NCBI GenBank assembly: GCA_002348605.1 | Contig: DEBQ01000006.1 | Coordinates: forward strand, 78,715-142,714 | Reading direction: 5' to 3' | DNA length: 64,000 bases | Source of the DNA: Candidatus Saccharibacteria bacterium UBA2952 | GTDB taxonomy: Bacteria; Patescibacteriota; Saccharimonadia; Saccharimonadales; Saccharimonadaceae | Shown: positions 1-64,000 of the stretch, one piece after another | Layout: every line of letters starts with the position of its first letter | Numbering within the stretch: the first letter of the stretch is position 1 | Made by a program: the position numbers and the translations under genes | The notes under the pieces: generated by a model | Told to the model about the DNA's origin: nothing | Databases searched by the model: none | Seen by the model: the letters and a program-made list of their open reading frames with translations, nothing else

Positions 1-139
1 CCGTACTGCTTATCGGTGGTGCTGGCGTTAGCACCTACATAGTACAATCCGAGCCGCATTGGTTTTGGCCTGGCTTTGGACAAGCAAGTCAGGCGATATT
101 TAAAAGCGTGCTGAGTGCGATTATATTACCTTTTAGGTT

Positions 140-1918
140 CTAGTCGCGCTTCAGCATAACGGTAAACGCCTCGGACGGGATATCAACTTTACCGAACCGT
201 TTCATGCGCTTTTTACCTTTGGCTTGTTTGGCAAGGACTTTCTTTTTTCGTGATACGTCGCCGCCGTATAGGCCGGTAGTGACGTCTTTTCGGTAAGCGC
301 TGACGTCTTCGCGGGCAATAAATTTACCACCAATCGCCGCCTGTAAACTTACCTGAAAATTCTGGCGTGGGATGACTTCTTTGAGTTTTTTGACCGTTTC
401 GCGGCCCAGACTTTGGCTTTCGGAACGGTGCGCCATAACAGACAGAGCGTCGACAATCTCCCCGGCTACGTAAAAATCTACTTTTACCAAGTCTTCAGCC
501 CGGTATTCGCTTAGTTCGTAGTTAAAACTACCGTAGCCTGAAGTAACACTCTTTAGCTGGTCATAAAAATCGGTCAGCAGGTTTGCCAGTGGCGCTTCAA
601 AGCTAATGAGTGCACGCTCATCTATATAGCTGAGGTTCTTTTGCCTGCCACGCTTACTGACAATGAGCTGAATGACGGAGCCAATGTATTGTTCGGGAAC
701 GACGATTTCGCCGTTAATCCATGGCTCACGGATTTCAGTAATCTTCGTAACTAGCGGAAGGTCGGCAGCCGATTTTATGTCGACCTGTTCACCGTCGGTC
801 ATTGTCACTTGGTAATCTGTGCTTGGGTTGGTGACAACTAAGTCAAGGTTATATTCGCGCTCCAGCCGCTCGCGCACGATGTCCATATGAAGTAGCCCAA
901 GGAATCCAATGCGGACACCGAACCCAAGCACCGGTGAGTTTTCTGGCTCGAACTGCAACGCCGAATCGCTCATACTCAGCTTTTCAATCGCTTCTTTGAG
1001 TTCGACATAATCTTCGTTGGAAACTGGAAAGAAGCCGGCGTACACAAACGGCTTGACGTTCTTGTAGCCTGGCAGTGGCTGGTCAGCGTGAGAACGCTTG
1101 ACTGTTATCGTGTCGCCGACCCGCGCATCGCGCGTCGTCTTCAAGTTCGTCACAATATAGCCAATTTCGCCCGTGCCAAGAGAATCACTGGGCCGCATAG
1201 TCGGCGAAAGTGACCCAACTTCAAGTGCTAGACCGCTCGCGCCAGTCGCAAGCATTTCAATCGTATCGCCTTTTTTGATTTGGCCGTCGAACAGACGTGT
1301 GTACAAAATGACACCGCGGTAGTCGTCGTAGTAACTGTCAAATATCAATGCGCGCGTCGCGCTGTCCTTCGCGCCACTTGGCGGCGCGACATTTTCAATC
1401 ACGGCATCGAGCAGCGCCGGTACGCCCTCGCCCGTCTTGGCACTAATTTTTAAAATGTCATCTTCATTGCAACCCAAAAGATTAATAACCTGCGCGCTGA
1501 CTTTTTCGACGTCTGCAGCCGGAAGGTCAACTTTATTAAGCACCGGAATGATTGTCAGTTCGGCCGCCATTGCCAAATATACGTTAGCGAGTGTTTGGGC
1601 TTGGATTCCTTGTGACGCGTCGACGACCAATATCGCACCTTCGCAGGCTTCAAGGCTACGGCTAACTTCGTACGAAAAGTCGACGTGTCCTGGCGTGTCG
1701 ATGAGGTTCAGCTCGTACCCCTGGTATTCCATACGAACCGGCGCTAGTTTAATAGTAATACCTTTTTCGCGCTCTAAATCCATGCTGTCGAGCAGCTGGC
1801 TTTTCATATCACGTTTATTGACCGTGCCGGTGATTTCAAGTAGCCGGTCTGCAAGCGTCGACTTACCATGGTCAATGTGCGCGATAATACAGAAGTTCCT
1901 GATATGTGACTGATCCAT
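140..1918 (-). CDS. lepA: Translation elongation factor 4 (LepA GTPase)
   Basis: 592 aa ORF with GTPase motifs AHIDHGKST, DTPGHVDF, NKVD and a LepA-type basic C-terminal tail. Confidence 0.95.
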   Translation of the reverse strand: MDQSHIRNFCIIAHIDHGKSTLADRLLEITGTVNKRDMKSQLLDSMDLEREKGITIKLAPVRMEYQGYELNLIDTPGHVDFSYEVSRSLEACEGAILVVDASQGIQAQTLANVYLAMAAELTIIPVLNKVDLPAADVEKVSAQVINLLGCNEDDILKISAKTGEGVPALLDAVIENVAPPSGAKDSATRALIFDSYYDDYRGVILYTRLFDGQIKKGDTIEMLATGASGLALEVGSLSPTMRPSDSLGTGEIGYIVTNLKTTRDARVGDTITVKRSHADQPLPGYKNVKPFVYAGFFPVSNEDYVELKEAIEKLSMSDSALQFEPENSPVLGFGVRIGFLGLLHMDIVRERLEREYNLDLVVTNPSTDYQVTMTDGEQVDIKSAADLPLVTKITEIREPWINGEIVVPEQYIGSVIQLIVSKRGRQKNLSYIDERALISFEAPLANLLTDFYDQLKSVTSGYGSFNYELSEYRAEDLVKVDFYVAGEIVDALSVMAHRSESQSLGRETVKKLKEVIPRQNFQVSLQAAIGGKFIAREDVSAYRKDVTTGLYGGDVSRKKKVLAKQAKGKKRMKRFGKVDIPSEAFTVMLKRD

Positions 1919-1922
1919 AAAG

Positions 1923-3551
1923 TTAGCTGCGCACGCTTCCAGTCGTAAAACGCTTCACCGTCTTTATAATCGGATTTACTTCTTGCAACTTCAGCAGCCG
2001 GCTGAACACTACGTACGCCACAATACTGACTCCTACGATGAGAACGAACTTCGGGAAGGTAAAGTAAAAACTACTGCTCGCCCCGGCTTGGAGCGGGAAA
2101 ATAAGCACCATACAGTAGCTAACTATCGCCATAAAGCCAGTAGCACTCATCATACGCCAAACACCACTCCAGAATGTCCGGTCGAACAGCCCGCCCAGTC
2201 GTACTGACATAACAATGAACAGAATGACGACTTCGACCGCGGCCATAATCGACTGCGCCCATGCTAAACCATACGCGCCCATGTTCAGTACGGCCGTGAA
2301 CGTGACAGCCAGAACGATATTAAGGCCGATTGAAAAGAATGAAATATAAAGCGGCGTCCTGGTGTCTTGCTGGGCGTAAAACGTCCGGGCAGCAATATAG
2401 TAAATAGACCTAAATAGTATCACCGTCGTGAGCGCTCCCAAAAGTCCGGCCATCAACGGGTCACCTTCGTTCTTAATGAAGCTAATGACATACCCACGGG
2501 TAAAGAACGTGATGATTGCGACCGGTAAGCTAAGCCATATGATCACCCGCAGAACCGTACGAAGTTCTGACTTAAAAAGTTCTGTCTTACCTTCGCTCAG
2601 CCGCTCAGTCATTTGTGGGAATGCGGCGGTTGAAATCGCAACTCCGATTAAGTTGATTGGGGCCATCATTAGCGTCGTCGCATAGTTGTAGGCCGTCAGC
2701 GTTCCTGCCGCCATGCGCGACGCCAAGTTGGTTTCAACAATTCCGACGACATAGTCCATGCCTTGGTCGAGCGACCGGGCAGGAAGCAGGCTAAGCACTT
2801 TACGAAAGCCTTTGTTTTTCCAGTAAATCTTAAACCTGTAGTCAAAGCCCAGGCCAATCAACCCAATACTACTCACGATAAGCTGCATGATCGAACCGAA
2901 CACGACACCAAGCGCTACACCCATGATGCCGCCATCGAACACTTGCCAGCCGAATATGTTAATACCGTTGGTAAAGAACAATATCCCCGTTATGATACCC
3001 AGGTTATAAATAATCGGCGCCAGTGCATAAAACGTAAACCGGCCGACCGCCTGTTGGATACTGGCAATCACCGTTGCGACAGCGAACAGGAATGGGTTGA
3101 CTGCAATAACCCGCATCATGCTAACAGCCAATGCCGTACCGGATTCGCTAAGGCCAGGAGCAATGACGAACCGAATGAGTGGCTCGGCAAAAATGATAAT
3201 AAGTATGCTCGCAACGAGTGTCGCGAGTGCCATTAAATTGACCAAGCTTGTCGAAAGCCGCCAGGCGGATTTTTTGTTACCACTCGCCATACGCTGGTTA
3301 AATACCGGTATAAATGTGACGCTCAGCGCTCCCGACACCAAGATGAAATACATGAAGTCCGGTAGTAAGAATGCAGCGTTATAGGCGTCTAGTCCAACAG
3401 GGTAGGTGTCGTAGTAAAAGTTGGTCAGCAGACGGATTCGAATAATACCGAACACCATCGACGCCAGCAATGCGCTTGAAAGCAGAATAGCCGCAAACTG
3501 TACAGTCAGTTTGCGGTTTGCTCTGGCGACGACGCTTTGGACACGGCCCAT
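1923..3551 (-). CDS. murJ: Lipid II flippase MurJ/MviN family
   Basis: 542 aa polytopic membrane protein with MviN/MurJ-like N-terminus and about 14 hydrophobic segments; 4 nt from lepA start. Confidence 0.85.
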   Translation of the reverse strand: MGRVQSVVARANRKLTVQFAAILLSSALLASMVFGIIRIRLLTNFYYDTYPVGLDAYNAAFLLPDFMYFILVSGALSVTFIPVFNQRMASGNKKSAWRLSTSLVNLMALATLVASILIIIFAEPLIRFVIAPGLSESGTALAVSMMRVIAVNPFLFAVATVIASIQQAVGRFTFYALAPIIYNLGIITGILFFTNGINIFGWQVFDGGIMGVALGVVFGSIMQLIVSSIGLIGLGFDYRFKIYWKNKGFRKVLSLLPARSLDQGMDYVVGIVETNLASRMAAGTLTAYNYATTLMMAPINLIGVAISTAAFPQMTERLSEGKTELFKSELRTVLRVIIWLSLPVAIITFFTRGYVISFIKNEGDPLMAGLLGALTTVILFRSIYYIAARTFYAQQDTRTPLYISFFSIGLNIVLAVTFTAVLNMGAYGLAWAQSIMAAVEVVILFIVMSVRLGGLFDRTFWSGVWRMMSATGFMAIVSYCMVLIFPLQAGASSSFYFTFPKFVLIVGVSIVAYVVFSRLLKLQEVNPIIKTVKRFTTGSVRS

Positions 3552-3561
3552 CAGTTGTTCC

Positions 3562-5433
3562 CTATGCTGCCGGGTGGAGCATTACTTCCTTTGGTAGCAC
3601 CGTATCTTTCAAAATGGTGTTCACGATATCTTCTTCAAGCGTTTCTTCCTTCAGAAGTGCCGCGGCCAACGTTTCAAGGCTGGCCATGTTGTGTGTCAGC
3701 ACTACCTCGGCCCGGTGAGCAGCTTCTTTTATAAGACTCTCGACTTCGCGGTCAATCTCACGTGCCGTGTCATCGCTATACGGACGTTCGTGGGTAATCT
3801 TGTCGAATACCATGCCGCCGTTGTCGTCGTGGAACACCTGGTCACGAAGCCCCTTGCCCATACCTTGTTCGATAATCATATCGCGGGCAATTTCGGTGGC
3901 CTTTCGCAGGTCGCTACCTGCACCGGTCGTAATGCCGTCACTGCCGTACTTAATCTTTTCGGCCACACGTCCACCCATTGCCCGGGCCAAGATATCCTTG
4001 AACTCATATACGTTCGTATAGCTTTTGTCCTCTGGTGGCAAGAACCATGTCACGCCGCCTGTACCACCGCGCGGAATGATTGTCACCTTATGTACCGGGT
4101 CGCTGTCTGGCAGCACGTGGCCAACAATAGCGTGCCCGGCTTCATGGTAGGCGGTCAGCTCTTTTTCTTTGTCGTTCATAACCTTGGCTTTACGTTCTGG
4201 TCCGATGGCGACTTTTTCAAACGCTTCGGTAAGATCCTTGTTCGAAATCATCTTCGAGTTACGACGCGCTGCGATAATGGCAGCTTCGTTGGCAATGTTG
4301 GCCAGGTCGGCACCACTTGAACCGGCTGTCTTAGCGGCAAGTTTGTCCAGGTTGACGGTTGGGTCGGTTGGCTTGTTCTTAAAGTGGACTTTCAAAATCG
4401 CCTCGCGGTCACGTCGCTCTGGCAGCATGATGTTGGTGCGGCGGTCGAACCGTCCCGGACGAAGCAGGGCAGGGTCAAGTACGTCGGCCCGGTTGGTGGC
4501 CGCAAGCACAATGACGTTCGTGCCGGTTTCGAATCCATCCATTTCTACTAGAATCTGGTTCAGGGTCTGTTCGCGTTCGTCGTGTCCGCCACCCATACCG
4601 CTGCCTCGCTTACGACCAACGGCATCGATTTCGTCGATAAAAATAATGGCCGGTGCATTCTTTTTAGCCTTGGCGAACAGGTCGCGCACTCGGCTAGCTC
4701 CGACACCCACGAACATTTCAACGAATTCGGAACCCGAAATACTAAAGAACGGCACATTGGCTTCACCGGCGACAGCGCGGGCCAGCATGGTCTTACCAGT
4801 ACCTGGGCTTCCAACAAGCAGTACGCCCTTTGGAATCTTGGCGCCAAGCTGCTGGTACTTCTTCGGGTGCTTCAAAAAGTCCACGACTTCTTCAAGGTCT
4901 TGCTTGGCGGCATCGTTACCTGCGATATCAGCAAACACCACCTTTTCTTTGTCGAGTCCGTACAGCTTTGCCTTGCTTTTACCAAACCCAAGCGCCTGGT
5001 TGTTCTGGCCCTGCGCCTGACGCATCATGAACAGGAACAGCAGACCGATTAGCACAACTGGCAGCAGAATGCTGGTTGCCGCCCAAATAGCATTACCAGT
5101 CTCGGACGGCTTCTTAATATTAACGTCGACATTGGCGTCTTTGTTTAGCCCCTGCTCGTAAATGCTTGAGTTTGGTTCTTTAGTCGACTTTTCTGTCGCT
5201 TTGTCTTGACCTTTTGGCGTGACTTTCACGTCGTCGCCTTCAATCTCGATTTTTGAAATTTCACCCTTGTTCGCCCGTTCGGTTACGCTCTTGAGCGATA
5301 CCTGCTTCAGGCTTTCCTGTGGAGACGTAAGAGCAATAACAGCAAGCGTCGAAGCGACGAGCACTAGCCAAAACAAGCCAAGCCGCACCATGTTGCTCAT
5401 ACGTTTGCCAGATGAAGGTTTCTTTGCAGCCAT
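3562..5433 (-). CDS. ftsH: ATP-dependent zinc metalloprotease FtsH
   Basis: N-terminal TM segments, Walker A GSPGTGKT, Walker B IIFIDEID, zinc site HEAGHA. Confidence 0.95.
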
Positions 5434-5511
5434 AAAGTTAAATTATCGTCCTTTCTTGTTCAGTCAGAATGCTCAAGTTACTCCTTGAAATCACTCCTAT
5501 AAATATAGCAG

Positions 5512-6342
5512 TCATAAGGGGTGTTTGACAATGAACTCGCGTTTCGTGAACTCGACAAGCGTGTGGCCACCTGGTTCAAACGTACTGCCAGCCTTGGCTG
5601 TCTTGACAGCATGGAGCAACCGTTGTCGTCTCGGACGGTCAAGTGAGAGTGCTTGGCCAGCTAGTGTGGCGCGGAGTAGCTCTAATGCTGACGCGTCATC
5701 AATCATCGTCAAAAAGTAGCGCGACGACGTGGCCAGTCGCTCCGCTTCGCCGTCAATATCGGACGCAAGTCGGGTTTGCCGCTGCCACATATCAATCAGT
5801 TTTTTCTTTGCTTGGTCATCGAGCAAATTCAATCGTTTTCGAACCCGGTTACGAAGGTATTTGTCCGAAGTATTTGTAGCATCTTCGACCCACTCCAGTC
5901 CGTTTGCCACGGCATAGTCGTATAGCTGCTTTTTTGTGCGGTCAAGTAACAGTCTGTCGATTGTAGGGTCGTTCATTACTGCCAGTCCGCGCCACCCTGT
6001 GCCCCGCACCTGATTAATCACGATCGTTTCGAGCACGTCATCCATATGATGCGCTGTCGCAAGTCGCGCGCCGTGTTTTGTGGCCATGCGCCGCAAAAAG
6101 TCGTATCGGGCACTCCGCGCCGTATCTTCATTGGCGCTCGCGCCAAGTTCACCCTGTTCCAGCTCGAATGGAAGGCCGTACCGTTTTGCCAACCCACCCA
6201 CAAAATGGGCGTCGTCATCCGATTCCTGCCGTATACCGTGGTCAAAATGCGCGACCACTAGTTCGTGCTCACCGGAACGCACCAACATATCCAGCAGTGC
6301 CACCGAGTCCACCCCTCCGCTAACCGCAACCACATACTTCAC
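5512..6342 (-). CDS. tilS: tRNA(Ile)-lysidine synthase TilS
   Basis: PP-loop VAVSGGVDS near N-terminus. ORF track extends to 6381, but an in-frame GTG at 6342 sits 7 nt downstream of TATACT (6350-6355), which removes the overlap with the polymerase gene. Confidence 0.85.
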   Translation of the reverse strand: MKYVVAVSGGVDSVALLDMLVRSGEHELVVAHFDHGIRQESDDDAHFVGGLAKRYGLPFELEQGELGASANEDTARSARYDFLRRMATKHGARLATAHHMDDVLETIVINQVRGTGWRGLAVMNDPTIDRLLLDRTKKQLYDYAVANGLEWVEDATNTSDKYLRNRVRKRLNLLDDQAKKKLIDMWQRQTRLASDIDGEAERLATSSRYFLTMIDDASALELLRATLAGQALSLDRPRRQRLLHAVKTAKAGSTFEPGGHTLVEFTKREFIVKHPL

Positions 6343-6358
6343 GCATCTTAGTATACCG

Positions 6359-7609
6359 CTACAGATAGCGAGTGCTGCCAAAAGGTATTTTTTCTTTCAC
6401 CATCCTAGTAGTCAACGTGTCGGCAGAATGAATGACCCGTTTACCGTAGCGACCATTAATTTGGTCGACCGCGTTTGTCAGCGACTTGTCGCGTGCCAGC
6501 TCATCGCCGAACAAATGTAGTTGTGACTCGTCGGGTTCGCTCAATTCGTAACACGACACGCCGATTTCCTTCACGAACATCGGCGCGCCTTCAAATAACT
6601 TCTTGGCCTGTTCAAAGATCGCTTGGTTCGAAAAGAACGGCACGGCTGCCATGTGCCGAGCATGCCAATACGAACCACGCCACCCCCGACCGGTATCGCT
6701 ATAGCTCCGCGCATGGACCGACACGCCACGCGCCACCAACCCCTGCGACCGGACTTTCGCCCCGGTTTCTTCACACAAATGGTGCAGGCGTTTCAGTACT
6801 TCAGCTCGCGGCATTTTATAGCCGTCCAGCACGTATTGTCGCCCGGCCGTGCGTATAGGGAAGTCACGTTTGTCGACTTCCCAACCGCGCAGACGTTGGT
6901 GCCATTCCAGCCCAACAATGCTCTTAAACACCATCTTTTGTAGCAGCACCGGGTCAGCATCCAAAAACTGCAGGGGCGTAAAAATCCCAACCGCATTCAA
7001 CCGCTTTTCAAATTGCTCGGCAATACCAGTCAGGTCGGTCAGTTCAAGTGTGCCAAATACCTCGCGCAGGTTGTCGGCCGTAATGACATCCAGCCCGTTC
7101 GGTTTATGCAGACTGGCGGCCGTCTTCGCCAAAAACCGATTAGTAGCAATGCCAACGTTGCAGTTCATTGCACTACCAACCTCGTTCCATAACCGCTGCT
7201 TTATTTCCCAGCCTATATCCACCAAGTCACGATTCTGCATGGCCAGCGTCGAATCCGAAAAATCAATCACGCCTTCGTCAATGCTCTTCATGCGTACGTG
7301 CGCCGAATAATCCTGCATAATCCGCATCAGCTGGTGGTACACATAACGATATTTCGGTGGGTCGCTCTCGAGTCCAATTAGGTCCGGGCACAGCTTCTTA
7401 GCGTCACGCAGCCGCATACCCAACTTCACTCCCATCGCCTTGGCTTCGTAACTGGCGGTCACGATCATAGTGGTGTCGGTGCGGCGGTTCACGATCGCCA
7501 CCGGCCGGCCGCGCAGTCGTGGCCGTGCTTGCTGTTCAACTGTGGCGAAGCAGCTGTTAAGGTCAATGTGGATTACCGTCGGCCGAGCGGCGTTATAGTC
7601 GTTCCTCAT
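6359..7609 (-). CDS. dinB: Y-family DNA polymerase (Pol IV/DinB-like)
   Basis: 416 aa; N-terminal IHIDLNSCFATVE catalytic motif and overall UmuC/DinB layout. Confidence 0.85.
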   Translation of the reverse strand: MRNDYNAARPTVIHIDLNSCFATVEQQARPRLRGRPVAIVNRRTDTTMIVTASYEAKAMGVKLGMRLRDAKKLCPDLIGLESDPPKYRYVYHQLMRIMQDYSAHVRMKSIDEGVIDFSDSTLAMQNRDLVDIGWEIKQRLWNEVGSAMNCNVGIATNRFLAKTAASLHKPNGLDVITADNLREVFGTLELTDLTGIAEQFEKRLNAVGIFTPLQFLDADPVLLQKMVFKSIVGLEWHQRLRGWEVDKRDFPIRTAGRQYVLDGYKMPRAEVLKRLHHLCEETGAKVRSQGLVARGVSVHARSYSDTGRGWRGSYWHARHMAAVPFFSNQAIFEQAKKLFEGAPMFVKEIGVSCYELSEPDESQLHLFGDELARDKSLTNAVDQINGRYGKRVIHSADTLTTRMVKEKIPFGSTRYL

Positions 7610-7869
7610 GAGTGGTCGGCCTCCATAGCGAGCGTCCAGGTCAGCCGTTCGGCGTCGAACTCCAGCCTGTAGTCGGCTCCTCCGTCAGTCACGTCGAACA
7701 TATGCACCATGCGATTGCCCTGCATGGTAGGGTGCCGCAAGCCAATTTCGCTGATTTCTATCACTCGGCCGTTGCGGCGGCGGAATTTAATCGGCACACA
7801 GGGGTTCAGGCCAGTACCGAACGTCGCCACTACGTCCACCCGTTCGTTTATAAAAGTCTCGTCATCCAT
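7606..7869 (-). CDS. Small hypothetical protein translationally coupled to the Y-family polymerase
   Basis: 87 aa ORF; stop overlaps polymerase ATG (ATGA, 7606-7609); GGAG 9-12 nt upstream of ATG. Confidence 0.6.
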   Translation of the reverse strand: MDDETFINERVDVVATFGTGLNPCVPIKFRRRNGRVIEISEIGLRHPTMQGNRMVHMFDVTDGGADYRLEFDAERLTWTLAMEADHS

Positions 7870-8125
7870 AGTAGAGTCTCCGGGAGGGGCTCACCCCTCC
7901 ACTTCATCTTTGGAGTGAATCCAAAGATTCGCTCCTCCCCCTAAAGCTCGGCTACGCCTTGTGCTTTCAGCGGGTTGATATTGTAGAGAAACGTTACTGG
8001 TCGTTCGTCCGTTTTTTCACCCGTTTCTTAGCGAAAATCCGAAGACGATGAATGGATGACAAATCGTAAGGGACGCTTTGCCCCTTCAAAAGGGAAGGGC
8101 TAGTGTGTATTACGTGTCAGTACTT

Positions 8126-8155
8126 ATTATAAGTCCTCTTGCCTTGCGGTGTCAA
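8126..8155 (-). promoter_or_regulatory. Putative sigma70-type promoter (TTGACA-N18-TATAAT) for the small-ORF/polymerase operon
   Basis: rc of 8150-8155 is TTGACA and rc of 8126-8131 is TATAAT; lies about 255 nt upstream of the 7869 start. Confidence 0.5.
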
Positions 8156-8197
8156 AATGTCATTAAACTATTTGGTTAAATGACTTATCGACACCGC
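8146..8197 (-). promoter_or_regulatory. Imperfect 52-bp inverted repeat just downstream of maf, overlapping the -35 box
   Basis: Outer arms GCGGTGTC / GACACCGC plus inner AATGTCATT / AAATGACTT pairing; no U-run after it on the minus strand, so terminator versus operator is unresolved. Confidence 0.4.
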
Positions 8198-8215
8198 ATT
8201 TAATTTTCAATATCT

Positions 8216-8830
8216 TTAGGCCGTAGCATGCTCAACTTGTTCGTCAGCCGTGAGCGCTGTCGCTGTTATGCCACACTTCTCAAGTAGTTCCGCCAGTACA
8301 CCGGTTGGCAGCCCGATGACTGTATCAAAGTTGCCATCGTACTTTTCAATAAGTGGCCCAGCACCACTTTGAATTCCATAAGCACCAGCTTTGTCCATCG
8401 GATCGCCTGTGGCTACATACGCCGCAACCGCCGCTTCGTCGTACGGTTTAAAGTGAACGGCTGTTGTATCCGCCTCGCTCAATCGTATATTGCCGTTCAT
8501 ACACACCAACGCTACGGCCGTCGTTACATGGTTTGTCTTACCTGCCAAATCCTTCAACATTTCGTGGGCATTTTCTGGCGATATTGGTTTTTCAAGCTGG
8601 CGACCTTCAATAGTCACTATCGTGTCACTGCCAATCACATATGCGTCAGGGTAGTTTTTTGCCACGTCAATTGCTTTTCCTAGTGCCAGTTCTTTGGCAA
8701 CAACGACTGGGTCCCGAGTGTTATCAAGCTTTTCGTCAAACCGGCTCGGAATCGTATCAAACGTCACGCCCATCGCACGTAGTAGGGCACTGCGGCGCGA
8801 AGATTGACTGGCAAGAATAACCTGTTTCAT
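8216..8830 (-). CDS. maf: Maf-like nucleoside triphosphate pyrophosphatase (septum formation protein)
   Basis: 204 aa; N-terminal ILASQSSRRSALL and C-terminal AGAYGIQ motifs typical of Maf. Confidence 0.9.
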   Translation of the reverse strand: MKQVILASQSSRRSALLRAMGVTFDTIPSRFDEKLDNTRDPVVVAKELALGKAIDVAKNYPDAYVIGSDTIVTIEGRQLEKPISPENAHEMLKDLAGKTNHVTTAVALVCMNGNIRLSEADTTAVHFKPYDEAAVAAYVATGDPMDKAGAYGIQSGAGPLIEKYDGNFDTVIGLPTGVLAELLEKCGITATALTADEQVEHATA

Positions 8831-8883
8831 GTTCTCAGTATAAAAGAATCTCGGAATAGTCCGAGGTTCTCTTGATATTCACG

Positions 8884-8960
8884 TGGTAGCAGCGGCTGGG
8901 ATTGAACCAGCGACCTTAGGCTTATGAGTCCTACGCTCTAACCAACTGAGCTACGCTGCC
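8884..8960 (-). tRNA. tRNA with CAU anticodon (elongator Met or lysidine-modified Ile2), CCA encoded
   Basis: Cloverleaf GGCAGCG-TA-GCTC..GAGC-..CTCATAA..-GCTGGTTCAATCCCAGC-CGCTGCT-A-CCA. The T-arm resembles E. coli tRNA-Ile2 as I recall it. G1-U72 and A31-G39 are irregular. Confidence 0.85.
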
Positions 8961-9173
8961 AAATGGCTACCTGGAAGATTGTAGCAAATATCTAGCTTAC
9001 TTTCCAGGGGTGAGGAAGGGAAGTTGCCCGACGCGGCAGCGATTAAAGTCCTATCCTTCTATATACCATTCATGCCGCTTTATTAAACCAAACAGTTAAA
9101 TGTAATTTTTTTCATTATTAATTTTTTTCACCGGCGCTATACTTACTGCACCACTAAGCAGGAGGTCAGCTGT

Positions 9174-9545
9174 ATGCAAGAAGAACAAACTACTACTAGG
9201 ACGGTTGCCGACGAACCATCCGAAGCTCGTCGAACGACTACTCGTACATCTGTTTCCGGTGCGGTTGTTGCCCGACGTGCCGTGTATTGGATTGGCGGCT
9301 TTATTATCGCGCTAATTGCCCTTCGGTTCATATTCCTACTGCTCGGGGCTAACCGTGGCAGCGGATTTGTGGACTTTATTTATGATTTAACGACCGTACT
9401 CGTAGCGCCATTCTCAGGAATTTTCGGGGAACCGACATTCGGGGTAGCGTACTTTGAAACAAGTGCGCTTGTGGCGATTATTATTTATGGTTTGATTACG
9501 ATTGGAATCGGTAAGCTATTCACACTTAACCGTTCGGTTAATTAA
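9174..9545 (+). CDS. YggT-family-like small membrane protein
   Basis: 123 aa; polar N-terminus then two hydrophobic helices (VYWIGGFIIALIALRFIFLLLGAN); AGGAGG 7 nt upstream of ATG. Confidence 0.6.
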   Translation: MQEEQTTTRTVADEPSEARRTTTRTSVSGAVVARRAVYWIGGFIIALIALRFIFLLLGANRGSGFVDFIYDLTTVLVAPFSGIFGEPTFGVAYFETSALVAIIIYGLITIGIGKLFTLNRSVN

Positions 9546-9872
9546 TTATTTCTTACTTCTACCGTTTGTTTTCGTATCGTTCTGATTTTCTATAGTTCGA
9601 TATCAGTAAGAGAGGCTAATTTAGAGGCAACAAATCCGCGTAGCTGTTCTGTGCTTCGTGCTTGATTCCAGCTGGCGCTTTCTGGGTTGAATGTTGTTGT
9701 TTCCATCGTGGTGGATTCCTTTACATTTGTTGGTTTTGTTTGGTTGTAATATTATTTAAGCATAAACGTTGAAAAAAAGCAATACCTTTTTGACACTTTC
9801 TTCGTGTTTTTTGCGTTTACAGATACGCTTATGGTATAAATAACGTAGGATTATACCTAAAAACCAAACAGT

Positions 9873-10598
9873 ATGAACACATTTGACTCGCTTGTGATCG
9901 TCGCGGTCGCAGCCCTTATCCACGCCAGCTTCCAGCTTAGTGTCAGCATGTTGACGCTTCTGTCGAGCCATACCATCGGTGCTAAGCGTTCACACGCGCG
10001 TCTACTGGGCCTTACCAACGCCTTTACGCTTGGCGTTATGGTTATGACCGTCTTGTTGCTGTCGACGGCGGCCTTATTCGTGCAGGTCAAGTCTGCGTTT
10101 GTTGACCTTTCCGTTATGTGGGTCGCAGTCTGCGGACTGTTGTTCGGCCTTGGTATTGCCGTATGGATTTTTTACTACAGAAAAGAGCAGGGGACTTCCC
10201 TATGGCTTCCACGGGGAATGGCGCGCTATCTGTCAGACCGCACCAAAGCGACCAAGCAGGCACCCGAAGCGTTTGGACTAGGGCTTTCGAGCGTTATTGC
10301 CGAACTACTGTTCATATTTGCACCCGTCCTGGTGAGCGCCCTGGTGCTCGTCAAGCTTGACCCAGGCATGCAACTGCTTGGAATTCTGCTCTACACTGCC
10401 CTTTCGCTCTTTCCTCTTCTTGTGGTCAACGGATTAATTGGCAGTGGCCACAAAATTAGCCGGATTCAACGCTGGCGCGAAGAAAACAAAACATTCATGC
10501 AGTTTATCGCCGGCGGCGCTCTTATCGTGCTTGGCTTTTACGTCTATGTCGACCAAGTATTGCAGCCGACGGTGCTTGCCGCGGCGGGGAGTATTTAG
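9873..10598 (+). CDS. Polytopic membrane protein, function unknown
   Basis: 241 aa with about 6 hydrophobic segments; first gene of an apparent 3-gene unit. Confidence 0.6.
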   Translation: MNTFDSLVIVAVAALIHASFQLSVSMLTLLSSHTIGAKRSHARLLGLTNAFTLGVMVMTVLLLSTAALFVQVKSAFVDLSVMWVAVCGLLFGLGIAVWIFYYRKEQGTSLWLPRGMARYLSDRTKATKQAPEAFGLGLSSVIAELLFIFAPVLVSALVLVKLDPGMQLLGILLYTALSLFPLLVVNGLIGSGHKISRIQRWREENKTFMQFIAGGALIVLGFYVYVDQVLQPTVLAAAGSI

Positions 10599-10599
10599 C

Positions 10600-10887
10600 A
10601 TGCAAAAACCGCTTATTGACGTAGTGAAGCGCGGCGGTGCACGCGCAACCGAACGGTTCGACCGTGAAAAGCTGCACGCCAGCGTGCTCGCGGCTTGTCT
10701 AAGCGTCCGCAGTCCCCACGGCATGGCTGAAACAGCGGCATCGTCAGTGTGCAGCGTGGTACTTGGCTGGTGTGAGACACGCCCTGAAATCACATCAGAT
10801 GACCTTAGACGAGTTGCTTCGCGGCACCTTGAACTGATTCATCCCGAAGCCGCGTACCTATACAAACATCACCGGCTTGTGCTGTAA
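10600..10887 (+). CDS. Stand-alone ATP-cone domain protein
   Basis: 95 aa from ATG at 10600 (the track ORF from 10438 overlaps the preceding gene); VVKRGGARATERFDREKLHASV matches the ATP-cone pattern; no zinc ribbon. Confidence 0.7.
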   Translation: MQKPLIDVVKRGGARATERFDREKLHASVLAACLSVRSPHGMAETAASSVCSVVLGWCETRPEITSDDLRRVASRHLELIHPEAAYLYKHHRLVL

Positions 10888-10898
10888 GGAGTAATTTT

Positions 10899-12275
10899 AT
10901 GGCTAAGAAAGTACGATTCGACTTCGACCTCATCGTCATTGGCAGCGGCGCTGGTGGTAGCGCGGCAGCAAGCATCGCTGCTCGGCGCGGTCTTCGCGTA
11001 GCTATTGTCGAAGCCGACACGTTCGGTGGCGATTCGCCAAATTGGAGCGACGTTCCAACCAAGTCATTGCTGCACGCGGCACATCTGTACGACGAAGCCC
11101 GCGAAGGTTCACGGTTCGGGCTGCGTTCGGGCACACTTGGTTACAATTACCCCAGCTTACGCGCTTGGAAAGATCTGGCTGTTAAGCGTACGGGTGCCGG
11201 CGGTAACCGCAAGTTCTACGAAAACGAAGGTATTGCCACGTTCAACTCCCCTGCCCACTTTTTGAGCCCGAATGAAATCAGCGTTAACCGGCGGCACCTA
11301 TCGGCCGAATACTTTGTCATTGCTACTGGTTCACACTGGGTCATGCCCGACGTTCCAGGTCTCATGGACGCCGGCTACCTAACACCGCGCACTTTGCTTG
11401 AATCAATTCGGCCACCCAAAAGCCTGTTTATCATTGGCGGTGGCACGAACGGTGTCGAGATCGCGCAGATGATGGCGATCTTTGGCACGAAGGTTTACTT
11501 GTCCGAAGTGGCCGCCCGCCTGCTTCCGAAAGAAGACGAAGAAGTCGGCATACTCATGGAACGGCTGCTTAGCGAAGACAAAGGTGTTAGCGTACTCACC
11601 CAGACGCGTATTTTGAGCGTGCAGCGTCAAGCGCTTCGTAAAAAAGTAACTTTTACCCGCGGGGGTGTTGAACGGACCGTACAGGTCGACGAGATTTTAA
11701 TCGCAACTGGGCGTCGTCCGAATGTCGACCTTGGACTTGAAAACGCCAGTGTTGCGTACACCCCTAAAGGTATCGAGGTCAATTCGCATCTGCAAACCAG
11801 CTCTCGTCATATTTATGCCGCCGGTGACGTATTGGGTCACAGCAGCCACACGCACACCGCTCTGCTTGAAAGCCGCGTGGCCGCGCATAACATTTTGAAC
11901 AAACAAAAGATCTCGCCGGACTACACTGCTACCCCTCGACTTACGTTCAGTTACCCTGGCGTCGCATCAGTCGGGCTTTCCGAAGACGACTGTATTAAGC
12001 GTGATTTGACCATCAAAAAATCAATCGCACCGCTTAATATGATTGCCCGCAGCAATACCAGCGACTTCCGTGACGGGTTCGTAAAAGTCATTACCGACAA
12101 GAACGGCGTACTGCTTGGCGCGACGGTCGTTGCACCACATGCTGCCGAAATCATTCATGAGCTGGCGCTTGCCGTTAAATACAAGCTGACAGCCGCCCAG
12201 GTGTCAGCCACCCCTCATGCCTTCCTTAGCTGGAGCGAAGCGGTACGTGTTGCCACCGGCCGCATCAGTTCGTAA
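10899..12275 (+). CDS. FAD/NAD(P)-binding pyridine nucleotide-disulfide oxidoreductase family protein lacking the redox cysteine pair
   Basis: 458 aa; GSGAGG and GGGTNGVE dinucleotide folds plus a dimerisation domain. The segment aligned to GGTCLNVGCIPSK reads GGDSPNWSDVPTK. Confidence 0.85.
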   Translation: MAKKVRFDFDLIVIGSGAGGSAAASIAARRGLRVAIVEADTFGGDSPNWSDVPTKSLLHAAHLYDEAREGSRFGLRSGTLGYNYPSLRAWKDLAVKRTGAGGNRKFYENEGIATFNSPAHFLSPNEISVNRRHLSAEYFVIATGSHWVMPDVPGLMDAGYLTPRTLLESIRPPKSLFIIGGGTNGVEIAQMMAIFGTKVYLSEVAARLLPKEDEEVGILMERLLSEDKGVSVLTQTRILSVQRQALRKKVTFTRGGVERTVQVDEILIATGRRPNVDLGLENASVAYTPKGIEVNSHLQTSSRHIYAAGDVLGHSSHTHTALLESRVAAHNILNKQKISPDYTATPRLTFSYPGVASVGLSEDDCIKRDLTIKKSIAPLNMIARSNTSDFRDGFVKVITDKNGVLLGATVVAPHAAEIIHELALAVKYKLTAAQVSATPHAFLSWSEAVRVATGRISS

Positions 12276-12356
12276 TCTTTTATCCTGCTGTTTCTTGCCA
12301 TAATCGCACTGCCCTATTACAATGGTTACTATACAAGTTATAGTAACGGAGGGACC

Positions 12357-13295
12357 ATGAAGGCAGCACGGATTAACGAATATGGAAACGCAGACGTCGT
12401 ACAAATCGCAGAAATTGATACGCCAATCGCAGGCGATGGCCAGCTGTTGGTAGAGGTCCGTGCGTCAAGCATTAACCCATTCGACAAAACTATCCGCGAA
12501 GGCTACATGAAAGACGCGATTCCGCTTGAACTACCGGTCACACTAGGCGGCGACATTGCTGGCGACGTGGTCGAGATTGGCGACGGCGTCGATGGCTTCG
12601 CCATCGGCGACAAAGTATACGGCCAAGCCAATGTGGTCGCTGGAAACAGCGGCGCATTCGCCGAATTCACAGCTGCTAAGGCCGGTGGACTTGCAGCCAT
12701 GCCGTCTAACTTAGACTACCTGGAAGCCGCTTCCCTGCCGCTCGTAGGAGTCAGCGCGCTGCAAGCTCTAACCGAACACATTAACCTGCAGCCAAGTCAA
12801 AAGCTGTTCATTCACGGCGGTGGTGGTGGGATTGGCTCAATCGCTATTCAGGTCGCTAAAAACATTGGCGCATACGTGGCAACCACCGCAACCGGCGAAC
12901 AAATCGACATGGTGAAAAAACTTGGTGCCGACGAAGTCATCGACTTTACGTCCGAAGATTTTTCTACTAAGTTGTCTGGTTTCGATGCCGTGTTCGACAC
13001 AGTCGGTGGTGACGAGTTTGCAAAAACTTTCACCATTCTAAAAAGTGGTGGCACTGCCGTTTCAATGATCGCTGCACCAGACGAAGCCAAAGCGACCGAG
13101 CTCGGCATTACCGCCCTTATGCAACAAACCCACGTCAACACCGACCGGCTGAACAAGCTACGAAGCCTGATTGAAGACGGCGTAGTTGCCCCGCAAGTCG
13201 ATAAAGTCTTTTCGCTCGACGAAATTCAAGCCGCCTTCAAGGCAAAAGAAGAGGGCTTGGTGCGCGGCAAGATTGTGCTAAAAATCAAAGACTAG
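12357..13295 (+). CDS. Medium-chain dehydrogenase/reductase, NADPH:quinone oxidoreductase-like
   Basis: 312 aa; GGGGGIGS nucleotide-binding loop and typical MDR N- and C-terminal layout; GGAGGG SD. Confidence 0.85.
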   Translation: MKAARINEYGNADVVQIAEIDTPIAGDGQLLVEVRASSINPFDKTIREGYMKDAIPLELPVTLGGDIAGDVVEIGDGVDGFAIGDKVYGQANVVAGNSGAFAEFTAAKAGGLAAMPSNLDYLEAASLPLVGVSALQALTEHINLQPSQKLFIHGGGGGIGSIAIQVAKNIGAYVATTATGEQIDMVKKLGADEVIDFTSEDFSTKLSGFDAVFDTVGGDEFAKTFTILKSGGTAVSMIAAPDEAKATELGITALMQQTHVNTDRLNKLRSLIEDGVVAPQVDKVFSLDEIQAAFKAKEEGLVRGKIVLKIKD

Positions 13296-13876
13296 TTTGT
13301 TCCGAACTTGATAACCATCATGGCGATAATGGCCAGCGCCCATGCGACTGCAACGACCGTATCGCCACCGGCTTTCACGAATGCACCAAGCTTGCGACGA
13401 GTCCGGTCACCTACCGGTAGCTTGTCGTACTGCAAACGGAACCATGCCCAGTTCATCGCGATGACCGCTGCGTAGCAGAACAAACAGAAAATGCAGATGT
13501 ATCCGATAACGTAGGTGCTTTGCCATAAATACCAGGCACCAAACCCCAAAAAGAATACGGCAAAAAAGTGGAACGTATGACGCAGGGTTTTATGTAGGCC
13601 CGTGCCGTTAGCTGCTGCTAAAGCAACCCCGGCCGTCAGCGCGAAGAACATCATACAAATTAGCGAATTCGAAAACCCGAAGACCGATGATTGCCACGCG
13701 GCAAATACGTTGCTACAGCTAAAAATTGCGTTAATGTCACACGTTAATCTGGTAACGGGATGCTCAGCGTACTGTATGCGCTCTATCGTTTGTATTAATG
13801 AAGCCGCGAGCCCTACCAAAGACGCCCCAGCAATTGTCCACCACATATATCTTTCTGTTCGTTTCATGGTTACCAT
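13292..13876 (-). CDS. Vitamin K epoxide reductase (VKOR) family protein
   Basis: 4-TM protein with a loop cysteine pair (CDINAIFSC) and CIFC (CxxC) in a TM helix. Start moved to ATG 13876, which has AGGAG 5 nt upstream. Confidence 0.8.
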   Translation of the reverse strand: MVTMKRTERYMWWTIAGASLVGLAASLIQTIERIQYAEHPVTRLTCDINAIFSCSNVFAAWQSSVFGFSNSLICMMFFALTAGVALAAANGTGLHKTLRHTFHFFAVFFLGFGAWYLWQSTYVIGYICIFCLFCYAAVIAMNWAWFRLQYDKLPVGDRTRRKLGAFVKAGGDTVVAVAWALAIIAMMVIKFGTN

Positions 13877-13990
13877 TTTACTCCTGCCACATGGTATCGT
13901 GTGTGATTTTTGACGACGGCTGTTCATTTAGACCAAAGCCTTAGATAAAACCAAAGAAATAACGGCCACCAAATGGTGACCGTGATTTCT

Positions 13991-14068
13991 TGGTTGCGGG
14001 GAGAGGATTTGAACCTCTGACCTCGTGGTTATGAGCCACGCGAGCTGACCAGACTGCTCCACCCCGCG
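13991..14068 (-). tRNA. Initiator tRNA-fMet (CAU), CCA encoded
   Basis: 5' CGCGGGGTGGAGCAG.. and 3' ..CCCCGCAACCA give a C1-A72 mismatch. Near-identical ends to E. coli tRNA-fMet. Only two (29-41, 30-40) of the usual three consecutive G-C pairs next to the anticodon loop are kept. Confidence 0.9.
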
Positions 14069-14098
14069 GCAATGCTTAGCTATTCTAACAGAGATGGC

Positions 14099-14542
14099 TT
14101 ACCGGTGCAAGCTGCGGTACGCGCCGCCGAACAGGAAGTTCACCCATGCCTGGAAATTGCTTTCCTGCACTGGCCGTGGCGCTGTGTCTGCTGCTTGGGT
14201 TTCATTGGCCGACGCGGCTGCGGTATTCGGCGGCAAAATCAATACTTTTTCGCCGGGACTGACCAGCCCAAGTTTTTCACGAACGGCAAGTTCCCTGTAT
14301 TCATCACTTTTATAATAGTTGCGTTCGTACTGAAGTTTTTGTGTCTCCAATTTTGCAAGTTGCAATAGCCGCTGCTTGTAATCGACTTCTTTTTGAAGCG
14401 CATAGTTACGCTCCATTGCCTGCACCGACCCCCATGCCCAGCTGGCCGCAACCAATAGACCAATCACCACGACAAGGTTATTCGTGGTGAAGTAATGGTG
14501 GCGTACATGGTAGTACAGTCGGTTGAGGTTTCTATTTTGCAT
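14099..14542 (-). CDS. FtsB/DivIC-like septum formation initiator
   Basis: Single N-terminal TM followed by a coiled coil (ALQKEVDYKQRLLQLAKLETQKLQYE..EKLGLVSPGEKV). Start taken at MQNRN; the track ORF extends to 14572. Confidence 0.6.
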   Translation of the reverse strand: MQNRNLNRLYYHVRHHYFTTNNLVVVIGLLVAASWAWGSVQAMERNYALQKEVDYKQRLLQLAKLETQKLQYERNYYKSDEYRELAVREKLGLVSPGEKVLILPPNTAAASANETQAADTAPRPVQESNFQAWVNFLFGGAYRSLHR

Positions 14543-14597
14543 GGTGGCTTTAGCGCCTTCTCTTGGACGCATTATAGCCCACCTCGGTTAATTACGC

Positions 14598-14603
14598 TAT
14601 AAT
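14598..14603 (+). promoter_or_regulatory. TATAAT -10 box 15 nt upstream of a tRNA gene
   Basis: cgcTATAATagc directly precedes the tRNA 5' end at 14618. Confidence 0.5.
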
Positions 14604-14617
14604 AGCTCGGTAGCCTC

Positions 14618-14693
14618 GGGGGTGTAGCTCAGGGGTTAGAGCAGCGGGCTCATAACCTGTTGGTCGATGGTTCGATCCCATCCACCCCCACCA
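14618..14693 (+). tRNA. tRNA with CAU anticodon (elongator Met or Ile2), CCA encoded
   Basis: GGGGGTG-TA-GCTC-AGGGGTTA-GAGC-A-GCGGG-CTCATAA-CCTGT-TGGTC-GATGG-TTCGATC-CCATC-CACCCCC-A-CCA. Confidence 0.9.
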
Positions 14694-14700
14694 AATTGAT

Positions 14701-15345
14701 TTATTTGCTTGCGTATTCGGCAAGCTTTTTTCGTAGGTATCGGCGGCGAGCCTGCCGCAGGCGGTCTTTTTCAGGGCTACCGTAGTAACGGTTGCGGTAA
14801 GCATTTAACATCATGGTTCGGGCGTCGAACTCGATTTCTTCTTTGTCGCCAATACCGGCTTCAATAAGCTCTCTGGCATGATAGACATCAAGCGAGTCAC
14901 GGTTCACCATACGACGGTGATTGCGACGTGCGCCTTCGGCGACGTTCGGCAGCTGCGGACCATAACGGTCAAGTATTTCTGGGTGGGTACGGTGAGCAAC
15001 TTCAAAGCCGCCTGGAACACCGCGCTTTTTGCCACCACGTTGGTTAGCGCCACTAATAAGATTCATTAGGTCGAGTTCGTCCTGGTATCGCTGCTCAAGC
15101 GTCACGTACACACCAGGGGCACGCATACCATCGTTAATGACGGCCTGTTCGCGAGCACGCTTGGCGTCAGCTTGGAATTCGGCCGAGTTTTCGATTTCTT
15201 GCATGCGTCGAGCATGCGCTAAGTTGTCCATACCCTGAACGATCGATTCGTTCGCGACTGGAAGGTCTGAGTAATCCTCAACAGGAACAATTTCGCCTTC
15301 GTTGTCGACGCCGAAATTATGAGACCGTTCGTTGAGGTGGTTCAT
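14701..15345 (-). CDS. Hypothetical protein with arginine-rich C-terminus
   Basis: 214 aa ORF with coding-like composition and its own full promoter; no motif recognised. Confidence 0.6.
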   Translation of the reverse strand: MNHLNERSHNFGVDNEGEIVPVEDYSDLPVANESIVQGMDNLAHARRMQEIENSAEFQADAKRAREQAVINDGMRAPGVYVTLEQRYQDELDLMNLISGANQRGGKKRGVPGGFEVAHRTHPEILDRYGPQLPNVAEGARRNHRRMVNRDSLDVYHARELIEAGIGDKEEIEFDARTMMLNAYRNRYYGSPEKDRLRQARRRYLRKKLAEYASK

Positions 15346-15351
15346 ACCTCA

Positions 15352-15380
15352 ATATTACCATAAACGGTATAAATTGTCAA
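15352..15380 (-). promoter_or_regulatory. Consensus promoter TTGACA-N17-TAATAT placed 6 nt from the ATG (leaderless arrangement)
   Basis: rc 15375-15380 is TTGACA, rc 15352-15357 is TAATAT with TGG upstream; ATG at 15345. Confidence 0.7.
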
Positions 15381-16487
15381 CTACTCCCAGCGGAAGACCT
15401 TGAAGGCAATGACATAGATAACTACCAGCCAAAGAGCTGTAAGTCCGAGTTCTGGTCCAATTTCGACTAGGTTTCGGCCTTCGGTAACGACGAACCGCAG
15501 TGCATCGACGATGGGCGTAAGCGGCAATACACCTGAGATACCCTGCAGCCATTCCGGCATTAGGAAACGTGGGAAGAACGTGCCCGACAGGAACATCATT
15601 GGGAAAGTGATCAGATTGCCGAGCGGTGCTGCCTGGTTTTCGTTCTTAGCCCATCCGCCAATTGCCAGACCGACACCGAACATGGTAGCCGTGCCCAGAA
15701 GTACCACTACCAGGATAGTAAAGTAATCGCCGCGCATATTGAGGTCGAAGAACGTCAGTGCCACTGCGAACATGAGTGCCACCGAAAGTACCCCAATGAA
15801 CATTTGGCTAAGAACGTTGGCTAAGAAATACTGCCACACACGCAGGGTCGTTGTGTGGTACCGTCGCAGAATTCCCTGTTGTTTCATGCGGGGGAACACG
15901 CTGGTCGGCCCGAAGATACCAAGGCTTAGGATGGTGAAACCAAGTAATCCTGAGAACGTGTAGTCAAACTGGTTCAACCCCTGCTCCTTTGATACCGTCA
16001 GTTTGGCCGTGAAAGGTGACGGAGCTTTGGTGAGGTCTTGGTTAACCCCATTGAAGATGGCGTCGAAGATTGATTTTAAGGTCGCCCCTGCCTGGGCAGA
16101 GTTTTGGTCAACAACAATTTCAGCCTGCCCGCTTGGGTATTGCTGGTTAGCTTTTACCGTGCCGAACGATTCGGGCAGTTTAATAATCGCGTCGACTTCG
16201 CCGCGTTTCATTTTTTCGCGTGCATCCGCCTCCGTTTTGATGTCTTTATTTACTTTGATCAGGTCGTCTTTTTGGGCGTTTTTTACAAATTCTTTGGAAA
16301 ATGAGTTGTCTGACTTGTTAAGTAGTGCCACGTTGAACGATGGGCCGTTTGAACCGCCGAATATGCCGCCGAATACGAACAAAAAGATAAGTGGAAATAC
16401 GAAAACGAAGAACAGTGCCGTCTTGTCACGGAACGAACGCTTAATATCGATAAGGGCGAATACCAGAATAGGACGGAGTTGTTTCAT
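15381..16487 (-). CDS. ABC-2 type transporter permease
   Basis: 368 aa; N-terminal TM, large extracytoplasmic loop, then a 5-TM C-terminal bundle; adjacent to the ATPase gene. Confidence 0.8.
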   Translation of the reverse strand: MKQLRPILVFALIDIKRSFRDKTALFFVFVFPLIFLFVFGGIFGGSNGPSFNVALLNKSDNSFSKEFVKNAQKDDLIKVNKDIKTEADAREKMKRGEVDAIIKLPESFGTVKANQQYPSGQAEIVVDQNSAQAGATLKSIFDAIFNGVNQDLTKAPSPFTAKLTVSKEQGLNQFDYTFSGLLGFTILSLGIFGPTSVFPRMKQQGILRRYHTTTLRVWQYFLANVLSQMFIGVLSVALMFAVALTFFDLNMRGDYFTILVVVLLGTATMFGVGLAIGGWAKNENQAAPLGNLITFPMMFLSGTFFPRFLMPEWLQGISGVLPLTPIVDALRFVVTEGRNLVEIGPELGLTALWLVVIYVIAFKVFRWE

Positions 16488-16488
16488 A

Positions 16489-17235
16489 TTAGTCCCGTAG
16501 CGCCTTTCCGGTTAAATCAATAAAGACGTCTTCTAGGTTAGCCTGCTGAACTGTCTGCTCCTTTTTGAAGCCTTTTTTAAGTAGGTTTTTGACCAAATTC
16601 TTAGGGCTGTCGAGTGCGATAATCTTGCCATTGTCCATAACGGCAATCCGGTCACAAAGCAGTTCAGCTTCGTCCATGTAGTGGGTGGTAATGACAACCG
16701 TGACACCATGTTTTTGAATTTGTCGCACTAGATCCCACAGGTTGCGGCGCGCTTGCGGGTCGAGGCCCGTGGTCGGTTCGTCTAAAAAGAAAACCTTTGG
16801 CTCATGGACCAGCGCAGCAGCGATTGAAAAGCGTTGTCGCTGACCACCCGAGAGTTGCTCGACATAGCTGTTTGCTTTGTCTTCAAGCTGCACGGACGCT
16901 AGGTGCTTATGAGTATCGACACTCAGGCCGTAGGCGGCCGCGAATAACTGCAAAAGCTCTGTCAGCTTAGTTTTGTCTTGAAAACTAGGACTTTGCGGCT
17001 GCACACCGATAATCGAGCGAATGTCGTATGGTCGCTTTGCGACATCAATACCAGCTATTGTGGCGGTGCCGCCGTCAATGGGACGCAGCGCTTCGAGCAT
17101 TTCGAGCGTCGTGGTTTTACCTGCCCCATTCGGTCCTAAGATTCCGAATACCTCGCCGGGTTTCACGTCAAAACTAATATTGTCGACGACATTGCGACCG
17201 CTATACGTTTTGACCAACCCCTCAACCTTTACCAT
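16489..17235 (-). CDS. ABC transporter ATP-binding protein
   Basis: Walker A GPNGAGKTT, signature LSGGQRQR, Walker B FFLDEP. Start taken at MVKVEGL, downstream of TGcTACAAT (17252-17260); the track ORF runs to 17295. Confidence 0.9.
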   Translation of the reverse strand: MVKVEGLVKTYSGRNVVDNISFDVKPGEVFGILGPNGAGKTTTLEMLEALRPIDGGTATIAGIDVAKRPYDIRSIIGVQPQSPSFQDKTKLTELLQLFAAAYGLSVDTHKHLASVQLEDKANSYVEQLSGGQRQRFSIAAALVHEPKVFFLDEPTTGLDPQARRNLWDLVRQIQKHGVTVVITTHYMDEAELLCDRIAVMDNGKIIALDSPKNLVKNLLKKGFKKEQTVQQANLEDVFIDLTGKALRD

Positions 17236-17474
17236 CGGTTCCACACTGTACATTGTAGCACTCGGCCCTGGGGCGTAAATGACAAAGATCAACAAAAAAG
17301 CCCCGCCGAGAGGGATGGGCTACTGCGGGCCACAACCCTCGTCGTACTGCGAGGCATTTTTGGCACCTGTTTGTTTGATACTACTGTAGCATTATTGCCG
17401 CTTATGTTTCAATGGTAATTTTTACCAGTTGAAACACAGAATGTTTTCAACAAGGTTTACCCTTATCTACCAAA

Positions 17475-17496
17475 GAAAAACCGCCCAAACGGGCGG
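17475..17496 (-). terminator. Rho-independent terminator of the 68-aa gene
   Basis: Minus-strand CCGCCC-GTTT-GGGCGG followed by TTTTT. Confidence 0.8.
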
Positions 17497-17516
17497 CATC
17501 TTATACATTTCAAATA

Positions 17517-17723
17517 CTATTTCTTTTTAGAAACAGTCAGGAAACCGTTGCGTGGGTTTTCCTTGACAACGCGGTCTTCAGGTAGGTCTACTGGGGTACC
17601 TTTAGCGTTCTTCTCTACCTTGGCAAAGAAGTAGATTGTTTGTGGCTTTCCACCGCGAAGGGTTACTTCGGTTTTGTGCAAGTAGTATGTGATGCCCTTC
17701 GAGTTTGTGTGCTTGTAAGCCAT
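17517..17723 (-). CDS. Small basic hypothetical protein
   Basis: 68 aa; TAGGAGGT SD upstream and a clean terminator downstream. Confidence 0.65.
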   Translation of the reverse strand: MAYKHTNSKGITYYLHKTEVTLRGGKPQTIYFFAKVEKNAKGTPVDLPEDRVVKENPRNGFLTVSKKK

Positions 17724-17791
17724 TGGTCTTATACCTCCTATTAGTTCTTACAAGAGTAAGCGTACGCCTAAGGGGTGGCCTCTGTCAACAC

Positions 17792-18418
17792 CTAAACGCG
17801 GGCATAGTGACGGTGGAGCAATGCCCGAAGCAGCGCCAAGGCCAGCAGACGCGCCACAATAACAATGGTCAGAAGTACGCAGATAAGCAGGCTGAAGCCG
17901 GCAAAATCAGGGGACCACGCCGGGCTTGAGAAGTCGTGACGGTAAAGCGCAGGGTTCGGCAAATTCGCTTTGTCAGGTTCGTTTGCACCGGCTGGATACT
18001 TGGCCAGCTCACTGGCGAAACACTGTACGTAGGCCTGAGAATAACCGCCAAACTGGGCTTTGCAGGCTTGGTCTGCCTTTTGGTTGATATTGTTGCCCGA
18101 ATCCCTGGCGCTCGCTGCTTCAATAGCAGCCTGGGTGTCGCGGCGGTACTGGGCTTCGAGGTAGATCGTGCCGCTATCGGCGTTCATATGGCCTGCCGTA
18201 TAGCGCTGTAGGTCGAACAAACGGGCCCGAATAGTTTCTTGGTCGCCGGTTTTGTCAGCACTGAACACGGCGGTACGACGTTCGATCATGCCGATATTAT
18301 TAAGGCGCAGGAACGTGGCGGTAATCAAGGCAAGCACCACCAATATCAGCACTAGCTGCCACGTCCGTACGCGTTGCAACCAGCCGATCCCGCGCCTGAT
18401 GTTCCGTTTGTCTGCCAC
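17792..18418 (-). CDS. Membrane-anchored hypothetical protein
   Basis: 208 aa with N- and C-terminal hydrophobic helices; GTG start. Confidence 0.55.
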   Translation of the reverse strand: MADKRNIRRGIGWLQRVRTWQLVLILVVLALITATFLRLNNIGMIERRTAVFSADKTGDQETIRARLFDLQRYTAGHMNADSGTIYLEAQYRRDTQAAIEAASARDSGNNINQKADQACKAQFGGYSQAYVQCFASELAKYPAGANEPDKANLPNPALYRHDFSSPAWSPDFAGFSLLICVLLTIVIVARLLALALLRALLHRHYARV

Positions 18419-18510
18419 CTGTTTAAAGCGTTACCTCACCCTATATAAACTGGCTTTAGTATAGCATGAGCGTCTTTGGTTCTTTAGGGTTGATTCTATA
18501 TACTTACGGT

Positions 18511-19770
18511 ATGAACATTTTCTTCTCGGGCATTGGCGGCGTTGGTCTTGGCCCCTTGGCCCAACTGGCCTATGACGCCGGCCATACTGTCAGCGGGAGC
18601 GACGCGGCAGCCGGTATGACGACCGAGGCGCTTACCAGCCAAGGTATTCCGGTGCATATCGGTCAAGGCGACGGATTCTTTGAGCAGTCACACCAAAAGC
18701 AGCCGATTGACCTGCTCGTTTACACGGCTGCCCTGCCACCAACCCATCCCGAATTGGTAAAGGCACATGAACTTGGCATTAGGGCAGTCAAGCGCGACGA
18801 ACTGTTGGCGCAAATCATTCAAGAAAAAAATCTGAAACTAGTCGCGGTCAGCGGCACACACGGCAAGACCACCACAACAGGCATGCTGGTGTGGGCACTC
18901 AAGCAGCTTGGAATACCCGTTAGTTACTCGATTGGCACGACTATCAGTTTTGGTCCAAGTGGCCACTACGAACCGGACAGCGAATACTTCGTGTACGAAT
19001 GCGACGAGTTTGACCGCAACTTTTTGCACTTTTCGCCGGAACTCGCGCTCGTTACGTCGCTAGGTTACGACCATAGCGATACTTACCCGACAAAAGAAAA
19101 TTACCGACAAGCGTTCAGCCAATTCCTGAAGCAATCGAAGCATGGCATTGGCTGGCGGCATGACTTGAAGCAGCTGCCTGATGTGCCGAGCGACACGTTA
19201 TGGCAGCTGCAGGACAATGAAGTCGCGCCAGTTAAGTTAGCTGGTGAGCATTACCGACTGAACGCAACCTTAGTATTGAAAGCGTTGGAATATTTGGGCT
19301 TCGACCACGATGCATCCCTGCTGGAATCTTTCCCCGGCACCAACAGGCGGTTTGAAAAACTAGGCGACAACCTGTACAGCGACTACGGTCATCACCCGAC
19401 CGAGATTGCGGCTACGTTACAGATGGCCCGCGAAGTATCTAATCGGGTCGTTCTGGTCTACCAGCCACACCAAAATATCCGTCAGTACGAAATTAAAGGG
19501 TTGTATCGTAACTGCTTCAAAGACGCCGAAAAAGTGTACTGGCTTCCGACCTACCTTAGCCGCGAAGACCCTGACCTGACCGTCCTAACTCCGCAGGAGC
19601 TGACGGCAGATATTAGCAACAAAGACGCCGTTCTCATCGCCGACATGGACGATGAGCTATGGACCATGCTTGAACTTCACCGAGCAAACGGCGACCTTGT
19701 GCTGGTCATGGGTGCCGGATCGGTTGACGGCTGGGTCCGGTCACGCCTGCAAAAACAACTGACCGATTAG
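18511..19770 (+). CDS. murC: Mur ligase family, UDP-N-acetylmuramate--L-alanine ligase-like
   Basis: IFFSGIGGVGLGPLA Rossmann N-terminus and the GTHGKTTTT P-loop. Start at ATG 18511, 6 nt after TATACT. Confidence 0.75.
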   Translation: MNIFFSGIGGVGLGPLAQLAYDAGHTVSGSDAAAGMTTEALTSQGIPVHIGQGDGFFEQSHQKQPIDLLVYTAALPPTHPELVKAHELGIRAVKRDELLAQIIQEKNLKLVAVSGTHGKTTTTGMLVWALKQLGIPVSYSIGTTISFGPSGHYEPDSEYFVYECDEFDRNFLHFSPELALVTSLGYDHSDTYPTKENYRQAFSQFLKQSKHGIGWRHDLKQLPDVPSDTLWQLQDNEVAPVKLAGEHYRLNATLVLKALEYLGFDHDASLLESFPGTNRRFEKLGDNLYSDYGHHPTEIAATLQMAREVSNRVVLVYQPHQNIRQYEIKGLYRNCFKDAEKVYWLPTYLSREDPDLTVLTPQELTADISNKDAVLIADMDDELWTMLELHRANGDLVLVMGAGSVDGWVRSRLQKQLTD

Positions 19771-20111
19771 CGGTTGTCGCCGCTGCCCTTTGTGAGGCCG
19801 CGTTCTTTGCGACTAAGGACCTTGTCCAAATTAGTCTGGGCGATTTCTTCAAGCGAGTAGCCGAGGTAAATGCCGACCGAATTGACATACCATAGCACGT
19901 CACCCAGCTCTTTCATGAGCTCTTTTTTGTCTTCATCGGTGGCGACTCCGTCTTTGTCGCGCAGGATTTTTTTGAACTTTTCAGCCACCTCACCTGCCTC
20001 GCCAACCAGTCCGAAGACTTTTTCGAGCATAGCGTGCGAATCGATTGGCTGGCCTTCTTTGTCGTATAGGTCAGTTGATATTGCTTGTGATGAGTAGTCT
20101 GAAATTTGCAT
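19767..20111 (-). CDS. MazG-like nucleotide pyrophosphohydrolase
   Basis: 114 aa; EAGEVAEKFKK and ELGDVLWY helices typical of the all-alpha NTP-PPase fold. Confidence 0.75.
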   Translation of the reverse strand: MQISDYSSQAISTDLYDKEGQPIDSHAMLEKVFGLVGEAGEVAEKFKKILRDKDGVATDEDKKELMKELGDVLWYVNSVGIYLGYSLEEIAQTNLDKVLSRKERGLTKGSGDNR

Positions 20112-20126
20112 TATGTTTGTCCTTTC

Positions 20127-21041
20127 TTATTGATGCCGTAAGCTAATGTGGTGCTTAGCATGCGGGTGTTTATGATGTTCAACGATATAAACTCCGAACA
20201 AAATCAGCACGCCACCGATAACCATTTCGGGCGACAGTTTTTCGTTCAGCACGACGACCGGAATCAAAATAGCGACGAATGTTTCGAGGTAGCCAAGCGC
20301 GCTCATAACAGCACCGCCCACGCGCTCGTACGACCAGACGTTCAGTGCCCTGCCGATCAGGGCTACAACAATACCGGAATAGCCGACAGCCAACCAATAT
20401 GGCATATCCGTCGGCGTATCAGCTTTGTTGCCAAACAGCAGGAACAGTACCAAGCTGACCGCAACCGCAAACCAGGCGCTTGTACCTATGACATCAGACA
20501 TGGTAACGCCACGCTCGTTTGCCCGGCGCATAAAAATAATAGCAATGGTATACGTGACGCAATTGATTAGCGCCAGTGCCGTCGCCAGCGGGTAAAAAGC
20601 CGTACCGTTCTGACTTAAAGCGATTGGCAGTATGACTAATGTCATAGCTCCGATCATGGCCAACGTTATACCGGCTGCCATGCGACGGTTGAAATTTTCG
20701 TGAAATACTTTGGTTGAAAGCGCGATGAAGATGATTGGCGTAGCCAATGTGACAATCGACACGTAGCTTGCCTGGCTGTGTAGGATGGCTAGCGCATATG
20801 CAATAAGAGCAACGCTAAGCGCAATACTAGTAATCAAGACATCACGCCGGGCCTTTGCCGCAAGCAGTGCTTTTCGGCCTCGAATCATGAACGGCAGACA
20901 AACGAGCCCGATTAAAATGAAGCGACACATCGTGAAATAGTACGGGTCAGCATGTAGCACCGTACTGCGTATGATCGTCGCGTTCGGGGCAGCCAACATG
21001 ACGGCGACAAGCGCCACTAAGAACCATTTGGAAGCTTTCAT
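20127..21041 (-). CDS. EamA/DMT family transporter
   Basis: 304 aa with 10 TM segments in a duplicated 5+5 layout. Confidence 0.8.
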   Translation of the reverse strand: MKASKWFLVALVAVMLAAPNATIIRSTVLHADPYYFTMCRFILIGLVCLPFMIRGRKALLAAKARRDVLITSIALSVALIAYALAILHSQASYVSIVTLATPIIFIALSTKVFHENFNRRMAAGITLAMIGAMTLVILPIALSQNGTAFYPLATALALINCVTYTIAIIFMRRANERGVTMSDVIGTSAWFAVAVSLVLFLLFGNKADTPTDMPYWLAVGYSGIVVALIGRALNVWSYERVGGAVMSALGYLETFVAILIPVVVLNEKLSPEMVIGGVLILFGVYIVEHHKHPHAKHHISLRHQ

Positions 21042-21047
21042 TCAGTC

Positions 21048-21692
21048 TTATTGTATCATCGGGGTCGCTCGTACCAGGTTTGTGGTCCGTCCTTCGTCGG
21101 TCCAACGCGCCTCGTAGGTCGTCATGATTTTGTAGTCGGAAGCAAGTTCGGAATCGTGAAGATCGAATGTGAGTTCTTGAATAAGCCACTGTTCGTGTAC
21201 CAGCTGTTCTAAGCTCCACAAAAAGAAGTCGCGTGAATCGTGCTTAAGTATGAACGAACCGTCACTAACGAGCAGGGTTCGGTAAATATTCAAGAAAGTC
21301 GGATGCGTCATTCGCCGACCGCTTGAACGCTTACGCGGGAATGGGTCTGGGAATGTAAGCCAGATTGTCTGGGCTGAGTGTTCGATAAAACAATCGGCCA
21401 GCTGGTCGGCCCGGGCGCGAAGAAACCTGATATTGGTTAGGCCTCGGGCCGCAGCCTCATACGCACCTTTTTGCAGCCTGTCGGCTTTGACATCGACTGC
21501 CACGAATTGCTTATTCGGGTAACGCTCGGCCAGTTCGACACTGAATAAGCCTGTGCCTGCACCGACTTCAATCACATCGACGGATGTCTTTTCCCACTCA
21601 TCTAGTTCGAAACAAAGCGGCGAGTTGGCGAATTTTGCGAATTTGTACTTTTTTCGTCGGCGAGTAATAACAAAATCGTTTGGATTGATCAT
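21048..21692 (-). CDS. trmB: tRNA (guanine-N7)-methyltransferase TrmB
   Basis: VIEVGAGTGLF SAM motif and the FPDPFPRKR signature. Confidence 0.85.
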   Translation of the reverse strand: MINPNDFVITRRRKKYKFAKFANSPLCFELDEWEKTSVDVIEVGAGTGLFSVELAERYPNKQFVAVDVKADRLQKGAYEAAARGLTNIRFLRARADQLADCFIEHSAQTIWLTFPDPFPRKRSSGRRMTHPTFLNIYRTLLVSDGSFILKHDSRDFFLWSLEQLVHEQWLIQELTFDLHDSELASDYKIMTTYEARWTDEGRTTNLVRATPMIQ

Positions 21693-22243
21693 CGAAGTCG
21701 TTCCGTATGCCCATCCGGCGCGACCCGTATAAGCTGCGACGGCGTGCTGTCAGTCACCGTACCGCCGTCGACATAAAAATCTACACCGCTACCAAAGTAC
21801 GCCGCTGCCTGATGAATATCCATTGCCGGCTCCTCGCCTTCGGGGTTGGCGCTTGGCGCGACGAGTGGCCCGGTATTTCTAAGTAGCTGCCGCAATGCCA
21901 CATCGTCCGGCAGCCGATAAGCTACCGAAGCGTTGTCGCGGCGAATCCATTCCGGCGCGTTTTCAGACGGTAAAATAATGCTAATTTTACCAGGCCATGA
22001 ACCGGCTATGACGTGCTTCGCTTGTTCGGTCGGTTCATCATATACCTGATCGGTCAGGCCAATGAGCACAATGGGAGATTTAGCTTCGTCTCGGTGCTTC
22101 AGGTCATAAATCCGCTGCACGGCTACCTCATCGTCGGCCCGACCAACCAAGCCATAAAGCGTATCAGTCCGAATAACACCAATACCGCCCGACTTAAGTA
22201 AGCGGATGATCTCGGGGTCATTGAGCGATGAGAACACTTTCAT
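21689..22243 (-). CDS. tsaC: L-threonylcarbamoyladenylate synthase (TsaC/YrdC/Sua5 family)
   Basis: 184 aa; RTDTLYGLVG and PSANPEGE motifs; 4-nt overlap with trmB. Confidence 0.8.
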   Translation of the reverse strand: MKVFSSLNDPEIIRLLKSGGIGVIRTDTLYGLVGRADDEVAVQRIYDLKHRDEAKSPIVLIGLTDQVYDEPTEQAKHVIAGSWPGKISIILPSENAPEWIRRDNASVAYRLPDDVALRQLLRNTGPLVAPSANPEGEEPAMDIHQAAAYFGSGVDFYVDGGTVTDSTPSQLIRVAPDGHTERLR

Positions 22244-22343
22244 ATGGCGTGCAGTTCTATGGACTTATCATTTCGCATTCGGACAAAAAAATGAGCCCTG
22301 CTCATTTTTCCTGCCACCTATTGCTAGTGCTATACTACCACAT

Positions 22344-23222
22344 ATGGACCCCTTCAAAAACCAACAGCTACTCTCGACACTCGGCACCTGGCTACAGGAT
22401 AATTGGTTCGAACTCGTCGTCATTTTTGCCGCAGCATTAATCGCCTACTTCGCCGGTACGCGGATTGTCGCCTTTATCGTTAAACGCGCCGTCAAAGGCG
22501 CCCGTCACCGGGCTTGGCACAAAAAAGATATCGAGAAACGACAAAAGACGTTGGTCGGGTTGTTCGTTAGCGTTTGGCGGATCGTCATTTTCTTCACGGT
22601 GTTATATGCCCTGCTGGCCGTCTTTTTCCCAAATATCGGTACGGCTATGGCTCCGCTGTTCGCGAGTGCTGGTATTATAGGCGTGGCTTTGGGGTTTGGC
22701 GCGCAGTCGCTGATAAAAGACTTTTTGTCAGGCATATTCATTATTTCTGAAAACCAGTACCGCGTTGGTGACGTCATTGACATCGAAGGGTTTTCGGGCA
22801 CAGTCGAGCGGATTGGCACCAGAAGCACGGTACTGCGCGATGTAGACGGCAACGTGCATTATTTCCCGAACGGCATGGTACAGCACGTCATTAACAAGAC
22901 CATGGGGTATAGCATGGCCCGGTTCACCATGCTACTTCACCCCGACACGGATATTGATATGGCTTCTGAGCTAATCGATACTGTCGGCAAGGCACTCAGC
23001 GAGGAAGAAACCTGGAAGGATAAGATTCTAAGTGCGCCTGCATTCGTTTCAGTCGGCGAAATCACTGGCAGTTCGGTCGAAATTATTGTTGCCGGTAAAA
23101 CACAACCGAGCGATCAGTGGAGCGTCGTATCAGAAATGCGCCGCCGTCTGTTAGAAGAATTTGAAAGCAAGCAAATCCGTCTTGCGGTCACCCCCTTCCC
23201 TGCCGCTGGGCTTAAAAAGTAA
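22344..23222 (+). CDS. Mechanosensitive ion channel MscS family
   Basis: 3 TM segments followed by QYRVGDVIDIEGFSGTVERIGTRSTVLR. Start at ATG 22344, 7 nt after TGcTATACT. Confidence 0.85.
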   Translation: MDPFKNQQLLSTLGTWLQDNWFELVVIFAAALIAYFAGTRIVAFIVKRAVKGARHRAWHKKDIEKRQKTLVGLFVSVWRIVIFFTVLYALLAVFFPNIGTAMAPLFASAGIIGVALGFGAQSLIKDFLSGIFIISENQYRVGDVIDIEGFSGTVERIGTRSTVLRDVDGNVHYFPNGMVQHVINKTMGYSMARFTMLLHPDTDIDMASELIDTVGKALSEEETWKDKILSAPAFVSVGEITGSSVEIIVAGKTQPSDQWSVVSEMRRRLLEEFESKQIRLAVTPFPAAGLKK

Positions 23223-23600
23223 CTAGTCTTGATCAAGCGCTAGAGCGCTATCGCTCAGCGCGTCGCCTGAAAAGGCGTCGATGTCAATCAGGGCTTCGGC
23301 GGCTTTTTTCTTATAGAGGGTGTCGAACTCATTCAAAGCCTCTTTCGTAATTGGTCCGTCGCCGGAAAAACCGTTAAAGACTTCTTTGTCTTTGGTCGCT
23401 TCTTGCCGGGCGCTGTCGTAGCCCGGTCGCGACAGATCAAGCTGGAGCGTCCCACTGCTCTGGTACAAGCTCAGCGCAACATACACCAAGAATAACGAAA
23501 TCAGAATGACCAAAATTACCATGCTGAAAAACTGGTGGGTGCGTACTGTGCGAATGGCAACGGTGTCGCGGCTCTCGGCAAAATGCGGGTGATCGCTCAT
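23223..23600 (-). CDS. Hypothetical membrane-anchored protein
   Basis: 125 aa with a single TM; 4-nt overlap with the upstream gene. Confidence 0.5.
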   Translation of the reverse strand: MSDHPHFAESRDTVAIRTVRTHQFFSMVILVILISLFLVYVALSLYQSSGTLQLDLSRPGYDSARQEATKDKEVFNGFSGDGPITKEALNEFDTLYKKKAAEALIDIDAFSGDALSDSALALDQD

Positions 23601-24127
23601 GAATGCTCCTTGTCATAGGCGGTCTTGAAGTCGGTGAACGTCGTGCCATACTGCCGCACAAGATTCTTGATAGTCTGGTTCGTCTTGGACAACTCGTTAC
23701 GCTTTTCACGTGCGGTCAAAAGTGCGTTATAAAAGGCTACCGGTTCGCGGGTGCAGTCGATTTCAAGTACCTTTGTCAGGGCGTTGTCGTATTGGATGTA
23801 TTGGTCGTAGAATTTGGTGTAGGCTTCGTTATAGTCAGCCGTTATGGTAAGTAGCGCGCCACCATCAAGCTGGTTCGATGCCAACCGGCGGTTCAAAGGG
23901 ACCATTAGTTTGTCACTGATCGTTCGGTACAGGTTGCCGCGGTCGTTGCGAAGAAACGCGTCGGTTTGATGTAACCGGTTCAGCGCTGCTTGGTTCTCAA
24001 CACAGCGGCTACGGATACGCGCCATCTTCTCCGGCGTAATGGTCGCGGCCGCTTCTGCCTGTCCTGCCGACACAAATAAACCAGCACCGAGCAGCAGTGC
24101 AGCCACCATTAAAAGACGAAATTTCAT
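23597..24127 (-). CDS. Hypothetical secreted protein
   Basis: 176 aa with an N-terminal signal-peptide-like MKFRLLMVAALLLGAGLFVSAGQAEA. Confidence 0.55.
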   Translation of the reverse strand: MKFRLLMVAALLLGAGLFVSAGQAEAAATITPEKMARIRSRCVENQAALNRLHQTDAFLRNDRGNLYRTISDKLMVPLNRRLASNQLDGGALLTITADYNEAYTKFYDQYIQYDNALTKVLEIDCTREPVAFYNALLTAREKRNELSKTNQTIKNLVRQYGTTFTDFKTAYDKEHS

Positions 24128-24152
24128 GCTTATTAGTATGCGACGTCCGCCC

Positions 24153-24953
24153 CTATTTGGTCAAATGAAGCCGACCGGCCGTAACCCTCACTAACCCGTC
24201 ACTCAAAAGACCGGAAAGCGCTAACTCAAATCGTCCGTCGGCTGATAGCTCACGACGCAGAGTCTGCTCGTCGCAATCACTAACTACCAACCGGCGCACG
24301 ATTTGTCCGCGTACTTGGCGGATACTTCCTTCGAGTGGCGACTGCTTTTTGTAGTGTTTGCTTGAAGTGTTATTCCGGACTCCTTGCGCTTTCAGCCAAC
24401 TGCCGTAGTCCATGAGCGACCAGTAAAATTCGCGAGGGTGCTCGCGGTCGAGCGTTTCGTTCAGTTTCTTTAAAATCTGCGTATCATCAACGGTTTCGGT
24501 GTCATTAAAGAAATGGTGAATGTAAACGGTACGGATATTCGTTTCTACAAAAATTGCAGGGGTGTTGAATGCGTAAGCCAAAATCGCTCCGGCAGTGTTC
24601 GTACCGACGCCAGGAAGGCTCAGTAATTCTGGTGCTGATTCCGGAAACCGCCCCTCAAACTCATTGACGACGCGTTTTGCCGCCTCGTGTAAAAATTTGG
24701 CGCGGCGATTATAGCCAAGACCTTGCCAGGCCATTAGGACATGGGCCAAACTGGCACTTGCTAGCGTTTGTTCGTCCGGAAAGGCGGCAATAAACGCTTC
24801 GAACTTTGGAATCACGCGGGGCACCTGCGTCTGCTGCAACATAAGTTCACTTACCAGTACGTAATACGGTCTGGTGTCATTGCGCCAAGGCATGTCGCGG
24901 TAGAGTTCTTTTCCCTTTTGCCATAACAGCACTTTAAACTCAGCGTTTTGCAC
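24153..24953 (-). CDS. HhH-GPD DNA glycosylase, MutY-like, without an Fe-S cluster loop
   Basis: SELMLQQTQV and LPGVGTNTAGAI helix-hairpin-helix motifs. The region where MutY/Nth carry Cx6Cx2Cx5C has no cysteines. Confidence 0.7.
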   Translation of the reverse strand: MQNAEFKVLLWQKGKELYRDMPWRNDTRPYYVLVSELMLQQTQVPRVIPKFEAFIAAFPDEQTLASASLAHVLMAWQGLGYNRRAKFLHEAAKRVVNEFEGRFPESAPELLSLPGVGTNTAGAILAYAFNTPAIFVETNIRTVYIHHFFNDTETVDDTQILKKLNETLDREHPREFYWSLMDYGSWLKAQGVRNNTSSKHYKKQSPLEGSIRQVRGQIVRRLVVSDCDEQTLRRELSADGRFELALSGLLSDGLVRVTAGRLHLTK

Positions 24954-24983
24954 CCCCTTATTGTACAGGGGTATACTAATAGA

Positions 24984-25514
24984 ATGACGACATACGTTCT
25001 AGCAGGAGGATGTTTTTGGTGCTTAGACGCCGTATTTAGGCGGCTTAATGGCGTTACTCAATCTACCTGCGGATATGCGGGCGGAACGAAAGAAGAAGCC
25101 GATTACTACCGTGTCGCAAGCGGTCAAACCGGACATGCCGAAAGCGTACGGGTAACCTTTGACGAATCAACGCTTCCCAAAGAAGACCTTCTGGACATTT
25201 TCTTCCTGATTCATAATCCCACGACCATAAACCGCCAAGGTGCGGATACCGGGCCGCAGTACCGTAGCGCGATGTTTTATGCCGACGACACGCAAAAAGC
25301 CGATTTCGAAGCCGCCGCCAACCGGTCCGCGCAAAACTGGGACGACCCGATTGTGACCGAACTGGCACCACTCGACGCGTTTTACGAAGCCGAACCTGAG
25401 CATCAGGATTACTTTACGAACAATCCCGCCAATCCATATTGCTCGGTCGTCATTAACCCCAAGGTCGTAAAAGCCAAAAAAGAATACGCTAAGTACTTCA
25501 AGGAGGTAGTATGA
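24984..25514 (+). CDS. msrA: Peptide methionine (S)-sulfoxide reductase MsrA
   Basis: GGCFWC active site at the N-terminus. Start at ATG 24984, 6 nt after TATACT. Confidence 0.9.
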   Translation: MTTYVLAGGCFWCLDAVFRRLNGVTQSTCGYAGGTKEEADYYRVASGQTGHAESVRVTFDESTLPKEDLLDIFFLIHNPTTINRQGADTGPQYRSAMFYADDTQKADFEAAANRSAQNWDDPIVTELAPLDAFYEAEPEHQDYFTNNPANPYCSVVINPKVVKAKKEYAKYFKEVV

Positions 25515-26149
25515 AACTAACCAAATATGAACACGCGTGTTTCACGGTAGAAAAAGATGGCAAGCTGCTTGTCGTCGACCCGGGTGGATGGACGACAGAC
25601 CTGCCGGCTCTTGAAAGCGTGGTCGCGGTCGTCGTGACGCACGAGCATCCGGATCACTTTGACGTGAATGCACTCGGCGCGATTATTAGCCATAATCCTG
25701 ATGCCCGTATTTATGCGCACGAAAATATTACCCGCCAGTTTGGTGACACGCTGCCGGCGACTGCCGTGGTTGCGGGTGAAGGTATTGAAGCCGGCCCGTT
25801 CAAATTGGAATTCTACGGCGGCGAGCACGCCACCATTCACCCTGACCTGGCGGTTGTTGCGAATCTTGGCGTCATGATAAATGGCAAAATTTATTACCCG
25901 GGCGATTCGTTCGTGCAGCCAGACCGCCCGGTTGACGTGCTTGCGCTTCCGACTACCGCACCATGGCTCAAAATCAGCGAAGTGTTTGACTTTTTGACAG
26001 CAGTCAAGCCGCGCCTAGCCTTCCCCACGCACGACGCCATATCGTCTGATGTCGGCAAACAGCTGCCGGACCGTATGGTCCCAATGTTCGCCGAAAAGGC
26101 TGGAACGACCTACCAGCGACTACACGAGCCGATTGAAATTAATGAATGA
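25511..26149 (+). CDS. MBL-fold metallo-hydrolase
   Basis: 212 aa with the THEHPDH metal-binding motif; overlaps msrA stop. Confidence 0.8.
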   Translation: MKLTKYEHACFTVEKDGKLLVVDPGGWTTDLPALESVVAVVVTHEHPDHFDVNALGAIISHNPDARIYAHENITRQFGDTLPATAVVAGEGIEAGPFKLEFYGGEHATIHPDLAVVANLGVMINGKIYYPGDSFVQPDRPVDVLALPTTAPWLKISEVFDFLTAVKPRLAFPTHDAISSDVGKQLPDRMVPMFAEKAGTTYQRLHEPIEINE

Positions 26150-26762
26150 GGCCCTAGAACATCTGCGAGCGAATGATCCCGTCATCGCACGGTTAATTAA
26201 TGATTACCCGGTCCCAACGCTCAAGAAACATGGGAATTATTACCAGGAACTGGTCGACAGTATTATTTCGCAGCAACTGAGCGTTCATGCTGCGCGGGCA
26301 ATCGAAGGCCGGTTCAAAGACCTGTTCGGCGGTCGCTTCCCGGAGCCGGAAGAAATCCTCACCAAAGACATCGAAGAGCTTCGGGCTATTGGATTCAGCC
26401 ATCCGAAAGCACGCTACGTCCAGGACCTGGCTCAGAAGATCATCGATGGTGAAGTCACATTCGAGGGAATCGATGACCTTACGAATGACGATATTATCAC
26501 CGAACTTACCAAGGTCAAAGGTATCGGCGAATGGACGGTACACATGTTTTTAATGTTTTGCATGGGCCGGCTCAATGTGCTGCCGGTCGGCGACCTTGGC
26601 ATCCGAAACGGCATAACCAAGCTGTACGAATTTGAAACGACTGTCACACCGGATGATGTACGGAATGTCGCCGAAAAAAATAACTGGCGACCGTATGAAT
26701 CGGTCGCCAGTTGGTACGTTTGGCAAAGTTTAGATAACGTGCCTGCTACTTCGTCGTCTTAG
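26142..26762 (+). CDS. HhH-GPD DNA-3-methyladenine glycosylase II (AlkA-like)
   Basis: QQLSVHAA, KVKGIGEWT hairpin and VGDLG(I) catalytic Asp region. ATG 26142 overlaps the preceding stop. Confidence 0.75.
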   Translation: MNEALEHLRANDPVIARLINDYPVPTLKKHGNYYQELVDSIISQQLSVHAARAIEGRFKDLFGGRFPEPEEILTKDIEELRAIGFSHPKARYVQDLAQKIIDGEVTFEGIDDLTNDDIITELTKVKGIGEWTVHMFLMFCMGRLNVLPVGDLGIRNGITKLYEFETTVTPDDVRNVAEKNNWRPYESVASWYVWQSLDNVPATSSS

Positions 26763-27144
26763 CTTTTGGCTTGACGTTAGCACGGACATCGCGTTCAACC
26801 GCCTTGGCGGTAGCTTTAGCATCTTTAGCGACACGTTCGCCGCGCACCTTAGCTTCTTGCGCTAAGCGCTCGGCTTCGTCGCGCATGACGACAGCTGAAT
26901 TACGAGCGCTCTCGGCCATACCCTTGGCTTCTTTGCCTACTTTGCCGGCACCGGTCTTGACCGATTCGCTAGCAGCAGCCGCAGCGGCTTTTGCCTGCTC
27001 GGCCCTTAGCTTGGCTTCGCCTTTAGCTTCTTCAGCTTTGTTTTTCAGGTCTTCGCGGGTTTCCTTACCGCTCTTCGGTGCGACCAAAATCCCGGCCACA
27101 AACCCGGCTAGGCTAGCGAATAATACTTTTAGTAAACGACTCAT
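26746..27144 (-). CDS. YtxH domain protein
   Basis: N-terminal TM plus APKSGKETREDLK, then an Ala/Lys-rich helical region. Confidence 0.7.
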   Translation of the reverse strand: MSRLLKVLFASLAGFVAGILVAPKSGKETREDLKNKAEEAKGEAKLRAEQAKAAAAAASESVKTGAGKVGKEAKGMAESARNSAVVMRDEAERLAQEAKVRGERVAKDAKATAKAVERDVRANVKPKAKTTK

Positions 27145-27152
27145 ATTTCCTC

Positions 27153-27371
27153 CTATTTCTTACGAAACGCTTTGACGGCTTCGGCGAACACCCTTGCAGG
27201 ATTCAGCCAGTTCGTTGCCGATGATATATTGTGCGTGATCGCATCGACGTTCTTCGCGATACTGTTCACCTTAATAATAACCAGTGTCACTGCCGCAAGC
27301 AACGCTATTATGACGACCGAAAGCAGTACGACTGCGATTGTGAGAAGCGTGACGATAAGATTTGTATCCAT
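27153..27371 (-). CDS. Small membrane protein (DUF948-like)
   Basis: 72 aa with a single TM, directly upstream of the YtxH gene as is usual for this pair. Confidence 0.55.
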   Translation of the reverse strand: MDTNLIVTLLTIAVVLLSVVIIALLAAVTLVIIKVNSIAKNVDAITHNISSATNWLNPARVFAEAVKAFRKK

Positions 27372-27416
27372 AGAGCACTGCCTTTCTTATGTTAGGAAGT
27401 TAGTATTATTAGTATA

Positions 27417-27974
27417 TCACTTTTCTTGTTGTTTTGCAATATGCACCATGTACGGCGCGAGGACTGTCAAACATAGAACAATGGTTATAAGGTGGCCTAC
27501 CGACCATATGACGTGCCGTTTCGAACCGATGACGCTCGAATATCTATGCCGTACCACGTTGTCGACCGCCGCCCGGACACTATGAATATCGACGTCAAAA
27601 TGTTCCGGCAGCGTATTGACGGCCTGGTCGAGCGCTGGGACTTTACGCCTAAGCATGGCAGAGATCGGTGTGTCGGGTCGGGCAACGCCGCAGAGTGTAA
27701 TAACGCGCGCGACCCGCTTGTCATTCACAGCCGTATGGAGCACTAGAGTAGCGCCGGCACTTTCGCCAACCAACACAATCCGTGATTTCGGAGGTGCTTT
27801 GTCGATGGCTGCTTTGATTACACTCATTTTTTGATCCATGTCCCGGCCGTCATACCAATCAAGTTTGGCTGGCGTGACCTTCGCGCCCCATAGCTTCCAC
27901 CAAAAAAGGGCTATCAACCGCAATCGATGATAGCCATCGCCAAGCCCTGGAACATATACGATATGGGTCGTCAT
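27417..27974 (-). CDS. Alpha/beta hydrolase-like protein
   Basis: 185 aa with the nucleophile-elbow-like VGESAGA; TATACT lies 7 nt upstream of the ATG. Confidence 0.6.
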   Translation of the reverse strand: MTTHIVYVPGLGDGYHRLRLIALFWWKLWGAKVTPAKLDWYDGRDMDQKMSVIKAAIDKAPPKSRIVLVGESAGATLVLHTAVNDKRVARVITLCGVARPDTPISAMLRRKVPALDQAVNTLPEHFDVDIHSVRAAVDNVVRHRYSSVIGSKRHVIWSVGHLITIVLCLTVLAPYMVHIAKQQEK

Positions 27975-28008
27975 GTCCTCAAGTATATCAGCGTGCTACA
28001 GTGGAACT

Positions 28009-28458
28009 ATGAGCAGAATTACAGTAGCCAGGGCTTTGACGGCACGATTTGCACGGCGCTTTGTCCGGCTGGCCGACATTCTTGTTGCTGTAATCACGAT
28101 TATTTTAGTTGCCGGAGTATGGGCACTCACCTACTTTTTCAGCGCCTGGTGGTGGCTGCTTGTTCTGCCACTATTGTTCCTGCTCGGGTTATATGTCATC
28201 GTCCGGCTTATCGTTGCGGTTATCATTTCACATGTACATGTTGGCCAACTAAGTAAAGGGCAGCGAACAGCGCTCGATGATTTTATCGATAAAGTTCAGC
28301 AAGCCATCGAAGCCCGCGCCACTCCCTTGCCGCTCATCGCTCTAATCTGTATAAAGGATATCGTTGTCCACCGCGACCTTACGACGGTACGAAAAATCAT
28401 CAGCGAAACCGCTGGCCTGCGCCGTGATTACCAAGACTTAGAAAAGTTATTTACCTAA
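28009..28458 (+). CDS. Hypothetical membrane protein
   Basis: Start moved from 27973 to ATG 28009, 6 nt after TGcTACAGT; two TM helices. Confidence 0.5.
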   Translation: MSRITVARALTARFARRFVRLADILVAVITIILVAGVWALTYFFSAWWWLLVLPLLFLLGLYVIVRLIVAVIISHVHVGQLSKGQRTALDDFIDKVQQAIEARATPLPLIALICIKDIVVHRDLTTVRKIISETAGLRRDYQDLEKLFT

Positions 28459-29249
28459 GAGTGCTTTCGCACCCAGGTCGTCATTTCAGTTTCGACTTTG
28501 GCTAACCCATCATCGATTTGATCGGTCTTCGCATTTCGATAGCTATGTTGCAGCCCATCAACAACAATGAGTTCTTTTTCTCCTGGAATTTTCTGCATGA
28601 GTAACTCTTGGTGGGCTGGTGGACACGGCTCATCTTGACTGCCTACAATATCGAGAACTGGCATGGTAAGGTTGTGAGCAAGTGGTAGTAGATCGAACTT
28701 TTTCAAACTCTCTTGGCATGCCCAACCGATCTTATGGACGACACCCGGTCGGGAGGAACTTGGTGATTCTTTATACCCCCTTTGCTTATATAGCTCAAAC
28801 TCGTTAGGGTCCATGGTTGAGCTAAGAAGCTCGTAGTTAATAACCGGCGCCATTGTAGCCAGAAGAGATACTTCTTCAGGGTGATGTTCAGCATACCAGG
28901 CGGTCGATTGGGCTCCCATACTATGTCCACTGAGTGCAAAAGGCTGCTTGAACCAATCTTGAGTTCGCGCCCATTCAATTACATCTTCAAGGTCGCTTAT
29001 GTAGGTGTCGTAGGTGACATCGAACAGATCACCTTCACTTTCGCCTACTGAATGGGTAGCATCAAATCGAACCACTATATATCCGTTATCCAGGAAAGCC
29101 CGTGCGAATGCCTGTATGTGCGGTTGATCTTTTGAGCCTTTTTGTCCGTGCGCAACGAATGCAAGCTTGTCTGCAGTATCGTCCTGAGACTCTATTACCA
29201 TGACGATCTTGAGCCCAGCTCTATTAGTAATCGTCTGCTTGGTATTCAT
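28455..29249 (-). CDS. Alpha/beta hydrolase
   Basis: 264 aa with the GHSMG nucleophile elbow; start overlaps aspS stop (TAATG). Confidence 0.75.
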   Translation of the reverse strand: MNTKQTITNRAGLKIVMVIESQDDTADKLAFVAHGQKGSKDQPHIQAFARAFLDNGYIVVRFDATHSVGESEGDLFDVTYDTYISDLEDVIEWARTQDWFKQPFALSGHSMGAQSTAWYAEHHPEEVSLLATMAPVINYELLSSTMDPNEFELYKQRGYKESPSSSRPGVVHKIGWACQESLKKFDLLPLAHNLTMPVLDIVGSQDEPCPPAHQELLMQKIPGEKELIVVDGLQHSYRNAKTDQIDDGLAKVETEMTTWVRKHS

Positions 29250-30553
29250 TACGGCGCTAGTCGGTTGATGTCGCGTGGGAAGAGCGTGGCTTCTTTGACG
29301 TTATGCAGGCCAATGGTCTTTTGAACCAGGCGGTCGATACCGAAGCCGCAACCGCCATGTTGTGGCAAGCCGAACTTGAAGGCTGAAAGGTAGTACCTAA
29401 AGCCGTCTGCGTTCACGTCGAGTCCGGCGGCAGTCATTTGCTCGACCATTTTTTCGTAGTTGTTTTCACGAAGCGGCACGGTGGCAATTTCGAGGCCACG
29501 GAATAGTAGGTCGGCCCAAGCAACGGTGTCTTCTTTGAACTTATGGTAGAACTTGCCAGCTTCTTTTGGAAAGTCTGTGGCGTACACTAAATCGCTACCC
29601 AATTCTTTTCGGGCATAGTCAGCAATCCAGCGCTCTTCGTCCGGAATCAGGTCCTTTTCGTTCGTGGTATCGGTGCCAGTGGCTTTGGTGTACATATCGT
29701 GAATTTCGGCGATGGTGAATTTTGGTACATCGTCTGCCAACTTCAATTCGGGGGCGTTCAACGACTTTAGGTCGTCGGCATGTTTGTCGTATACGGCTCG
29801 AAGCGCGTGCTTGGTCATGTTGGCTACCATGTCCATGACTTCTTGGTGACTTTCAACAAAGCCCATTTCGAGGTCGAGCATAGTAAGTTCTGTCAGGTGG
29901 CGTGTAGTTGCCGAAGGTTCGGCCCGGTAGCTGTGCCCGATTTCATAGACTCGTTCGAACACACCAACCATGATCTGCTTATAAAACTGCGGGCTTTGAG
30001 CGAGCGTAGCGGTCTGGCCAAAGTAGTCTAGTTTAAATACTTCGGCGCCGCCTTCGGTCGGCTCGCCAAGTAGTTTCGGCGTGTCGATTTCTACGAACTC
30101 GTTTTCGTCGAGAAACTGCCTGAGTGAACGCGTCAATGCACCTCGAATCTTGAAGATCTTTTGTTCCTGCATGTTGCGCAGGTTTAACACGCGGTGCTCG
30201 AACAACGTGTCTAGGTTTTCAGATTTATGTGAAATAGGCTTGTCGATTTCAATCGGCGGTTCTTCGGTGACTGGACTTAACACCTCGACCGACACGTCGT
30301 GCAGTTCTGCTCCGCCTGGTGCACGCTCATCGGCAACAACAGTCCCAGTAAAGCTGACGACCGTTCCAACCTGCATGCCGCGTAGTTTTTCAAGTTCGTC
30401 TTTGCTGTCTATCAGATTCTGCGCCAGGCCACTACGGTCGCGTACGGTCAAAAAGTTCAGTCCACCAAGTAGGCGCTTTTTGTGCAGCCAACCTTGAATA
30501 GTAATTTGTTCACCGATGTGTGCGGGAATATCCCGAATAAGTGTTCTTGCCAT
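29249..30553 (-). CDS. aspS: Aspartate--tRNA ligase, compact archaeal/type-2 form (possibly non-discriminating)
   Basis: 434 aa; N-terminal OB fold, QSPQFYKQ, class II motif 2 FRAEPS..TRHLTE, motif 3 GGCGFGIDRL. Confidence 0.85.
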   Translation of the reverse strand: MARTLIRDIPAHIGEQITIQGWLHKKRLLGGLNFLTVRDRSGLAQNLIDSKDELEKLRGMQVGTVVSFTGTVVADERAPGGAELHDVSVEVLSPVTEEPPIEIDKPISHKSENLDTLFEHRVLNLRNMQEQKIFKIRGALTRSLRQFLDENEFVEIDTPKLLGEPTEGGAEVFKLDYFGQTATLAQSPQFYKQIMVGVFERVYEIGHSYRAEPSATTRHLTELTMLDLEMGFVESHQEVMDMVANMTKHALRAVYDKHADDLKSLNAPELKLADDVPKFTIAEIHDMYTKATGTDTTNEKDLIPDEERWIADYARKELGSDLVYATDFPKEAGKFYHKFKEDTVAWADLLFRGLEIATVPLRENNYEKMVEQMTAAGLDVNADGFRYYLSAFKFGLPQHGGCGFGIDRLVQKTIGLHNVKEATLFPRDINRLAP

Positions 30554-30643
30554 ATCTTGGCCATTATACCTTATTACCAGAGGTGATTGCCAGTGAGACG
30601 CGTTGCTGTCATACTATAGCTAAACCGTAAGCGTTATATAAAC

Positions 30644-32335
30644 ATGCATCATAACCAAGAAATATTTACCGAACTGAGCCTTGTCCTCGTTATCGTCGCG
30701 GGTATTTCTGTCGTTATGCGCCTGCTTCGGCAGCCGTTGATTCTTGGATATATATTGTCGGGAATTATTGTTGGGCCTCTACTGCTTGACCTAATTCATG
30801 CCAAAGAAGCGTTCGACGGCTTCAGCCAAATTGGTATCGCGCTACTACTGTTCATTATTGGCCTCGGGATGAATGCCGGAGTCATTAGAAGCCTAGGAAA
30901 AGTCTCAATTACGACCGCGGCGATCATTCTTACACTAGTCGGCGGGTCGGGAGTGGTTGCAACTTACCTGCTTGGGTTCGATATACGAACGGCGCTTGTT
31001 ATGGGAATAGCTCTGTTCTTTTCTAGCACCATCCTGATTTTGAAGGTACTTTCCGACAAGCGCGAGATTAGCCGACTGCATGGGCAAATCGCTATCGGTG
31101 TGATTCTGGTCGACGACATCGTAGCCACGCTCGCCATCGTGCTGGTGACTGCCGCGTCATCGGGTGGAGCGCAGGCCGGCGACCTATTGTCGCTGTTCGC
31201 CAAAGCGGGTGGCTTAGGGCTATTGCTGTACCTCGCTGGTGCTTATGTCATACCAAAGTTTTCAAAGGCATTAGCTAAGAATCAGGAATTACTGTTTGTT
31301 TTTGCCATTGCTTGGGGCTTCGGTATTGCCAGCCTGTTTGGACTTGCCGGGTTCTCCCATGAAGTCGGCGCCCTTTTTGCCGGCGTGTCACTCGCCGGAC
31401 TTCCTTATGCCATGGAAATGGGCACTCGGTTAAAACCGCTCCGAGATTTCTTTGTTGTACTATTCTTTGTAACACTTGGCGAACGGTTCTTGTTTGATGA
31501 TTTTGCCGCCACGTTGATTCCGGCATTGGTTCTTTCGGCTATCGTACTAATCGGCAAACCATTATTTACCATGGCCTCGCTTGGCGCACTTGGATATACG
31601 AAATTGACCAGCTTTAAAGCCGGCATTCACCTTAGCCAGATTAGTGAGTTCTCGATTGTGTTAGTCGTCCTTGCGACCCAGATCGGGCTCATAAGTGCGC
31701 GGGCCGCCAGCGTCATGACGCTGGTTGCGCTTATTACCATCGCCGCCAGTTCTTACCTTATGAAGTATGACGACCCACTTTACCGTCGCTTCCACAAGGT
31801 ACTGGGAATATTCGAACGACGCAACCCGACGGAACGAAAACAAAAACGCGGCCTGTACACCGCAATCCTATTTGGTTATCACCACGGCGGCCACGAATTC
31901 CTAAACCTGTTTCGCGACATGAAGCAGCGGTACCTGGTAGTAGACTATAACCCTGAAGTCATTGAGCACTTGGAGTCGCAAGGTATTCGCCACGCGTATG
32001 GCGACGCGACCGACACCGAGTTTCTAGAAGAAATTAACGCCGGCCATGCAAACTTCATAGCCAGCACCATTATTGACCGCCGGGTCAATATGCAACTCCT
32101 GACGTATCTTCACCGTTACTCAGAAGACATCACGTTCATTTGCCACGCCCGTACGTACGAAGACGCTTTGGAGCTGTACGAACACGGCGCCGCCTATGTT
32201 ATTCTGCCGCGCTTCTTAGGGTCCGAATATATTACCAGCCATATAAAACGTTACGGCATGGATAAAAAGGCTTTCGAAGGCTTCCGCGCCCGTCACATTG
32301 TAAGTATTGGTAAGGCTGCAGTCGAAAACGGTTAA
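30644..32335 (+). CDS. Cation:proton antiporter (CPA2/Kef-type) with C-terminal RCK/TrkA-N domain
   Basis: 563 aa with about 12 TM segments followed by a soluble Rossmann-like domain. Confidence 0.85.
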   Translation: MHHNQEIFTELSLVLVIVAGISVVMRLLRQPLILGYILSGIIVGPLLLDLIHAKEAFDGFSQIGIALLLFIIGLGMNAGVIRSLGKVSITTAAIILTLVGGSGVVATYLLGFDIRTALVMGIALFFSSTILILKVLSDKREISRLHGQIAIGVILVDDIVATLAIVLVTAASSGGAQAGDLLSLFAKAGGLGLLLYLAGAYVIPKFSKALAKNQELLFVFAIAWGFGIASLFGLAGFSHEVGALFAGVSLAGLPYAMEMGTRLKPLRDFFVVLFFVTLGERFLFDDFAATLIPALVLSAIVLIGKPLFTMASLGALGYTKLTSFKAGIHLSQISEFSIVLVVLATQIGLISARAASVMTLVALITIAASSYLMKYDDPLYRRFHKVLGIFERRNPTERKQKRGLYTAILFGYHHGGHEFLNLFRDMKQRYLVVDYNPEVIEHLESQGIRHAYGDATDTEFLEEINAGHANFIASTIIDRRVNMQLLTYLHRYSEDITFICHARTYEDALELYEHGAAYVILPRFLGSEYITSHIKRYGMDKKAFEGFRARHIVSIGKAAVENG

Positions 32336-33258
32336 CGGCGTTTGCCAAACAATGTCTTAATGATGTCACTGAGCGTGACAAGCCCCACCGTATCGCGTCC
32401 ATCGGTCACAATAAGCATATGGTGCTGAGAATTAAGCAGCAGGTTCATAGCAGTCGTAAGAGATTCTTCCGAATCGATCGACCTAACATCCGGATCCATG
32501 GCCGTTTCCACTTTGGCGGTGTGTTTGCGGGTCGTGTCGAGTGTCTGTACGTCGCGTAGCCGAAGAATGCCGACTATATCATCTGCTCCGCCACCGTTCA
32601 GCACCGGAAAGCTTTCGTGACCGGACCTGTGCAGGTCGTCAAGTACTAACGGGCCGAGTATCTCGTGCTTGCCTATGGTAAACATATCTTTCTTGTGTGT
32701 CATAACCTCTGACACTCGTCGGTCTTCAAAACGAAGACTACCAATAAGAAGGTGCCTTTCGTCGTCGCTTAACACGTGCCCACCGCGTTCAATTAGGTGT
32801 TCAAGCTCAGCTTTTGAGTCAAAGCCGTGGGCAGCACTAGTCATTCCGCCATGGCGTAACCAAACGAATACCTTTTTATACCGCTGCACGAAACCGAGTA
32901 GATTTACTTCTTGCTCGTTATATATCCGCTGACTAAAGCGGCGCAGTGGCCTTAGTCGAGACATGCTGCCAAACAGAACAGCAATGAACGCCGCGGCTAT
33001 GATTCCCCATGCCATGCCCAGCAGCCCAATCAATACCGGCACGGTAAGTACCAACAGAAGCGCCTGAACGATACGCAGAAATGACATGGCGTCGGCAAAA
33101 TACGAATCACGCAGCTCGTCGAGCACCGTATTTTCGCCGAGCTCACGCCGGCGCTTTAGTTCGAATGCGCTATGCCGTGGTCGGTTCGGCGTTACGGCCG
33201 CAAAAAACAACAGACCCACCAGAAGGATCACGAGTAACAGTGTGAGTGCCGTCGTCAT
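32332..33258 (-). CDS. CNNM/DUF21-like membrane protein with CBS pair
   Basis: 308 aa with TM segments followed by two CBS-like repeats; TACAAT 7 nt upstream of the ATG. Confidence 0.7.
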   Translation of the reverse strand: MTTALTLLLVILLVGLLFFAAVTPNRPRHSAFELKRRRELGENTVLDELRDSYFADAMSFLRIVQALLLVLTVPVLIGLLGMAWGIIAAAFIAVLFGSMSRLRPLRRFSQRIYNEQEVNLLGFVQRYKKVFVWLRHGGMTSAAHGFDSKAELEHLIERGGHVLSDDERHLLIGSLRFEDRRVSEVMTHKKDMFTIGKHEILGPLVLDDLHRSGHESFPVLNGGGADDIVGILRLRDVQTLDTTRKHTAKVETAMDPDVRSIDSEESLTTAMNLLLNSQHHMLIVTDGRDTVGLVTLSDIIKTLFGKRR

Positions 33259-33345
33259 CCACTTTATTGTACCCGAACGCGAACTATTGTTTCAAAGTGA
33301 ACTTTAGTACAATAGGAAGGACTTAATAAGGAGACTTACTGACAT

Positions 33346-34056
33346 ATGAGTGGACGTGGCTGGATAATTTTCGGAGTAATTTGCGTTGTGCTGTTCGGGG
33401 GGCTGATTTTTTGGTCGGGGCGCGACCGAATTGATGTCTCTAAAGTCGACACGAACAAAGTTCTGAGCGGGTCGGCGGCGTCTGGCAATATTGCTGACCG
33501 AACATTCGGCGATAAGGATGCCAAGGTCGTGCTTATCGAATACGGCGATTTTCAGTGCCCAGGTTGTGCTAGCGCGCACTCAGCCGTAAAAGCCATGAGC
33601 GAAAAGTACAAAGACAACCTCGCGTTCGTATTCCGTAACTTCCCGCTTACCAACATTCATCCGAACGCGCGTGCGGCATCTGCTGCTGCCGAAACTGCTG
33701 GCCAGCTTGGTAAGTACTGGGAAATGCATAACATGCTATACGAAAATCAAGACGAATGGTCGAGTGCATCGACTGAAGATCGCACCGGAATCTTTGCCGG
33801 CTACGCTGAGCGGATTGGCCTTGATAAAAAGACATTCACCGCCAAGCTTAACGACACCGCGAGCGTCAGCAAAAAGATCAACTTCGACTTAGCCCTGGGA
33901 CGCAAACTAAACGTCAGCGGCACGCCGACCTTTTACCTGAACGGAAAGAAGCTGGCCGAGAACCAATATAGCGGCGAAGAAGCGCTTGAAAAGACGCTGC
34001 TCGAAGAGTTCAAGAAACAAAACATCACCGTTACACAAACGACCGAAAACCAATAA
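33346..34056 (+). CDS. DsbA-family thiol:disulfide oxidoreductase, membrane-anchored
   Basis: N-terminal TM and a CPGC active site in a thioredoxin fold; AAGGAG SD. Confidence 0.8.
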   Translation: MSGRGWIIFGVICVVLFGGLIFWSGRDRIDVSKVDTNKVLSGSAASGNIADRTFGDKDAKVVLIEYGDFQCPGCASAHSAVKAMSEKYKDNLAFVFRNFPLTNIHPNARAASAAAETAGQLGKYWEMHNMLYENQDEWSSASTEDRTGIFAGYAERIGLDKKTFTAKLNDTASVSKKINFDLALGRKLNVSGTPTFYLNGKKLAENQYSGEEALEKTLLEEFKKQNITVTQTTENQ

Positions 34057-34111
34057 GCAACCATCGTGGCCACGCTTGCTCCCCGCAGGGTGGACAGTAT
34101 AGAGTAGGTAT

Positions 34112-34762
34112 ATGAATAAGCCCGTCAAAGACATTGTAAAAACGTTTTTCGATGGGCACCCTCTCGTGCGCTACAGCAAGGGAGAAATCCTGCTTCGCCC
34201 TGACGAAACTCTCACCAATGTCTTTTATCTCGTCGAGGGTCAAGTCGTCGAATACGATATTTCGACCGCCGGTAACGAAGTGGTCATAAACGCGTTCAAG
34301 CCCGGGGCATTCTTTCCGATGTCACTGGCAATGAACAACGTACATAATGATTATTTCTTTGAAGCAGCCACGAAATTGTCGGTACGGGAGGCACCTGCTG
34401 ACGAAGTTGTCCAATTTATCCGCGAAAATCCTGACGTGTGTTATGACCTGCTGCGCCGCGTATATCTTGGCACCGACGGACTGCTTCGGCGCATGGCCCA
34501 CTTAATGGGAGGCAAAGCCCGCAGTCGTCTGGTTTTCGAACTTCTTAACGGCGCGGCCCGATTCGGCGAAAAGCGCTCCGGTAACGCCGTTCATATTCCT
34601 ATGACCGAAAAAGATATCGCTAAACGTTCAGGCCTCTCACGAGAAACAGTCAGCCGCACTATGCACGCATTAAAAGATGAAGGCCTTGTGTCTGTCCGCG
34701 CTAACGGACTATACATACCAGACACCAAAAAGCTCGAAGCCGTTATTGGCAACCAACTCTAG
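34112..34762 (+). CDS. Crp/Fnr family transcriptional regulator
   Basis: 216 aa with a cNMP-binding-like beta-roll and a C-terminal HTH (RSGLSRETVSRTMHALKDEG). Confidence 0.8.
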   Translation: MNKPVKDIVKTFFDGHPLVRYSKGEILLRPDETLTNVFYLVEGQVVEYDISTAGNEVVINAFKPGAFFPMSLAMNNVHNDYFFEAATKLSVREAPADEVVQFIRENPDVCYDLLRRVYLGTDGLLRRMAHLMGGKARSRLVFELLNGAARFGEKRSGNAVHIPMTEKDIAKRSGLSRETVSRTMHALKDEGLVSVRANGLYIPDTKKLEAVIGNQL

Positions 34763-36188
34763 TTACCGAACAAAGTCTTAGCGCGTACGAGCCTACCGTA
34801 AAAACATGTCGTATGGCTTGTATGATGCTTGCGATGGCGACCAGTAGTTTTTTCACCATCAAACGCGCGCTTCCATCTTCACTATCTACCACGCCACATT
34901 CTGCTTCGTCCAATCGCTCAATCTCATCGATCAGATTCCACTCGACGGTCAGCGCCGACAACGATTCAATAAGCTCGGGCGTGTACGCCACTCCGGCTGC
35001 TTCGAATATTTCCACGTACAGTAAAGCCCGCTCTTCTTTGGTTTCGACATCAAGCGTGGTCGTCGCCTCCAAAATCTCATGTACGATTTCCTCTACGCTC
35101 CCGCCGTCTTCAGGCATGTCGGACACGATTAGCTCAGCAAGCTGTATGAGCTCGTTTTCAACTTCTTCCGCCACTACGCCGAGGGGTTCAACCTGAGTAG
35201 GCTCAAGTATGTCTATGTGTTCAGGCTCGTCTATTTCGGGACCAAAGTCAGACGAAAGTTCGATCAAATCCTCGTCGGCAATCGCCAAGTCGGGTTCTTC
35301 AGTCGATGTTGTTTGCGCGTTTTCGACAATCTTTGGATCTTCGACAAACTCATAGTCCGAAACTTCAACATAGCTCTCTGCTTCGTACTGCACGGTCAGC
35401 TGTTCGTCGTCTATTACCGCGTCGTTTTCTTCACGTACAAAGTCGGTTGCTTCAGTTGTCGCCATGTTCGGTATTTCAATTGCTACGTGCGCGTCCGGCC
35501 AGGATTCAAGAATCTGTGGTTCGTTGACATCGGCGAGCTGCGTGGTGTCTACGATTTGTTCTTCTTCGGTGTGTTCATTCGTTTCGCTTCTTTGAGTTAC
35601 AACATCCGGAGTTATTCCATCTTCTTCATTTTTATCAATAATCTTGCGTTCAATCGGGTCGCTTCTTAACCTACCAATGTCTTTTGCGGCGACATCGACA
35701 AATGTACTGGGGATCGTTTCCGCGGGAACAGGCGGGATGATAATCTGCGCAGGTGCCTCCTTTTTTTGCCGCGTATCAGGCTGTTCGAGATCCTTCTCAA
35801 CTTGAGTTTGTTCTACGACGCTGCGTATAGGCTGGTCTTCTGGCTGCAGCGGCACAAAGGTTGGCACGTTCTCGCTTTCTTCCGGTGAATCTTCTTCGAG
35901 TTCCATGGGTTCGATTGACGCGCGCGCCAGCAAACCTTCCGCATAGGCAATCAGATTCGATTCATTTTCGGGAGTCCACGGGCCGGGATGTCTGTTCATA
36001 GCTGCACTCAGTGTCAATGTCTCGCCTTCAATATCGACAAGCACATCCTGGTACGTGAATATCAGGCTATACAGCGTTTCGTCGTCCCATGCCGGATTAA
36101 TGTATTCCGGAACCAGGTCGTCAGATTCCATGACAAGCGACTCTGGTGCTAGTTCGTACGCCGACTCATAATAAAGTGTTTCGCTCAC
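34743..36188 (-). CDS. Extremely acidic hypothetical protein with hydrophobic C-terminal segment
   Basis: 481 aa, very rich in Glu/Asp throughout; GTG start with GAGG SD; 30 nt downstream of nrdJ on the same strand. Confidence 0.6.
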   Translation of the reverse strand: MSETLYYESAYELAPESLVMESDDLVPEYINPAWDDETLYSLIFTYQDVLVDIEGETLTLSAAMNRHPGPWTPENESNLIAYAEGLLARASIEPMELEEDSPEESENVPTFVPLQPEDQPIRSVVEQTQVEKDLEQPDTRQKKEAPAQIIIPPVPAETIPSTFVDVAAKDIGRLRSDPIERKIIDKNEEDGITPDVVTQRSETNEHTEEEQIVDTTQLADVNEPQILESWPDAHVAIEIPNMATTEATDFVREENDAVIDDEQLTVQYEAESYVEVSDYEFVEDPKIVENAQTTSTEEPDLAIADEDLIELSSDFGPEIDEPEHIDILEPTQVEPLGVVAEEVENELIQLAELIVSDMPEDGGSVEEIVHEILEATTTLDVETKEERALLYVEIFEAAGVAYTPELIESLSALTVEWNLIDEIERLDEAECGVVDSEDGSARLMVKKLLVAIASIIQAIRHVFTVGSYALRLCSVTRVGCQ

Positions 36189-36218
36189 CTATCTTTCGCC
36201 TCAATTAATTATTCGTGC

Positions 36219-38507
36219 CTAGACTTCGCAGACACCGCCGGCACAAGCTAGTTCTTTAGCACCTGTCGTCTGGTCGTTCCGCTCGTAAATCACCAGTTTC
36301 GAAAAGTCCAATGTACCCAACGCGGCCGCACGCTTATCGTATTCCGCTTCAGTTATTTCTTCGTACGGCGCCAGTTGGTAAACATGGTCGTTGCGCGGCA
36401 GGAATGATAGTCCCCCTACTATATCCCAGTTCTCGTATACGAAATTGGCAATGCCAAGCCATTCGTCATCACTCGCATAAATCGTGACTGACGGGTTGTG
36501 TTCAGTAAAGTGGGTTTTAAGCCGTTTCCATTCTTCCAGCATAGTTAAGGCTGACACATCCTTGGCTACAATGGCGCCTTCAGGTGCCTTAACCGGAAAC
36601 TCCAGGACCATCGTCGTAGCAGTTGCGGTCGAGTATCCAACTTCAGGAAACATCGGCACGCCTTGGTCTTTGGCCAGTTTCAAGAGCGGATCGTTAACGC
36701 TGATACGAACACGGCGGATATAGTGCTTGGCGAACCATGGGTGCATACCCGACCCGACACCTAATAGCTGGCCGGAGTTTCCATGTGGCTTAACGCAGGT
36801 AATCGCTTTGGATTCGTTGGTGCCAAGTTTTTTAGCGTAGACTTTATTCGCTTTTATGGCTTCAGCGCGGAGCGCTTCTAAGTTATCGTCATCACGGACG
36901 ATTTCATTATCGTAGTAACCAGTAATCGATACGCCCAGCAGTTGTTCTGCTTCACAATTATCACGCCACGCTTTATCTAGGTAACCAAAATCAAGTAGCG
37001 TCGCTTGGTATGTTCCAACGAGTGTCGCGAGCCGCATTTTGCGCTTCAAATTCTCCATGTCGTCGTCAGGCCGAACAACGATTGAAGTTAAGTTACAAAA
37101 CTGCTTTGGTCGCAGGTAAATCTCACCGCAAGGGTTTACACCGACTTGTGGAATGTCTTTGATTTCGGCCCAGCGTCGTGCCGGTACTTGTTTTTCTAGA
37201 CCTCCACGGTTGAAGATTCCGCGCTCACCGGTACCCGATGTAACCAGAGCAGACCATTCTTCAAGGAACTCTGCAGCCGTAGGTTTGACTTCATAGACGG
37301 CTGAGTTGTTGGCCATTGAACGTTGGCCTTCAGTGGTCCAAAACGTTCCTTTTTTCGAGTCGCGCATTGCTTGGTCGTCAAACGACGACAGTGAGATAAG
37401 CGCTGAACGCCGAACGCCGCCAGCCACGACAATTAAGCCAATCTGACAAATAATGTCGTGAAGATCCAACGTACTCAGTCGTCGTCCTTGGCGTGACAGC
37501 ATTTTGCCGCGGGTAAATTCCATTAGGTCGCGTAGCGGTGCCGGGCCAGAGGATCGTCCGCCCATGGTAGTAAGCCGCGCACCAGCCGGTCGTAGTTTTG
37601 AATAATCAATCTCAACATCGTAGCCACTTGACCATAATTCACACGCCTTGGTGTAGGCTTCGCACCAACCTTCTTTGCTGTCTTCAACCACAATCGCCGG
37701 TTTGGTTTTGCCAGTTTGTTTTTTGATTTGTGGGAACTGCTCGACGTTTTCCGGCTCGACCGTAAATCCGCACCCGGCCCCACACATCGACACGTACATT
37801 ATTTCTGACAGGTCACGCCAATTGGTCGGAGCGATGTAGGCACAGTTGTAAGCGCAGACATTCGTGGCGCGGCAGGCGTCACCAGCAGACCAAAGCAGCC
37901 GCATGGACGGGCAAATTTCGCGGTTAATAATTGCTTCGCGAACTTCTTTGTATTCGGATTCTTTTAGCGACGAACCAAGCCGTTCATGCATGTAGTCCAT
38001 AAACCGGTCGATCGCTTCGACCCATGTTTCACGGCGACCTAGGTCGTCACGCCAACGGGCATAGAACTGATAAAAAATAAATTCTTGGTAGGTCGACGCG
38101 AAATATTTGCCGCTTTCGGCCACCTTTTCGCGGACTTCGTTCGGGACTGAAAGTTCCATCTCACGCCGTCGCGCGTGCTCCTCACGATACAAAATAAATG
38201 CTTTTGCCGTTACCATGTAGCCCGACTTCATGAGCTGACGTTCAACTTCGTCCTGAATCGATTCAACGTCGGGAACGAACCCTTCATGCTTCCTAGCCAC
38301 CGCCCTCAGTTTGGTCGCCACATCGTGGGCTACTACAGCAGCCTCGTCGAACGACCCCTCGCCAGTTTCTTCGAGTGCTTTGGTAATTGCGCTGACGATC
38401 TTACCGAGTTCGAACGGCACCAGCCGGTCGTCTCGCTTACGGACAACAGGTAGCAGCTCCCTTCTTTTTGCAGTATTGTCCTTTTTGGTTGAGGTTTGTG
38501 TTTCCAT
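36219..38507 (-). CDS. nrdJ: Adenosylcobalamin-dependent (class II) ribonucleotide reductase with N-terminal ATP-cone
   Basis: ATP-cone VVRKRDDRLVPFELGKI, then VNPCGEI and CNLTSI active-site motifs. ATG at 38507 preferred over the TTG at 38609 used by the track. Confidence 0.9.
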   Translation of the reverse strand: METQTSTKKDNTAKRRELLPVVRKRDDRLVPFELGKIVSAITKALEETGEGSFDEAAVVAHDVATKLRAVARKHEGFVPDVESIQDEVERQLMKSGYMVTAKAFILYREEHARRREMELSVPNEVREKVAESGKYFASTYQEFIFYQFYARWRDDLGRRETWVEAIDRFMDYMHERLGSSLKESEYKEVREAIINREICPSMRLLWSAGDACRATNVCAYNCAYIAPTNWRDLSEIMYVSMCGAGCGFTVEPENVEQFPQIKKQTGKTKPAIVVEDSKEGWCEAYTKACELWSSGYDVEIDYSKLRPAGARLTTMGGRSSGPAPLRDLMEFTRGKMLSRQGRRLSTLDLHDIICQIGLIVVAGGVRRSALISLSSFDDQAMRDSKKGTFWTTEGQRSMANNSAVYEVKPTAAEFLEEWSALVTSGTGERGIFNRGGLEKQVPARRWAEIKDIPQVGVNPCGEIYLRPKQFCNLTSIVVRPDDDMENLKRKMRLATLVGTYQATLLDFGYLDKAWRDNCEAEQLLGVSITGYYDNEIVRDDDNLEALRAEAIKANKVYAKKLGTNESKAITCVKPHGNSGQLLGVGSGMHPWFAKHYIRRVRISVNDPLLKLAKDQGVPMFPEVGYSTATATTMVLEFPVKAPEGAIVAKDVSALTMLEEWKRLKTHFTEHNPSVTIYASDDEWLGIANFVYENWDIVGGLSFLPRNDHVYQLAPYEEITEAEYDKRAAALGTLDFSKLVIYERNDQTTGAKELACAGGVCEV

Positions 38508-38639
38508 GCGTAAAAAGCCCCTTTCACGGTGTCTTAGATTTAGATTATGTCCGCCTCCACGCTGCGTAGCGTCATTGTAATGGCTCACGACACTAGGTAC
38601 GTGTGACAATAGTCATTCCGACTGATTTTACAACGAATC

Positions 38640-38668
38640 AAAAATCGCCCCGGTGCCTTGGGACGATT
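38640..38668 (-). terminator. Intrinsic terminator-like hairpin inside the corA-nrdJ intergenic region
   Basis: Minus strand AAUCGUCCC-aaggcacc-GGGGCGAUU followed by UUUU, about 135 nt upstream of the nrdJ ATG. Confidence 0.6.
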
Positions 38669-38916
38669 CTATTTTTACGGGATGTGCGCGGAACTAGGTT
38701 CTGCACACGAGTCGAACATTACTGTTCAATATACTTTTGCCATTCGGCAGGCACCACATCCACTGCGATCCGTTTGCTCCTTGACGGTGCAAACTCGATT
38801 GCGATTGGCATGTAGTTTATGCTCCATGTACGTGCTTAAAGGACGTACTTGTTCTTCTAAAGCGCATTCGACCTTTATATTAAATTTCGTTTTTGGCGCC
38901 GAAGAACACAACGATA

Positions 38917-38945
38917 ATAGTACCAAATAGTGCAAGCTGCGTCAA
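38917..38945 (-). promoter_or_regulatory. Putative promoter TTGACG-N17-TACTAT
   Basis: rc 38940-38945 is TTGACG, rc 38917-38922 is TACTAT; about 55 nt downstream of the corA stop. Confidence 0.5.
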
Positions 38946-38999
38946 CCCGTAGCATGTGCAACAAGCTTATTCTTACCCCTGTTAATGGTCATGTTTTGG

Positions 39000-39935
39000 C
39001 TAGAAGATGCGCAGCCGTCTGCCGACCAGATAAACAAGCAGAATTAGTAGCGCAGTGAACGATGCGATGGCTGGAAACACCCAAGGCTGATTGGTCGGAA
39101 ACGGCAACAATATATTCATTCCAAGCATGCCATAAAGGACATTTGGCAGTGTAATGAGTACGGTAAAAACGGTGAGCGTTTTCATTCGTTGGTTCAGTCC
39201 GTTGTTCGCAATTGTGCTATAGGCGTTTCGGATACTTTCGACACGGCTTTGGTAGCTTTTTATGGCTACAAGTAATTGCTGAATATGCAGGCCAATGTCG
39301 TCGAGCGCTTCGAGACTCTGCGTGCCCAGCGTGTCGTGGGTATTTTCGCGCAGGCGTTTAGTCATAGCAAGCATACTGTCCAGGTTCATGTGGCAGTGTG
39401 TCAGGTTATCTTCGACCGTCACAAAATGTATGAAATCGTGGTTCGTAATTTCGTGTGTCTTCAAACGGTTAGCTGTATCGGTAATAGAACGAGACGTATG
39501 AGAAATCATGTCTTCGAACGCCGCTACAGCAGAAGCCATCACGCCGATAAGTAGCGTTTCGGTGTGCTCCGTCGTTATTGGCAAGGTGGACAATGCAACC
39601 GTTTGTGGTTGGATACCTTCGCCAATGCTGACCGTTATGAACGTCGTTGGCTTAACGACACAAAGAAGTGGCAGCGTCGTAACATGGGAAGACTTGGTCA
39701 GCCGAGGTAGGCGCAGGAATACATAGGCAGTGCCGTTAGAATACTCGACGCGTGGCAGCTCGCCACGGTCACGAACATCGTACACGACGTTAGTGTCAAG
39801 GTCGTGTGCCTTTATAATCGAATCGATTTCGCTGTCAGAAGCCGTTTGCGCGTCAATCCACACACCGTGTTCAATCGGCTGACTAATCTGTTCAAAGTCC
39901 TCACCCGGAGAGCGCTTGGCATAATACGCTAACAT
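39000..39935 (-). CDS. corA: CorA-family magnesium/cobalt transporter
   Basis: 311 aa with two C-terminal TM segments and YGMLGMN (GMN motif). Confidence 0.8.
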   Translation of the reverse strand: MLAYYAKRSPGEDFEQISQPIEHGVWIDAQTASDSEIDSIIKAHDLDTNVVYDVRDRGELPRVEYSNGTAYVFLRLPRLTKSSHVTTLPLLCVVKPTTFITVSIGEGIQPQTVALSTLPITTEHTETLLIGVMASAVAAFEDMISHTSRSITDTANRLKTHEITNHDFIHFVTVEDNLTHCHMNLDSMLAMTKRLRENTHDTLGTQSLEALDDIGLHIQQLLVAIKSYQSRVESIRNAYSTIANNGLNQRMKTLTVFTVLITLPNVLYGMLGMNILLPFPTNQPWVFPAIASFTALLILLVYLVGRRLRIF

Positions 39936-39970
39936 ACTACCGGTAGTATATAGCGTTTATGCTTATGTCG

Positions 39971-41659
39971 CTAGGCTTCGCCTGGTGTGACGCTTGGGTC
40001 AGCGTGTTTAAGCTCGCGTTCCTTGAGTGTAAAGACAAAGAACGAAGCAAGTCCCATGGTAACGGCCGAGATAATAAACAGCTGCCGTAACGAATCACTA
40101 AAGGCATGGGTAATCTTGTCGGAATACTCGGCTTGATTTTTGTCGAACATTTTAGTTGCTTGCTCTTTCACTGGTGCCGGAAGGTTGGCTGTCGCGGATG
40201 TAAAACCGTCATTAATTTTTTCTTTGACATCAGGCGTGTTGAGTGTCAGCAATGTGTTGGAATCAGTCAGGTCGCCGATTTTTTTAACTTCTTCGCTCCC
40301 AGCTAGCGACTTCACATACGCGTTGTCCTGAATGTTCGTCAGGTGCGAGGCTATGCCATTGGTAAGTAATGCGCCGAATACCGCGATGCCAATGGTAGAG
40401 CCAAGGCCACGGAATAACTGCACCGAGCTAGTCGCAACACCAAGTTCAGATTGCTTGAACTCGCTTTGAACCGCTATGTTTAGTACCGGCATAACCAGCC
40501 CTAGCCCAAGTCCGACACCAAACATCATAATAGCTTCGTGCCAGTATGGGGATTCCGGGGTAAGCGTGGCAAGGAGCGCAATCATAACGGTAGCAAGGAC
40601 GATTCCGATTTGCATGAATATCTTGTACCGACCAACCCGTGAGATTATCTGCCCAGAACCTATTGCCGCACTCATAATTCCAGCCATCATTGGCAGTAAC
40701 ATCAAGCCGCTTTCAGTTGGAGAAGCACCAAATACTTGCTGATTAAACTGGGTTAGATACAAAATCGAGCCCATGAAACCGACACCGAATAGAATGGAAA
40801 CGCCAACGATGCGCAAAAAGTTCATGTTCTTAAAGGTCTTCAGTGGAAGCGTCGGCTGCTCTGCTCGGCGTTCAACCGCAACAAGTGCAACAAGTCCAGC
40901 CGCAATGATTCCCGCCATAATAATACGCAGTGTCAGCAGCGAAATGTTAGCCCAGTCCATAAGGCCTGCGAATGTCGTGGCGGTGTTATCTACCGCTAGT
41001 ACGATTGTTGCAAGTACAAGCGCAAGCAGCGCGGCACCGGCGTAGTCAATCTTAGGCTTTTTCTCATGGCGTAGACTTGGCGTAAACACGGCAATCAAGG
41101 TAAATGCGACGGCCGCGATTGGCACGTTAATAAAGAACGTCCATCGCCAATCGGTAACAGCACCAAATAGGTGCTGGCCGTCTGTCAGCCAGCCCCCAAG
41201 CAGAGGCCCAATCACCGACGCGATACCGAATACCGCACCAAACAATCCCTGCCAGCGTCCACGTTCGCGGGCAGCAAACAGGTCGCCAATAATGGTAAAC
41301 GCATTGGCCGTAATAATACCGCCGCCGATTCCCTGGAACGCACGCGCCCATATCAATTGGTTCACATCTGCGGCCATGCCGCTAAACAGCGAACCCAGCG
41401 CGAAGACGGCCACGCCGGTAAGTAGTACCGTACGTCGGCCGAACAAGTCGGATAGCTTACCTGCGATTGGTGTCGTTACGGTCGTCGTAAGTAAGTACGC
41501 GGTGAAGATCCAACTTAAAGAATCAAACGCGTTAAAGTCTTCGACGATTTTGCCGAGTGCGGTCGAAATAATCGTCTGGTCAAGCGCAACCAAAAACAGG
41601 CTGGCCATGACCGAAAGCATAATGATTAATTTGCCCCGAAGGCTCAAATGATGGTGCAT
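39971..41659 (-). CDS. MFS transporter, DHA2 (14-TM drug:H+ antiporter) type
   Basis: 562 aa; GKLSDLFGRR motif A and 14 predicted TM segments with a long C-terminal soluble insert. Confidence 0.85.
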   Translation of the reverse strand: MHHHLSLRGKLIIMLSVMASLFLVALDQTIISTALGKIVEDFNAFDSLSWIFTAYLLTTTVTTPIAGKLSDLFGRRTVLLTGVAVFALGSLFSGMAADVNQLIWARAFQGIGGGIITANAFTIIGDLFAARERGRWQGLFGAVFGIASVIGPLLGGWLTDGQHLFGAVTDWRWTFFINVPIAAVAFTLIAVFTPSLRHEKKPKIDYAGAALLALVLATIVLAVDNTATTFAGLMDWANISLLTLRIIMAGIIAAGLVALVAVERRAEQPTLPLKTFKNMNFLRIVGVSILFGVGFMGSILYLTQFNQQVFGASPTESGLMLLPMMAGIMSAAIGSGQIISRVGRYKIFMQIGIVLATVMIALLATLTPESPYWHEAIMMFGVGLGLGLVMPVLNIAVQSEFKQSELGVATSSVQLFRGLGSTIGIAVFGALLTNGIASHLTNIQDNAYVKSLAGSEEVKKIGDLTDSNTLLTLNTPDVKEKINDGFTSATANLPAPVKEQATKMFDKNQAEYSDKITHAFSDSLRQLFIISAVTMGLASFFVFTLKERELKHADPSVTPGEA

Positions 41660-41666
41660 ATGGTGA

Positions 41667-41906
41667 CTACTCCTGGTCCAGTTTTTCTTTTATGCTGCGT
41701 ACTTCGTCGGCATGCTCCGTTATGCGGTCCAGCATTTCGCGAAATTGATCTTCTTTTAGCATTCCCACAAAATGGTCCGAACCGAACACATACAATTTGT
41801 CACCAGTTTTAATTCCCATTGCCTCGCGGGCTTCGGCAGGAATCACCACCTGACCTTTCGTGCCAACGGTAGCAGTACCGTACAGCTTTTTATTGTGTAT
41901 GCCCAT
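41667..41906 (-). CDS. AbrB/MazE/SpoVT-type DNA-binding domain protein
   Basis: 79 aa; TVGTKGQVVIPAEAREAMGIKTGDKL swapped-hairpin motif; 7 nt upstream of the MFS gene. Confidence 0.75.
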   Translation of the reverse strand: MGIHNKKLYGTATVGTKGQVVIPAEAREAMGIKTGDKLYVFGSDHFVGMLKEDQFREMLDRITEHADEVRSIKEKLDQE

Positions 41907-41981
41907 TCATACCTTCCTTTTTTAAGATTTATCTTAGATTATCTTTAGTGTAGAAAAGTATGAAATGTATGTCAAGTATAA

Positions 41982-42542
41982 CTATGGCTTGCTGATGTAG
42001 GAGTTGTGCGTTATATAAAAACGCCACGGCTCGTCAGCGGCCTTAGAAATTCCAACGCGCGTTGCCGTCGTAATATCTTTGTCCACGAGTTGGGGTTTTA
42101 GCTCAAGCTTCAGTGGACTCTTTGCCAGGTCATGCCCATTCATGCGCTTATCGACTCCGAGTGCTTGGCACAATTTGGCTGGTCCGTTTGTTAGGTCGAT
42201 TCCTTGCTTTGGTCGCCTTTCGCTAAGTAATTCTTCGCCTTCAATCGGCTCGACTGCGCGAATCAACACCGCCGCACCGTAATGCTCTGGCCCGACCACG
42301 ACGTTCATGCAGTAATGCATGCCATACGTAAAGTACACATACAAATGCCCGGCCGGGCCGAACATTACATCGGTGCGCTGAGTACGACCATTATAGCTGT
42401 GGCTGGCGGCGTCGGTTTGGTCGTAGGCTTCGGTTTCAACTATCCGCACCCTTGCTTGACCGTCACCAAAAGTCCGAATAAGTTCACAGCCGAGTAGGCG
42501 TTTCGCCGCGTCAACTGCTGATAAACGAGATAAAATCTCCAT
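41982..42542 (-). CDS. mpg: DNA-3-methylpurine glycosylase (Mpg/AAG family)
   Basis: ETEAY, GPAGHLYVYFTYGMHYCMNVV motifs. Confidence 0.9.
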   Translation of the reverse strand: MEILSRLSAVDAAKRLLGCELIRTFGDGQARVRIVETEAYDQTDAASHSYNGRTQRTDVMFGPAGHLYVYFTYGMHYCMNVVVGPEHYGAAVLIRAVEPIEGEELLSERRPKQGIDLTNGPAKLCQALGVDKRMNGHDLAKSPLKLELKPQLVDKDITTATRVGISKAADEPWRFYITHNSYISKP

Positions 42543-42584
42543 TTACATAATTATAGACTCGTTCGACTACGCTTTGTACTTATG

Positions 42585-43097
42585 TTATGCCGCTTCAATC
42601 GTATCTATTTCAAAATGGCGAGAAATAGCAGCGCCGAGCACGGCGTATTCAGCCATCGAAGTGCCAAGCCTGCTTGCGCTTCTTACTACCTCAGCCGCAA
42701 CGGGGGTTTCATTTTTAAAGCATTCATAAGAATCTAAAAAGTAGTCCCGCACCCAAGTATCGTCGAACGCCCCGTCAAGCGCTGCGCCAATGTCCCGGAG
42801 CTTAAACGCACTGCTTGCGGAGGGCGTTGTGTTAACCATTGCCGACATTGCTTCGAACATTGCCGCACCTTTGTCTATAGCCTCACCGCGCGAACCATCA
42901 TAATCGAGTCGAAGTCCGGCACGTAAAATACTTTGGTGACCAATTTTAAATACCGGCCGCACTTCTTCGGCAGCTATGTGCCCACGTGATACAAGCTCGC
43001 CGTTCGCAAGAATTAGTTGAAGCAATTCCGCATTTTCCTCAGTAAGGTCATCGTAAGGAAAATGTGGTTGTGGTTCTAGGTGAAGCAATGCTCCCAT
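42585..43097 (-). CDS. Hypothetical protein
   Basis: 170 aa; GGGAG SD and TATAAT upstream; no motif recognised. Confidence 0.55.
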   Translation of the reverse strand: MGALLHLEPQPHFPYDDLTEENAELLQLILANGELVSRGHIAAEEVRPVFKIGHQSILRAGLRLDYDGSRGEAIDKGAAMFEAMSAMVNTTPSASSAFKLRDIGAALDGAFDDTWVRDYFLDSYECFKNETPVAAEVVRSASRLGTSMAEYAVLGAAISRHFEIDTIEAA

Positions 43098-43138
43098 GCT
43101 GTGTGTCTCCCGTTTTGATTGTTCGGATTATACGCCCG

Positions 43139-44110
43139 CTACGATTCCCATGCAAATCCCTTGTGTCCGTAGTGCCCGTATTCGGCGGTCTGCTCGTAAA
43201 TCGGCCGACGAAGGTCGAGGAATTTTATGATTCCGTTCGGCGTCAGGTCGTAGCCTTCAATCACTTCTTCTTGGCCGTCAATTATCACGCTGGCTTCGAG
43301 CGGTTGGTCGTAACCAATCGCATACGCCAAATACACGTATACTTCTTTAGCACCGCGTTTTTTCAAATAATCCACGGCGACTTTTCGCGCCATGTAGGCA
43401 GCCGAACGATCAACTTTGCTGGGGTCTTTGCCGCTGAACGCTCCGCCGCCTAACGGAACATGCGGGCCGTAATTGTCGACTGCCAGCTTACGGCCAGTCA
43501 GGCCAGCATCGGCGTCAAACCCGCCTTGGTTCCAGTCGCCAGCCGGATTGACATGGTACTCCACTTCGTCGAACGTCGCACCGGACTCGTCCGTTAACCA
43601 CTGCTCAACGGCAGCCTTTAGTTCGGCCTGCGGAGCGTGCTGGAAACTCGCCACCACGCTGGTTACGCGGCCGTCCTTGGTCGTAATCTGTGTTTTACCG
43701 TCGTGCGGCCAAGTCTTATATAAGTACTGGTTCAAGCTGCGCGCCAGTACGTATTCGAGCGGTAACAGTTCGGAGGTTTCGCTAGTTGCATACCCTACCA
43801 TAATTCCCTGGTCACCTGCCCCGCCGGTGTCGACACCATGCGCGATTTCCGGACTTTGGGCAGCAATATGAACGATTACGTCAATGTCACCGGCGACTCG
43901 TTTAACGATAGCTTCAACATCAATATCTTTGGCTTTCGATGTCACTTCACCGGTAACGAACACCTTGCCGTGTCCGCCGGCGACATCGATTGCCACGCGT
44001 GCCAGTGGGTCCTGCGCCAAGTGCGCGTCCAAAAGTGCGTCCGAAATACGGTCGCAAATTTTGTCTGGGTGTTTTGGCGAAACGCTTTCAGCGGTCCTAA
44101 AAGTTGGCAT
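43139..44110 (-). CDS. metK: S-adenosylmethionine synthetase, compact form (~323 aa)
   Basis: ESVSPKHPDKICD, GAGDQGIM, GGGAFSGKDPSKVDRSAAY motifs. ATG 44110 has an AAAGGAG SD; the track ORF extends to 44146. Confidence 0.9.
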   Translation of the reverse strand: MPTFRTAESVSPKHPDKICDRISDALLDAHLAQDPLARVAIDVAGGHGKVFVTGEVTSKAKDIDVEAIVKRVAGDIDVIVHIAAQSPEIAHGVDTGGAGDQGIMVGYATSETSELLPLEYVLARSLNQYLYKTWPHDGKTQITTKDGRVTSVVASFQHAPQAELKAAVEQWLTDESGATFDEVEYHVNPAGDWNQGGFDADAGLTGRKLAVDNYGPHVPLGGGAFSGKDPSKVDRSAAYMARKVAVDYLKKRGAKEVYVYLAYAIGYDQPLEASVIIDGQEEVIEGYDLTPNGIIKFLDLRRPIYEQTAEYGHYGHKGFAWES

Positions 44111-44177
44111 AAAAATAACTCCTTTATTACGTATCTTTCCGCCCATAATGCGTTCGATAAAAGGAGTCTAAAGCTTT

Positions 44178-44273
44178 CTTATCTTTCCGCAAGGGCTAGA
44201 AGGGGCACCTGACGCGTACGCGCTGGTTGCCGGCAGGTCGTCGAGCTAGTTCTCTCGCTGCACTCTGGATACG
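44178..44273 (-). promoter_or_regulatory. SAM-I (S-box) riboswitch in the metK leader
   Basis: Minus strand UAUCCAGAG..GAGAGA..GACGA..GCCGGCAACC..(GCGUACGC hairpin)..AGGUGCC..AAAGAUAAG, with a P1 UAUC/GAUA closing helix. A downstream CUCCUUU is complementary to the metK SD AAAGGAG. Confidence 0.75.
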
Positions 44274-44311
44274 TCTGATTGTTAGTGTACATATACGAGT
44301 ATAATAAAAGT

Positions 44312-44569
44312 ATGAGCGAGAGTAAATCCAACAAAGAAGAATTCAGGGTTAGCGGCGAAGAGCTACTTGCCAAGGTTAAAGAAATTATTCGCGAAGGCAA
44401 CGTTCGGCGACTTATTATCAAAGACAAAGACGGCAAGACCATGGTAGAAATCCCGTTGACCGTCGGAGTGGTTGGCATCGTACTCGCACCGGTATTGGCT
44501 GCCGTTGGTGCAATCGCCGCCTTGGTCACGGAATGTACGATCTTAGTTGAGCGTACTGACGCTAAATAA
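44312..44569 (+). CDS. DUF4342-like small protein
   Basis: 85 aa; EEFRVSGEELLAKVKEIIREGNVRRLIIKDKDGKTMVEIPLTVGVVG. ATG is 6 nt after TATAAT. Confidence 0.65.
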   Translation: MSESKSNKEEFRVSGEELLAKVKEIIREGNVRRLIIKDKDGKTMVEIPLTVGVVGIVLAPVLAAVGAIAALVTECTILVERTDAK

Positions 44570-45274
44570 CTTCACCCATTCTTCAAGCGTTAGCTGCGAC
44601 GGAATTTTTTCAGGCGACAGACCTGCTTTTTCGCGTGGGGTTTTAGCAAAGAACTTCTGCTCGGCAAAGCAGCGTTCAATGAATGTCCGGTACTTCGGCA
44701 TCGCTTCAATCAGCAACAGCGGTTCTTCCCGCAACTTTAGTTCCAACAGCACCGTGTCGACACCCGGCGGCGGTGTAAAGTCAGTCCGTTTTAAGGGCTT
44801 ACGGATACGCGCTGCAAATAGTGGCCCGATCTGTGCGCCGAGCTGCGACGTAAAATGGTCACTGCCCGGTTCTAATTTTCGGGCGAACTGGCGCTGGGCA
44901 ATCAGGTAGATCGCTTTCGGTGGCCGCGGACTTTCGGTAAACTTACGAACAATCGCCGCACTTAGATTGAATGGGATGTTCGAGAATATCTTGTAGGGAA
45001 CTTCTGGCGGGTCAAGCGTTAGAATGTCTTGTTCAAGAATATTTACATTCAATACATTGCCCAAATTAGTTCGGAGCTTTTTGACCGCGCCGGGCTCAAT
45101 TTCTACCGCGATTACTTTTTTGCAGCGGTTTGCCAGTACGCTCGCAATCACGCCGCTGCCGGCGCCAAGATCGTATACCAGATCGTTCTTGCGGATATTA
45201 GAATGACCAATCAGTTCCGCAACAATGTGCGGACTACGTAAAAAGTGCTGGGCGTATTCATGCTCACGGGCCAT
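44543..45274 (-). CDS. rRNA adenine N6-dimethyltransferase family, Erm-like by size and C-terminus
   Basis: 243 aa; AQHFL (QNFL-like), DLGAGSGV SAM loop, NIPFNLS, FTPPPGVDT. The short C-terminal domain fits Erm better than KsgA, but this is not decisive. Confidence 0.7.
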   Translation of the reverse strand: MAREHEYAQHFLRSPHIVAELIGHSNIRKNDLVYDLGAGSGVIASVLANRCKKVIAVEIEPGAVKKLRTNLGNVLNVNILEQDILTLDPPEVPYKIFSNIPFNLSAAIVRKFTESPRPPKAIYLIAQRQFARKLEPGSDHFTSQLGAQIGPLFAARIRKPLKRTDFTPPPGVDTVLLELKLREEPLLLIEAMPKYRTFIERCFAEQKFFAKTPREKAGLSPEKIPSQLTLEEWVKLFSVSTLN

Positions 45275-45309
45275 ATGGTGTCATTATACCTTGTTTTAAG
45301 AGTGATGTA

Positions 45310-45338
45310 TTGACTTTTTATACATTTTGTAGTATAAT
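45310..45338 (+). promoter_or_regulatory. Perfect consensus promoter TTGACT-N17-TATAAT
   Basis: TTGACT 45310-45315 and TATAAT 45333-45338 in an AT-rich stretch immediately upstream of the GC-rich gene. Confidence 0.75.
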
Positions 45339-45381
45339 TATATATTGTAGGTAATTGTCCTTCTCACTCTTAGGAGTTTCG

Positions 45382-45765
45382 TTGCACAAGCTGCAAGAGC
45401 TTCGCGAAGACGCCGGTTTCACCGTCGCCGAGCTTGCTGAGTACACCGGCCTGTCCACCTCGACCATTTATGGCATCGAGAATGGCACGTCCGAGTTCAA
45501 AACGCATGTCGGTGTCGCGCAGATCCTGGCCGAAACGTTCGACTGCGACGTGAACGACATCTTCACATCCGAGGAGCTGTCGCACCGCGGTCGGCCGCCG
45601 CTCACCGGCAAGCCGATTGGTCACGTCACCAGCATGCTCGAAGTCAGCGTCACGAAGAACGGTCAGACTGAGACCTTCCGGCTCTTCCACGAGCTTGAAG
45701 GTAGCGCCTGCGAGCGCTGTCACATCGTCATGCCGCTCACAGGCAAGTGCCCGTTCTGTGACTAA
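45382..45765 (+). CDS. XRE-family HTH regulator with C-terminal CxxC..CxxC zinc-ribbon-like tail
   Basis: TVAELAEYTGLSTSTIYGIENG HTH; C-terminal ACERCH..GKCPFC. TTG start 5 nt after GGAG; strongly G/C-ending codons. Confidence 0.7.
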   Translation: MHKLQELREDAGFTVAELAEYTGLSTSTIYGIENGTSEFKTHVGVAQILAETFDCDVNDIFTSEELSHRGRPPLTGKPIGHVTSMLEVSVTKNGQTETFRLFHELEGSACERCHIVMPLTGKCPFCD

Positions 45766-45795
45766 CCTACTACCCCCGAAAGGAGTTTTCAACCT

Positions 45796-45818
45796 GAGAA
45801 CCCCTTCGGGGGTTTCTC
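45796..45818. terminator. Bidirectional stem-loop terminator between convergent genes
   Basis: GAGAACCCC-TTCG-GGGGTTTCTC followed by ATTT. Confidence 0.75.
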
Positions 45819-45820
45819 AT

Positions 45821-46603
45821 TTAAGCTTCTCGCCGAAGCGCCTCTTGCCCTGCGGTGGCTGCCTCGCTGACGAGCGTAGAATATACGGTCTGACTTAGTT
45901 CCTTTGGGTTGTTGGCAAAATGCTGCATAAGCGGCGAACGCTCATCGGCAAACTGTGCCATCGTTGGGCGTACGCCCAACGCATCAGTCAGATCAAGCGC
46001 TGCCTCGTACTCGGTATGGGCTGCTTGCATGGCAGCTTCTTGCATCTCTACTCTATCCATCCTCATGTTAGCTACGTTATGTTTAATGACGGCCAATGTA
46101 ACCGCGCTGGTAGCGAGTGCCCGGCCTAATTGAATGTCTTTTCGGGCGATCATATTCGGACTTCGGTCTTTAAATACCATTTCCTCGACGACACTTGCCA
46201 GTTCCGCGGTTCGCGACAAGTCAATCTTGGCTTTTTCAATTAGATTTTCTGGGCTTAGGCGTTCGTCCGTTTCAGGGTCTATCATAATAGGCAGTTTTGC
46301 ACGCCTGAACATTACTTCGTCACCAAAATGCTGCGCATAGGTATGGTATGCGCTGCCCATCCCCGTGACGGCAAGTAGTGATGCGGCTTCTTCAATGTCG
46401 CTGTCACTTCCAGCGTCTGCGATATGCCTGAATGTTCGTTCGGCAGTCGCCGTGCCCACCTTTTGTAACCATGGAATCACAACCCCTTGCCTACCTTTAA
46501 ACATGGCTAGGCGTTCGTTGTCCCGGGTCGGTGCTGGAACATAATCCAGACCCTCGGCTGTTTGTACGGTGTTAAATACATATTCTCTTCGCTCTCTACT
46601 CAT
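45821..46603 (-). CDS. Hypothetical protein
   Basis: 260 aa, helical-looking; TATAGT 7 nt upstream of the ATG; no motif recognised. Confidence 0.6.
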   Translation of the reverse strand: MSRERREYVFNTVQTAEGLDYVPAPTRDNERLAMFKGRQGVVIPWLQKVGTATAERTFRHIADAGSDSDIEEAASLLAVTGMGSAYHTYAQHFGDEVMFRRAKLPIMIDPETDERLSPENLIEKAKIDLSRTAELASVVEEMVFKDRSPNMIARKDIQLGRALATSAVTLAVIKHNVANMRMDRVEMQEAAMQAAHTEYEAALDLTDALGVRPTMAQFADERSPLMQHFANNPKELSQTVYSTLVSEAATAGQEALRREA

Positions 46604-46687
46604 ATAAACTACTATACGCTGCTTATTGCATGATGTATAGAAATATTACATCGTATATAAGCATAAGCTTCCTGCTATACTATGGCT

Positions 46688-47071
46688 ATGGATAACGCCG
46701 AACTACTTAACCAGTTGAACCAGCAACAGCAGAATGGCAGCGGTGACCAAACTACCCTGCTGCAAAGCCTGCTTGGCGGAACGGATGGTGGCAGTTTGAT
46801 TCCCGAATCGTTGGTACAAACACTGACCATCAGTCTTATCGCGCTGAACGTGGTCGGTGTACTGTTTCTTATCGCGTATATATTAAGCGGTATTCGCAAA
46901 TGGAAGGTGCAATCGGCCGTGCTTCACATGCGAAAAGACCTAGAAGAAATCAAAGCCCACATGTCGCCTCCCGCTCCTGCCTCACAGCCCGAACCGGTGG
47001 CTACGCAAACCGAAACGCCCGACAAACCGGCTCCAGGCGAACAGTCGAGCAATACCTCTACTACGGTGTGA
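46688..47071 (+). CDS. Hypothetical single-pass membrane protein with Gln-rich N-terminus and Pro-rich C-terminus
   Basis: Second ATG (46688) is 6 nt after TGcTATACT; the track ORF starts at 46682. Confidence 0.55.
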   Translation: MDNAELLNQLNQQQQNGSGDQTTLLQSLLGGTDGGSLIPESLVQTLTISLIALNVVGVLFLIAYILSGIRKWKVQSAVLHMRKDLEEIKAHMSPPAPASQPEPVATQTETPDKPAPGEQSSNTSTTV

Positions 47072-47181
47072 CCCAAGTCATTGCATTGACCTACCCTAAA
47101 GTCGTATAACATAGGTATCCCCAACCACGATTGGGAGTGCTGTACCTACGAGGGTACTGCCAATCTTTAAGGAGGTGCCAT

Positions 47182-47685
47182 ATGAGCGTACCTAACACTT
47201 ACACCACCATTAACGAAACAGGGTGCTGTGCTGTTCCCGATGTCAGTGCTTGGGACAAGCAAGAAGTCACCTTTAAGAACAAACTGTTCATCCGCGGTCA
47301 TACGCGCAGTATCATGTACGTACCGCTGAATATGAGCAAAACTATGACTCTGCTGCAACAGCAGGCATCTGATGCGAACGCCGAAATGCCGCCGCAAGAA
47401 GCCATGATCCTAAGCCGCGAACTGTCGCCGTGGAAGGGCGAGCACCTGTACGCCGTTAGCCACACGGTAGACGGCGCCGACAATGTCGTACTCAGCGGCA
47501 CGTACCTTACGAAAGTATTCGAAGGTCCGTTCAAAGACGCTGGTAAGTGGCACAAGCAGCTAATCGACTATGTGAACGAGCACCGAAAAGCCGTAAAGAA
47601 TACCTACTTCTTTTACACCACGTGCCCGAACTGCGCTAAGCACTACGGTAAAAACTATGTCATTGGCCTTGCGCAAATTGCCTGA
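47182..47685 (+). CDS. Hypothetical protein
   Basis: 167 aa from ATG 47182 with a GGAGG SD; C-terminal CPNC motif. Confidence 0.6.
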   Translation: MSVPNTYTTINETGCCAVPDVSAWDKQEVTFKNKLFIRGHTRSIMYVPLNMSKTMTLLQQQASDANAEMPPQEAMILSRELSPWKGEHLYAVSHTVDGADNVVLSGTYLTKVFEGPFKDAGKWHKQLIDYVNEHRKAVKNTYFFYTTCPNCAKHYGKNYVIGLAQIA

Positions 47686-47698
47686 CAAGGAGGGTGCT

Positions 47699-48229
47699 AT
47701 GAAAACTTTTTGGGAAGTATTAATCACAGTCGTATTGGTATCAGTGGCTGCCACAGGTATGTATTTTTTCCAGCAAAGTACGATCGACGATTTGACTGCC
47801 AAAAACAAATCCCTTACTAGCAATATTCAAAAGCTGAAGGCAGACAGCAATACCAAAAGTACCTCAGGCGGCAACAAGCAAACCGCAACTACGACGTACA
47901 AGTCCGAAAAAGGCGTAAAGGTCACGGTAAATGCACCGACAAGTGGCGCCAAGGTCACTAGCCCGCTCACCGTTACCGGCAGCGTGCCAGGTTCGTGGTC
48001 ATTCGAAGCCCAGTTCACGGTCAGGCTCATAGATGCCCAGGGCAATCTGCTCGCCGACTCACCTGCCAAACTGCAGGGTGACTGGATGACCGATAAACTA
48101 GTGCCGTTTACTGCGAACCTGTCATTCGGCCAAGGTGCTAGCAAGAACGGCACATTAGTATTGCTCAAAGCCAACCCATCGGGTCTGGATGAAAACAACG
48201 ACAGCGTCGTTATTCCTGTTACGTTCTAG
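47699..48229 (+). CDS. Membrane-anchored protein with Gmad2-like Ig domain
   Basis: AAGGAGGG SD; N-terminal TM; VTSPLTVTGSVPGSWSFEAQFTVRLIDAQGNLL pattern. Confidence 0.6.
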   Translation: MKTFWEVLITVVLVSVAATGMYFFQQSTIDDLTAKNKSLTSNIQKLKADSNTKSTSGGNKQTATTTYKSEKGVKVTVNAPTSGAKVTSPLTVTGSVPGSWSFEAQFTVRLIDAQGNLLADSPAKLQGDWMTDKLVPFTANLSFGQGASKNGTLVLLKANPSGLDENNDSVVIPVTF

Positions 48230-48297
48230 CCGGATTTTTCTATTGCATTTGCGCTAAACCGGCGTATAGTTGCATATGTCTCAGGAGAAACTTTAAT

Positions 48298-48537
48298 ATG
48301 TGTAACGAACAAAGCCACCAAACCCTTACCCAACCAGAACACTTCGTACGCCATACCATGGAGGTTGAGCGTGCCTGCGCGTTGACGCGCCGTGGGCTGG
48401 GCTGCGTGTCGCTTGAACAAGCCATGCAAGACGCCCAAGAAGCCCTATCGCTTGCCGATAAAGACGTAGCGCGCGAATGTACCCATATGCTGCAACTTGT
48501 CGTGTCGGGCAACCTACCTGCTGCTGCCAAGTTATAA
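48298..48537 (+). CDS. Hypothetical small protein
   Basis: 79 aa with AGGAG 10 nt upstream of the ATG; competing antisense ORFs look less protein-like. Confidence 0.35.
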   Translation: MCNEQSHQTLTQPEHFVRHTMEVERACALTRRGLGCVSLEQAMQDAQEALSLADKDVARECTHMLQLVVSGNLPAAAKL

Positions 48538-48558
48538 CTCTTCACAAAATTACAGAAA

Positions 48559-48585
48559 TTAGCACTCTTGACATGAGAGTGCTAA
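48559..48585 (+). promoter_or_regulatory. CIRCE operator (HrcA binding site) overlapping the hsp20 promoter
   Basis: Perfect TTAGCACTC-N9-GAGTGCTAA. The N9 spacer contains TTGACA (48568-48573), and TATAAT at 48592-48597 lies 18 nt downstream. Confidence 0.85.
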
Positions 48586-48652
48586 TTTTTCTATAATTAT
48601 AAATAGAAAAGGTTTACCCTTTTCGCTAACAATCAAATGAAAGGAGGTTACT

Positions 48653-49075
48653 ATGAGTAACTTAATCAAGTTTGATCCGTTTGCGGAAATCCAAGCCTTA
48701 CAGAAGCAATTCTTCTCGGACGATTGGTTTTCGCCGATCAAAACAATGCAAATGCCAACTACAGATGTATACACATCTAAGGACGACAAAGAGCTTACCG
48801 TCGAAGCTCACCTGCCAAACTTCGACCAAAAAGACGTCAATATAAGTATCGACAAAGGCAATCTTGTCATCCGCGCCGAGCGTCACGAGCAAGAAAAAGA
48901 CAAGGACAAAAAGTACATCGTACGCGAAAGCTCTTCAAGCTTCTACCGCAGCATTCGCCTGCCCGAAGCCGCCGACGAAAACTCAATAAAGGCCAAAATG
49001 AAAGATGGCGTACTTAAGGTGACTGTGCAATTCAAAGAGTTGCCGAAGCCGAAGCAAATCGCGATTGAAGCGTAA
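48653..49075 (+). CDS. Hsp20/alpha-crystallin small heat-shock protein
   Basis: 140 aa; alpha-crystallin domain with the C-terminal GVLKVTV motif; AAAGGAGG SD. Confidence 0.9.
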   Translation: MSNLIKFDPFAEIQALQKQFFSDDWFSPIKTMQMPTTDVYTSKDDKELTVEAHLPNFDQKDVNISIDKGNLVIRAERHEQEKDKDKKYIVRESSSSFYRSIRLPEAADENSIKAKMKDGVLKVTVQFKELPKPKQIAIEA

Positions 49076-49084
49076 GCTCAAACT

Positions 49085-49109
49085 AAAAACGCCACATGCT
49101 GGCGTTTTT
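49085..49109. terminator. Bidirectional rho-independent terminator
   Basis: AAAAACGCCA-CATGC-TGGCGTTTTT. Confidence 0.85.
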
Positions 49110-49122
49110 AGTTTATGAATAA

Positions 49123-49524
49123 TTACCGAAAAAAGAATTTATCAATAAGAAGGTAAATGTTTGTTAAGGCTAAGAAAAGAACGACTGTTATTACTTCCCA
49201 TTGGTCTTTTACATACACCCATCCGAATCTCTGAATATACTCATCTTCATCGCGTAGGTCACCACCTCGAACATTGTTTAACCCGCGCTCTTTCATCAGT
49301 AATCGAGTTACCTTATTCTCGTATTTTTCAGCATGCTCTTTGCTGATAATTCCCAAATCTTCGGTAAGTTCAATTTCAATAGGCTTATGCCGCATCGTCC
49401 AGTAGGCTCCACGTTTTTTGAGCAAATGTTCTTGAAATCTTTCTTCAGGCGTTTTTGATGTTATGCCAACATAACACTTGCCGTGTTCAAGCTTTAAAAT
49501 ATATAGCCACCACCTCATATTCAT
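49123..49524 (-). CDS. GIY-YIG domain protein with C-terminal hydrophobic helix
   Basis: 133 aa; WWLYILKLEHGKCYVGITSKTPEERFQEH matches the GIY..YIG core; later RGG and an Asn; C-terminal TVVLFLALTNIYLLI. Confidence 0.65.
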   Translation of the reverse strand: MNMRWWLYILKLEHGKCYVGITSKTPEERFQEHLLKKRGAYWTMRHKPIEIELTEDLGIISKEHAEKYENKVTRLLMKERGLNNVRGGDLRDEDEYIQRFGWVYVKDQWEVITVVLFLALTNIYLLIDKFFFR

Positions 49525-49543
49525 TTCTCGCTCTCTATTTATC

Positions 49544-51397
49544 TTATCGTTGCATGCGTTTAAGGTATTTCAGTGTTTCCGGGTTAGTGCAATATATATA
49601 GCAACCTTTCATGCCACGTGTCATTAACACCTTATATATATTGCGCACCAAACGATTAAGTTCCTTCGGGTTGTCTTTCAGCCCTTTCTTCCCAACCTTA
49701 TCGTAATACTTCGAATAGTCTGTATAGAATGTCGATGTTTGGTCATTATACCCAAGGTCATCACCAATTATTACTCCAACGTAGTCAAATTCTAAACCTT
49801 GCGAAGTGTGAATACATCCAACCTGGTTGACCCCCTCAGAATCTATCGCCCATGTAGAGCCAACCTTACGCGAATTCCAGGGCATTGCGAATTCGTATTC
49901 GGGAACAAGTACATCGCTGACTTGCGCGTCAGCATTTCCCTCTTTTTGAGATGTCCACTCCCATGCATAGCCTGCTAAGATACGCGCACTATGACCCTCT
50001 GCATCTTTGCGCTTGATGGCTTTACGCATTTCATTTGGGTCATCAAAGATCTTGAATTCAAAGTCGCCGTCTTCCCAGCCGTCGTAATTGGCTGTTTCGC
50101 GTAGCTGCAATATGTCATCAAGCCAGTTCACGTAGCCTTCTGCTCCTGAACAACGGAATTGGGCAGACAGTTCCATTTCATGGACATCTGCGCCATAAAG
50201 ATTTGCGTAGTATTTGATTTCTTGTACCGAGCCAACGTCGTCAGGCCGGACCATTTGATTATCATCAATAAAAAAGATGGTTGTACGCGCAGCTTTGACG
50301 ACGTCATCAACCTGGTTGAGACCCTGATACATATAAGCGCCGCGCTGCTTGAGTCGGTGCGCCTCGTCCACAATAAGCGCATCGAATTCGTTTGGATTAC
50401 TTTCAACAAAGTTCGATGAGCCCATGAAAAGATTCTTTAGTCGCATGAGAGGCATAGTACCCGCTAGTTTTTTTACGAGTGTTTCGCGAAATGATGCATT
50501 TGGGGCAACGAAGACGGCATTTAGCTCATCGTTAAGGAGCGAATTGAGCAGGTTCAGTGATACGACCGATTTGCCTGTGCCCGGACCGCCTTTGATGATG
50601 ACGACTGACTTGCCTGTCTTTGTATGATTAGCGATGTAGCGAGCTCGCTCGAATGCGACCTTTTGCGCATCGAGAAGTCTATATTCCTCATTGCCTTCGA
50701 ACATTCCCGAGACGTAGTCGACAAGCTTTTTTGACGGTTTGATTTTGCCCGACTCAATCTCATAGAGAATGTCCATACCCTTACCGTATTTGACATATTT
50801 TTTCAGAAATTCTTCAAGCTTTTGTTGGTCGTCGCGCAGAAATAGCGGAGAGCGCTCGACGAGCTGCGCGTAGCGAGAATCCTTAAGTGGCTCGGGTTGC
50901 TTCTCGACATAATTGTGAAGATAAGCGCAAGAGTAAGCAGCTACAGAATCGTTCGCTACGTTTTCGTTGAAATCAGAAATAAAGTCTTTATAGCTTAATG
51001 CTTGATAGCTGGGGTGTGGGACGATGCGGTTTGCACCACCTGTAAACGTCTCGACGACAAGCTCATCACCATCAGCTGCGAGCGCTTCAGACCATTGCTT
51101 CAATTCGACTATGATGAAGTTCTTACCTCCTTGCTCATCCTCGCCAGATACAATGAAATCTACCCGGTAATTCGTGAGAGGGATTTTGTACTCAATCATG
51201 ATGCCGCAATCGTCCGCGATTTCTGCACGCCGGACTACGCGCTCCATCTGAGGTAAAGAATTGGTATACGCACCACGTTCGGCTGGTGGAATTCCTCGTC
51301 CTAGCTTCGAACGAAAAGCTGCTTCAATAGCAGGCAGGATTTTACCTGCATCTACAGTGTCTCGAAATTCTTTTGCCGTAGATTGATAAATTATCAC
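49544..51397 (-). CDS. DUF2075-type P-loop NTPase (SF1 helicase-like) with N-terminal PD-(D/E)xK-like module
   Basis: 617 aa; N-terminal YRVDFIV..IIVELKQW; Walker A GGPGTGKS; Walker B LIVDEAHRL; C-terminal HTSQGLEFDYVGVI and MTRGMKG. Confidence 0.75.
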   Translation of the reverse strand: MIIYQSTAKEFRDTVDAGKILPAIEAAFRSKLGRGIPPAERGAYTNSLPQMERVVRRAEIADDCGIMIEYKIPLTNYRVDFIVSGEDEQGGKNFIIVELKQWSEALAADGDELVVETFTGGANRIVPHPSYQALSYKDFISDFNENVANDSVAAYSCAYLHNYVEKQPEPLKDSRYAQLVERSPLFLRDDQQKLEEFLKKYVKYGKGMDILYEIESGKIKPSKKLVDYVSGMFEGNEEYRLLDAQKVAFERARYIANHTKTGKSVVIIKGGPGTGKSVVSLNLLNSLLNDELNAVFVAPNASFRETLVKKLAGTMPLMRLKNLFMGSSNFVESNPNEFDALIVDEAHRLKQRGAYMYQGLNQVDDVVKAARTTIFFIDDNQMVRPDDVGSVQEIKYYANLYGADVHEMELSAQFRCSGAEGYVNWLDDILQLRETANYDGWEDGDFEFKIFDDPNEMRKAIKRKDAEGHSARILAGYAWEWTSQKEGNADAQVSDVLVPEYEFAMPWNSRKVGSTWAIDSEGVNQVGCIHTSQGLEFDYVGVIIGDDLGYNDQTSTFYTDYSKYYDKVGKKGLKDNPKELNRLVRNIYKVLMTRGMKGCYIYCTNPETLKYLKRMQR

Positions 51398-51756
51398 TCA
51401 GCGAGCTCCGTATACTTTTTATGATTTCCTTTTGATTTTTCTACGGGATACTTAGCAGCGTTTTTTACCATCTTTTTTTCAAATGCATCCACTAAATCGA
51501 TGTCCATTTTATTTGCGAGTAATAACACCCAATAAAAAACATCTGCAAGCTCTTCACCAACTTCATTTTTTTTATTTTTTGCGTGCTCTTCCATTTCTTC
51601 AGTATTTTTCCATTGAAAATGCTCCATAACTTCAGCGGCTTCAAGCGCGAGCGAAATTGATAGGTCTTTTGGATTATGAAACTGATCCCAGTCACGATCA
51701 TCAACATGCTTTCGAATCATTAGTTGTAGGTCTTGCAAAGACTGTGACTGGCTCAT
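51394..51756 (-). CDS. MazG-like nucleotide pyrophosphohydrolase
   Basis: 120 aa; LALEAAEVMEHFQW and EVGEELADVFYWVLLLA metal-binding helices; 4-nt overlap with the DUF2075 gene. Confidence 0.8.
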   Translation of the reverse strand: MSQSQSLQDLQLMIRKHVDDRDWDQFHNPKDLSISLALEAAEVMEHFQWKNTEEMEEHAKNKKNEVGEELADVFYWVLLLANKMDIDLVDAFEKKMVKNAAKYPVEKSKGNHKKYTELAE

Positions 51757-52033
51757 ACGTATCTCCGAGTAAGTTGCGTTATGTATGTAATTATACTCTG
51801 TAATAATTAATCCTCGCAGTTCTGCTGCGTGAAAACATTACCGTTATAAATCCCGCAACACATTTTCGCCTCAGTTAATACGAAAAACATACCGTGAAAA
51901 CTTGGTATGATGCCGCTCGTGTTATATGCTCGTACTTGTGTGTCTGGCGCCTTTGACGGCACTAGATAACACGAATCGCACCAATTAAACACAAACATCC
52001 GACATTATTAATCGGTGCGATATAGGAGAGAAA

Positions 52034-52753
52034 ATGCAATCTAAAATCGGTCTTGTGACGCTTGGCGTCATTACTCCGTTAGTGCTTTTGAACGGTACAA
52101 CCGTGCAAGCAAAGAGCGAATCAACAGATACGAAAAAGGCATCGGCCCAAACAAAGCCGGCCGAAAAGGCACCTGAAAAACCAGCACCCGTGTACGTAGA
52201 AGTGCAGCTAGGCGACACTCTAAGTGCGATCGCCGACCGGTACCAAACATCGTACGTGCGTATTTTTAATGCGAACGAGCAAATCGTGAACCCGGACGTC
52301 ATTGACGTGGGACAGAAGTTCCGTATTCCTGACCCAAGCGAAGACTTACCGGACCGAGTACTGCCAGCTGCGCCTGCAGTGCAAGCAGCCGTGCAGAGTG
52401 CCGTGGCATCGAGCCCTGTGCAAGCTCGCCTTTCGCAGAGCGCCCGTGGTTCGAGTGCCGGAAATACTTATGGGTACGGCTGGTGTACTTGGTACGCCAA
52501 GCAAATGCGCCCTGACCTACCAAACAACTTAGGTAACGGTGGCCAATGGGTAGCGAATGCCCGCGCCCAGGGTATTCCAACCGGTACGACTCCCCGCGTA
52601 GGAGCAATCGCCGAACAAAGCGGCCATGTTGCCTACGTAGAAGCCGTGAACGGTAGTATGGTGACCGTTAGTGAAATGGGTTGGAACTACCAGCAAGGTC
52701 AGTACAACCGCCGAACGGTACCTGCAAGCACGTTCTGGGGCTACATTTACTAA
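52034..52753 (+). CDS. Secreted LysM + CHAP peptidoglycan hydrolase
   Basis: Signal-like N-terminus; LysM VQLGDTLSAIADRY..GQKFRIP; CHAP GWCTWYA (Cys) .. GHVAYVE (His). Confidence 0.85.
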   Translation: MQSKIGLVTLGVITPLVLLNGTTVQAKSESTDTKKASAQTKPAEKAPEKPAPVYVEVQLGDTLSAIADRYQTSYVRIFNANEQIVNPDVIDVGQKFRIPDPSEDLPDRVLPAAPAVQAAVQSAVASSPVQARLSQSARGSSAGNTYGYGWCTWYAKQMRPDLPNNLGNGGQWVANARAQGIPTGTTPRVGAIAEQSGHVAYVEAVNGSMVTVSEMGWNYQQGQYNRRTVPASTFWGYIY

Positions 52754-52892
52754 TACCTCGCTTGTTGCCAAAGCCCCAGACATTAAAGAACGCCGGCCCT
52801 ACCCCGCCGGCGTTCTTATATATATGTCGGACTACCGGTACCACTGTAAGGCGTGCTACCATTAATCTATAGCCGGAAAATATGGGAATACG

Positions 52893-54443
52893 ATGTTTGC
52901 TCAGGTAAAACGGCACTGGTTCGGGCTTTATTCGTTTGCCCAAAGCTTTGTTGCCAGGTCGTTTAAAAATGAGCTACAGCCGATTCGCTTATTCCAGAAA
53001 CTTTTACCCACACTTGTCGTAATTACACTGACCGAAATAATATTCAGAAACACTGGCAGCGGGTACAGCGTAATTATTATTGTGCTGTTAAGTCTCATGC
53101 TTTATTCGGCATACCAGTTTGGGGCACTCGTAGGCATGATTAGTGCGCTACTTACCGTTTTATATAACTTTTACCTGATTGCTGCCACGCTAAATATCCC
53201 GCTGCTGTCGGAAAGGACACTCGAAAGCGGCATCGTAATCGCGCTAGTGTTCCCTATGCTGGCACTGCTAATCGGCGTGCTGAAAGAGCGCAACAACATA
53301 CTGTTTGAAGGCGAGCAAGCCGCCCGTATGCGCGCTGAAGATATTGCCGAACGGTTGCGATTCATGTCGGAATCCATGCCGCAAAAAATCTTTACCATGC
53401 TGCCGAACGGTAAGAATGACTACATGAACCCTCAGTGGAAAGAATATACCGGCAATGTAGCAAGGCCGGACTTTGCGAAAATAGTACACCCACAGGACTA
53501 CAAAGAAAACATGGCGGCCTGGAAGCACTCGCTTGAAACCGGCGAACCGTTTCAGTTTGAACACCGCCTGCGGCGAACCGACGGTCAATACGTGTGGCAT
53601 CTGACCCGTGCAACAGCCATGCACGACAAAAAAGGCAAAATAACATTGTGGATTGGGTCGAGCACCGACATTGAAAGCGTACGAAAGGCCAAGCGGCTTG
53701 AAGCCAACACTGCTCGCCTTATTAAGCAGCGCACGCAACTAATGGAGCTTAACAAAGCCAAAGACGAGTTTATTTCGCTGGCGTCGCACCAACTACGTAC
53801 GCCAGCCACCAGCGTGAAGCAGTACATAAATATGATTCTAGACGGCTACGGCGGCAAAATATCGCCGAAGGTCAAAAAGCTACTTGCTACAGCTAATGCC
53901 AGTAATGAACGACAACTTTCGGTCATTAATGACCTACTGCAGGTAGCACAGGTAGACGCCGGCAAAGTGGTACTACGCAAAGAACCGGTGAATATTGACG
54001 ACCTACTGGCGAGTATTATTCGTGACGACACGTCGACGTTCAAAGACCGCGGGCAAAAAGCGAAGTACGTGCACCGGCGCCGCAAAGTCACCGTGAACGC
54101 CGACCCGACCAAACTGCGCATGGCAATTGAAAACGTCATAGACAACGCCAGCAAATACTCCCCACCCAACACTACCGTAACCGTGCGCCTGACTGCCGTA
54201 AGCGGCAAAGTGCGCATAAGCATAAAAGACGAAGGCGTAGGCATTCCAAAGTCGGACCTAAAAAAGATATTCGACAAATTCACACGCATAGACAATCCTC
54301 TGTCGAACGTGGTTGGTGGTAACGGATTGGGGTTGTACTGGGTACAGAAAGTGATTGAACTGCATGGTGGGGACATTTCGGCCACTTCGGTGCTTGGAAA
54401 AGGTTCGACGTTTACTATAACCCTGCCGTCAGTAGGTAAATAA
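52893..54443 (+). CDS. Membrane PAS-domain sensor histidine kinase
   Basis: 4 N-terminal TM segments, a PAS-like segment, H-box SLASHQLRTPAT and a G-box GGNGLGL. Confidence 0.85.
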   Translation: MFAQVKRHWFGLYSFAQSFVARSFKNELQPIRLFQKLLPTLVVITLTEIIFRNTGSGYSVIIIVLLSLMLYSAYQFGALVGMISALLTVLYNFYLIAATLNIPLLSERTLESGIVIALVFPMLALLIGVLKERNNILFEGEQAARMRAEDIAERLRFMSESMPQKIFTMLPNGKNDYMNPQWKEYTGNVARPDFAKIVHPQDYKENMAAWKHSLETGEPFQFEHRLRRTDGQYVWHLTRATAMHDKKGKITLWIGSSTDIESVRKAKRLEANTARLIKQRTQLMELNKAKDEFISLASHQLRTPATSVKQYINMILDGYGGKISPKVKKLLATANASNERQLSVINDLLQVAQVDAGKVVLRKEPVNIDDLLASIIRDDTSTFKDRGQKAKYVHRRRKVTVNADPTKLRMAIENVIDNASKYSPPNTTVTVRLTAVSGKVRISIKDEGVGIPKSDLKKIFDKFTRIDNPLSNVVGGNGLGLYWVQKVIELHGGDISATSVLGKGSTFTITLPSVGK

Positions 54444-54445
54444 CC

Positions 54446-55114
54446 ATGCTAGACCACCATATTCAAAAGTCGATCGTATACGACCTGGCGTTCGCCGAAA
54501 GCCTGCGCTTTAGCGACCTAAAGCCGGATGACATGGAAAACAAGGCCTTCACCTACCACCTGAAGAAAGTCATGAAAGCCGGCCTAGTGGAAAAGTTGGA
54601 CGACGGCCGCTACACGCTAACCATGAAAGGCCGCCGGGTTGGGAAAGGTGCGTTAAAAAAAGAGAGCCGGTTATTAGACAGGGCGTATTCAATCCTTCTG
54701 CTCGCAGTCAGAAACATTGAAGACGATACCTGGCTACTGTATAAACGGCAGACCCAACCCCTGCTTGGACTGGTCGGGTTTATGCAAGCCCAGCCGGTCG
54801 CCGAAACCGACGCATGCAGTACGGCCGAGAAGACGTGTTTCGAGGAGACTGGAATCAAGGCCGAATTCGCAGTTCAGGGCCATGGGTATTTTAGGGTGTA
54901 CCGTAAAGGCGAGCTTGAAAGCTTCATTCATTTCACGCTCCTTATTGGGCAAGATCCTCAGGGCGAACTGCTTGAAACAGCGGAATCGGCCGGTTACTTT
55001 TGGCAACGAACGCCGAACTTCGCGCACCCTGATATGCTACCGAACATGCAAACACTTCACAAAATGTGCTTAGATCTACCTGGTTCTTTTGTTGAAGCGA
55101 CATTTGAGTTGTAG
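54446..55114 (+). CDS. Winged-HTH protein fused to a Nudix-like domain with a degenerate Nudix box
   Basis: N-terminal wHTH (FTYHLKKVMKAGLVEKLDDGRYTLT). The C-terminal segment carries KTCFEETGI in place of REx2EExGU. Starts 2 nt after the kinase stop. Confidence 0.5.
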   Translation: MLDHHIQKSIVYDLAFAESLRFSDLKPDDMENKAFTYHLKKVMKAGLVEKLDDGRYTLTMKGRRVGKGALKKESRLLDRAYSILLLAVRNIEDDTWLLYKRQTQPLLGLVGFMQAQPVAETDACSTAEKTCFEETGIKAEFAVQGHGYFRVYRKGELESFIHFTLLIGQDPQGELLETAESAGYFWQRTPNFAHPDMLPNMQTLHKMCLDLPGSFVEATFEL

Positions 55115-55255
55115 TCTTCATATTATTTGTCCTTTCGTTACTTGCTATACATAACTATGGACTTTGGCCGCTTAAGAAGCAGTGAAGACTTTTTCACCAA
55201 CTAGTTTGAATACTTCCATGTTTACTTATTTGTTAAAATATTATATAATAAAAGT

Positions 55256-55738
55256 ATGAATACCATAGAGCGTCTTCGAATAAATCCCGAAGACCCCTCC
55301 ATACAGCAGATGCTTGCTAGGCAGGCGATGGAAGCGATACGCGCTGAAGTGTATATCAACTACTTACACGCTGTCGACCAGTACCATGGCGGCTGCGATA
55401 CCAATCATCCAGCTGCTATTGAATTGCAAAACGAAAAAAGTGCTTTTGCCCGCTCAGAATATCCTCTAATTCCATATTTTTGGCTACTACACAACGATGA
55501 CGGGTCGATATTCCAGGAAATGCTTGAGCTTAATAAGATAGACCCGAACACCGCCGAGCATCCACTCATTACCCATCGCACCCACCTGAATGGTCTGCAC
55601 ATAACAGACGGCAAGTTACTCGTAGCTATTTTTAACAACACGTCAGAAGAAGTATGGCGTAATGCTCACTTCACCCACAAACAATCCAGCCTATTGTTCG
55701 GACACGCCCGTGAGATTGAAGCCATAGCCAGAGACTAA
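55256..55738 (+). CDS. Hypothetical protein
   Basis: 160 aa; ATG 6 nt after TATAAT; 3' end overlaps the convergent kinase gene by 48 nt. Confidence 0.5.
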   Translation: MNTIERLRINPEDPSIQQMLARQAMEAIRAEVYINYLHAVDQYHGGCDTNHPAAIELQNEKSAFARSEYPLIPYFWLLHNDDGSIFQEMLELNKIDPNTAEHPLITHRTHLNGLHITDGKLLVAIFNNTSEEVWRNAHFTHKQSSLLFGHAREIEAIARD

Positions 55739-56641
55739 CTTCTCAAGGTAATCTTGGATGTATATATGCGAATCCGAGCCGAAGCCAGCGGTCAGCAGCT
55801 TGCCGTGCAAGTCTAGCCAGCCTCTGATAATTATCATATCTCTTAGAGTGCTCGACTCAAGCGCCGAGAGTGAACGCTCCTTCTTATAGTCTGCTAAATA
55901 TTTTTCCGCTTCACCAATACCTGTTGACGTAAAAATATCCCACAATGTTCCAGCTAAGCAAAATATATATGGTGCCGTCGCCACGTCTTCGAAGTCGATC
56001 ACTGCGGCTACGTTATCATCGGAAACAAGAACATTACTGCGTGTAATATCATGGTGTGAAACACCTGACGGAAGGTAAGGCCAAGCACCGACAACGTTTC
56101 GCAGGTGAACCGCAACGACCTCGGATATATCACTGAGGCCCGTATGAACAGAGGGGTTAATTGGAAAATACTTGTAGTCGTTAGTGAGATTGATAGCACT
56201 GTTGGTCGTTACCCCACTAGTGTCCATATTATGTAAACGGGCCTGATAACGAGCAAGCTCGCTCACCCATGCACCTCGATATACGTCCGGATGATGACCG
56301 TCAACCTTATTCATCGAAACCACATACCACTCGTAACCTTGGGCTAGGTGCCTAAATACTTGATGGTTACTTTCCGAAGCGTCTAGGCTCGGAAGTGGTA
56401 TAGAGCATTCTTCAGCCACCCCCATAATCGTTAATTCAAGCGAGATACGTGCCAATTCGTGGTTTCGGTTATAGTGCTTCTGCACCTTTTCGCTCCCATC
56501 AGACAAAGAAACAGAAATGACTGTGTTTTCGATACCGCCGGGAAGTTCGTGCCAAGTTGAGACATCATAATTGAAGAATTGGCCTACCTTCGCGACAAGT
56601 TCGTCACTGATAACCGATTGTGACTCAGCGCTCAGCTTCAT
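55691..56641 (-). CDS. APH/choline-kinase family phosphotransferase
   Basis: 316 aa; catalytic loop SHHDITRSNVLV and the metal-binding IDFED. Confidence 0.75.
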   Translation of the reverse strand: MKLSAESQSVISDELVAKVGQFFNYDVSTWHELPGGIENTVISVSLSDGSEKVQKHYNRNHELARISLELTIMGVAEECSIPLPSLDASESNHQVFRHLAQGYEWYVVSMNKVDGHHPDVYRGAWVSELARYQARLHNMDTSGVTTNSAINLTNDYKYFPINPSVHTGLSDISEVVAVHLRNVVGAWPYLPSGVSHHDITRSNVLVSDDNVAAVIDFEDVATAPYIFCLAGTLWDIFTSTGIGEAEKYLADYKKERSLSALESSTLRDMIIIRGWLDLHGKLLTAGFGSDSHIYIQDYLEKLVSGYGFNLTGVSEQ

Positions 56642-56644
56642 ATA

Positions 56645-57175
56645 CTAGAGGGGCTTGTAGCCGAACCGCTCTAAATCAGGTTCGATATCTGAATAAGACT
56701 TACCTGCTAGATTTCCGCCTGCTATGAAATCCTCGGTTGTAACATCTGCCAGGCAACTTTCTGGCGGATTAAATGCATCTTTTTCTTCCGGTGTATCGAA
56801 TTCAAAGTCGATTAAGACAAGTCCAGCTAAAACACCTTTGAAGACATCAACTTCAGCAGTACGTCCAGCGAGCGGAACCACGTAGCGATCTTTTTCGATA
56901 CGCTTCTGACTTGCAACAGCCAGTGCTTCAAACTCATCCTTCTCCAGGGTTATTGAGTGTTCAGTATGAACCGAGGCATCCTCGCCCTCGACTGGAAGTT
57001 TCTTTGTGATTTGATGCTGATCGCCGTTGCGACGCAGGCGAAGCCTTGAGTGAACAAGGGGGTCTTCTGGAACATAAATATCCAACATTGATGTCGAAGG
57101 TGTGGTTTCAGGGTCAAATGGAATTTTTGAAGCAAGGTAAGTTAATTCAAGTTCCATTTCTTGATTTGCAGCCAT
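56645..57175 (-). CDS. CYTH domain protein
   Basis: N-terminal ELELTYL (ExExK-like, Lys replaced by Thr), RLRLRR, and a C-terminal LIDFEF acidic strand. AAAGGAG SD fits the ATG at 57175. Confidence 0.65.
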   Translation of the reverse strand: MAANQEMELELTYLASKIPFDPETTPSTSMLDIYVPEDPLVHSRLRLRRNGDQHQITKKLPVEGEDASVHTEHSITLEKDEFEALAVASQKRIEKDRYVVPLAGRTAEVDVFKGVLAGLVLIDFEFDTPEEKDAFNPPESCLADVTTEDFIAGGNLAGKSYSDIEPDLERFGYKPL

Positions 57176-57242
57176 ATGATACACTCTCCTTTACATCAAT
57201 AATAATTAATAATATAATATCATACTATTAACATATAATCAA

Positions 57243-58298
57243 ATGAGGCACATGCACCAATTACGCACTATTGTTATAGGGTTAGGAAAGCAAAGTACAG
57301 AGGACCACCTTCCCGCGCTCGGTGAAAGTGAAATGTTCGATCTTAAGGCTGTGGTCGATGTCAATGAACCGATCGCCGAGCAGATTGGAAAACGATATAA
57401 TGTCCCCCACTATACGACAGTCGATGCAGCCCTAAAACATCACGAAAAAGAACTCGATCTTGCAATAATTGCAGTGCCGCATGATGAATATTTGCCAATC
57501 ATTCGTAAGGTCGCAGTACTAGGTATCGATGTCGTCAAGGAAAAACCTTTCGCTACTTCTGTAGATGAAGCGAATGAGCTAAGAAAGCTTTCCAAGCAGC
57601 ATGGCATCATGATTTATGTAACTTTGCAGCGTCGGTTTAACCCGATATTTCTTACATTTAAGCAGTTAGTAAAACGAATCGGGAAAATATATTCCATCGA
57701 AGCGCGCTACACCATGAATATTGGACGATTAGATGAAGGGTGGCGAGCAAAAAAAGAAGTTGCTCATGGCGGCGCACTCATGGATATGGGATACCACTTA
57801 ATAGACCTCCTGGTATGGTATTTTGGCTTGCCTGATACTGTTACATGTCGGTTCTCAAGCGGAAACCGAGAGAATCAAGCATACGACGTAGAAGACACCG
57901 CTCTGATGAATTTTGTTTATAATGATCTTGGTAACGATAATGATCGTGTGCTTGGGAATGCGCTGATATCACGAGTCTACCCTGAAAAAGATGAATCTCT
58001 GGTTGTTTATGGCTCTCGAGGTAGTGTTCGTGTCGAACGAGGACGTGTTAGTCGCCGTGCTATCAGTGGAGAAGAAATTGAAATACTGGAACGTCAAGGT
58101 GCATGGCCATCTGCAGCAATTGACCAGTTAGAGGAATTCGGCAGCCGGATTTTACGCAAACGTAACGGCGATCCAAGTGAAGCAATCGAACACTACGAAC
58201 AAATGGCGCTAGTGCAAGCTGCGTACGACTCAAACCGCGACCACGACACAAAAAACCCGAAAGAATATTTAGAAAGGATGATGCCGAGTGAAAAATAG
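57243..58298 (+). CDS. Gfo/Idh/MocA family NAD(P)-dependent oxidoreductase
   Basis: 351 aa; N-terminal Rossmann fold (IGLGKQS), EKP motif (VVKEKPFA) and a C-terminal alpha/beta domain. Confidence 0.85.
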   Translation: MRHMHQLRTIVIGLGKQSTEDHLPALGESEMFDLKAVVDVNEPIAEQIGKRYNVPHYTTVDAALKHHEKELDLAIIAVPHDEYLPIIRKVAVLGIDVVKEKPFATSVDEANELRKLSKQHGIMIYVTLQRRFNPIFLTFKQLVKRIGKIYSIEARYTMNIGRLDEGWRAKKEVAHGGALMDMGYHLIDLLVWYFGLPDTVTCRFSSGNRENQAYDVEDTALMNFVYNDLGNDNDRVLGNALISRVYPEKDESLVVYGSRGSVRVERGRVSRRAISGEEIEILERQGAWPSAAIDQLEEFGSRILRKRNGDPSEAIEHYEQMALVQAAYDSNRDHDTKNPKEYLERMMPSEK

Positions 58299-59550
58299 TT
58301 TGGCAATACACGGTGGTGAACCAGTACTGACCGAAGGGGGAACATTCGATTGGCCAATTCTTGATAAAGAATCTGAAAAAGCGATACTTGATCAATTGCA
58401 CACATCGATTTCAATTTACGATCGCTCAGGTGTAATCGAAGAATTCGAAGATAAGTTCAAAAACTATCATTCCAGACAATATGGCCTATTGTCCAACTCG
58501 GGGACTTCGGCGATCTTTTCAATGTTTGAGGCTATAAATCTGATTCCTGGCGATGAAGTCGTATGCCCTGTATATACATTCCATGCATCAGTCAGCCCTA
58601 TGATGTACACTGGTGCAATTCCCGTGTTTGCAGACTGTGATGATGAAGGCAATGTCTCGCTTGAATCGATTACAGCAAAGCTTACAGACAAGACAAAAGC
58701 GGTTGTCGTCACGCACATGTGGGGAGTGCCTGCTCGTGATATAGCTAAGATCCGCGAGCTATGTGACGAGCGAGGTCTTTGGCTACTAGAAGACTGTTCG
58801 CATGCTCACGGTGCAAGCATCGATGGAAAAAAGGTCGGATCGTTTGGTCACGCAGCAAGTTGGAGCTTACAAGGACAGAAGATTATTACAGGTGGCGAGG
58901 GCGGCATTATGCTTACCGACGACAGAAAACTGTACCAACGCGCACTTTTACAAGGTCATTACAACAAGCGTCCAAAGCAAGAACTAGATCAAGATGATGA
59001 ACTGCATGAATTTTATCTTACAGGAATGGGCCTTAAGTTACGTGCACACCCAATCGCTACTGCGCTTGCTCTACAGCAATTTAATCATCTTGATGAGTTT
59101 ATTGCGCAAAAGCAGAAGTTTGCGGAACGGCTGAATCAAGAACTTAAAGATATACCTTTTCTTCATCTACCTACTATGTCTAAATCCACACAACATAGCT
59201 GGTACGCATATAACCTTATGTATAATCGTGAAGCAGCGTTCGGCGTAAGTCGTGAAGAATTTGTCGATGCTCTCCTGGCAGAGGGACTCAAAGAAGCCGA
59301 TATTCCGGGCTCGACTGGATTAATAAACAATCTCCCATTATTCACAAACCCTCAAAAAATTCTTCCACGCATGTACACCTCTTCCTTGCCTGCTCAGATG
59401 GATTTTCCTGGTGCTGATTCAATTTACAATGGGATTATAAAGTTTCCGGTGTGGGTTCGTGCAGAAGATGAAGACATCGTTGAGTCATATATAGCCGGCA
59501 TCCGTAAAGTATCACAATATCTATTAAGCAATCACACCCTTAACGCCTAA
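58288..59550 (+). CDS. DegT/DnrJ/EryC1/StrS family PLP-dependent aminotransferase
   Basis: 420 aa; GTSAI, VVVTHMWG and the SLQGQKIITGGEGG Lys region; GTG start overlapping the preceding gene. Confidence 0.85.
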   Translation: MKNSLAIHGGEPVLTEGGTFDWPILDKESEKAILDQLHTSISIYDRSGVIEEFEDKFKNYHSRQYGLLSNSGTSAIFSMFEAINLIPGDEVVCPVYTFHASVSPMMYTGAIPVFADCDDEGNVSLESITAKLTDKTKAVVVTHMWGVPARDIAKIRELCDERGLWLLEDCSHAHGASIDGKKVGSFGHAASWSLQGQKIITGGEGGIMLTDDRKLYQRALLQGHYNKRPKQELDQDDELHEFYLTGMGLKLRAHPIATALALQQFNHLDEFIAQKQKFAERLNQELKDIPFLHLPTMSKSTQHSWYAYNLMYNREAAFGVSREEFVDALLAEGLKEADIPGSTGLINNLPLFTNPQKILPRMYTSSLPAQMDFPGADSIYNGIIKFPVWVRAEDEDIVESYIAGIRKVSQYLLSNHTLNA

Positions 59551-59551
59551 T

Positions 59552-60061
59552 ATGATGTCCCATCCAGATAGCGAAGCACCTGCCGTTGGTCAGCAAGTAA
59601 TAACTGCGTGTGCGTTTATTCATCAGCGCGTCGATGGAATTCCTAAAGTCTTTATGGCACGACGCTCTATGAACAAAAAGTTTCTCCCTGGAGTGTATGA
59701 ACTACCAGGAGGACATGTGGAATTTGGCGAAGATCCAATTGTCGGTCTAAAGCGCGAGGTCCGCGAGGAACTGGCACTGGATATAAACGTCGGCGACCCG
59801 TTCGCTGCATTTACCTACACGAACGAATTGAAAGGCTCGCACTCGATTGAGGTTATCTATTTTGCCACTCTTCCAAATGATACTAACGATATAATTCTTA
59901 ATTTACAGGATCACAGTGAATATGGATGGTTTGCCGAAGACGAGCTTGCTAGTGCCACGACACTAGATAAGAGTCTAGAAGACGACGAGTTCACTGCGAT
60001 CAAGACAGGTTTCAGAATTCTAGCTGGCAGATACGATGTCGCCGAAACAGAATCTGAATAA
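59552..60061 (+). CDS. NUDIX hydrolase
   Basis: Canonical Nudix box GGHVEFGEDPIVGLKREVREELAL. Confidence 0.85.
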   Translation: MMSHPDSEAPAVGQQVITACAFIHQRVDGIPKVFMARRSMNKKFLPGVYELPGGHVEFGEDPIVGLKREVREELALDINVGDPFAAFTYTNELKGSHSIEVIYFATLPNDTNDIILNLQDHSEYGWFAEDELASATTLDKSLEDDEFTAIKTGFRILAGRYDVAETESE

Positions 60062-60083
60062 TCTTGTCCTGACGTGTGTAATA

Positions 60084-60112
60084 TTGACAACTTAGCATAA
60101 ATAGAATATAAT
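60084..60112 (+). promoter_or_regulatory. Perfect consensus promoter TTGACA-N17-TATAAT
   Basis: TTGACA 60084-60089 and TATAAT 60107-60112, AT-rich, immediately upstream of the GC-rich two-gene cassette. Confidence 0.75.
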
Positions 60113-60197
60113 AATATATAGGAAGGCGTGAAAGCGCCTTTTGTTCTTCCCTATGAGCGGCTAAATGGCCGTCCCCGGACTTCGAGAGGAGAAAGCT

Positions 60198-60398
60198 ATG
60201 CCAACGGACGGCTGCGGAACGCCTGCGAACCCGTTCGCCTGCGCCAACCTGCACCTGCCCTACTACGGGAGCGGCAAGGATGGCTGGCACGTGAGTCTCG
60301 GGTGGTTGACCGACCGCCCGATTGTGACCCTGCTGGTCCTAGCGATCGTGCTGACGATCGCGAAGTCGGTGACCCAGTACAAGATTGAAGGGAGATGA
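60198..60398 (+). CDS. Small single-pass membrane protein, high-GC codon usage
   Basis: 66 aa from ATG 60198 with a GAGGAG SD; third codon positions are almost all G/C in this frame; TM IVTLLVLAIVLTIA. Confidence 0.6.
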   Translation: MPTDGCGTPANPFACANLHLPYYGSGKDGWHVSLGWLTDRPIVTLLVLAIVLTIAKSVTQYKIEGR

Positions 60399-60404
60399 CG
60401 GCAC

Positions 60405-60662
60405 ATGCTGTCGATGGAAACCTGCAGAATGCCCGATGGAACTCGGGTGGTGTACGACCAGTCGTGTGCCAGCATGGACTTGTCCGAGTACCACTGGTAT
60501 ACCGAGCCTTGGCACTTGGTCACGCAGGCCTTGGCCGACACCTGGCACGCTGTGGTATTCCTGCTGAGCGACCCGTTCGCCTGGCTCATCACGTTCATGG
60601 CCACCGCCATCCTGTTCGGCTACATCAAGATCAGGAACGCCATGGACAGCACACCGAGGTGA
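60405..60662 (+). CDS. Small membrane protein, high-GC codon usage
   Basis: 85 aa with a GAAGGGAG SD; high GC3 in this frame only; hydrophobic C-terminal half. Confidence 0.6.
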   Translation: MLSMETCRMPDGTRVVYDQSCASMDLSEYHWYTEPWHLVTQALADTWHAVVFLLSDPFAWLITFMATAILFGYIKIRNAMDSTPR

Positions 60663-60685
60663 CTCGAACAAGCCTGTGACTCAAG

Positions 60686-60719
60686 GGAAGAGACCCCGCC
60701 TAACCAGCGGGGTCTTTCC
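60686..60719. terminator. Bidirectional stem-loop terminator
   Basis: AGACCCCGC-CTAACCA-GCGGGGTCT flanked by GGAAG/CTTTCC and followed by ATTT. Confidence 0.75.
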
Positions 60720-60724
60720 ATTTA

Positions 60725-61642
60725 TTAGCGTTTTCGTAAAAAATACATGCCGAGCGTGGCCGACGCCAGCAAGCTGACTCCGATGATAAGCCAGAATGTA
60801 AGCGGCGAGTCAGAACCCGGCGGCAGCGTGACGTTCATACCAAACAATCCGGCAACCATGGTTGGAATAGTAAGCGCCAACGTAATGACAGTAAGTAGTC
60901 GGATTGTTTCGTTTAGGCGCGTGTCCATAACGGCACGGTAGCTGTCACGCAAGTTAGTAATGGTACGAAGCAAAGATTTACAGCGGGCAATTAACTGCTC
61001 GAAGTCGATTGAAAGGTCTTCGACTAAATCCCGGTCGTCTTCGGTGAGTTTGAGCATGCGGCCACCAAGCAGCTTTTCAGTGGCAGTGTTGGTAGGAATA
61101 AGCGCGTCTAAGTAGTCGTTAAGTTTGCGTTCGTATTCGGTAAGTGTGGCAATGTCACGGGCACGCAATGTGCGGACGTCGGACGTGGCGGCGCGCATTT
61201 GGCGGTTTATGGTTGCGACGCGGCGCTGGTACTGCACGGTAATTGCTTCCATCATGAGCATAAATAAACGCGTACGTTCTGCCGTTGGTACATTCGCCGA
61301 GTCGATGAACGGTTGCCATAAACGGCCCAACGAATCACGACTAACCGTGAACAAATGCTCGCCTGAAATAGCGAACAAAATGGGTGTCGTAAAGTCGTTA
61401 AAGTCGTCGTCGGTGTCAGGCAGGCGCGTAATAAAGTAGGTCCAGCCATCTTCAAGTTCGACGCGCGGGACTTCGTGTGGGTCGAGCGCGTCGTTCAAAA
61501 TGTTTTCGTCGACGCCAAGGTTAATAAGGGCCGTTTTTTCGTCGTCACTCGGGCGTTCGGAACGCACCCATGTGCCCGCTAGCAGGTTCTCTTTTTGCTC
61601 GATAATCAGGTTTGAAGCCGTGGCGCGGAGGTATTGCAGCAT
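60725..61642 (-). CDS. CorA-family divalent cation transporter (second copy)
   Basis: 305 aa with two C-terminal TM segments and GLFGMNV (GMN motif). Confidence 0.8.
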   Translation of the reverse strand: MLQYLRATASNLIIEQKENLLAGTWVRSERPSDDEKTALINLGVDENILNDALDPHEVPRVELEDGWTYFITRLPDTDDDFNDFTTPILFAISGEHLFTVSRDSLGRLWQPFIDSANVPTAERTRLFMLMMEAITVQYQRRVATINRQMRAATSDVRTLRARDIATLTEYERKLNDYLDALIPTNTATEKLLGGRMLKLTEDDRDLVEDLSIDFEQLIARCKSLLRTITNLRDSYRAVMDTRLNETIRLLTVITLALTIPTMVAGLFGMNVTLPPGSDSPLTFWLIIGVSLLASATLGMYFLRKR

Positions 61643-61661
61643 ACCCCCATGATACCAGTCC

Positions 61662-62672
61662 CTACGCAGGAATGGTCAGCGAGAAAGTCGAGCCCTTGCC
61701 TACTTTGCTAGTAAGAGCAAGGTCGTACCCGTGTCGGTCGGCGATTGATTTTGCGATAGAAAGCCCCAGTCCACTACCTTCGGCGTGGCGCGACGAACGG
61801 GATTCGTCGACGCGGAAGAAACGGTCGAACACATTAGTGTGGTGTTCGGGCGCGATACCTACGCCTTCGTCGGCGACCGAAATAGTGAAACCATGGCTGG
61901 TCGCAACCGACATCGTGACCGTTGAGTGTTCCGGTGAATATTTAATTGCATTGTCGAGCAGTATACGTAAAATCTGCGTAACGGCCGACTGGTTTGCCAT
62001 GACACTCGCAGCCGGAATGTCGTGACCAATGGTTATATGTTTGCTTTCGGCCAATGGCGCGAGCGTTTGCACGACGTCCAATACAACTTCGGCTACGTTT
62101 AGCTTAGCCTTAGACCTTTCGGCGTTCGCCTGGCTAGCCAACCCAAGTAGTGCGTCGGATAGCGTATGCAGCTTAACTGTTTCGGCTAGATTATGACCGA
62201 TCAGGTCTTTCGCTTCAGCAAGTGTCAGTTTTTTCTTACGAAGAGCGACTTCGTTGGTAACCTGAAGCGCTGTCAGCGGCGTGCGAAGTTCATGCGAGGC
62301 ATCGGACACGAACCGACTTTGTGATTCCATGGCGGTTTCGATAGGCTCAAGGGTCTTTCGGGCCAAGTAGTAACTGAAGAACGCTCCGCCAATGAGCACG
62401 GCGAGGTTCATGACAACGAGTGACACTAGAAGATCAGCCCGGGCCTGGTCGGCTCGATCGTTGAATAATTCCTGTACTCCGCTCCGAATCGAATCGTTCA
62501 TGTAGTACATACCGCCTATTTGGGTGCGCGGAGGTAGCGGACGGTCAAACCGCGCCGAACTAATGCTATATATGACAGCCGAAAAAACAATCGTCAAACC
62601 AAAAATAATTGCCAGGTAGGTTGCAGCTAACCGGCCGGTGTCGCCTTTTAGGTGTTTCATAATGTCGTCCAT
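61662..62672 (-). CDS. Two-component sensor histidine kinase
   Basis: 2 TM segments, H-box SDASHELRTPLTAL, G-boxes; 4 nt downstream of the response regulator. Confidence 0.85.
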   Translation of the reverse strand: MDDIMKHLKGDTGRLAATYLAIIFGLTIVFSAVIYSISSARFDRPLPPRTQIGGMYYMNDSIRSGVQELFNDRADQARADLLVSLVVMNLAVLIGGAFFSYYLARKTLEPIETAMESQSRFVSDASHELRTPLTALQVTNEVALRKKKLTLAEAKDLIGHNLAETVKLHTLSDALLGLASQANAERSKAKLNVAEVVLDVVQTLAPLAESKHITIGHDIPAASVMANQSAVTQILRILLDNAIKYSPEHSTVTMSVATSHGFTISVADEGVGIAPEHHTNVFDRFFRVDESRSSRHAEGSGLGLSIAKSIADRHGYDLALTSKVGKGSTFSLTIPA

Positions 62673-62676
62673 GTGC

Positions 62677-63354
62677 CTAACCTTCCGCGCTTAACTTGTA
62701 GCCGAACCCGCGCACCGTGTGAAGGAGCGGTTTTTTAAACGGCTTGTCAATTTTGGCCCGCAGGAAAGTTATAAAGACTTCGACGTTGTTCGGCAACACG
62801 TCAGCATCGAAATCCCAGACATGCGAAATAATGCTGTCTTTGGACAGCACACGGCCAGGGTTACGCATGAAGTATTCCAAAATGGCGAATTCTTTTGACG
62901 TCAGCCGAATGTCTTTGCCGCCTCGTTCGACCTGTTTTTTGGCCGGGTCGAGCATAAGGTCGCCGACGTTCAGCGTTTCGCCTAAAGATTGGTGCGGCCG
63001 GCGAAGCAGCGCCCGAATACGCGCCAGCAATACGTCAAAGCTGAATGGTTTAGCCAGGTAATCATCGGCGCCAGTGTCGAGTCCTTTTACGATGTCACGC
63101 TCTTGGTCTTTGGCCGTCAGCATAAGAATTGGCGTGTGGTTACCGTCACCGCGCAGTTTGTCGGCGACTTCGTAGCCGTTTAGACCCGGCATCATGACGT
63201 CGAGGATGATGAGGTCGTAGTCGCTTGACGCCGAAGCGGCATTGTAACCACTTTCGCCGTCGTGCTCGACATCTACCGCGTAACCCTCCTCTTCAAGTCC
63301 CTCGCGGATACCCTGAGCGATACGGTGTTCATCTTCGACGACAAGTATTTTCAT
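62677..63354 (-). CDS. OmpR/PhoB-family response regulator
   Basis: MKILVVEDE receiver with the phospho-acceptor DLIILDVMMPG and a C-terminal winged helix (RGFGYKL); GAAGG SD before ATG 63354. Confidence 0.9.
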   Translation of the reverse strand: MKILVVEDEHRIAQGIREGLEEEGYAVDVEHDGESGYNAASASSDYDLIILDVMMPGLNGYEVADKLRGDGNHTPILMLTAKDQERDIVKGLDTGADDYLAKPFSFDVLLARIRALLRRPHQSLGETLNVGDLMLDPAKKQVERGGKDIRLTSKEFAILEYFMRNPGRVLSKDSIISHVWDFDADVLPNNVEVFITFLRAKIDKPFKKPLLHTVRGFGYKLSAEG

Positions 63355-63404
63355 AGCTACCTTCAAGTATAGGTGTTGTAGCTTAATTTTACCTTAAATA
63401 TAAG

Positions 63405-63935
63405 TTATCGATTGGGGTTGATGACGATAGTGTCGGCAGCCGTGTCGTTGATAGCGCTCGTGCCGCGCACCGATACGTTGTCACCTACCTTGATGTCACT
63501 GACTTTGGCATTGTCACCGTTCTTGTCGTTGACGTCGGTGTTGCCGTCGATCTTGAACGTCACCGATCCGCCTGAACGGTCGTCGGTCAGCGTAATGCTG
63601 GAATCTGACACACTGGTAACCTTGCCAATGGTACCGCCCATCATGTGCCGATGCATTCCGCCGAATCGTTCACCGACTGTGATACCTTCCCCGTCGCCGC
63701 GCATACCGGATTGCATGAACCCGACGCGGGTGCCACGGTCGTCGCGGTCGAACACCTTGCCTGCTACGAAGCCGGCTGCGGTACCACCCAGAAGCAATAA
63801 CGCTCCAGCCGCCACGGCAATACCGATCGTCGCACCGCTAAAACGCGGCGAGTTGGTTTTAGAATCGGTGGTAGTAGTCGTAACCACTTCGTCTTTATTT
63901 TCAGTTTTGGTAGGTTCTTTATCGCTCGCTGCCAT
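63405..63935 (-). CDS. Membrane-anchored hypothetical protein (beta-rich ectodomain)
   Basis: AAGGAG SD before ATG 63935; Thr-rich N-terminus, a single TM, then Gly/Asp-rich beta-strand repeats. Confidence 0.55.
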   Translation of the reverse strand: MAASDKEPTKTENKDEVVTTTTTDSKTNSPRFSGATIGIAVAAGALLLLGGTAAGFVAGKVFDRDDRGTRVGFMQSGMRGDGEGITVGERFGGMHRHMMGGTIGKVTSVSDSSITLTDDRSGGSVTFKIDGNTDVNDKNGDNAKVSDIKVGDNVSVRGTSAINDTAADTIVINPNR

Positions 63936-64000
63936 ATGATTCTCCTTTAAGATAATTCTAAAGAGAGTATCGATCAGCACCCTTAAAAGGGACTTAAGAC

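Follow-up and report, generated by a model that had tools for sequence, protein, structure and literature searches.

Many transcription units of a Saccharibacteria genome very probably start with an extended -10 promoter placed to yield leaderless mRNAs

Extended -10 promoters (TGnTATAAT), such as those of the E. coli galP1 type, work without a -35 element and are common in Gram-positive bacteria. Start codons can also lie directly at the 5' end of the transcript, and in Actinobacteria and Deinococcus-Thermus such leaderless transcription corresponds to group C of GeneMarkS-2 (Lomsadze et al. 2018, PMC6028130; for M. tuberculosis, PMC3898074; for Deinococcus deserti, PMC4007540). In the accessible parts of PMC6028130, the share of leaderless operons in group C is given as 25 to 50%, and the lineages mentioned in the main text are Actinobacteria, Deinococcus-Thermus, Proteobacteria, and Firmicutes. 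For the Saccharibacterium Nanosynbacter lyticus TM7x, 188 start sites have been inferred from RNA-seq coverage; the accessible text of that study describes an unusually variable distance between -10 box and start site and does not mention leaderless mRNAs (PMC12641261), and a TM7x transcriptome preprint mentions no UTRs, promoters, or start sites. The mechanism itself is thus already known, but the searchable literature (for group C, the main text of PMC6028130) does not describe a leaderless architecture for Saccharibacteria and holds only incidental mentions of leaderless mRNAs in Saccharibacteria, the candidate phyla radiation, or Patescibacteria.

The window, a 64-kb stretch of the 820-kb genome of Candidatus Saccharibacteria bacterium UBA2952, was compared with these systems together with the genome as a whole. 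A preliminary description of the window had listed about 20 start codons with a TATAAT-like hexamer 6 to 9 nt upstream, and all 20 coordinates, hexamers, and spacings were found to be correct (Table 1). As these -10 boxes stand 6 to 9 bases before the start and no ribosome-binding site accompanies them, the mRNAs are most likely leaderless. We consider it highly probable that many transcription units start with an extended -10 promoter placed to yield leaderless mRNAs, which is the best explanation of the pattern, and each testable prediction of this leaderless reading at the sequence level is supported. With a PWM threshold of at least 3 nats for a leaderless-type signal, 15 of the 20 listed instances pass, the others being 5433 (GATAAT), 15345 (TAATAT), 24127 (CATACT), 39935 (TATACT at a spacer of 9), and 46603 (TATAGT), and three unlisted instances (17244, 24953, and 61642) were added. 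The preliminary description also pointed to an identical 15-mer at 44300-44314 and 55244-55258. It exists and is the sole repeated promoter-to-ATG string in the genome, but it carries no meaning: position-specific base frequencies predict about one pair of this kind by chance, and because the N-termini of the two proteins are also unrelated, a mobile or duplicated promoter was rejected.

Table 1. Start-proximal -10 boxes in the 64-kb window (N, spacer between hexamer and start codon)
Feature	Position	Strand	Arrangement	PWM	Remark
ftsH start	5431..5450	-	gacGATAAT-N8-ATG	-1.3	weak
tilS-like (PP-loop) start	6340..6358	-	cggTATACT-N7-GTG	7.0	
maf start	8828..8845	-	TATACT-N6-ATG	5.3	
214-aa ORF start	15343..15383	-	TTGACA-N17-TAATAT-N6-ATG	1.5	perfect -35
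start 17244	17242..17260	-	tgcTACAAT-N7-GTG	7.4	unlisted
Mur-ligase (murC-like) start	18496..18513	+	TATACT-N6-ATG		
EamA transporter start	21039..21058	-	tgaTACAAT-N8-ATG	6.0	
MscS start	22328..22346	+	tgcTATACT-N7-ATG	8.0	
176-aa ORF start	24125..24143	-	CATACT-N7-ATG	-0.4	weak
divergent pair, 30 bp apart	24951..24986	both	minus TACAAT-N6-GTG (24953); plus TATACT-N6-ATG (msrA, 24984)		24953 unlisted
divergent pair, 34 bp apart	27972..28011	both	minus tgaTATACT-N7-ATG (27974); plus tgcTACAGT-N6-ATG (28009)	7.1 (27974); 5.2 (28009)	
class II Asp/Asn/Lys-type tRNA synthetase (aspS-like) start	30551..30571	-	TATAAT-N9-ATG		Pfam
CBS-domain protein start	33256..33274	-	gggTACAAT-N7-ATG	6.2	
corA start	39933..39953	-	TATACT-N9-ATG	2.9	
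methylpurine glycosylase (mpg) start	42540..42558	-	TATAAT-N7-ATG	5.1	
DUF4342 protein start	44297..44314	+	TATAAT-N6-ATG	4.9	
rRNA adenine dimethylase-family start	45272..45291	-	aggTATAAT-N8-ATG	6.2	
260-aa ORF start	46601..46619	-	TATAGT-N7-ATG	1.6	below threshold
127-aa ORF start	46673..46690	+	tgcTATACT-N6-ATG	8.2	highest in window
160-aa ORF start	55241..55258	+	TATAAT-N6-ATG	5.7	
start 61642	61640..61657	-	tggTATCAT-N6-ATG	4.7	unlisted

The motif, its register relative to the start codon, and its non-random distribution extend to the whole genome. Counted without recourse to gene calls, TATA[AC]T stands before the ATG of ORFs of at least 100 codons 49 times at a spacer of 6, 37 times at 7, 29 times at 8, and 12 times at 9, and about twice at each spacer outside this range, a 20- to 25-fold excess at spacers 6 to 8, whereas the ATGs of short ORFs show a flat level of about 8 across spacers and no peak. 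For the less strict TA[TC]A[ACG]T, the counts at the same four spacers are 72, 57, 39, and 22. Our gene calls comprise 827 genes, of which 221 (27%) carry the leaderless-type signal, with spacers of 6 (81 genes), 7 (63), 8 (40), and 9 (20); since the gene caller selects starts partly by the -10 motif, this share is not independent of the motif, and decoy motifs run through the full start-choosing pipeline, which yielded 8 to 33 genes, bound its inflation at roughly 4 to 15%. Chosen starts are PWM-positive in 26.7% of cases, compared with 0.27% of internal ATGs and 0.74% of shuffled upstream sequences, so that the -10 enrichment looked for genome-wide stands far above the internal-ATG, shuffled, and decoy controls. 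Neither a -10-type signal nor a Shine-Dalgarno (SD) sequence is carried by 32% of the genes.

We infer from this arrangement that the hexamers fire as promoters. RNA polymerase would start about 7 nt past the hexamer, at the A of the ATG when the spacer is 6 and 1 to 3 nt upstream of the ATG at spacers 7 to 9, and the resulting mRNAs would lack an SD and have either no leader or one not exceeding about 3 nt. They would be translated through the leaderless route, in which a ribosome carrying initiator tRNA attaches to a 5'-terminal AUG, and operon-internal genes would use ordinary AGGAG-type SDs pairing with an intact CCUCC anti-SD. The base pattern around the predicted start site is consistent with such a register. 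At spacers 7 to 11, the seventh position after the hexamer is A in 47 to 51% and the sixth is A-poor (10 to 21%), and at spacer 6 the base at -1 is a pyrimidine in 82%. A pyrimidine at -1 was rejected as a general leaderless mark, because with all spacers pooled leaderless-type genes do not differ from other genes (p=0.69) and the pattern is visible solely after a split by spacer. The mRNAs at spacers 8 to 11 (77 of the 221 genes) may carry a leader of 2 to 5 nt instead of none. The leaderless-type start codons comprise 201 ATG, 20 GTG, and no TTG, and genome-wide no spacer peak was found for TTG, CTG, or ATH codons.

The signal is conserved at orthologues. For the leaderless-type genes of the window, 23 orthologue starts in five relatives were compared, and 19 of them retain the signal amid diverged flanks; for SD genes the figure is 3 of 36. 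The murC-like gene has TAnAnT-N6-ATG in five of five species with unrelated flanks, the aspS-like gene a -10 hexamer at N7 to N9 in five of five, and corA, despite its low PWM score, TATACT or TACAAT at N8 to N10 in four of four. In individual relatives, the promoter-start of the tilS-like gene is identical (G004), as are the extended -10 and spacing of MscS (G004 and G005); the maf orthologue has TGcTATAAT-N7-ATG (G001), the 17244 orthologues TATAAT or TATACT at N7 to N8 before ATG (G004 and G005), the 61642 orthologues TATCAT or TACACT at N6 (G004 and G005), and the 27974 orthologue TATACT-N6-ATG shifted by one codon (G005). Both signals of the 24953/msrA pair are conserved as well. The rRNA adenine dimethylase-family -10 is not conserved in G004, where the DUF4342 orthologue carries AAGGAG instead of a -10 near the start. 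The ftsH hexamer is conserved in neither G001 nor G005, whereas all relatives share a GAAAGGA about 15 nt upstream; ftsH is probably not leaderless. Orthologue alignments of the 24127 ORF begin only at residues 23 to 25 and its start is putative, and no orthologue of the 15345 ORF was found in the relatives compared. The weak cases in the original list of 20 number two or three (ftsH, 24127, and 46603).

A clear link to operon position was also observed. Leaderless-type starts make up 47% of divergent genes, 51% of genes 16 to 40 nt behind a same-strand gene, 9% at gaps of 0 to 15 nt (SD, 53%), and 2% of genes overlapping the upstream gene (SD, 68%). At the EamA start (21041), with an intergenic gap of only 6 nt, the -10 lies over the 3' end of the upstream gene. 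The absence of SDs from -10-type starts, also claimed earlier, holds genome-wide, as an SD-like match of at least 4 nt occurs at 6.8% of leaderless-type genes, below the internal-ATG background of 13.7%. Both modes coexist, as had been proposed: AGGAG peaks 5 to 10 nt before ATG genome-wide, and of the 74 genes in the window, 33 show an SD match of at least 4 nt. No 16S rRNA gene was found in this assembly, and the anti-SD was read instead in same-genus relatives, where the 16S 3' end, GGAUUACCUCCUUU, is canonical. It could be argued that the promoters are real but secondary or conditional and that most protein is made from longer read-through transcripts of upstream promoters. Such transcripts likely exist, since 110 leaderless-type genes sit behind a same-strand gene at a median gap of 40 nt, often too short for a terminator. 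However, a leadered copy would have no obvious route to translation because SD-like matches are below background. Moreover, the signal is present at 47% of divergent genes, which read-through cannot reach, and the -10-to-ATG register is conserved gene by gene across species. We therefore regard predominant read-through expression as improbable.

The leaderless reading is further strengthened by the identity of the promoter. In the trained matrix, positions T1, A2, and T6 of the hexamer are nearly invariant and G at -14 reaches 80%; the consensus is TGnTA(T/C)A(A/C)T, mostly without a recognizable -35. When hexamers were defined by sequence and spacing alone, without using TGn for seeding, TGn was found at 76 of 168 start-proximal hexamers (45%) but at 147 of 1482 elsewhere in the genome (9.9%, p=3e-27); across leaderless-type starts, the exact TGn, with its TG one base 5' of the hexamer, is present in 45 to 48%. 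TGn is rarer (27.5%) at hexamers 15 to 250 nt upstream of leadered genes, where a TTGACA match of at least 5/6 is found in 14.5%, compared with 3.4% at leaderless-type promoters (p=1e-4). A conserved -35 at the latter was rejected, as matches at spacers of 16 to 18 are distributed like the mis-spaced control. The genome encodes two sigma-70 factors with regions 1.2, 2, 3, and 4. Taken for itself, the distance of the hexamer from the start codon, together with the missing SD, would also suit a non-SD translation signal on leadered mRNAs, comparable to the A/T-rich motif in the 'group B' of GeneMarkS-2, and not a promoter. Such a signal should precede every gene, yet the hexamer is found at just 2 to 9% of operon-internal genes, it follows the exact sigma-70 -10 pattern with TGn in the correct register, a purine/pyrimidine start-site pattern lies 7 nt downstream, relatives have a canonical anti-SD, and other genes make use of AGGAG; this explanation is very improbable. 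That base composition, or starts and hexamers chosen by eye, created the pattern has a negligible probability, because even though TAnnnT is loose and fully degenerate TANNNT peaks merely about 2-fold above a 3-periodic background, the internal-ATG, shuffled, and decoy controls given above rule it out, as do 246 kb of Chloroflexota loci without a spacer peak. Small ftsH-neighbourhood loci from 80 genomes gave a broad and weak signal because of the few genes per locus, and larger samples were used instead.

The pattern also bears on start-codon annotation. The earlier claim that the ORF track over-extends starts is supported for the tilS-like and murC-like genes by stops and Pfam, for msrA by Pfam and alignment, and for mscS by alignment. 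For three starts, in-frame stops closely precede the corresponding position in relatives: that of the murC-like gene, for which neither G004 nor G015 offers another start further upstream; that of the tilS-like gene, whose GTG is forced in G005 by a stop directly upstream; and 17244, with stops 1 to 2 codons upstream in G004 and G005. For mscS and msrA, alignments with the orthologues begin at residue 1, and the alternative starts further upstream show no conserved position. Pfam domains begin at residue 2 to 8 for the tilS-like (PP-loop, 2), maf (Maf, 3), msrA (PMSR, 4), rRNA adenine dimethylase-family (RrnaAD, 5), mpg (MPG, 8), murC-like, and DUF4342 proteins. At least 5 of about 74 window genes have over-extended or misplaced starts. 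SD-tuned gene callers make such errors in genomes of this kind, and taking the leaderless mode into account improves the annotation of Saccharibacteria and other ultra-small bacteria.

Beyond the leaderless reading, a wider one is put forward tentatively, with a somewhat less than even chance of being right. An extended -10 plus ATG of about 18 bp without a -35 would be the default self-contained expression signal of Saccharibacteria, a promoter class apart from the -35 promoters of leadered SD genes that enables extreme packing, is evolutionarily fluid, and is concentrated in this order and patchy elsewhere in Patescibacteria. If so, same-strand genes 16 to 40 bp apart would each own a promoter, and orthologues could switch between leaderless and SD mode. 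With divergent start codons 20 to 34 bp apart, the footprints of the two polymerases would necessarily overlap, and each could exclude the other. The leaderless reading itself supplies TGnTATA(A/C)T-N6-ATG as a minimal promoter-plus-start design for the genetic systems under construction for cultured Saccharibacteria. It also adds a deep-branching, genome-reduced lineage to the groups that lean heavily on leaderless initiation, a point of relevance to the question of whether such initiation is an ancestral trait or one favored by genome compaction.

Compared with the known systems, the genome resembles group C in having a Pribnow box 6 to 8 nt before first-in-operon starts and SDs at other genes, in its AUG/GUG preference, and in its weak or absent -35; the share among divergent genes lies inside the range given for group C in the accessible parts of PMC6028130. 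It departs from group C in its lineage (Patescibacteria/Saccharibacteria), in the strong TGn extension of the -10, in a size of only 820 kb, in divergent start codons as close as 20 to 34 bp, and in that its transcription starts are predicted ones. From the non-SD genomes of group B (Bacteroidota-like) it differs in that the motif does not precede all genes and is found at only 2 to 9% of overlapping or close same-strand genes. TM7x belongs to the same phylum, and sigma-70-type promoters are modelled for it in the accessible text of PMC12641261. As in extended -10 promoters in general, TG stands one base upstream of the hexamer and the -35 is no better than a mis-spaced control, but here this kind of promoter goes with leaderless starts in particular.

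In the 820-kb genome studied here (8 contigs, 51% GC, completeness 97.6%), start codons preceded at a short and narrow distance by a -10 hexamer are common, and the pattern can be seen without gene calls. All occurrences of TATA[AC]T on both strands were collected, and the ATGs downstream were tallied per distance, with separate counts for ATGs that open long ORFs (at least 100 codons) and ATGs that open short ones. Long-ORF ATGs numbered 49, 37, 29, and 12 at spacers of 6, 7, 8, and 9 nt versus ~2 elsewhere, while short-ORF ATGs were flat at ~8 per spacer. The peak is strong with ATG and small with GTG (8/8/5 versus ~3), and the genome-wide count gave no peak for TTG, CTG, or ATH codons. AGGAG forms a peak of its own 5–10 nt upstream of long-ORF ATGs (19/12/15/20/10/11 versus ~2), and both initiation modes therefore coexist, as the preliminary description had proposed for the window.

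Genes were then called from codon-usage log-odds with greedy non-overlapping selection; starts were picked from the coding score and the start-codon type, together with whichever of two motif models scored higher. This yielded 827 genes, which occupy 90% of the genome. With 3 nats as the minimum motif score, 221 genes (27%) are of the leaderless type; because the start choice uses the motif, such percentages are model-dependent, whereas the spacing histograms and decoy runs are not. Their spacers are 6 nt (81 genes), 7 (63), 8 (40), 9 (20), 10 (12), and 11 (5). The same score is reached by 0.27% of 8,729 internal ATGs and by 0.74% of shuffled upstream regions. Decoy matrices (reversed, complemented, or column-permuted) passed through the full pipeline gave 8, 9, 9, 11, and 33 genes; false discovery is thus roughly 4–15%, leaving about 190–210 real cases. 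Within the window, which spans C4:78715-142714, 19 of the 74 genes are leaderless-type, 33 have a Shine–Dalgarno (SD) match of at least 4 nt, and 22 have neither.

All 20 start codons listed in the preliminary description carry the reported hexamer at the reported spacing, and each coincides with the start picked by the gene caller. The shortened reading frames proposed for tilS and the murC-like gene are also borne out by relatives, where in-frame stops lie 0–9 codons 5' of the equivalent start (tilS in the same-genus genome G005; murC-like in G004, of the same genus, and in G015, which belongs to the same order but a different family), as they do for the gene at 17244 (G004 and G005); no alternative start lies between stop and start in any of these. 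Pfam domains open at residues 2–8 in tilS, maf, Mur ligase, msrA, MPG, DUF4342, and RrnaAD, so the true starts do not lie further downstream. In an oxidoreductase gene the hexamer sits unusually close to the first in-frame ATG (see the table); its transcript probably begins between the two ATGs, and the second, which follows 'gaggcac', may thus be the real start.

The composition and placement of the start-proximal motif argue for a promoter rather than a ribosome site. Training converged on TGnTA(T/C)A(A/C)T, in which T1, A2, and T6 are nearly invariant and G at -14 reaches 80%. The motif seeds demanded the hexamer alone, and in an unbiased count from hexamers defined by sequence and spacing only, a TGn lies directly before the hexamer in 76 of 168 start-proximal cases (45%) versus 147 of 1,482 elsewhere (9.9%, p=3e-27). 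SD-like matches, whose frequency the preliminary description had proposed to compare, are rarer at leaderless-type genes (6.8%) than at internal ATGs (13.7%). The distribution of the two signals follows operon logic: leaderless-type and SD genes make up 47% and 29% of genes divergent from their neighbor, 51% and 24% of those 16–40 nt behind a same-strand gene, 9% and 53% at same-strand gaps of 0–15 nt, and 2% and 68% of those overlapping the upstream gene. Downstream of the hexamer the same pattern holds at any spacer, with positions +1 to +3 A-rich, +5 enriched in G, +6 poor in A (10–21%), and +7 A-rich (47–51%). At spacer 6 the A of the ATG is position +7, and a pyrimidine stands at -1 in 82%. 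The +6/+7 pattern is the pyrimidine–purine signature expected for a start site 7 nt past the -10 box, which suggests true 5'-AUG mRNAs from spacer-6 genes and leaders of 1–3 nt from genes with spacers of 7–9. From these sequence patterns we infer that the hexamers fire as promoters, where exactly transcription starts, and that the mRNAs are translated without a leader.

When the leaderless promoters are aligned by their hexamers, the sequence before the TG is nearly devoid of information, and TTGACA at their spacers 16–18 matches no better than a mis-spaced control. Among hexamers 15–250 nt before the remaining genes, whose distance to the start clusters at ~23–50 nt, a TTGACA match of at least 5/6 at N16–18 is found in 14.5% versus 3.4% for the leaderless promoters (p=1e-4), and TGn in 27.5%; leaderless and leadered genes thus appear to have partly different promoter designs. 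The presence in this genome of two sigma-70 proteins, both containing regions 1.2, 2, 3, and 4, also favors reading the motif as a promoter; the two genes themselves appear SD-led, not leaderless.

Syntenic 70-kb regions were compared from four same-genus genomes (G004, G009, G001, and G005) and from G015, counting orthologues whose alignment reaches residues 1–3 and whose start codon has the same position. Among orthologues of leaderless-type window genes, 19 of 23 starts carry the leaderless signal, compared with 3 of 36 for SD genes and 6 of 25 for genes with neither signal, and the upstream sequence around it is otherwise unalignable between relatives. An exception is ftsH: its GATAAT occurs at the spacing described but is not kept in relatives, all of which keep another motif instead, which might serve as an SD at long spacing or as some other conserved part of the leader. 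The DUF4342 gene has a 78%-identical orthologue in G004 with AAGGAG upstream of its start and no start-proximal -10; expression thus appears to have switched between leaderless and SD-led, so that the mode can change between species.

Coordinates of the features discussed (window positions unless a contig is given; Nn, n nt between -10 hexamer and start codon)
Feature	Position	Observation
murC-like gene	18511	TAnAnT-N6-ATG in 5/5 species
aspS-like gene	30553	-10 hexamer kept in 5/5 species, N7-9
corA	39935	-10 hexamer kept in 4/4 species, N8-10
mscS	22344	Leaderless signal kept in 3/3
msrA	24984	Leaderless signal kept in 3/3
Unnamed gene start	24953	Leaderless signal kept in 3/3
Unnamed gene start	61642	Leaderless signal kept in 3/3
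ftsH leader	5434-5470	GAAAGGA-like motif ~15 nt before ATG, kept in all five relatives
DUF4342 gene	44297-44314	TATAAT-N6-ATG
Repeated 15-mer	44300 and 55244	TATAATAAAAGTATG
Close divergent pairs	24953/24984 and 27974/28009	Leaderless-type on both sides
Closest divergent pair	C7:25525-25550 (starts 25527/25548; outside window)	Start codons 20 bp apart; CAT-aaaaca-AGTATACT-aaagct-ATG
Oxidoreductase gene	57229-57254	TATAAT 3 nt before first in-frame ATG (57243); second ATG 3 codons on (57252)
Two sigma-70-family genes	C3:39911-43453	331 aa and 456 aa; same strand, ~1.2 kb apart
rpsA match	C6:6742-7812	Open frame ~360 aa

Such promoters can be packed tightly. Of 115 divergent gene pairs in the genome, 23 are leaderless-type on both sides, with start-codon gaps down to 20, 23, 30, 31, and 34 bp; two close pairs lie in the window. 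In the closest pair, two TATACT boxes share 4 bp in the palindrome AGTATACT, each 6 nt from its own start codon. The 15-mer reported to recur in the window is real and is the only duplicate promoter-to-ATG string among the 221, and since about one identical pair is expected among the 81 spacer-6 promoters (estimated from position-specific base frequencies), it needs no special explanation.

In tblastn searches the closest matches of the window FtsH are Candidatus Saccharibacteria MAGs (identity up to 80%), the remoter ones other Patescibacteria and Chloroflexota. MAGs commonly lack a 16S rRNA gene, and none was found in this assembly with Rfam RF00177. The anti-SD was read from relatives: the 16S 3' end is GGAUUACCUCCUUU, the canonical anti-SD, in same-genus G009 and G010 (98% FtsH identity) and in G015. 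The sole good match to rpsA (ribosomal protein S1) is short, spanning model positions 7–359 of 516 with 240 bits, below the curated cut-off of 577, and may bear on the handling of non-SD mRNAs.

The peak at spacers 6–8 is present in every same-genus sample and in G015. In 100-kb samples from seven other Patescibacteria families the spacer 6–8 sums are 10, 7, 6, 5, 2, 2, and 2, compared with ~20 per 100 kb in the genome under study and a background expectation of ~3; the peak stands out in G040, is modest in the samples of G023, G057, and G046, and is missing from those of G041, G042, and G027. These uneven counts from small samples suggest a trait that is strong in this Saccharibacteria order and patchy across the rest of the phylum. 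Chloroflexota loci totaling 246 kb showed no spacing peak.

A search of the available literature for leaderless genes in Saccharibacteria, Patescibacteria, or the candidate phyla radiation found no description of this architecture, and in the single study that used start sites of TM7x, which were inferred from RNA-seq coverage, the sole remark concerns a variable distance from -10 to start site (PMC12641261). GeneMarkS-2 group C comprises genomes with a Pribnow box 6–8 nt from first-in-operon starts, a ribosome-binding site elsewhere, and 25–50% of operons leaderless (PMC6028130). The sequence architecture described here matches that group as well as the leaderless transcriptomes that experiments have mapped in mycobacteria and Deinococcus.

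What the first reader, a model, noticed from the sequence alone, without database searches (positions are those of the whole stretch)
45310..45818. GC-rich single-gene cassette (XRE-HTH plus zinc ribbon) with a perfect AT-rich consensus promoter
- The coding sequence at 45382-45765 is about 60%+ GC. A 60-nt sample counted 62%.
- Its third codon positions are almost uniformly G/C. This contrasts with the ~50% backbone and the 35-45% neighbours.
- It is framed by a textbook TTGACT-N17-TATAAT promoter and a GC-clamp terminator.
- The codon style looks actinobacterial.
- If this genome is a Saccharibacteria-type epibiont of Actinomycetota, the cassette could be a host-derived or phage-derived regulator. 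That is inference.
- A second cassette with the same design sits at 60084-60719.
Basis: partly seen in the sequence, partly recalled or inferred. Interest (0 to 1): 0.6.

Follow-up and report, generated by a model that had tools for sequence, protein, structure and literature searches.

The report
GC-rich XRE regulator cassette, Saccharibacteria hotspot
A small DNA-binding regulator gene with its own strong promoter and terminator is written in unusually G/C-rich codons and sits in a swap-prone gap between two conserved genes of a tiny Saccharibacteria genome. Its relatives are found only in other Saccharibacteria, not in the high-GC hosts or their phages.

Summary
Window 45382-45765 (+) encodes a 127-aa protein at 59.6% GC and 78.9% GC3, against 54 +/- 7% for the genome's ORFs (99th percentile). 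It has a TTGACT-N17-TATAAT promoter and a strong hairpin terminator.

The protein has three parts: an XRE helix-turn-helix, an invariant S-H-x-G-R-P-x-x-T-G motif that looks like an AT-hook, and a C-terminal Cys4 zinc ribbon.

The proposed origin from an actinobacterial host or actinophage is not supported.
- All identifiable relatives are in Saccharimonadia or unnamed metagenomes.
- None was found in 50,697 phage records, in IMG/VR, or in plasmids beyond generic HTH hits.

The gene is accessory. It occupies a variable gap between an Erm-like rRNA methyltransferase and a small membrane protein. In the same genus that gap is empty, or holds this gene, a Mu Gam-like gene, both, or other cargo.

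Compared with the sister species, the gene is under purifying selection (dN/dS 0.08). Its promoter and terminator are 93-97% conserved.

High GC is a trait of the whole family across hosts of 42-56% GC, and about 25 other genes in this genome share the same design. The cause of the GC-richness and the regulator's targets remain unknown.

The scan has already noted this cassette class in at least 47 other genomes.

The parts
44543..45274 (-). Left anchor of the hotspot: an Erm-like / RsmA-like rRNA adenine dimethyltransferase. It is a core gene, present in 20 of 20 genus genomes.
   Evidence: Pfam RrnaAD E 9e-39. NCBIfam Erm23S_rRNA_broad scores 174 bits, below the 212-bit cutoff. Found in 20/20 genus genomes.
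45283..45288 (-). TATAAT (minus strand) 8 nt upstream of the methyltransferase ATG, a leaderless-type -10 box. It marks the left edge of the insertion gap.
   Evidence: Read directly from the sequence. The block is conserved in G010 and L116.
45310..45338 (+). Cassette promoter, TTGACT-N17-TATAAT.
   Evidence: 11 of 12 consensus positions. The promoter and leader are 92.5% identical to G010, against about 60-65% identity at third codon positions. The promoter is homologous in L116, L119 and G019.
45321..45350 (+). Two direct TTGTAG(T/G)(A/T)AAT repeats 18 bp apart. One overlaps the -10 box and one lies at about +1 to +10. They are candidate operator half-sites for autoregulation (inference).
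   Evidence: the repeat finder family D2. Both copies are conserved in G000, G010, L116 and L119. No second such paired site exists in the G000 or G010 genome.
45369..45373 (+). Shine-Dalgarno sequence AGGAG, 8 nt before the TTG start.
   Evidence: Read from the sequence. Homologues begin at the same residue (M-H-K/P-L/V).
45382..45765 (+). CDS of 127 aa. XRE HTH (residues 1-62, nt 45382-45567); GRP motif L-S-H-R-G-R-P-P-L-T-G-K-P-I (residues 66-79, nt 45577-45618); beta-hairpin (residues 81-106); Cys4 zinc ribbon C110/C113/C123/C126 (nt 45709-45762).
   Evidence: Pfam HTH_3. Invariant G70 R71 P72, C110, C123 and C126 in 17-33 family members. AF2 model with mean pLDDT 77. dN/dS 0.083 against G010. 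GC3 78.9%.
45766..45822 (+). 3' UTR and intrinsic terminator. ACCCCCGAAAGG...CCCCUUCGGGGGU hairpin followed by a U-rich tail. CCUAC just after the stop codon can pair with GUAGG in the leader.
   Evidence: -26.3 kcal/mol, z -4.7. 96.6% identical to G010. The same hairpin type follows family members in other species. The leader-trailer helix is predicted in 4 of 5 orthologues, with one G-U change and no compensatory proof.
45821..46603 (-). Second cargo of the same gap: a 260-aa protein with no family match, ordinary GC3 (0.49), convergent with the XRE gene.
   Evidence: No Pfam, PHROG, NCBIfam or PADLOC hit. Present next to the XRE gene in G010 (91%) and L119 (37%). Present alone in G012 (30%). 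Absent from most genus members.
46682..47071 (+). Right anchor of the hotspot: a 129-aa membrane protein, conserved at this position in the genus.
   Evidence: tblastn across genus loci.

Best explanation
WHAT IT IS
Window 45310-45822 is an autonomous single-gene transcription unit: a strong sigma-70-type promoter, a short leader with a Shine-Dalgarno sequence, a 127-aa CDS and an intrinsic terminator. It encodes a DNA-binding regulator of a family seen so far essentially only in Saccharimonadia.

PROTEIN ARCHITECTURE
- An N-terminal five-helix XRE/Cro-C1 HTH.
- A flexible linker carrying an invariant GRP core that resembles an AT-hook.
- A beta-hairpin.
- A C-terminal Cys4 zinc ribbon.

GENOMIC SETTING
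- The unit is accessory cargo in a recombination hotspot between two conserved genes, an Erm-like methyltransferase and a small membrane protein.
- In different species of the genus the gap is empty or holds different stacks of independent cassettes: this XRE gene, a Mu Gam-like end-binding protein, a 260-aa orphan, or a 167-aa membrane protein.
- Inferred: whole promoter-to-terminator units are exchanged among Saccharimonadia by natural transformation and homologous recombination in the conserved flanks. The genome has ComEC and DprA, and no integrase or repeat boundary is visible.

COMPOSITION
- The high GC3 is a lasting attribute of this and other Saccharimonadia-specific accessory families.
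- It is not a footprint of a recent actinobacterial or actinophage donor.

LIKELY FUNCTION (inference)
- A dimeric repressor whose HTH reads a major-groove site and whose GRP arm reads the adjacent AT-rich minor groove.
- It probably acts on its own promoter, which carries conserved TTGTAG repeats over -10/+1.
- It possibly also acts on neighbouring cassettes such as the recurrently linked Gam-like gene.
For: SHOWN: ANATOMY
- Promoter, Shine-Dalgarno, CDS and terminator.
- HTH_3 domain.
- Conserved GRP and Cys4.
- AF2 model: HTH pLDDT about 90, disordered linker, hairpin 81-106.

SHOWN: DISTRIBUTION
- Only 8 clusters in 5.8e9 proteins by word search.
- 268 hits at E <= 1e-10 in the exhaustive HMM search.
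- Full-length members in about 13 of 301 Saccharimonadia genomes.
- 12 of 61 relatives have a match.
- Named members are Saccharibacteria: UBA2951, RAAC3_TM7, HCZ28855.

SHOWN: HOTSPOT
- Empty gap of about 100 bp in G015 and G008.
- XRE + 260-aa gene in G000 and G010.
- XRE + TM167 in G019.
- Gam-like gene alone in G013, G016, G003 and G011.
- XRE + Gam in L116.
- XRE + Gam + TM167 in L118.

SHOWN: SELECTION AND INHERITANCE
- dN/dS 0.083; promoter 92.5% and terminator 96.6% identical to G010, against about 60-65% at third positions.
- Fourfold-site identity of 0.60 is at the 78th percentile of 414 orthologue pairs, so the gene was co-inherited since the G000/G010 split.

SHOWN: GC-RICHNESS AS A FAMILY TRAIT
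- GC3 is 0.53-0.81 in 20 members, while flanks are 0.42-0.56 GC.
- In GC-rich Saccharimonadia such as L072 the gene is compositionally native yet still has an AT-rich consensus promoter.
- A control cassette (HATPase_c_3, GC3 0.91) behaves the same way: Saccharimonadia-only names, and a GC-rich outlier at 40% identity in distant genomes.

SHOWN: OTHER
- The ribosomal-protein operon and EF-Tu have GC3 0.55-0.56, so this is not native optimal-codon bias.
- ComEC and DprA are present.
- Literature: most gene transfers detected in Patescibacteria are between Patescibacteria (PMC12455944).
Against: - No experiment or expression data.
- The operator assignment rests on conserved repeats only. They overlap the -10 box, which is conserved anyway.
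- The leader-trailer pairing has no compensatory changes, and the covariation term is positive.
- Transformation-mediated exchange is inferred from the pattern, not observed.
- Actinomycetota genomes could not be searched directly with the family profile. The genome-contig scan used one narrow peptide pattern.
- The cause of the GC-richness is unresolved. The G000/G010/L116 comparison cannot separate maintained GC3 from slow decay of a roughly 100% GC3 ancestor.
- One family member is labelled Verrucomicrobiae.
Confidence: 0.62

Rival explanations
1. Recent horizontal acquisition from a high-GC Actinomycetota host or one of its phages. On this view the GC3-rich codons are the donor's, and the gene is a host- or phage-derived repressor.
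For: - GC3 of 79% (up to 96% for the linked Gam-like gene in L118) resembles Actinomycetota.
- XRE repressors and Mu Gam are typical phage early-region functions (PHROG hits).
- The literature shows that phages of the hosts interact with Saccharibacteria (PMC10746230 and PMC13578794, listed).
- The S/W substitution pattern is compatible with decay from a roughly 100% GC3 ancestor.
Against: - No homologue in 50,697 phage records for the XRE gene or the Gam-like gene.
- None in IMG/VR by motif scan.
- None in plasmids beyond a generic HTH.
- No Actinomycetota name among the family members examined.
- The promoter, leader and terminator are AT-rich, Saccharibacteria-style, and conserved together with the gene.
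- Synonymous divergence from G010 is genome-typical.
- The family is GC-rich at every depth of divergence.
Confidence: 0.08
2. Orphan immunity repressor. The XRE gene, with the Gam-like gene, is a domesticated remnant of the early region of a still-unknown virus or mobile element of Saccharibacteria that has GC-richer coding sequence. It is kept because it silences incoming relatives of that element (superinfection immunity). GC-richness is renewed by repeated re-seeding from that reservoir.
For: - XRE and Mu Gam-like genes are adjacent in three independent contexts: L116, L118 and L071.
- The design resembles a phage moron.
- Distribution is patchy.
- The family has its own compositional set-point, GC3 about 0.7-0.8, irrespective of host GC.
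- A strong constitutive promoter is what a stand-alone repressor needs.
Against: - No viral contig carries the family.
- No prophage genes lie nearby, and the flanks are core genes.
- The copies in G000 and G010 have been inherited vertically for a long time.
Confidence: 0.2
3. The GC-rich codons are maintained by selection acting on the transcript or DNA itself. Possible advantages are a strongly folded, nuclease-resistant mRNA, or avoidance of AT-targeting nucleases or silencers. On this view they are not inherited from any donor.
For: - The whole transcript folds far better than shuffles (-188.6 against -159.7 kcal/mol, z = -5.3).
- GC3 is equal (0.79) in G000 and G010 despite about 40% turnover of fourfold sites.
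- The trait persists across deep family divergence.
- It is not native optimal-codon usage.
Against: - For the CDS alone the excess structure is modest: z -2.5 against dinucleotide shuffles and -1.7 against synonymous-codon shuffles.
- Much of the whole-transcript z comes from the terminator.
- Some family members are barely GC-enriched (L045 0.53, L048 0.57, L052 0.58).
- Stationarity fits no better than decay.
Confidence: 0.25
4. Antitoxin of a type II toxin-antitoxin pair (HigA, HipB or MqsA-like XRE antitoxin) that has lost its toxin or acts in trans.
For: - Weak HTH-level similarity to HipB and HigA antitoxins.
- MqsA also combines a zinc-binding domain with an XRE HTH (own knowledge).
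Against: - The gene is monocistronic, with its own terminator.
- No co-transcribed partner exists in any of about 25 loci examined. The neighbours are convergent or separately promoted.
- Domain order is the reverse of MqsA.
- Scores are far below the family cut-offs.
Confidence: 0.04

Closest known systems
XRE / Cro-C1 family HTH regulators (Pfam HTH_3; e.g. CylR2, SinR, DdrO, 434 repressor, restriction-modification C-proteins)
   Same: Five-helix HTH at the N-terminus, with sequence and fold matches to these proteins. Small size. Likely dimeric repressor with an autoregulated promoter (inference).
   Different: - Residues 63-127 (GRP motif, beta-hairpin, Cys4 ribbon) match no Pfam, NCBIfam or PHROG model and no PDB chain.
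- Known dimerisation or sensor domains (SinR helical hook, DdrO C-terminal domain, cI peptidase domain) are absent.
Phage 'morons' (Juhala et al. 2000, Hendrix et al.; own knowledge; also named by earlier scan notes)
   Same: Autonomous promoter-gene-terminator unit of deviant base composition, inserted between two genes of a conserved backbone.
   Different: - The backbone is a cellular chromosome, not a prophage.
- No phage genes flank it.
- There are about 25 such units across the genome.
Minimal mobile elements (MMEs) of Neisseria (Saunders & Snyder 2002; own knowledge; wording also in earlier scan notes)
   Same: A fixed chromosomal site between conserved genes holds alternative gene cassettes, or nothing, in different strains. 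There is no transposase or integrase. Exchange presumably occurs by natural transformation plus flanking homology. ComEC and DprA are present here.
   Different: - Here the cassettes carry their own consensus promoter and terminator.
- They are systematically GC-rich.
- Exchange spans species of a genus or class.
- Transformation-mediated movement is not demonstrated.
MqsA antitoxin (zinc-binding domain + XRE HTH)
   Same: Combination of a Cys4 zinc module and an XRE HTH in a small regulator.
   Different: - Domain order is reversed: MqsA has the zinc domain N-terminal and the HTH C-terminal.
- There is no toxin partner.
- No sequence similarity beyond the HTH.
Minor-groove 'GRP' arms next to an HTH (Hin recombinase G-R-P-R arm; eukaryotic AT-hooks; Lsr2 RGR motif; own knowledge)
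   Same: Invariant G-R-P in a flexible basic segment directly adjoining an HTH, facing a very AT-rich target region.
   Different: - The arm lies C-terminal to the HTH.
- The flanking consensus (S-H-x-GRP-x-x-T-G) differs from the canonical R-G-R-P AT-hook in most members.
- DNA binding is untested.

Membership tests
XRE / HTH_3 transcriptional regulators | Sequence match to the Cro/C1-type HTH profile above the curated threshold | tested here: met
   PF01381 scores 39.4 bits against a cutoff of 23, residues 4-59.
XRE / HTH_3 transcriptional regulators | Five-helix bundle fold | tested here: met
   AF2 helices at 3-11, 15-22, 26-34, 43-52 and 57-60, pLDDT about 90. Foldseek matches CylR2, SinR and DdrO at rmsd 1.5-2.3 A over about 60 residues.
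XRE / HTH_3 transcriptional regulators | Sequence-specific DNA binding and repression | not testable with these tools
   Needs EMSA, footprinting or a reporter assay.
Zinc-ribbon (Cys4) domain | Two CxxC knuckles with conserved spacing | tested here: met
   C110-x2-C113-x9-C123-x2-C126. C110, C123 and C126 are invariant and C113 is at least 90% conserved in 17-33 sequences.
Zinc-ribbon (Cys4) domain | Ribbon fold and metal binding | tested here: inconclusive
   The AF2 model has pLDDT of only 60-65 for residues 107-127. Metal content is not testable here.
Phage moron | Own promoter and own terminator flanking one gene, with deviant composition | tested here: met
Phage moron | Located within a phage or prophage genome | tested here: not met
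   Flanks are core genes (metK, DUF4342, Erm-like methyltransferase, membrane protein) that are syntenic across the genus. So the unit works like a moron but is not one.
Minimal mobile element (Neisseria-type) | Same inter-genic site holds alternative cargo, or none, in related genomes, with conserved flanking genes | tested here: met
   Empty in G015 and G008. At least five different contents elsewhere.
Minimal mobile element (Neisseria-type) | No dedicated recombinase or repeat boundaries | tested here: met
   No integrase or transposase ORF in the gap. Only short repeats, not conserved in G010, around the promoter.
Minimal mobile element (Neisseria-type) | Movement by natural transformation and homologous recombination | not testable with these tools
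   ComEC (150 bits) and DprA (246 bits) are present. Actual transfer has not been observed.
Type II antitoxin (HigA / HipB / MqsA-like) | Co-transcribed toxin partner | tested here: not met
   Monocistronic with its own terminator. No conserved operon partner in about 25 loci.
Actinomycetota- or actinophage-derived gene | Closest homologues in Actinomycetota or their phages | tested here: not met
   Caveat: no direct profile search of Actinomycetota genomes was possible.

The most novel reading that the evidence does not exclude
Saccharimonadia may keep a private, exchangeable pool of strongly promoted single-gene cassettes. Their G/C-rich coding style would be actively maintained, or continually renewed from an undiscovered GC-rich element, rather than inherited from hosts. 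Within that pool, the HTH-GRP-zinc-ribbon proteins would be the dedicated regulators. They would bind the shared GTAGG-type leader motif of their own cassette and of neighbouring ones (for example the Mu Gam-like end-binding protein), and so control what happens to incoming DNA in these naturally competent epibionts.
Probability: 0.15. Interest if true: 0.75.

Novelty: new variant of a known kind. Interest (0 to 1): 0.5.

Why it matters
Saccharibacteria have tiny genomes and live on Actinomycetota, so a GC-rich gene is easily read as host DNA. This case shows that reading can be wrong.

- The regulator belongs to a Saccharibacteria-restricted family. It travels as a complete promoter-to-terminator unit and lands in a defined gap between core genes.
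- It adds three things to a cassette class the scan keeps finding: a defined protein architecture (XRE HTH + GRP arm + Cys4 ribbon, no solved or curated counterpart for the C-terminal half); a mapped hotspot with at least six occupancy states; and a recurrent link to a Mu Gam-like protein.
- If the GC-rich style is actively maintained, it points to an unrecognised constraint on accessory-gene expression in these epibionts.
- If it is renewed from a reservoir, a mobile element of Saccharibacteria remains to be found.
- The cassette's consensus promoter and terminator are also ready-made expression parts for the emerging genetics of these organisms.

Tried and rejected
1. DECAY OR MAINTENANCE OF GC3
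- The S/W states at synonymous sites (SS 75, discordant 32, WW 4) first looked like neutral decay from a roughly 100% GC3 ancestor when I used rates from the three flanking genes.
- With genome-wide rates, the stationary and decay models differ by only 1-2 lnL units.
- The three-taxon parsimony count (24 S>W against 7 W>S) is what saturation at 80% S gives anyway.
- Result: inconclusive.

2. SHARED 'CGTACC' LEADER MOTIF ACROSS ALL GC-RICH CASSETTES
- It is not enriched in G000.
- It belongs to the homologous Gam cassette leaders only.

3. INVERTED REPEAT TAAGAGTGA / TCACTCTTA BRACKETING THE PROMOTER
- It is not conserved or compensated in G010, so I treated it as chance.

4. XRE REGULON SEARCH
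- No other promoter in G000 or G010 carries the paired TTGTAG motif.

5. RFAM
- No RNA family in 45200-45900.

6. PADLOC AND NCBIFAM
- Only sub-threshold HTH hits.

7. PROFILE A2 ON GENOME_CONTIGS
- The A1 scan used a single narrow pattern.

8. TOOLS NOT AVAILABLE
- No handle to Actinomycetota genomes was available for the genome search (one search gave none).

9. OPTIMAL-CODON HYPOTHESIS
- Rejected: the ribosomal-protein operon and EF-Tu have ordinary GC3.
Full report
OBSERVATION

- A TTG start at 45382, with AGGAG 8 nt upstream, opens a 127-codon frame that ends at 45765.
- Its GC is 59.6% and its GC3 is 78.9%. The genome has 8 contigs, 819,902 bp and 50.7% GC. Its 852 long ORFs have GC3 of 54.3 +/- 7.1%, which places this gene at the 98.9th percentile.
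- TTGACT-N17-TATAAT lies at 45310-45338, matching 11 of 12 consensus positions.
- A hairpin at 45772-45812 followed by a U-rich tail folds at -26.3 kcal/mol, z = -4.7.
- Two details need correcting. Third positions are 79% G/C, not nearly all. The immediate neighbours are about 50% GC, not 35-45%.

THE PROTEIN

- Pfam finds only an XRE/Cro-C1 HTH, on residues 4-59.
- Alignments of 8, 17 and 33 relatives show three conserved features beyond it:
  - an invariant G70-R71-P72 inside S-H-x-G-R-P-x-x-T-G;
  - a variable beta-rich spacer;
  - C110-x2-C113-x9-C123-x2-C126.
- An AlphaFold model (mean pLDDT 77) gives a confident five-helix HTH, a disordered GRP linker, a hairpin at 81-106 and a low-confidence Cys4 tail.
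- PDB fold and sequence searches match the HTH only: CylR2, SinR, DdrO, HipB, C-proteins and 434 repressor.
- NCBIfam, PHROGs and PADLOC add nothing beyond the HTH.
- A GRP arm beside an HTH recalls the minor-groove arm of Hin and AT-hooks (own knowledge). I take this as a lead, not a test.

WHO HAS IT

- A word-indexed search of 5.8 billion proteins found 8 clusters.
- An exhaustive profile search of 1.84 billion representatives found 268 at E <= 1e-10. Many are full-length proteins of 105-140 aa with the same three-part layout.
- Among 61 relatives, 12 genomes have a match. Among 301 Saccharimonadia genomes, about 13 have a full-length member.
- A motif scan of one genome for each of 185,579 species returned only three loci. 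Two are labelled Saccharibacteria/Saccharimonadia, and one is an unnamed MAG.
- Of 20 family representatives checked for names, the named ones are Saccharibacteria (RAAC3_TM7, HCZ28855), plus one MAG labelled Verrucomicrobiae. The rest are unnamed metagenome proteins.
- tblastn against 50,697 phage records found nothing. An IMG/VR scan found nothing. Plasmids gave only generic HTH hits from Firmicutes.
- I could not run the profile directly on Actinomycetota genomes.

THE HOTSPOT

- In the sister species G010 (record titled Candidatus Saccharibacteria bacterium UBA2951), the gene is 87% identical. It sits in the same order: metK, DUF4342, Erm-like methyltransferase, XRE, 260-aa gene, membrane protein.
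- The methyltransferase is present in all 20 genus genomes.
- Content of the gap between the methyltransferase and the 129-aa membrane protein differs by genome:

| Gap content | Genomes or contigs |
|---|---|
| Empty, about 100 bp | G015, G008 |
| XRE + 260-aa gene | G000, G010, contig L119 |
| XRE (51% identical) + 167-aa membrane protein | G019 |
| 191-204-aa gene with GC3 0.70-0.90 | G013, G016, G003, G011 |
| Normal-GC membrane protein only | G007 |
| 260-aa-like gene only | G012 |

- The 191-204-aa gene is Mu Gam-like. Its Pfam scores are 29-31 bits against a cutoff of 28.3, it matches PHROG 491, and a relative in L072 scores 72 bits.
- Two metagenome contigs show XRE and Gam stacked in the same gap, each with its own promoter and terminator: L116 (XRE 83% identical) and L118 (55%). 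A third contig, L071, has Gam-like followed by XRE at a different site.
- The site is therefore an array of independent cassettes, and XRE and Gam are recurrent companions.
- No integrase or conserved boundary repeat is present.
- ComEC and DprA are encoded. Exchange by transformation and flanking homology is plausible but inferred.

SELECTION AND INHERITANCE

| G000 against G010 | Value |
|---|---|
| XRE dN/dS | 0.083 |
| XRE dS | 0.79 |
| Flanking genes dS | 0.98-1.25 |
| Promoter/leader identity (107 bp) | 92.5% |
| Terminator region identity (58 bp) | 96.6% |
| Third-codon-position identity | about 60-65% |

- After fetching the whole G010 genome, fourfold-site identity of the XRE pair is 0.60. 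That is the 78th percentile of 414 orthologue pairs, whose median is 0.52.
- The cassette has therefore been inherited together with the chromosome since these species split. Both the protein and its control regions are under constraint.

THE GC-RICHNESS

- It is not native optimal-codon usage: EF-Tu and the ribosomal-protein operon have GC3 of 0.55-0.56.
- It is a family trait. Twenty members have GC3 of 0.53-0.81 (most 0.65-0.81), while their flanks are 42-56% GC.
- Nearly all members keep an AT-rich TTGAC-type promoter and a CCCC..GGGG hairpin.
- Genus genomes themselves span methyltransferase GC3 of 0.38-0.69.
- In a 56% GC contig (L072) the family member is compositionally native, yet it still has the AT-rich promoter. 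GC-richer Saccharimonadia are therefore one possible source.
- The pattern is genome-wide.
  - About 26 genes have GC3 of at least 0.73. They are scattered singly between core genes, and several are absent from or replaced in G010.
  - Nine of the genome's 27 near-consensus promoters serve them (p = 1.3e-8).
- As a control, the most GC-rich long cassette (HATPase_c_3, GC3 0.91) also has only Saccharimonadia-named relatives. It is also a GC-rich outlier in distant genomes at 40% identity.
- I could not decide whether GC3 is maintained or slowly decaying.
- The whole transcript folds unusually well (z = -5.3). The CDS alone is only modestly structured: z -2.5 against dinucleotide shuffles and -1.7 against synonymous shuffles.

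REGULATION (INFERENCE)

- Two TTGTAG(T/G)(A/T)AAT repeats 18 bp apart overlap the -10 box and the start region. They are conserved in the four closest orthologues.
- No other paired site exists in G000 or G010. Autoregulation is therefore the simplest reading.
- GTAGG-type motifs also occur, mostly inverted, in Gam cassette leaders. This is weak evidence for cross-regulation.
- GUAGGU in the leader can pair with ACCUAC just after the stop codon in 4 of 5 orthologues. There is one G-U change and no compensatory pair.

COMPARISON WITH KNOWN SYSTEMS

- The protein is a member of the XRE family, with an undescribed C-terminal half.
- The unit works like a phage moron but is not in a phage.
- The site behaves like a Neisseria minimal mobile element.
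- It is not a toxin-antitoxin pair.
- PMC12455944 reports that most detected gene transfers in Patescibacteria are between Patescibacteria, which fits these results.

EARLIER SCAN NOTES

- Earlier notes describe the same cassette class: 58 notes in at least 47 genomes, including the second cassette of this window.
- I treated them as leads. My own tests agree with their main points.

VERDICT

- The actinobacterial or actinophage origin is not supported.
- This is a real, constrained, Saccharimonadia-specific regulator cassette in a mapped hotspot.
- Its targets, and the cause of its GC-richness, are still open.

Noticed in passing
window 44543-45274 (-): The left anchor gene is closer to the Erm 23S rRNA methyltransferase profile (174 bits, cutoff 212) than to KsgA/RsmA (121 bits, cutoff 171). 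It is conserved in all 20 genus genomes alongside a second, 29%-identical RrnaAD paralogue (G000 C2:10589-11245). This may be an intrinsic Erm-like ribosome methylase in Saccharibacteria.
   Followed up: partly
G000 C1:48000-108000 (outside the window): At least ten single GC3-rich genes (GC3 0.73-0.91) are interspersed one by one between core genes such as topA, der and ATP synthase. Several have no counterpart in G010 (77529-78146, 82146-82649, 84776-85348). One (54130-54621) is replaced by a 49%-identical gene at the same site.
   Followed up: partly
G000 C4:257335-259808 (outside the window); L120, L121: A two-gene GC-rich cassette (a 235-aa protein plus a HATPase_c_3 / MORC-like ATPase, GC3 0.80 and 0.91) is conserved as a pair. 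It is also a GC-rich outlier in distant Saccharimonadia (GC3 0.84/0.79 against a background of 0.45 in L121).
   Followed up: partly
L118:554-1141; L116:661-1275; L017, L020, L025, L026: The Mu Gam-like gene at this hotspot reaches GC3 0.96 in a roughly 44% GC genome (L118). It has its own conserved TAGACTTTTT...TGCTATAAT promoter and a CGTACCTAC leader. G000 itself has no Gam-like gene.
   Followed up: partly
G000 contig ends: C4:280709-281074, C5:130-1353, C3:1185-3910, C3:46808-47542, C7:182083-182367: Several of the most GC-rich genes lie at contig ends. This suggests that assembly breaks occur at such cassettes, through repeats, strain variation or coverage changes.
   Followed up: no
window 45275-45290 and 46640-46681; L013, L014: In genomes with the empty gap, the two anchor genes are separated by about 45 bp. 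That stretch holds two back-to-back -10 boxes 6-8 nt from each ATG (leaderless-type starts). Cassettes are inserted exactly between these two minimal promoters.
   Followed up: partly
L071:8426-10073; L117:2484-3839: In two unrelated contigs a family member lies convergent to a DUF2130 gene, and in L071 also next to a GIY-YIG gene. This may be a second recurrent insertion site or a functional neighbourhood.
   Followed up: no

Follow-up and report, generated by a model that had tools for sequence, protein, structure and literature searches.

A MazG-like gene coupled to a DUF2075 nuclease-helicase gene, a candidate two-gene variant of Nhi-type immunity in a Saccharibacteria genome

Two adjacent genes of Candidatus Saccharibacteria bacterium UBA2952, encoding a MazG-like protein (gene 1) and a DUF2075 nuclease-helicase (gene 2), form a conserved, translationally coupled module that most likely acts against phages and other mobile DNA. 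A third co-directional gene (gene 3) lies outside this module. The probability of this reading is put at about 0.6. The pair is best read as a form of Nhi-type nuclease-helicase immunity that has not been described before, a two-gene variant that includes a nucleotide-sanitising partner and resides in a defence hotspot. Defence was the role proposed in the first-pass annotation of this DNA, and the comparisons described below support it as the most likely one. The unit of study is corrected from three genes to the gene 1/gene 2 pair, to which gene 3 may be added as an option.

Nhi-type proteins are treated as single-gene systems. Members of the large subfamily considered here usually have a coupled DCTPP1-like gene, in lineages as far apart as candidate-phyla bacteria and haloarchaea. 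If this coupling is functional, DNA-targeting immunity would be tied to nucleotide-pool sanitation, and a testable role would open up for the MazG domain, whose part in defence is as yet only a prediction. No earlier description of a MazG/DUF2075 pairing was found in the literature searched, recent discovery papers included, although the coverage of that search is incomplete and the result is not proof of novelty.

Locus layout and linkage of genes 1 and 2

The window, the whole stretch of DNA analysed here, is 64,000 nt long. According to its list of open reading frames, three minus-strand genes occupy positions 49123-51756, namely gene 1 (51394-51756, 120 aa, ATG start), gene 2 (49544-51397, 617 aa, GTG start), and gene 3 (49123-49524, 133 aa). 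A second ATG at 49518 gives gene 3 an alternative start and a length of 131 aa, which is the JGI call. The GTG start of gene 2 overlaps the stop codon of gene 1 by 4 nt (GTGA), and the resulting N-terminus, MIIYQSTAKEF, agrees with those of its relatives. Gene 2 is separated from gene 3 by 19 nt. The co-directional arrangement, the overlap, and the gap are thus as first described. A Pfam search, proposed at that stage as a check, assigned MazG-like, DUF2075/SLFN-g3 helicase, and GIY-YIG domains to genes 1, 2, and 3, respectively.

An exact TATAAT hexamer, resembling a -10 element, is located 5′ of gene 1 (51790-51795, minus strand), and a GGAG ribosome-binding site lies 6 nt 5′ of its ATG (51763-51766, minus strand). 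Both were identified by direct reading, and this part of the promoter previously proposed here holds. However, a consensus scan of the TATAAT region found no convincing -35 hexamer and, for this reason, called no promoter. A sigma-70 promoter 5′ of gene 1 was therefore dropped as a candidate, the -10 hexamer alone having been found. At the other end of the block, the predicted bidirectional terminator is confirmed as an intrinsic hairpin (49080-49114), situated in the gap between gene 3 and hsp20, which converge on it. Its 15-bp arms are perfect, an A-run and a T-run flank it at opposite ends, and its folding energy of -20.7 kcal/mol (z = -7.1) was equalled by 0/200 shuffles.

The three-gene block has a GC content of 43.4%, compared with 50.0% for the window (37%, 46%, and 38% for genes 1, 2, and 3, respectively). 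It is essentially the lowest-GC 2.6-kb stretch of the window; of 614 sliding windows, just three have a lower value, and all three overlap the block. The initial observation of AT-richness is thus correct in direction, but its wording, far more AT-rich than the backbone, was overstated.

Linkage was assessed in 80 species-representative loci (L007-L086) encoding full-length gene 2 relatives of 41-65% identity and spanning CPR, Bacillota, Gammaproteobacteria, Bacteroidota, and Chloroflexota. A MazG-like gene adjoins the gene 2 relative in 45/80 loci and is found within 6 kb in 53/80. It is directly upstream in 38 loci, directly downstream in seven, elsewhere within 6 kb in eight, and absent in 27. 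The upstream genes are closely spaced (-4 to +30 nt in 35 of the 38 cases), and the exact 4-nt overlap recurs in 12 loci. If each genome holds approximately one MazG gene of this kind, well under one locus would be expected to show adjacency by chance. Loci lacking the MazG-like gene belong mainly to Bacillaceae and Paenibacillaceae; these 27 cases indicate that the partner is not obligatory. The pair is also carried by a haloarchaeal plasmid, where it is annotated as a "nucleotide pyrophosphohydrolase" and a DUF2075 protein. Fusions of MazG-like and DUF2075 proteins were not seen among the best 120 relatives listed for either protein. The gene 2 subfamily comprises at least 7,914 protein clusters, and the family is rare in phage records (4/50,697).

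Closer relatives of gene 2 (82-89% identity) retain gene 1 with the identical 4-nt overlap and occupy differing chromosomal neighbourhoods. The genes found 3′ of their pairs encode an OLD-like ATPase with DUF2130 or a PIN nuclease, or consist of an ORF truncated at the contig end. More generally, the genes directly 3′ of gene 2 relatives form a changing set of defence types that includes OLD/GajA/AriA-like ATPases, PLD, HNH, PIN, McrB-N, Mrr, SIR2, a DNA methylase, and UvrD/PD-(D/E)xK proteins. The conserved unit is the gene 1/gene 2 pair and not the trio.

The gene 2 nuclease-helicase and its relation to Nhi

Gene 2 encodes two recognisable regions. The core (aa 263-604; 49586-50611, minus strand) matches PF09848 (DUF2075, now SLFN-g3_helicase; Pfam, 2.9e-94) and is a putative SF1-like ATPase of Schlafen group 3 with a GGPGTGKS Walker A motif and a DEAH motif. 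The N-terminal domain (aa 1-215; 50753-51397, minus strand) is a predicted PD-(D/E)xK nuclease with E69, D80, E98, and K100 as its motif residues. D80, E98, and K100 (D…ExK), together with GGPGTGKS and DEAH, are invariant among 23-28 relatives of 49-100% identity, and E69 is likewise invariant. These results agree with the initial assignment of a D…ExK motif joined to a P-loop DUF2075 core.

The full-length AF2 model of gene 2 has a mean pLDDT of 63.5 and a poor C-terminal half. Its best Foldseek match is SLFN11 (7e-7), followed by RecD2 and Dda. Because this model was poor and generic P-loop ATPases dominated its matches, the N-terminal domain was modelled alone, which yielded a mean pLDDT of 93.1 and a pTM of 0.90. 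The motif positions and strand order in this model fit strands beta2 and beta3. The top Foldseek matches are the PD-(D/E)xK nucleases Can2, EndoMS, EcoO109I, SPARDA, HamA, and Shedu, all of them weak (best E = 0.012, TM about 0.3). When the gene 2 profile was compared with PDB sequences, the sole match was the P-loop of SMUBP-2, and SLFN proteins were not reached.

Two validated systems share this architecture. Nhi of Staphylococcus epidermidis (SERP2475) loses its immunity when either the nuclease or the helicase is mutated (Bari et al., 2022; bioRxiv 10.1101/776245). Nhi-like is a validated defence protein with the same architecture (Millman et al., 2022; bioRxiv 10.1101/2022.05.11.491447), the reference being a 611-aa protein from Bacillus cereus FSL H8-0482. 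Gene 2 resembles both in approximate size and in domain order, in which an N-terminal PD-(D/E)xK-type nuclease precedes a DUF2075 ATPase. In an hhalign comparison with a partial verified sequence of the B. cereus Nhi-like protein (probability 90.6%, not above 95%; E = 1.3e-6; 265 colinear columns), the EY-x-I…R-x-D…E-x-K block and Walker A/B align colinearly with gene 2. However, identity over the aligned columns is only about 21%, and BLASTP against the validated Nhi and Nhi-like proteins matched the P-loop alone. In PADLOC-DB v2.0.0, gene 2 has only partial matches (AbiO, 6e-18; Nhi, 8e-16; PDC-S41, 5e-15) and no full-length match, and genes 1 and 3 have no match at all. The Nhi and AbiO models match the ATPase core, with the Nhi model (8.4e-16) covering only aa 236-486. 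By sequence, gene 2 thus appears to have the Nhi/Nhi-like architecture but to be distantly related to the validated proteins. The first-pass annotation recognised no named system in this locus, which holds for the database models, but it missed that the architecture of gene 2 was already that of Nhi and Nhi-like.

Several features set gene 2 apart from its counterparts. Nhi and Nhi-like are described as single-gene systems, but most lineages of the gene 2 subfamily have a DCTPP1-like gene coupled to it. The Glyoxalase/Bleomycin-R C-terminal domain of Nhi is absent from gene 2. Some members differ further from Nhi and Nhi-like by carrying a C-terminal S24 peptidase, found with an intact Ser/Lys pair and an AAG or PCG cleavage site in 16/80 gene 2 relatives. 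Candidate LexA-type self-cleaving fusions occur within this family. The ATPase core of gene 2 falls in the Pfam family of the eukaryotic group 3 Schlafens (SLFN5/11/13), one of which, SLFN11, is the best structural match of the full-length model, but the N-terminus of gene 2 is a predicted PD-(D/E)xK nuclease and not the Schlafen core RNase. A further parallel may exist with Type IV restriction, as phages escape the architecturally similar Nhi-like through loss of a DNA methylase (bioRxiv 10.1101/2022.08.27.505566). However, a domain search detected no modification-reading domain (SRA, PUA, DUF3427, or similar) in gene 2, and its dependence on DNA modification is purely inferred.

The DCTPP1-like enzyme and possible roles of the pair

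Gene 1 was initially described as an all-alpha MazG-type NTP pyrophosphohydrolase, and Pfam places it in the MazG-like family PF12643 (1.2e-18; 67.5 bits against a curated cutoff of 27). Its relatives of solved structure are 4qgp (3.9e-20) and, over the full length, mouse and human DCTPP1 (3.3e-19). The alignment with DCTPP1/RS21-C6 extends to the C-terminal KYT(E/D)L tail. Gene 1 is, as judged from sequence, nearest to mammalian DCTPP1, and many of its relatives bear the JGI name "dCTP diphosphatase". It differs from DCTPP1 in being prokaryotic and operon-linked to a nuclease-helicase.

DCTPP1 binds its substrate base in a Trp47/Trp73 sandwich, and His38 and His51 are considered a cytosine selectivity filter (PMC13291643, also the source of the DCTPP1 residue list used here). 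The positions equivalent to DCTPP1 E63/E66/E95/D98, W47/W73, F50, H51, K121, and Y129 are conserved among 60 DUF2075-linked gene 1 homologues. In gene 1 numbering, the metal ligands E39/E42/E69/D72 (ExxE…ExxD) are kept in 58-60 of these 60 proteins, the Trp23/Trp49 sandwich is conserved, and His27, corresponding to DCTPP1 His51, is kept in 54/60. In contrast to DCTPP1, the position of His38 is aliphatic or Met in the gene 1 group (I/L/V/M in 60/60). Retention of Trp23/Trp49 and His27 suggests a conserved nucleotide-binding pocket, but the loss of His38 makes its cytosine specificity questionable, and the enzyme may act on another kind of nucleotide.

In the preferred reading, gene 2 would be the effector, with its DUF2075 SF1-type ATP-driven motor fused to the N-terminal PD-(D/E)xK nuclease. 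By analogy with Nhi and Nhi-like, it may load onto foreign DNA that is invading or being replicated, modified DNA possibly included, and then degrade it. Gene 1 would hydrolyse non-canonical dNTPs, probably 5-modified pyrimidine dNTPs, to dNMP and pyrophosphate. Phages that depend on modified precursors may thereby be cut off from them. Alternatively, this activity may keep modified nucleotides from degraded phage DNA out of the host DNA, which would spare the host from the nuclease.

A more specific proposal is that the pair constitutes a modification-aware immune module, in which gene 2 hits modified or replicating phage DNA, gene 1 polices modified dNTPs (thereby starving phages with hypermodified DNA or guarding the host against self-attack after such nucleotides are recycled), and S24-fused effectors are freed by RecA-stimulated self-cleavage. 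In this complete form the proposal is tentative and, on the whole, improbable. If true, it would represent a prokaryotic pairing of the mammalian Schlafen-type helicase and DCTPP1 families and would give bacterial DCTPP1-like enzymes a first physiological role in immunity.

The pair could also serve in defence while gene 1 has another function. Gene 1 could be an effector that depletes canonical dCTP or dNTPs when a DUF2075 sensor triggers it, or an antitoxin-like regulator, either breaking down a nucleotide signal or holding a toxic nuclease-helicase in check. Gene 1 is small, precedes gene 2, and overlaps it by 4 nt, a layout typical of antitoxin-toxin operons, and the change at the His38 position hints that its substrate differs from that of DCTPP1. 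Additionally, MazG is among the predicted but unvalidated defence domains of DefensePredictor (PMC13092281), and dNTP depletion is cited as an established defence strategy in a passage of bioRxiv 10.1101/2022.08.27.505566. However, the 27/80 gene 2 relatives lacking a MazG-like gene argue against an obligatory antitoxin, and no evidence of fusion or direct interaction was found among the best 120 gene 1 relatives listed. The nuclease and motor of gene 2 are themselves intact, so a separate effector would be unneeded. These alternative roles of gene 1 are thus considered unlikely.

Gene 3 and the exchange of cargo at the locus

Gene 3 belongs to the GIY-YIG family (PF01541; Pfam, 5.7e-9). Nine of its residues (Y8, Y18, G20, R29, H33, E66, E69, N83, and N84) are invariant among 23 relatives. 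A C-terminal hydrophobic helix spans residues 109-127 (Kyte-Doolittle mean 2.06), and this hydrophobic stretch is conserved in the 23 relatives. The product is thus predicted to be a membrane-anchored GIY-YIG protein, in line with the initial description of a GIY-YIG fold and membrane helix.

Its distribution does not follow that of the pair. A gene 3 relative occurs in 1/80 gene 2 loci, where it is 3.2 kb away. Conversely, among 51 loci encoding gene 3 relatives, a MazG-like gene is found in 0/51 and a DUF2075-like gene in 1/51; the relatives stand instead 3′ of a varied range of genes for restriction and defence. One syntenic locus with 93% nucleotide identity (L091) retains gene 3 at 92% amino-acid identity but encodes a Type ISP restriction enzyme and Pif1 where the pair would be. 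In a blastn comparison with this locus, 93% identity extends over 45125-49515 and ends at the gene 3 start codon, which defines a junction between cargo and backbone at 49515-49516. The L091 contig ends inside the Type ISP gene, and the cargo comparison covers the edge on the gene 3 side. Gene 3 is therefore a conserved part of the hotspot backbone, and the gene 1/gene 2 pair is cargo that can be swapped. Gene 3 is co-transcribed with the pair here, yet independent of it. The first-pass annotation had expected the three genes to co-occur as one system; genes 1 and 2 are linked as expected, but co-conservation fails for gene 3.

The presence of a Type ISP enzyme in the sister genome at the place of the pair resembles hotspots with exchangeable cargo. 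Gene 3, with a histidine-kinase gene and hsp20 on its two sides, would remain at the 3′ edge of the hotspot as one upstream cargo gives way to another. Around the cargo, no tRNA gene was found within 30 kb, and a search for mobile-element signatures (flanking direct or inverted repeats and integrases) returned just short, chance-level repeats.

The exchange of cargo also bears on whether genes 1 and 2 could instead form a housekeeping or DNA-damage module, in which a DCTPP1-like dNTP sanitiser would serve a repair nuclease-helicase acting on damaged or stalled replication intermediates, with S24-based, SOS-like control in some lineages. House-cleaning is the classical function of MazG-like and DCTPP1 enzymes (PMC7162842; PMC13291643), which favours this possibility, as do the LexA-type peptidase of the S24-fused relatives and the wide distribution of the family, which includes archaea and rarely extends to phage records. 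Additionally, no other recognisable defence gene adjoins the block in the window. However, the pair varies in presence at a locus that is otherwise 93% identical, where a restriction enzyme replaces it. Its chromosomal position differs among close relatives, defence-type genes lie 3′ of gene 2 relatives, the GC content of the block is atypical for the backbone, and proteins of the same architecture are validated anti-phage factors. A housekeeping function is accordingly viewed as quite unlikely.

A single defence system of all three genes, with the MazG-like protein as pool modifier, the DUF2075 protein as sensor and cutter, and the GIY-YIG protein as second nuclease effector, is very improbable, because the tight co-directional spacing between a single plausible promoter and a single terminator, the below-backbone GC of all three genes, and the catalytic-type GIY-YIG residues of gene 3 are outweighed by the near-absence of gene 3 from gene 2 loci, the absence of gene 1 from gene 3 loci, the other genes that fill the third slot in close relatives of the pair, and the homology break at the gene 3 start codon in L091, where gene 3 stands behind Type ISP and Pif1.

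Apart from the pair, the promiscuous gene for this predicted membrane-anchored GIY-YIG protein edges many unrelated defence cassettes. Conceivably, this gene anchors the hotspot and helps such cassettes to be exchanged.

Layout and composition of the block

The block comprises three co-directional minus-strand ORFs, whose calls match the first-pass annotation exactly: gene 1 (51394-51756; 120 aa), gene 2 (49544-51397; 617 aa, GTG start), and gene 3 (49123-49524; 133 aa). The 4-nt overlap of genes 1 and 2, in which the stop of the former and the start of the latter share GTGA, and the 19-nt gap between genes 2 and 3 were both found, and a purine-rich run lies 5' of the gene 3 ATG. All three domain assignments made earlier have Pfam matches: gene 1 to PF12643 (MazG-like, 1.2e-18), gene 2 to PF09848 (2.9e-94, aa 263-604), and gene 3 to PF01541 (GIY-YIG, 5.7e-9). 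PF09848, formerly DUF2075, has been renamed the Schlafen group 3 helicase domain in Pfam. The promoter proposed for the operon stands in part. A TATAAT hexamer (51795-51790, minus strand) and a GGAG (51766-51763, minus strand) are present 5' of gene 1, but no convincing -35 element was found upstream of it, and a consensus scan therefore called no promoter there. Gene 3 and the convergent hsp20 gene are separated by the expected bidirectional terminator, a perfect 15-bp hairpin flanked by A- and T-runs (49080-49114; free energy -20.7 kcal/mol, z = -7.1).

The hsp20 gene (48653-49075, plus strand) is preceded by an inverted repeat (48538-48606). Inside this repeat, the arrangement TTAGCACTC-N9-GAGTGCTAA at about 48559-48585 fits the CIRCE/HrcA heat-shock operator consensus. 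A 12/12 TTGACA-18-TATAAT promoter (48568-48597) overlaps this putative CIRCE site.

The description of the block as far more AT-rich than the backbone was right in direction but overstated in size. It is essentially the lowest-GC 2.6-kb segment within the 64 kb, at 43.4% GC versus 50.0% for the window (gene 1, 37%; gene 2, 46%; gene 3, 38%). A second lower-GC stretch (55256-60061, about 42-47% GC) has genes for an APH-family kinase, a CYTH protein, a GFO/IDH/MocA oxidoreductase, a DegT-type aminotransferase, and a NUDIX hydrolase; this set resembles a cluster for sugar or glycan modification rather than for defence. The window also carries three tRNA-Met (CAT anticodon) genes inside 6 kb (8884-8960, 13991-14068, and 14618-14693).

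Linkage of genes 1 and 2 and the gene 3 hotspot

A scan of species-representative genomes yielded 80 loci with full-length gene 2 relatives (41-65% identity), which span CPR, Bacillota, Gammaproteobacteria, Bacteroidota, Chloroflexota, and other groups. ORFs called in these loci were searched with iterated profiles built from the three proteins of the window. In 38 of the 80 loci, a MazG-like gene is the immediate upstream neighbour on the same strand, in seven it is immediately downstream, and in eight it is elsewhere within 6 kb; it is absent from 27, chiefly in Bacillaceae and Paenibacillaceae. The identical 4-nt overlap recurs in 12/80. The overlapping pair is kept in every gene 2 relative examined at 82-89% identity and is also present in a Saccharibacteria genome (gene 2 at 68%) and a Gracilibacteria genome (59%). 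The pair occurs in two further records: on plasmid 1 of the haloarchaeon Halalkalicoccus jeotgali (L143, 3648-7051), RefSeq names the upstream gene 'nucleotide pyrophosphohydrolase' and an endonuclease/exonuclease/phosphatase-family gene follows, and another copy lies in PP438423.1 (L144, 3657-5863), a 22-kb entry deposited as a phage under the name Microcystis phage Mwe-JY31. Judged by gene order, the conserved unit is the gene 1-gene 2 pair.

The earlier proposal that all three genes form one defence system is not supported. Of the 80 gene 2 loci, a single one contains a gene 3 relative, 3.2 kb away. Conversely, exact-protein look-ups and a metagenome scan gathered 51 gene 3 loci; a MazG-like gene is missing from all of them, and a DUF2075-like gene is present in one. 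The slot 3' of gene 2 relatives varies. It holds OLD/GajA/AriA-like ATPases, often followed by DUF2130, as well as PLD, HNH, and PIN nucleases, McrB-N, Mrr, and SIR2 domains, a DNA methylase, UvrD/PD-(D/E)xK, and 5'-nucleotidase. Genes tightly coupled upstream of gene 3 relatives are just as diverse and include Type III-like Res helicase-endonucleases, DUF2130, SMC/AAA_15/21 ATPases, HsdR, EcoO109I, GmrSD-N, reverse transcriptase, Pif1, and DUF4357.

Two loci relate gene 3 to its surroundings. L091, a syntenic locus without the pair and the clearest case, shares the window's backbone (hsp20, a 79-aa gene, Gmad2, a hydrolase, two unnamed genes, an HTH regulator, and RrnaAD), and its copy of gene 3 has 92% amino-acid identity. 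Upstream of that copy, a 1,619-aa restriction-modification enzyme of Type ISP, together with a Pif1 helicase, takes the place of genes 1 and 2. Nucleotide identity between L091 and the window is 93% over window positions 45125-49515 and ends at the second ATG of gene 3. L089, which has the window's histidine-kinase flank, carries in order the pair, an OLD-like gene, DUF2130, small genes, and a gene 3 relative last. From this gene content, gene 3 is therefore read as resident at the 3' edge of a defence hotspot flanked by the histidine-kinase gene and hsp20, with exchange of the cargo that lies upstream of gene 3.

Gene 3 retains the GIY-YIG tyrosines, Arg, Glu, and Asn, and its C-terminal hydrophobic helix is conserved. 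This membrane-anchored family comprises about 210 clusters. Its members are repeatedly the last gene, commonly overlapping, behind unrelated defence or restriction genes (L091-L141), among them Type ISP, Type I, and Type III-like enzymes, GmrSD, reverse transcriptase, OLD-like ATPases, and DUF2130. For the window, the gene 3 start codon marks the recombination junction with the sister genome. Gene 3 itself may act as an accessory effector, as a defence gene in its own right, or as a factor in the exchange of cassettes.

Predicted catalytic features of the paired proteins

The full length of gene 1 aligns with DCTPP1 of mouse and human (3.3e-19) as well as with 4qgp, an unnamed pyrophosphatase (3.9e-20). 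A published list of active-site residues (PMC13291643) was applied to 60 DUF2075-linked MazG-like proteins, in which the four metal ligands, the Trp47/Trp73 sandwich, Phe50, His51, Lys121, and Tyr129 are kept. Given this conservation, gene 1 very probably encodes an active dNTP pyrophosphatase whose pocket is of the DCTPP1 type, base preference apart. DCTPP1 His38 is one of two proposed cytosine filters (PMC13291643); its equivalent is aliphatic (I, L, V, or M) in all 60 proteins and is I14 in gene 1 (window about 51715-51717). The rest of the pocket is kept. The substitution hints at a base preference different from that of DCTPP1.

The gene 2 family is very large, with at least 7,914 clusters at E <= 1e-10. 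The nearest named relatives of gene 2 are from Candidatus Saccharibacteria, Paceibacteria, and Gracilibacteria, and an identical product is encoded on a JGI metagenome contig whose match to the window is 99.9%. These relationships place the window in the candidate phyla radiation, probably in a relative of Saccharibacteria. In relatives at 49-100% identity, D80, E98, and K100 of the proposed D...ExK motif are invariant, as are E69, the Walker A GGPGTGKS, and DEAH. The model of residues 1-215 is confident (pLDDT 93.1, pTM 0.90). Structural comparison of this model gave weak top matches (E = 0.012, TM about 0.3), nearly all of them PD-(D/E)xK nucleases: Can2, EndoMS/NucS, EcoO109I, SPARDA, Hachiman HamA, BstEII, and Shedu. 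In the full-length model, the C-terminal half is poor, and the ATPase core resembles SLFN11, RecD2, and Dda.

The C-terminal ~150-200 aa of 16/80 gene 2 relatives form a LexA/UmuD-type S24 peptidase (L007, L008, L012, L034, L043, L044, L047, L049, L056, L057, L064, L069, L077-L079, and L085), a domain that the window protein lacks. Its catalytic Ser (G-D/E/H-S-M) and Lys are preserved, and AAG or PCG occupies the LexA/UmuD cleavage position, judged against an E. coli LexA reference. Together, these residues suggest RecA-stimulated self-cleavage of the nuclease-helicase in the fused lineages. A MazG-like gene adjoins 14 of the 16 and lies 757 nt away in one more.

Relation to Nhi, proposed role, and a neighbouring cassette

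PADLOC-DB v2.0.0 gave only partial matches for gene 2 (AbiO, Nhi, and PDC-S41) and no match for genes 1 and 3. Nhi of Staphylococcus epidermidis and Nhi-like of Bacillus cereus are validated nuclease-helicase anti-phage proteins that share their architecture with gene 2, although gene 2 represents a distinct subfamily. Immunity by Nhi requires both the nuclease and the helicase motifs (bioRxiv 10.1101/776245). The verified Nhi-like reference, taken from a published supplement, covers 399 residues only. BLASTP of gene 2 against it aligned the P-loop alone, whereas profile comparison with this partial sequence gave 265 colinear columns (probability 90.6%) that take in the EY-x-I...R-x-D...E-x-K block and Walker A/B. 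Gene 2 is thus probably a distant homologue. No earlier description of the MazG-like/DUF2075 pairing was found in the literature searched, whose coverage was incomplete, and in DefensePredictor, MazG is a predicted, unvalidated defence domain only (PMC13092281).

The defence role proposed for the block is plausible for genes 1 and 2. By sequence comparison, they are best read as a two-gene form of Nhi-type nuclease-helicase immunity, apparently undescribed, in which a DCTPP1-like enzyme is the partner. The pair sits in a defence hotspot, and gene 3, an independent and promiscuous GIY-YIG gene with a membrane anchor, marks the edge of that hotspot. We infer a two-gene defence module as the most economical reading. 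Gene 2 would move on foreign DNA using ATP while its PD-(D/E)xK domain cuts, and translational coupling would hold gene 1 synthesis in fixed proportion to it. Gene 1 would clear non-canonical pyrimidine dNTPs. This could starve phages that use modified precursors, or it could keep modified nucleotides from degraded phage DNA off the host chromosome, so that the nuclease is not attracted there. Phages escape Nhi-like through loss-of-function mutations in their own DNA methylase (bioRxiv 10.1101/2022.08.27.505566), which makes a link of the pair to DNA modification plausible by analogy.

Within a defence module, gene 1 could alternatively be a dNTP-depleting effector. The pair could also be a repair or sanitation module, but the replacement of cargo at the hotspot, the changing genomic location, and neighbours of defence type argue against such housekeeping. 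An antitoxin-like gene 1 is a further alternative, and an obligatory role of this kind is disfavoured by the 27/80 gene 2 relatives without MazG.

A recurrent cassette immediately 3' of the pair may be a separate candidate defence system. It consists of an OLD/AAA_15-AAA_21 ATPase, sometimes with TOPRIM, a small ORF, and DUF2130, and its stops and starts overlap. The cassette is found at L002 (7852-11056), L087 (6872-10546), and L089 (6854-10102), and also in L092 and L093; DUF2130 recurs beside GIY-YIG relatives as well.
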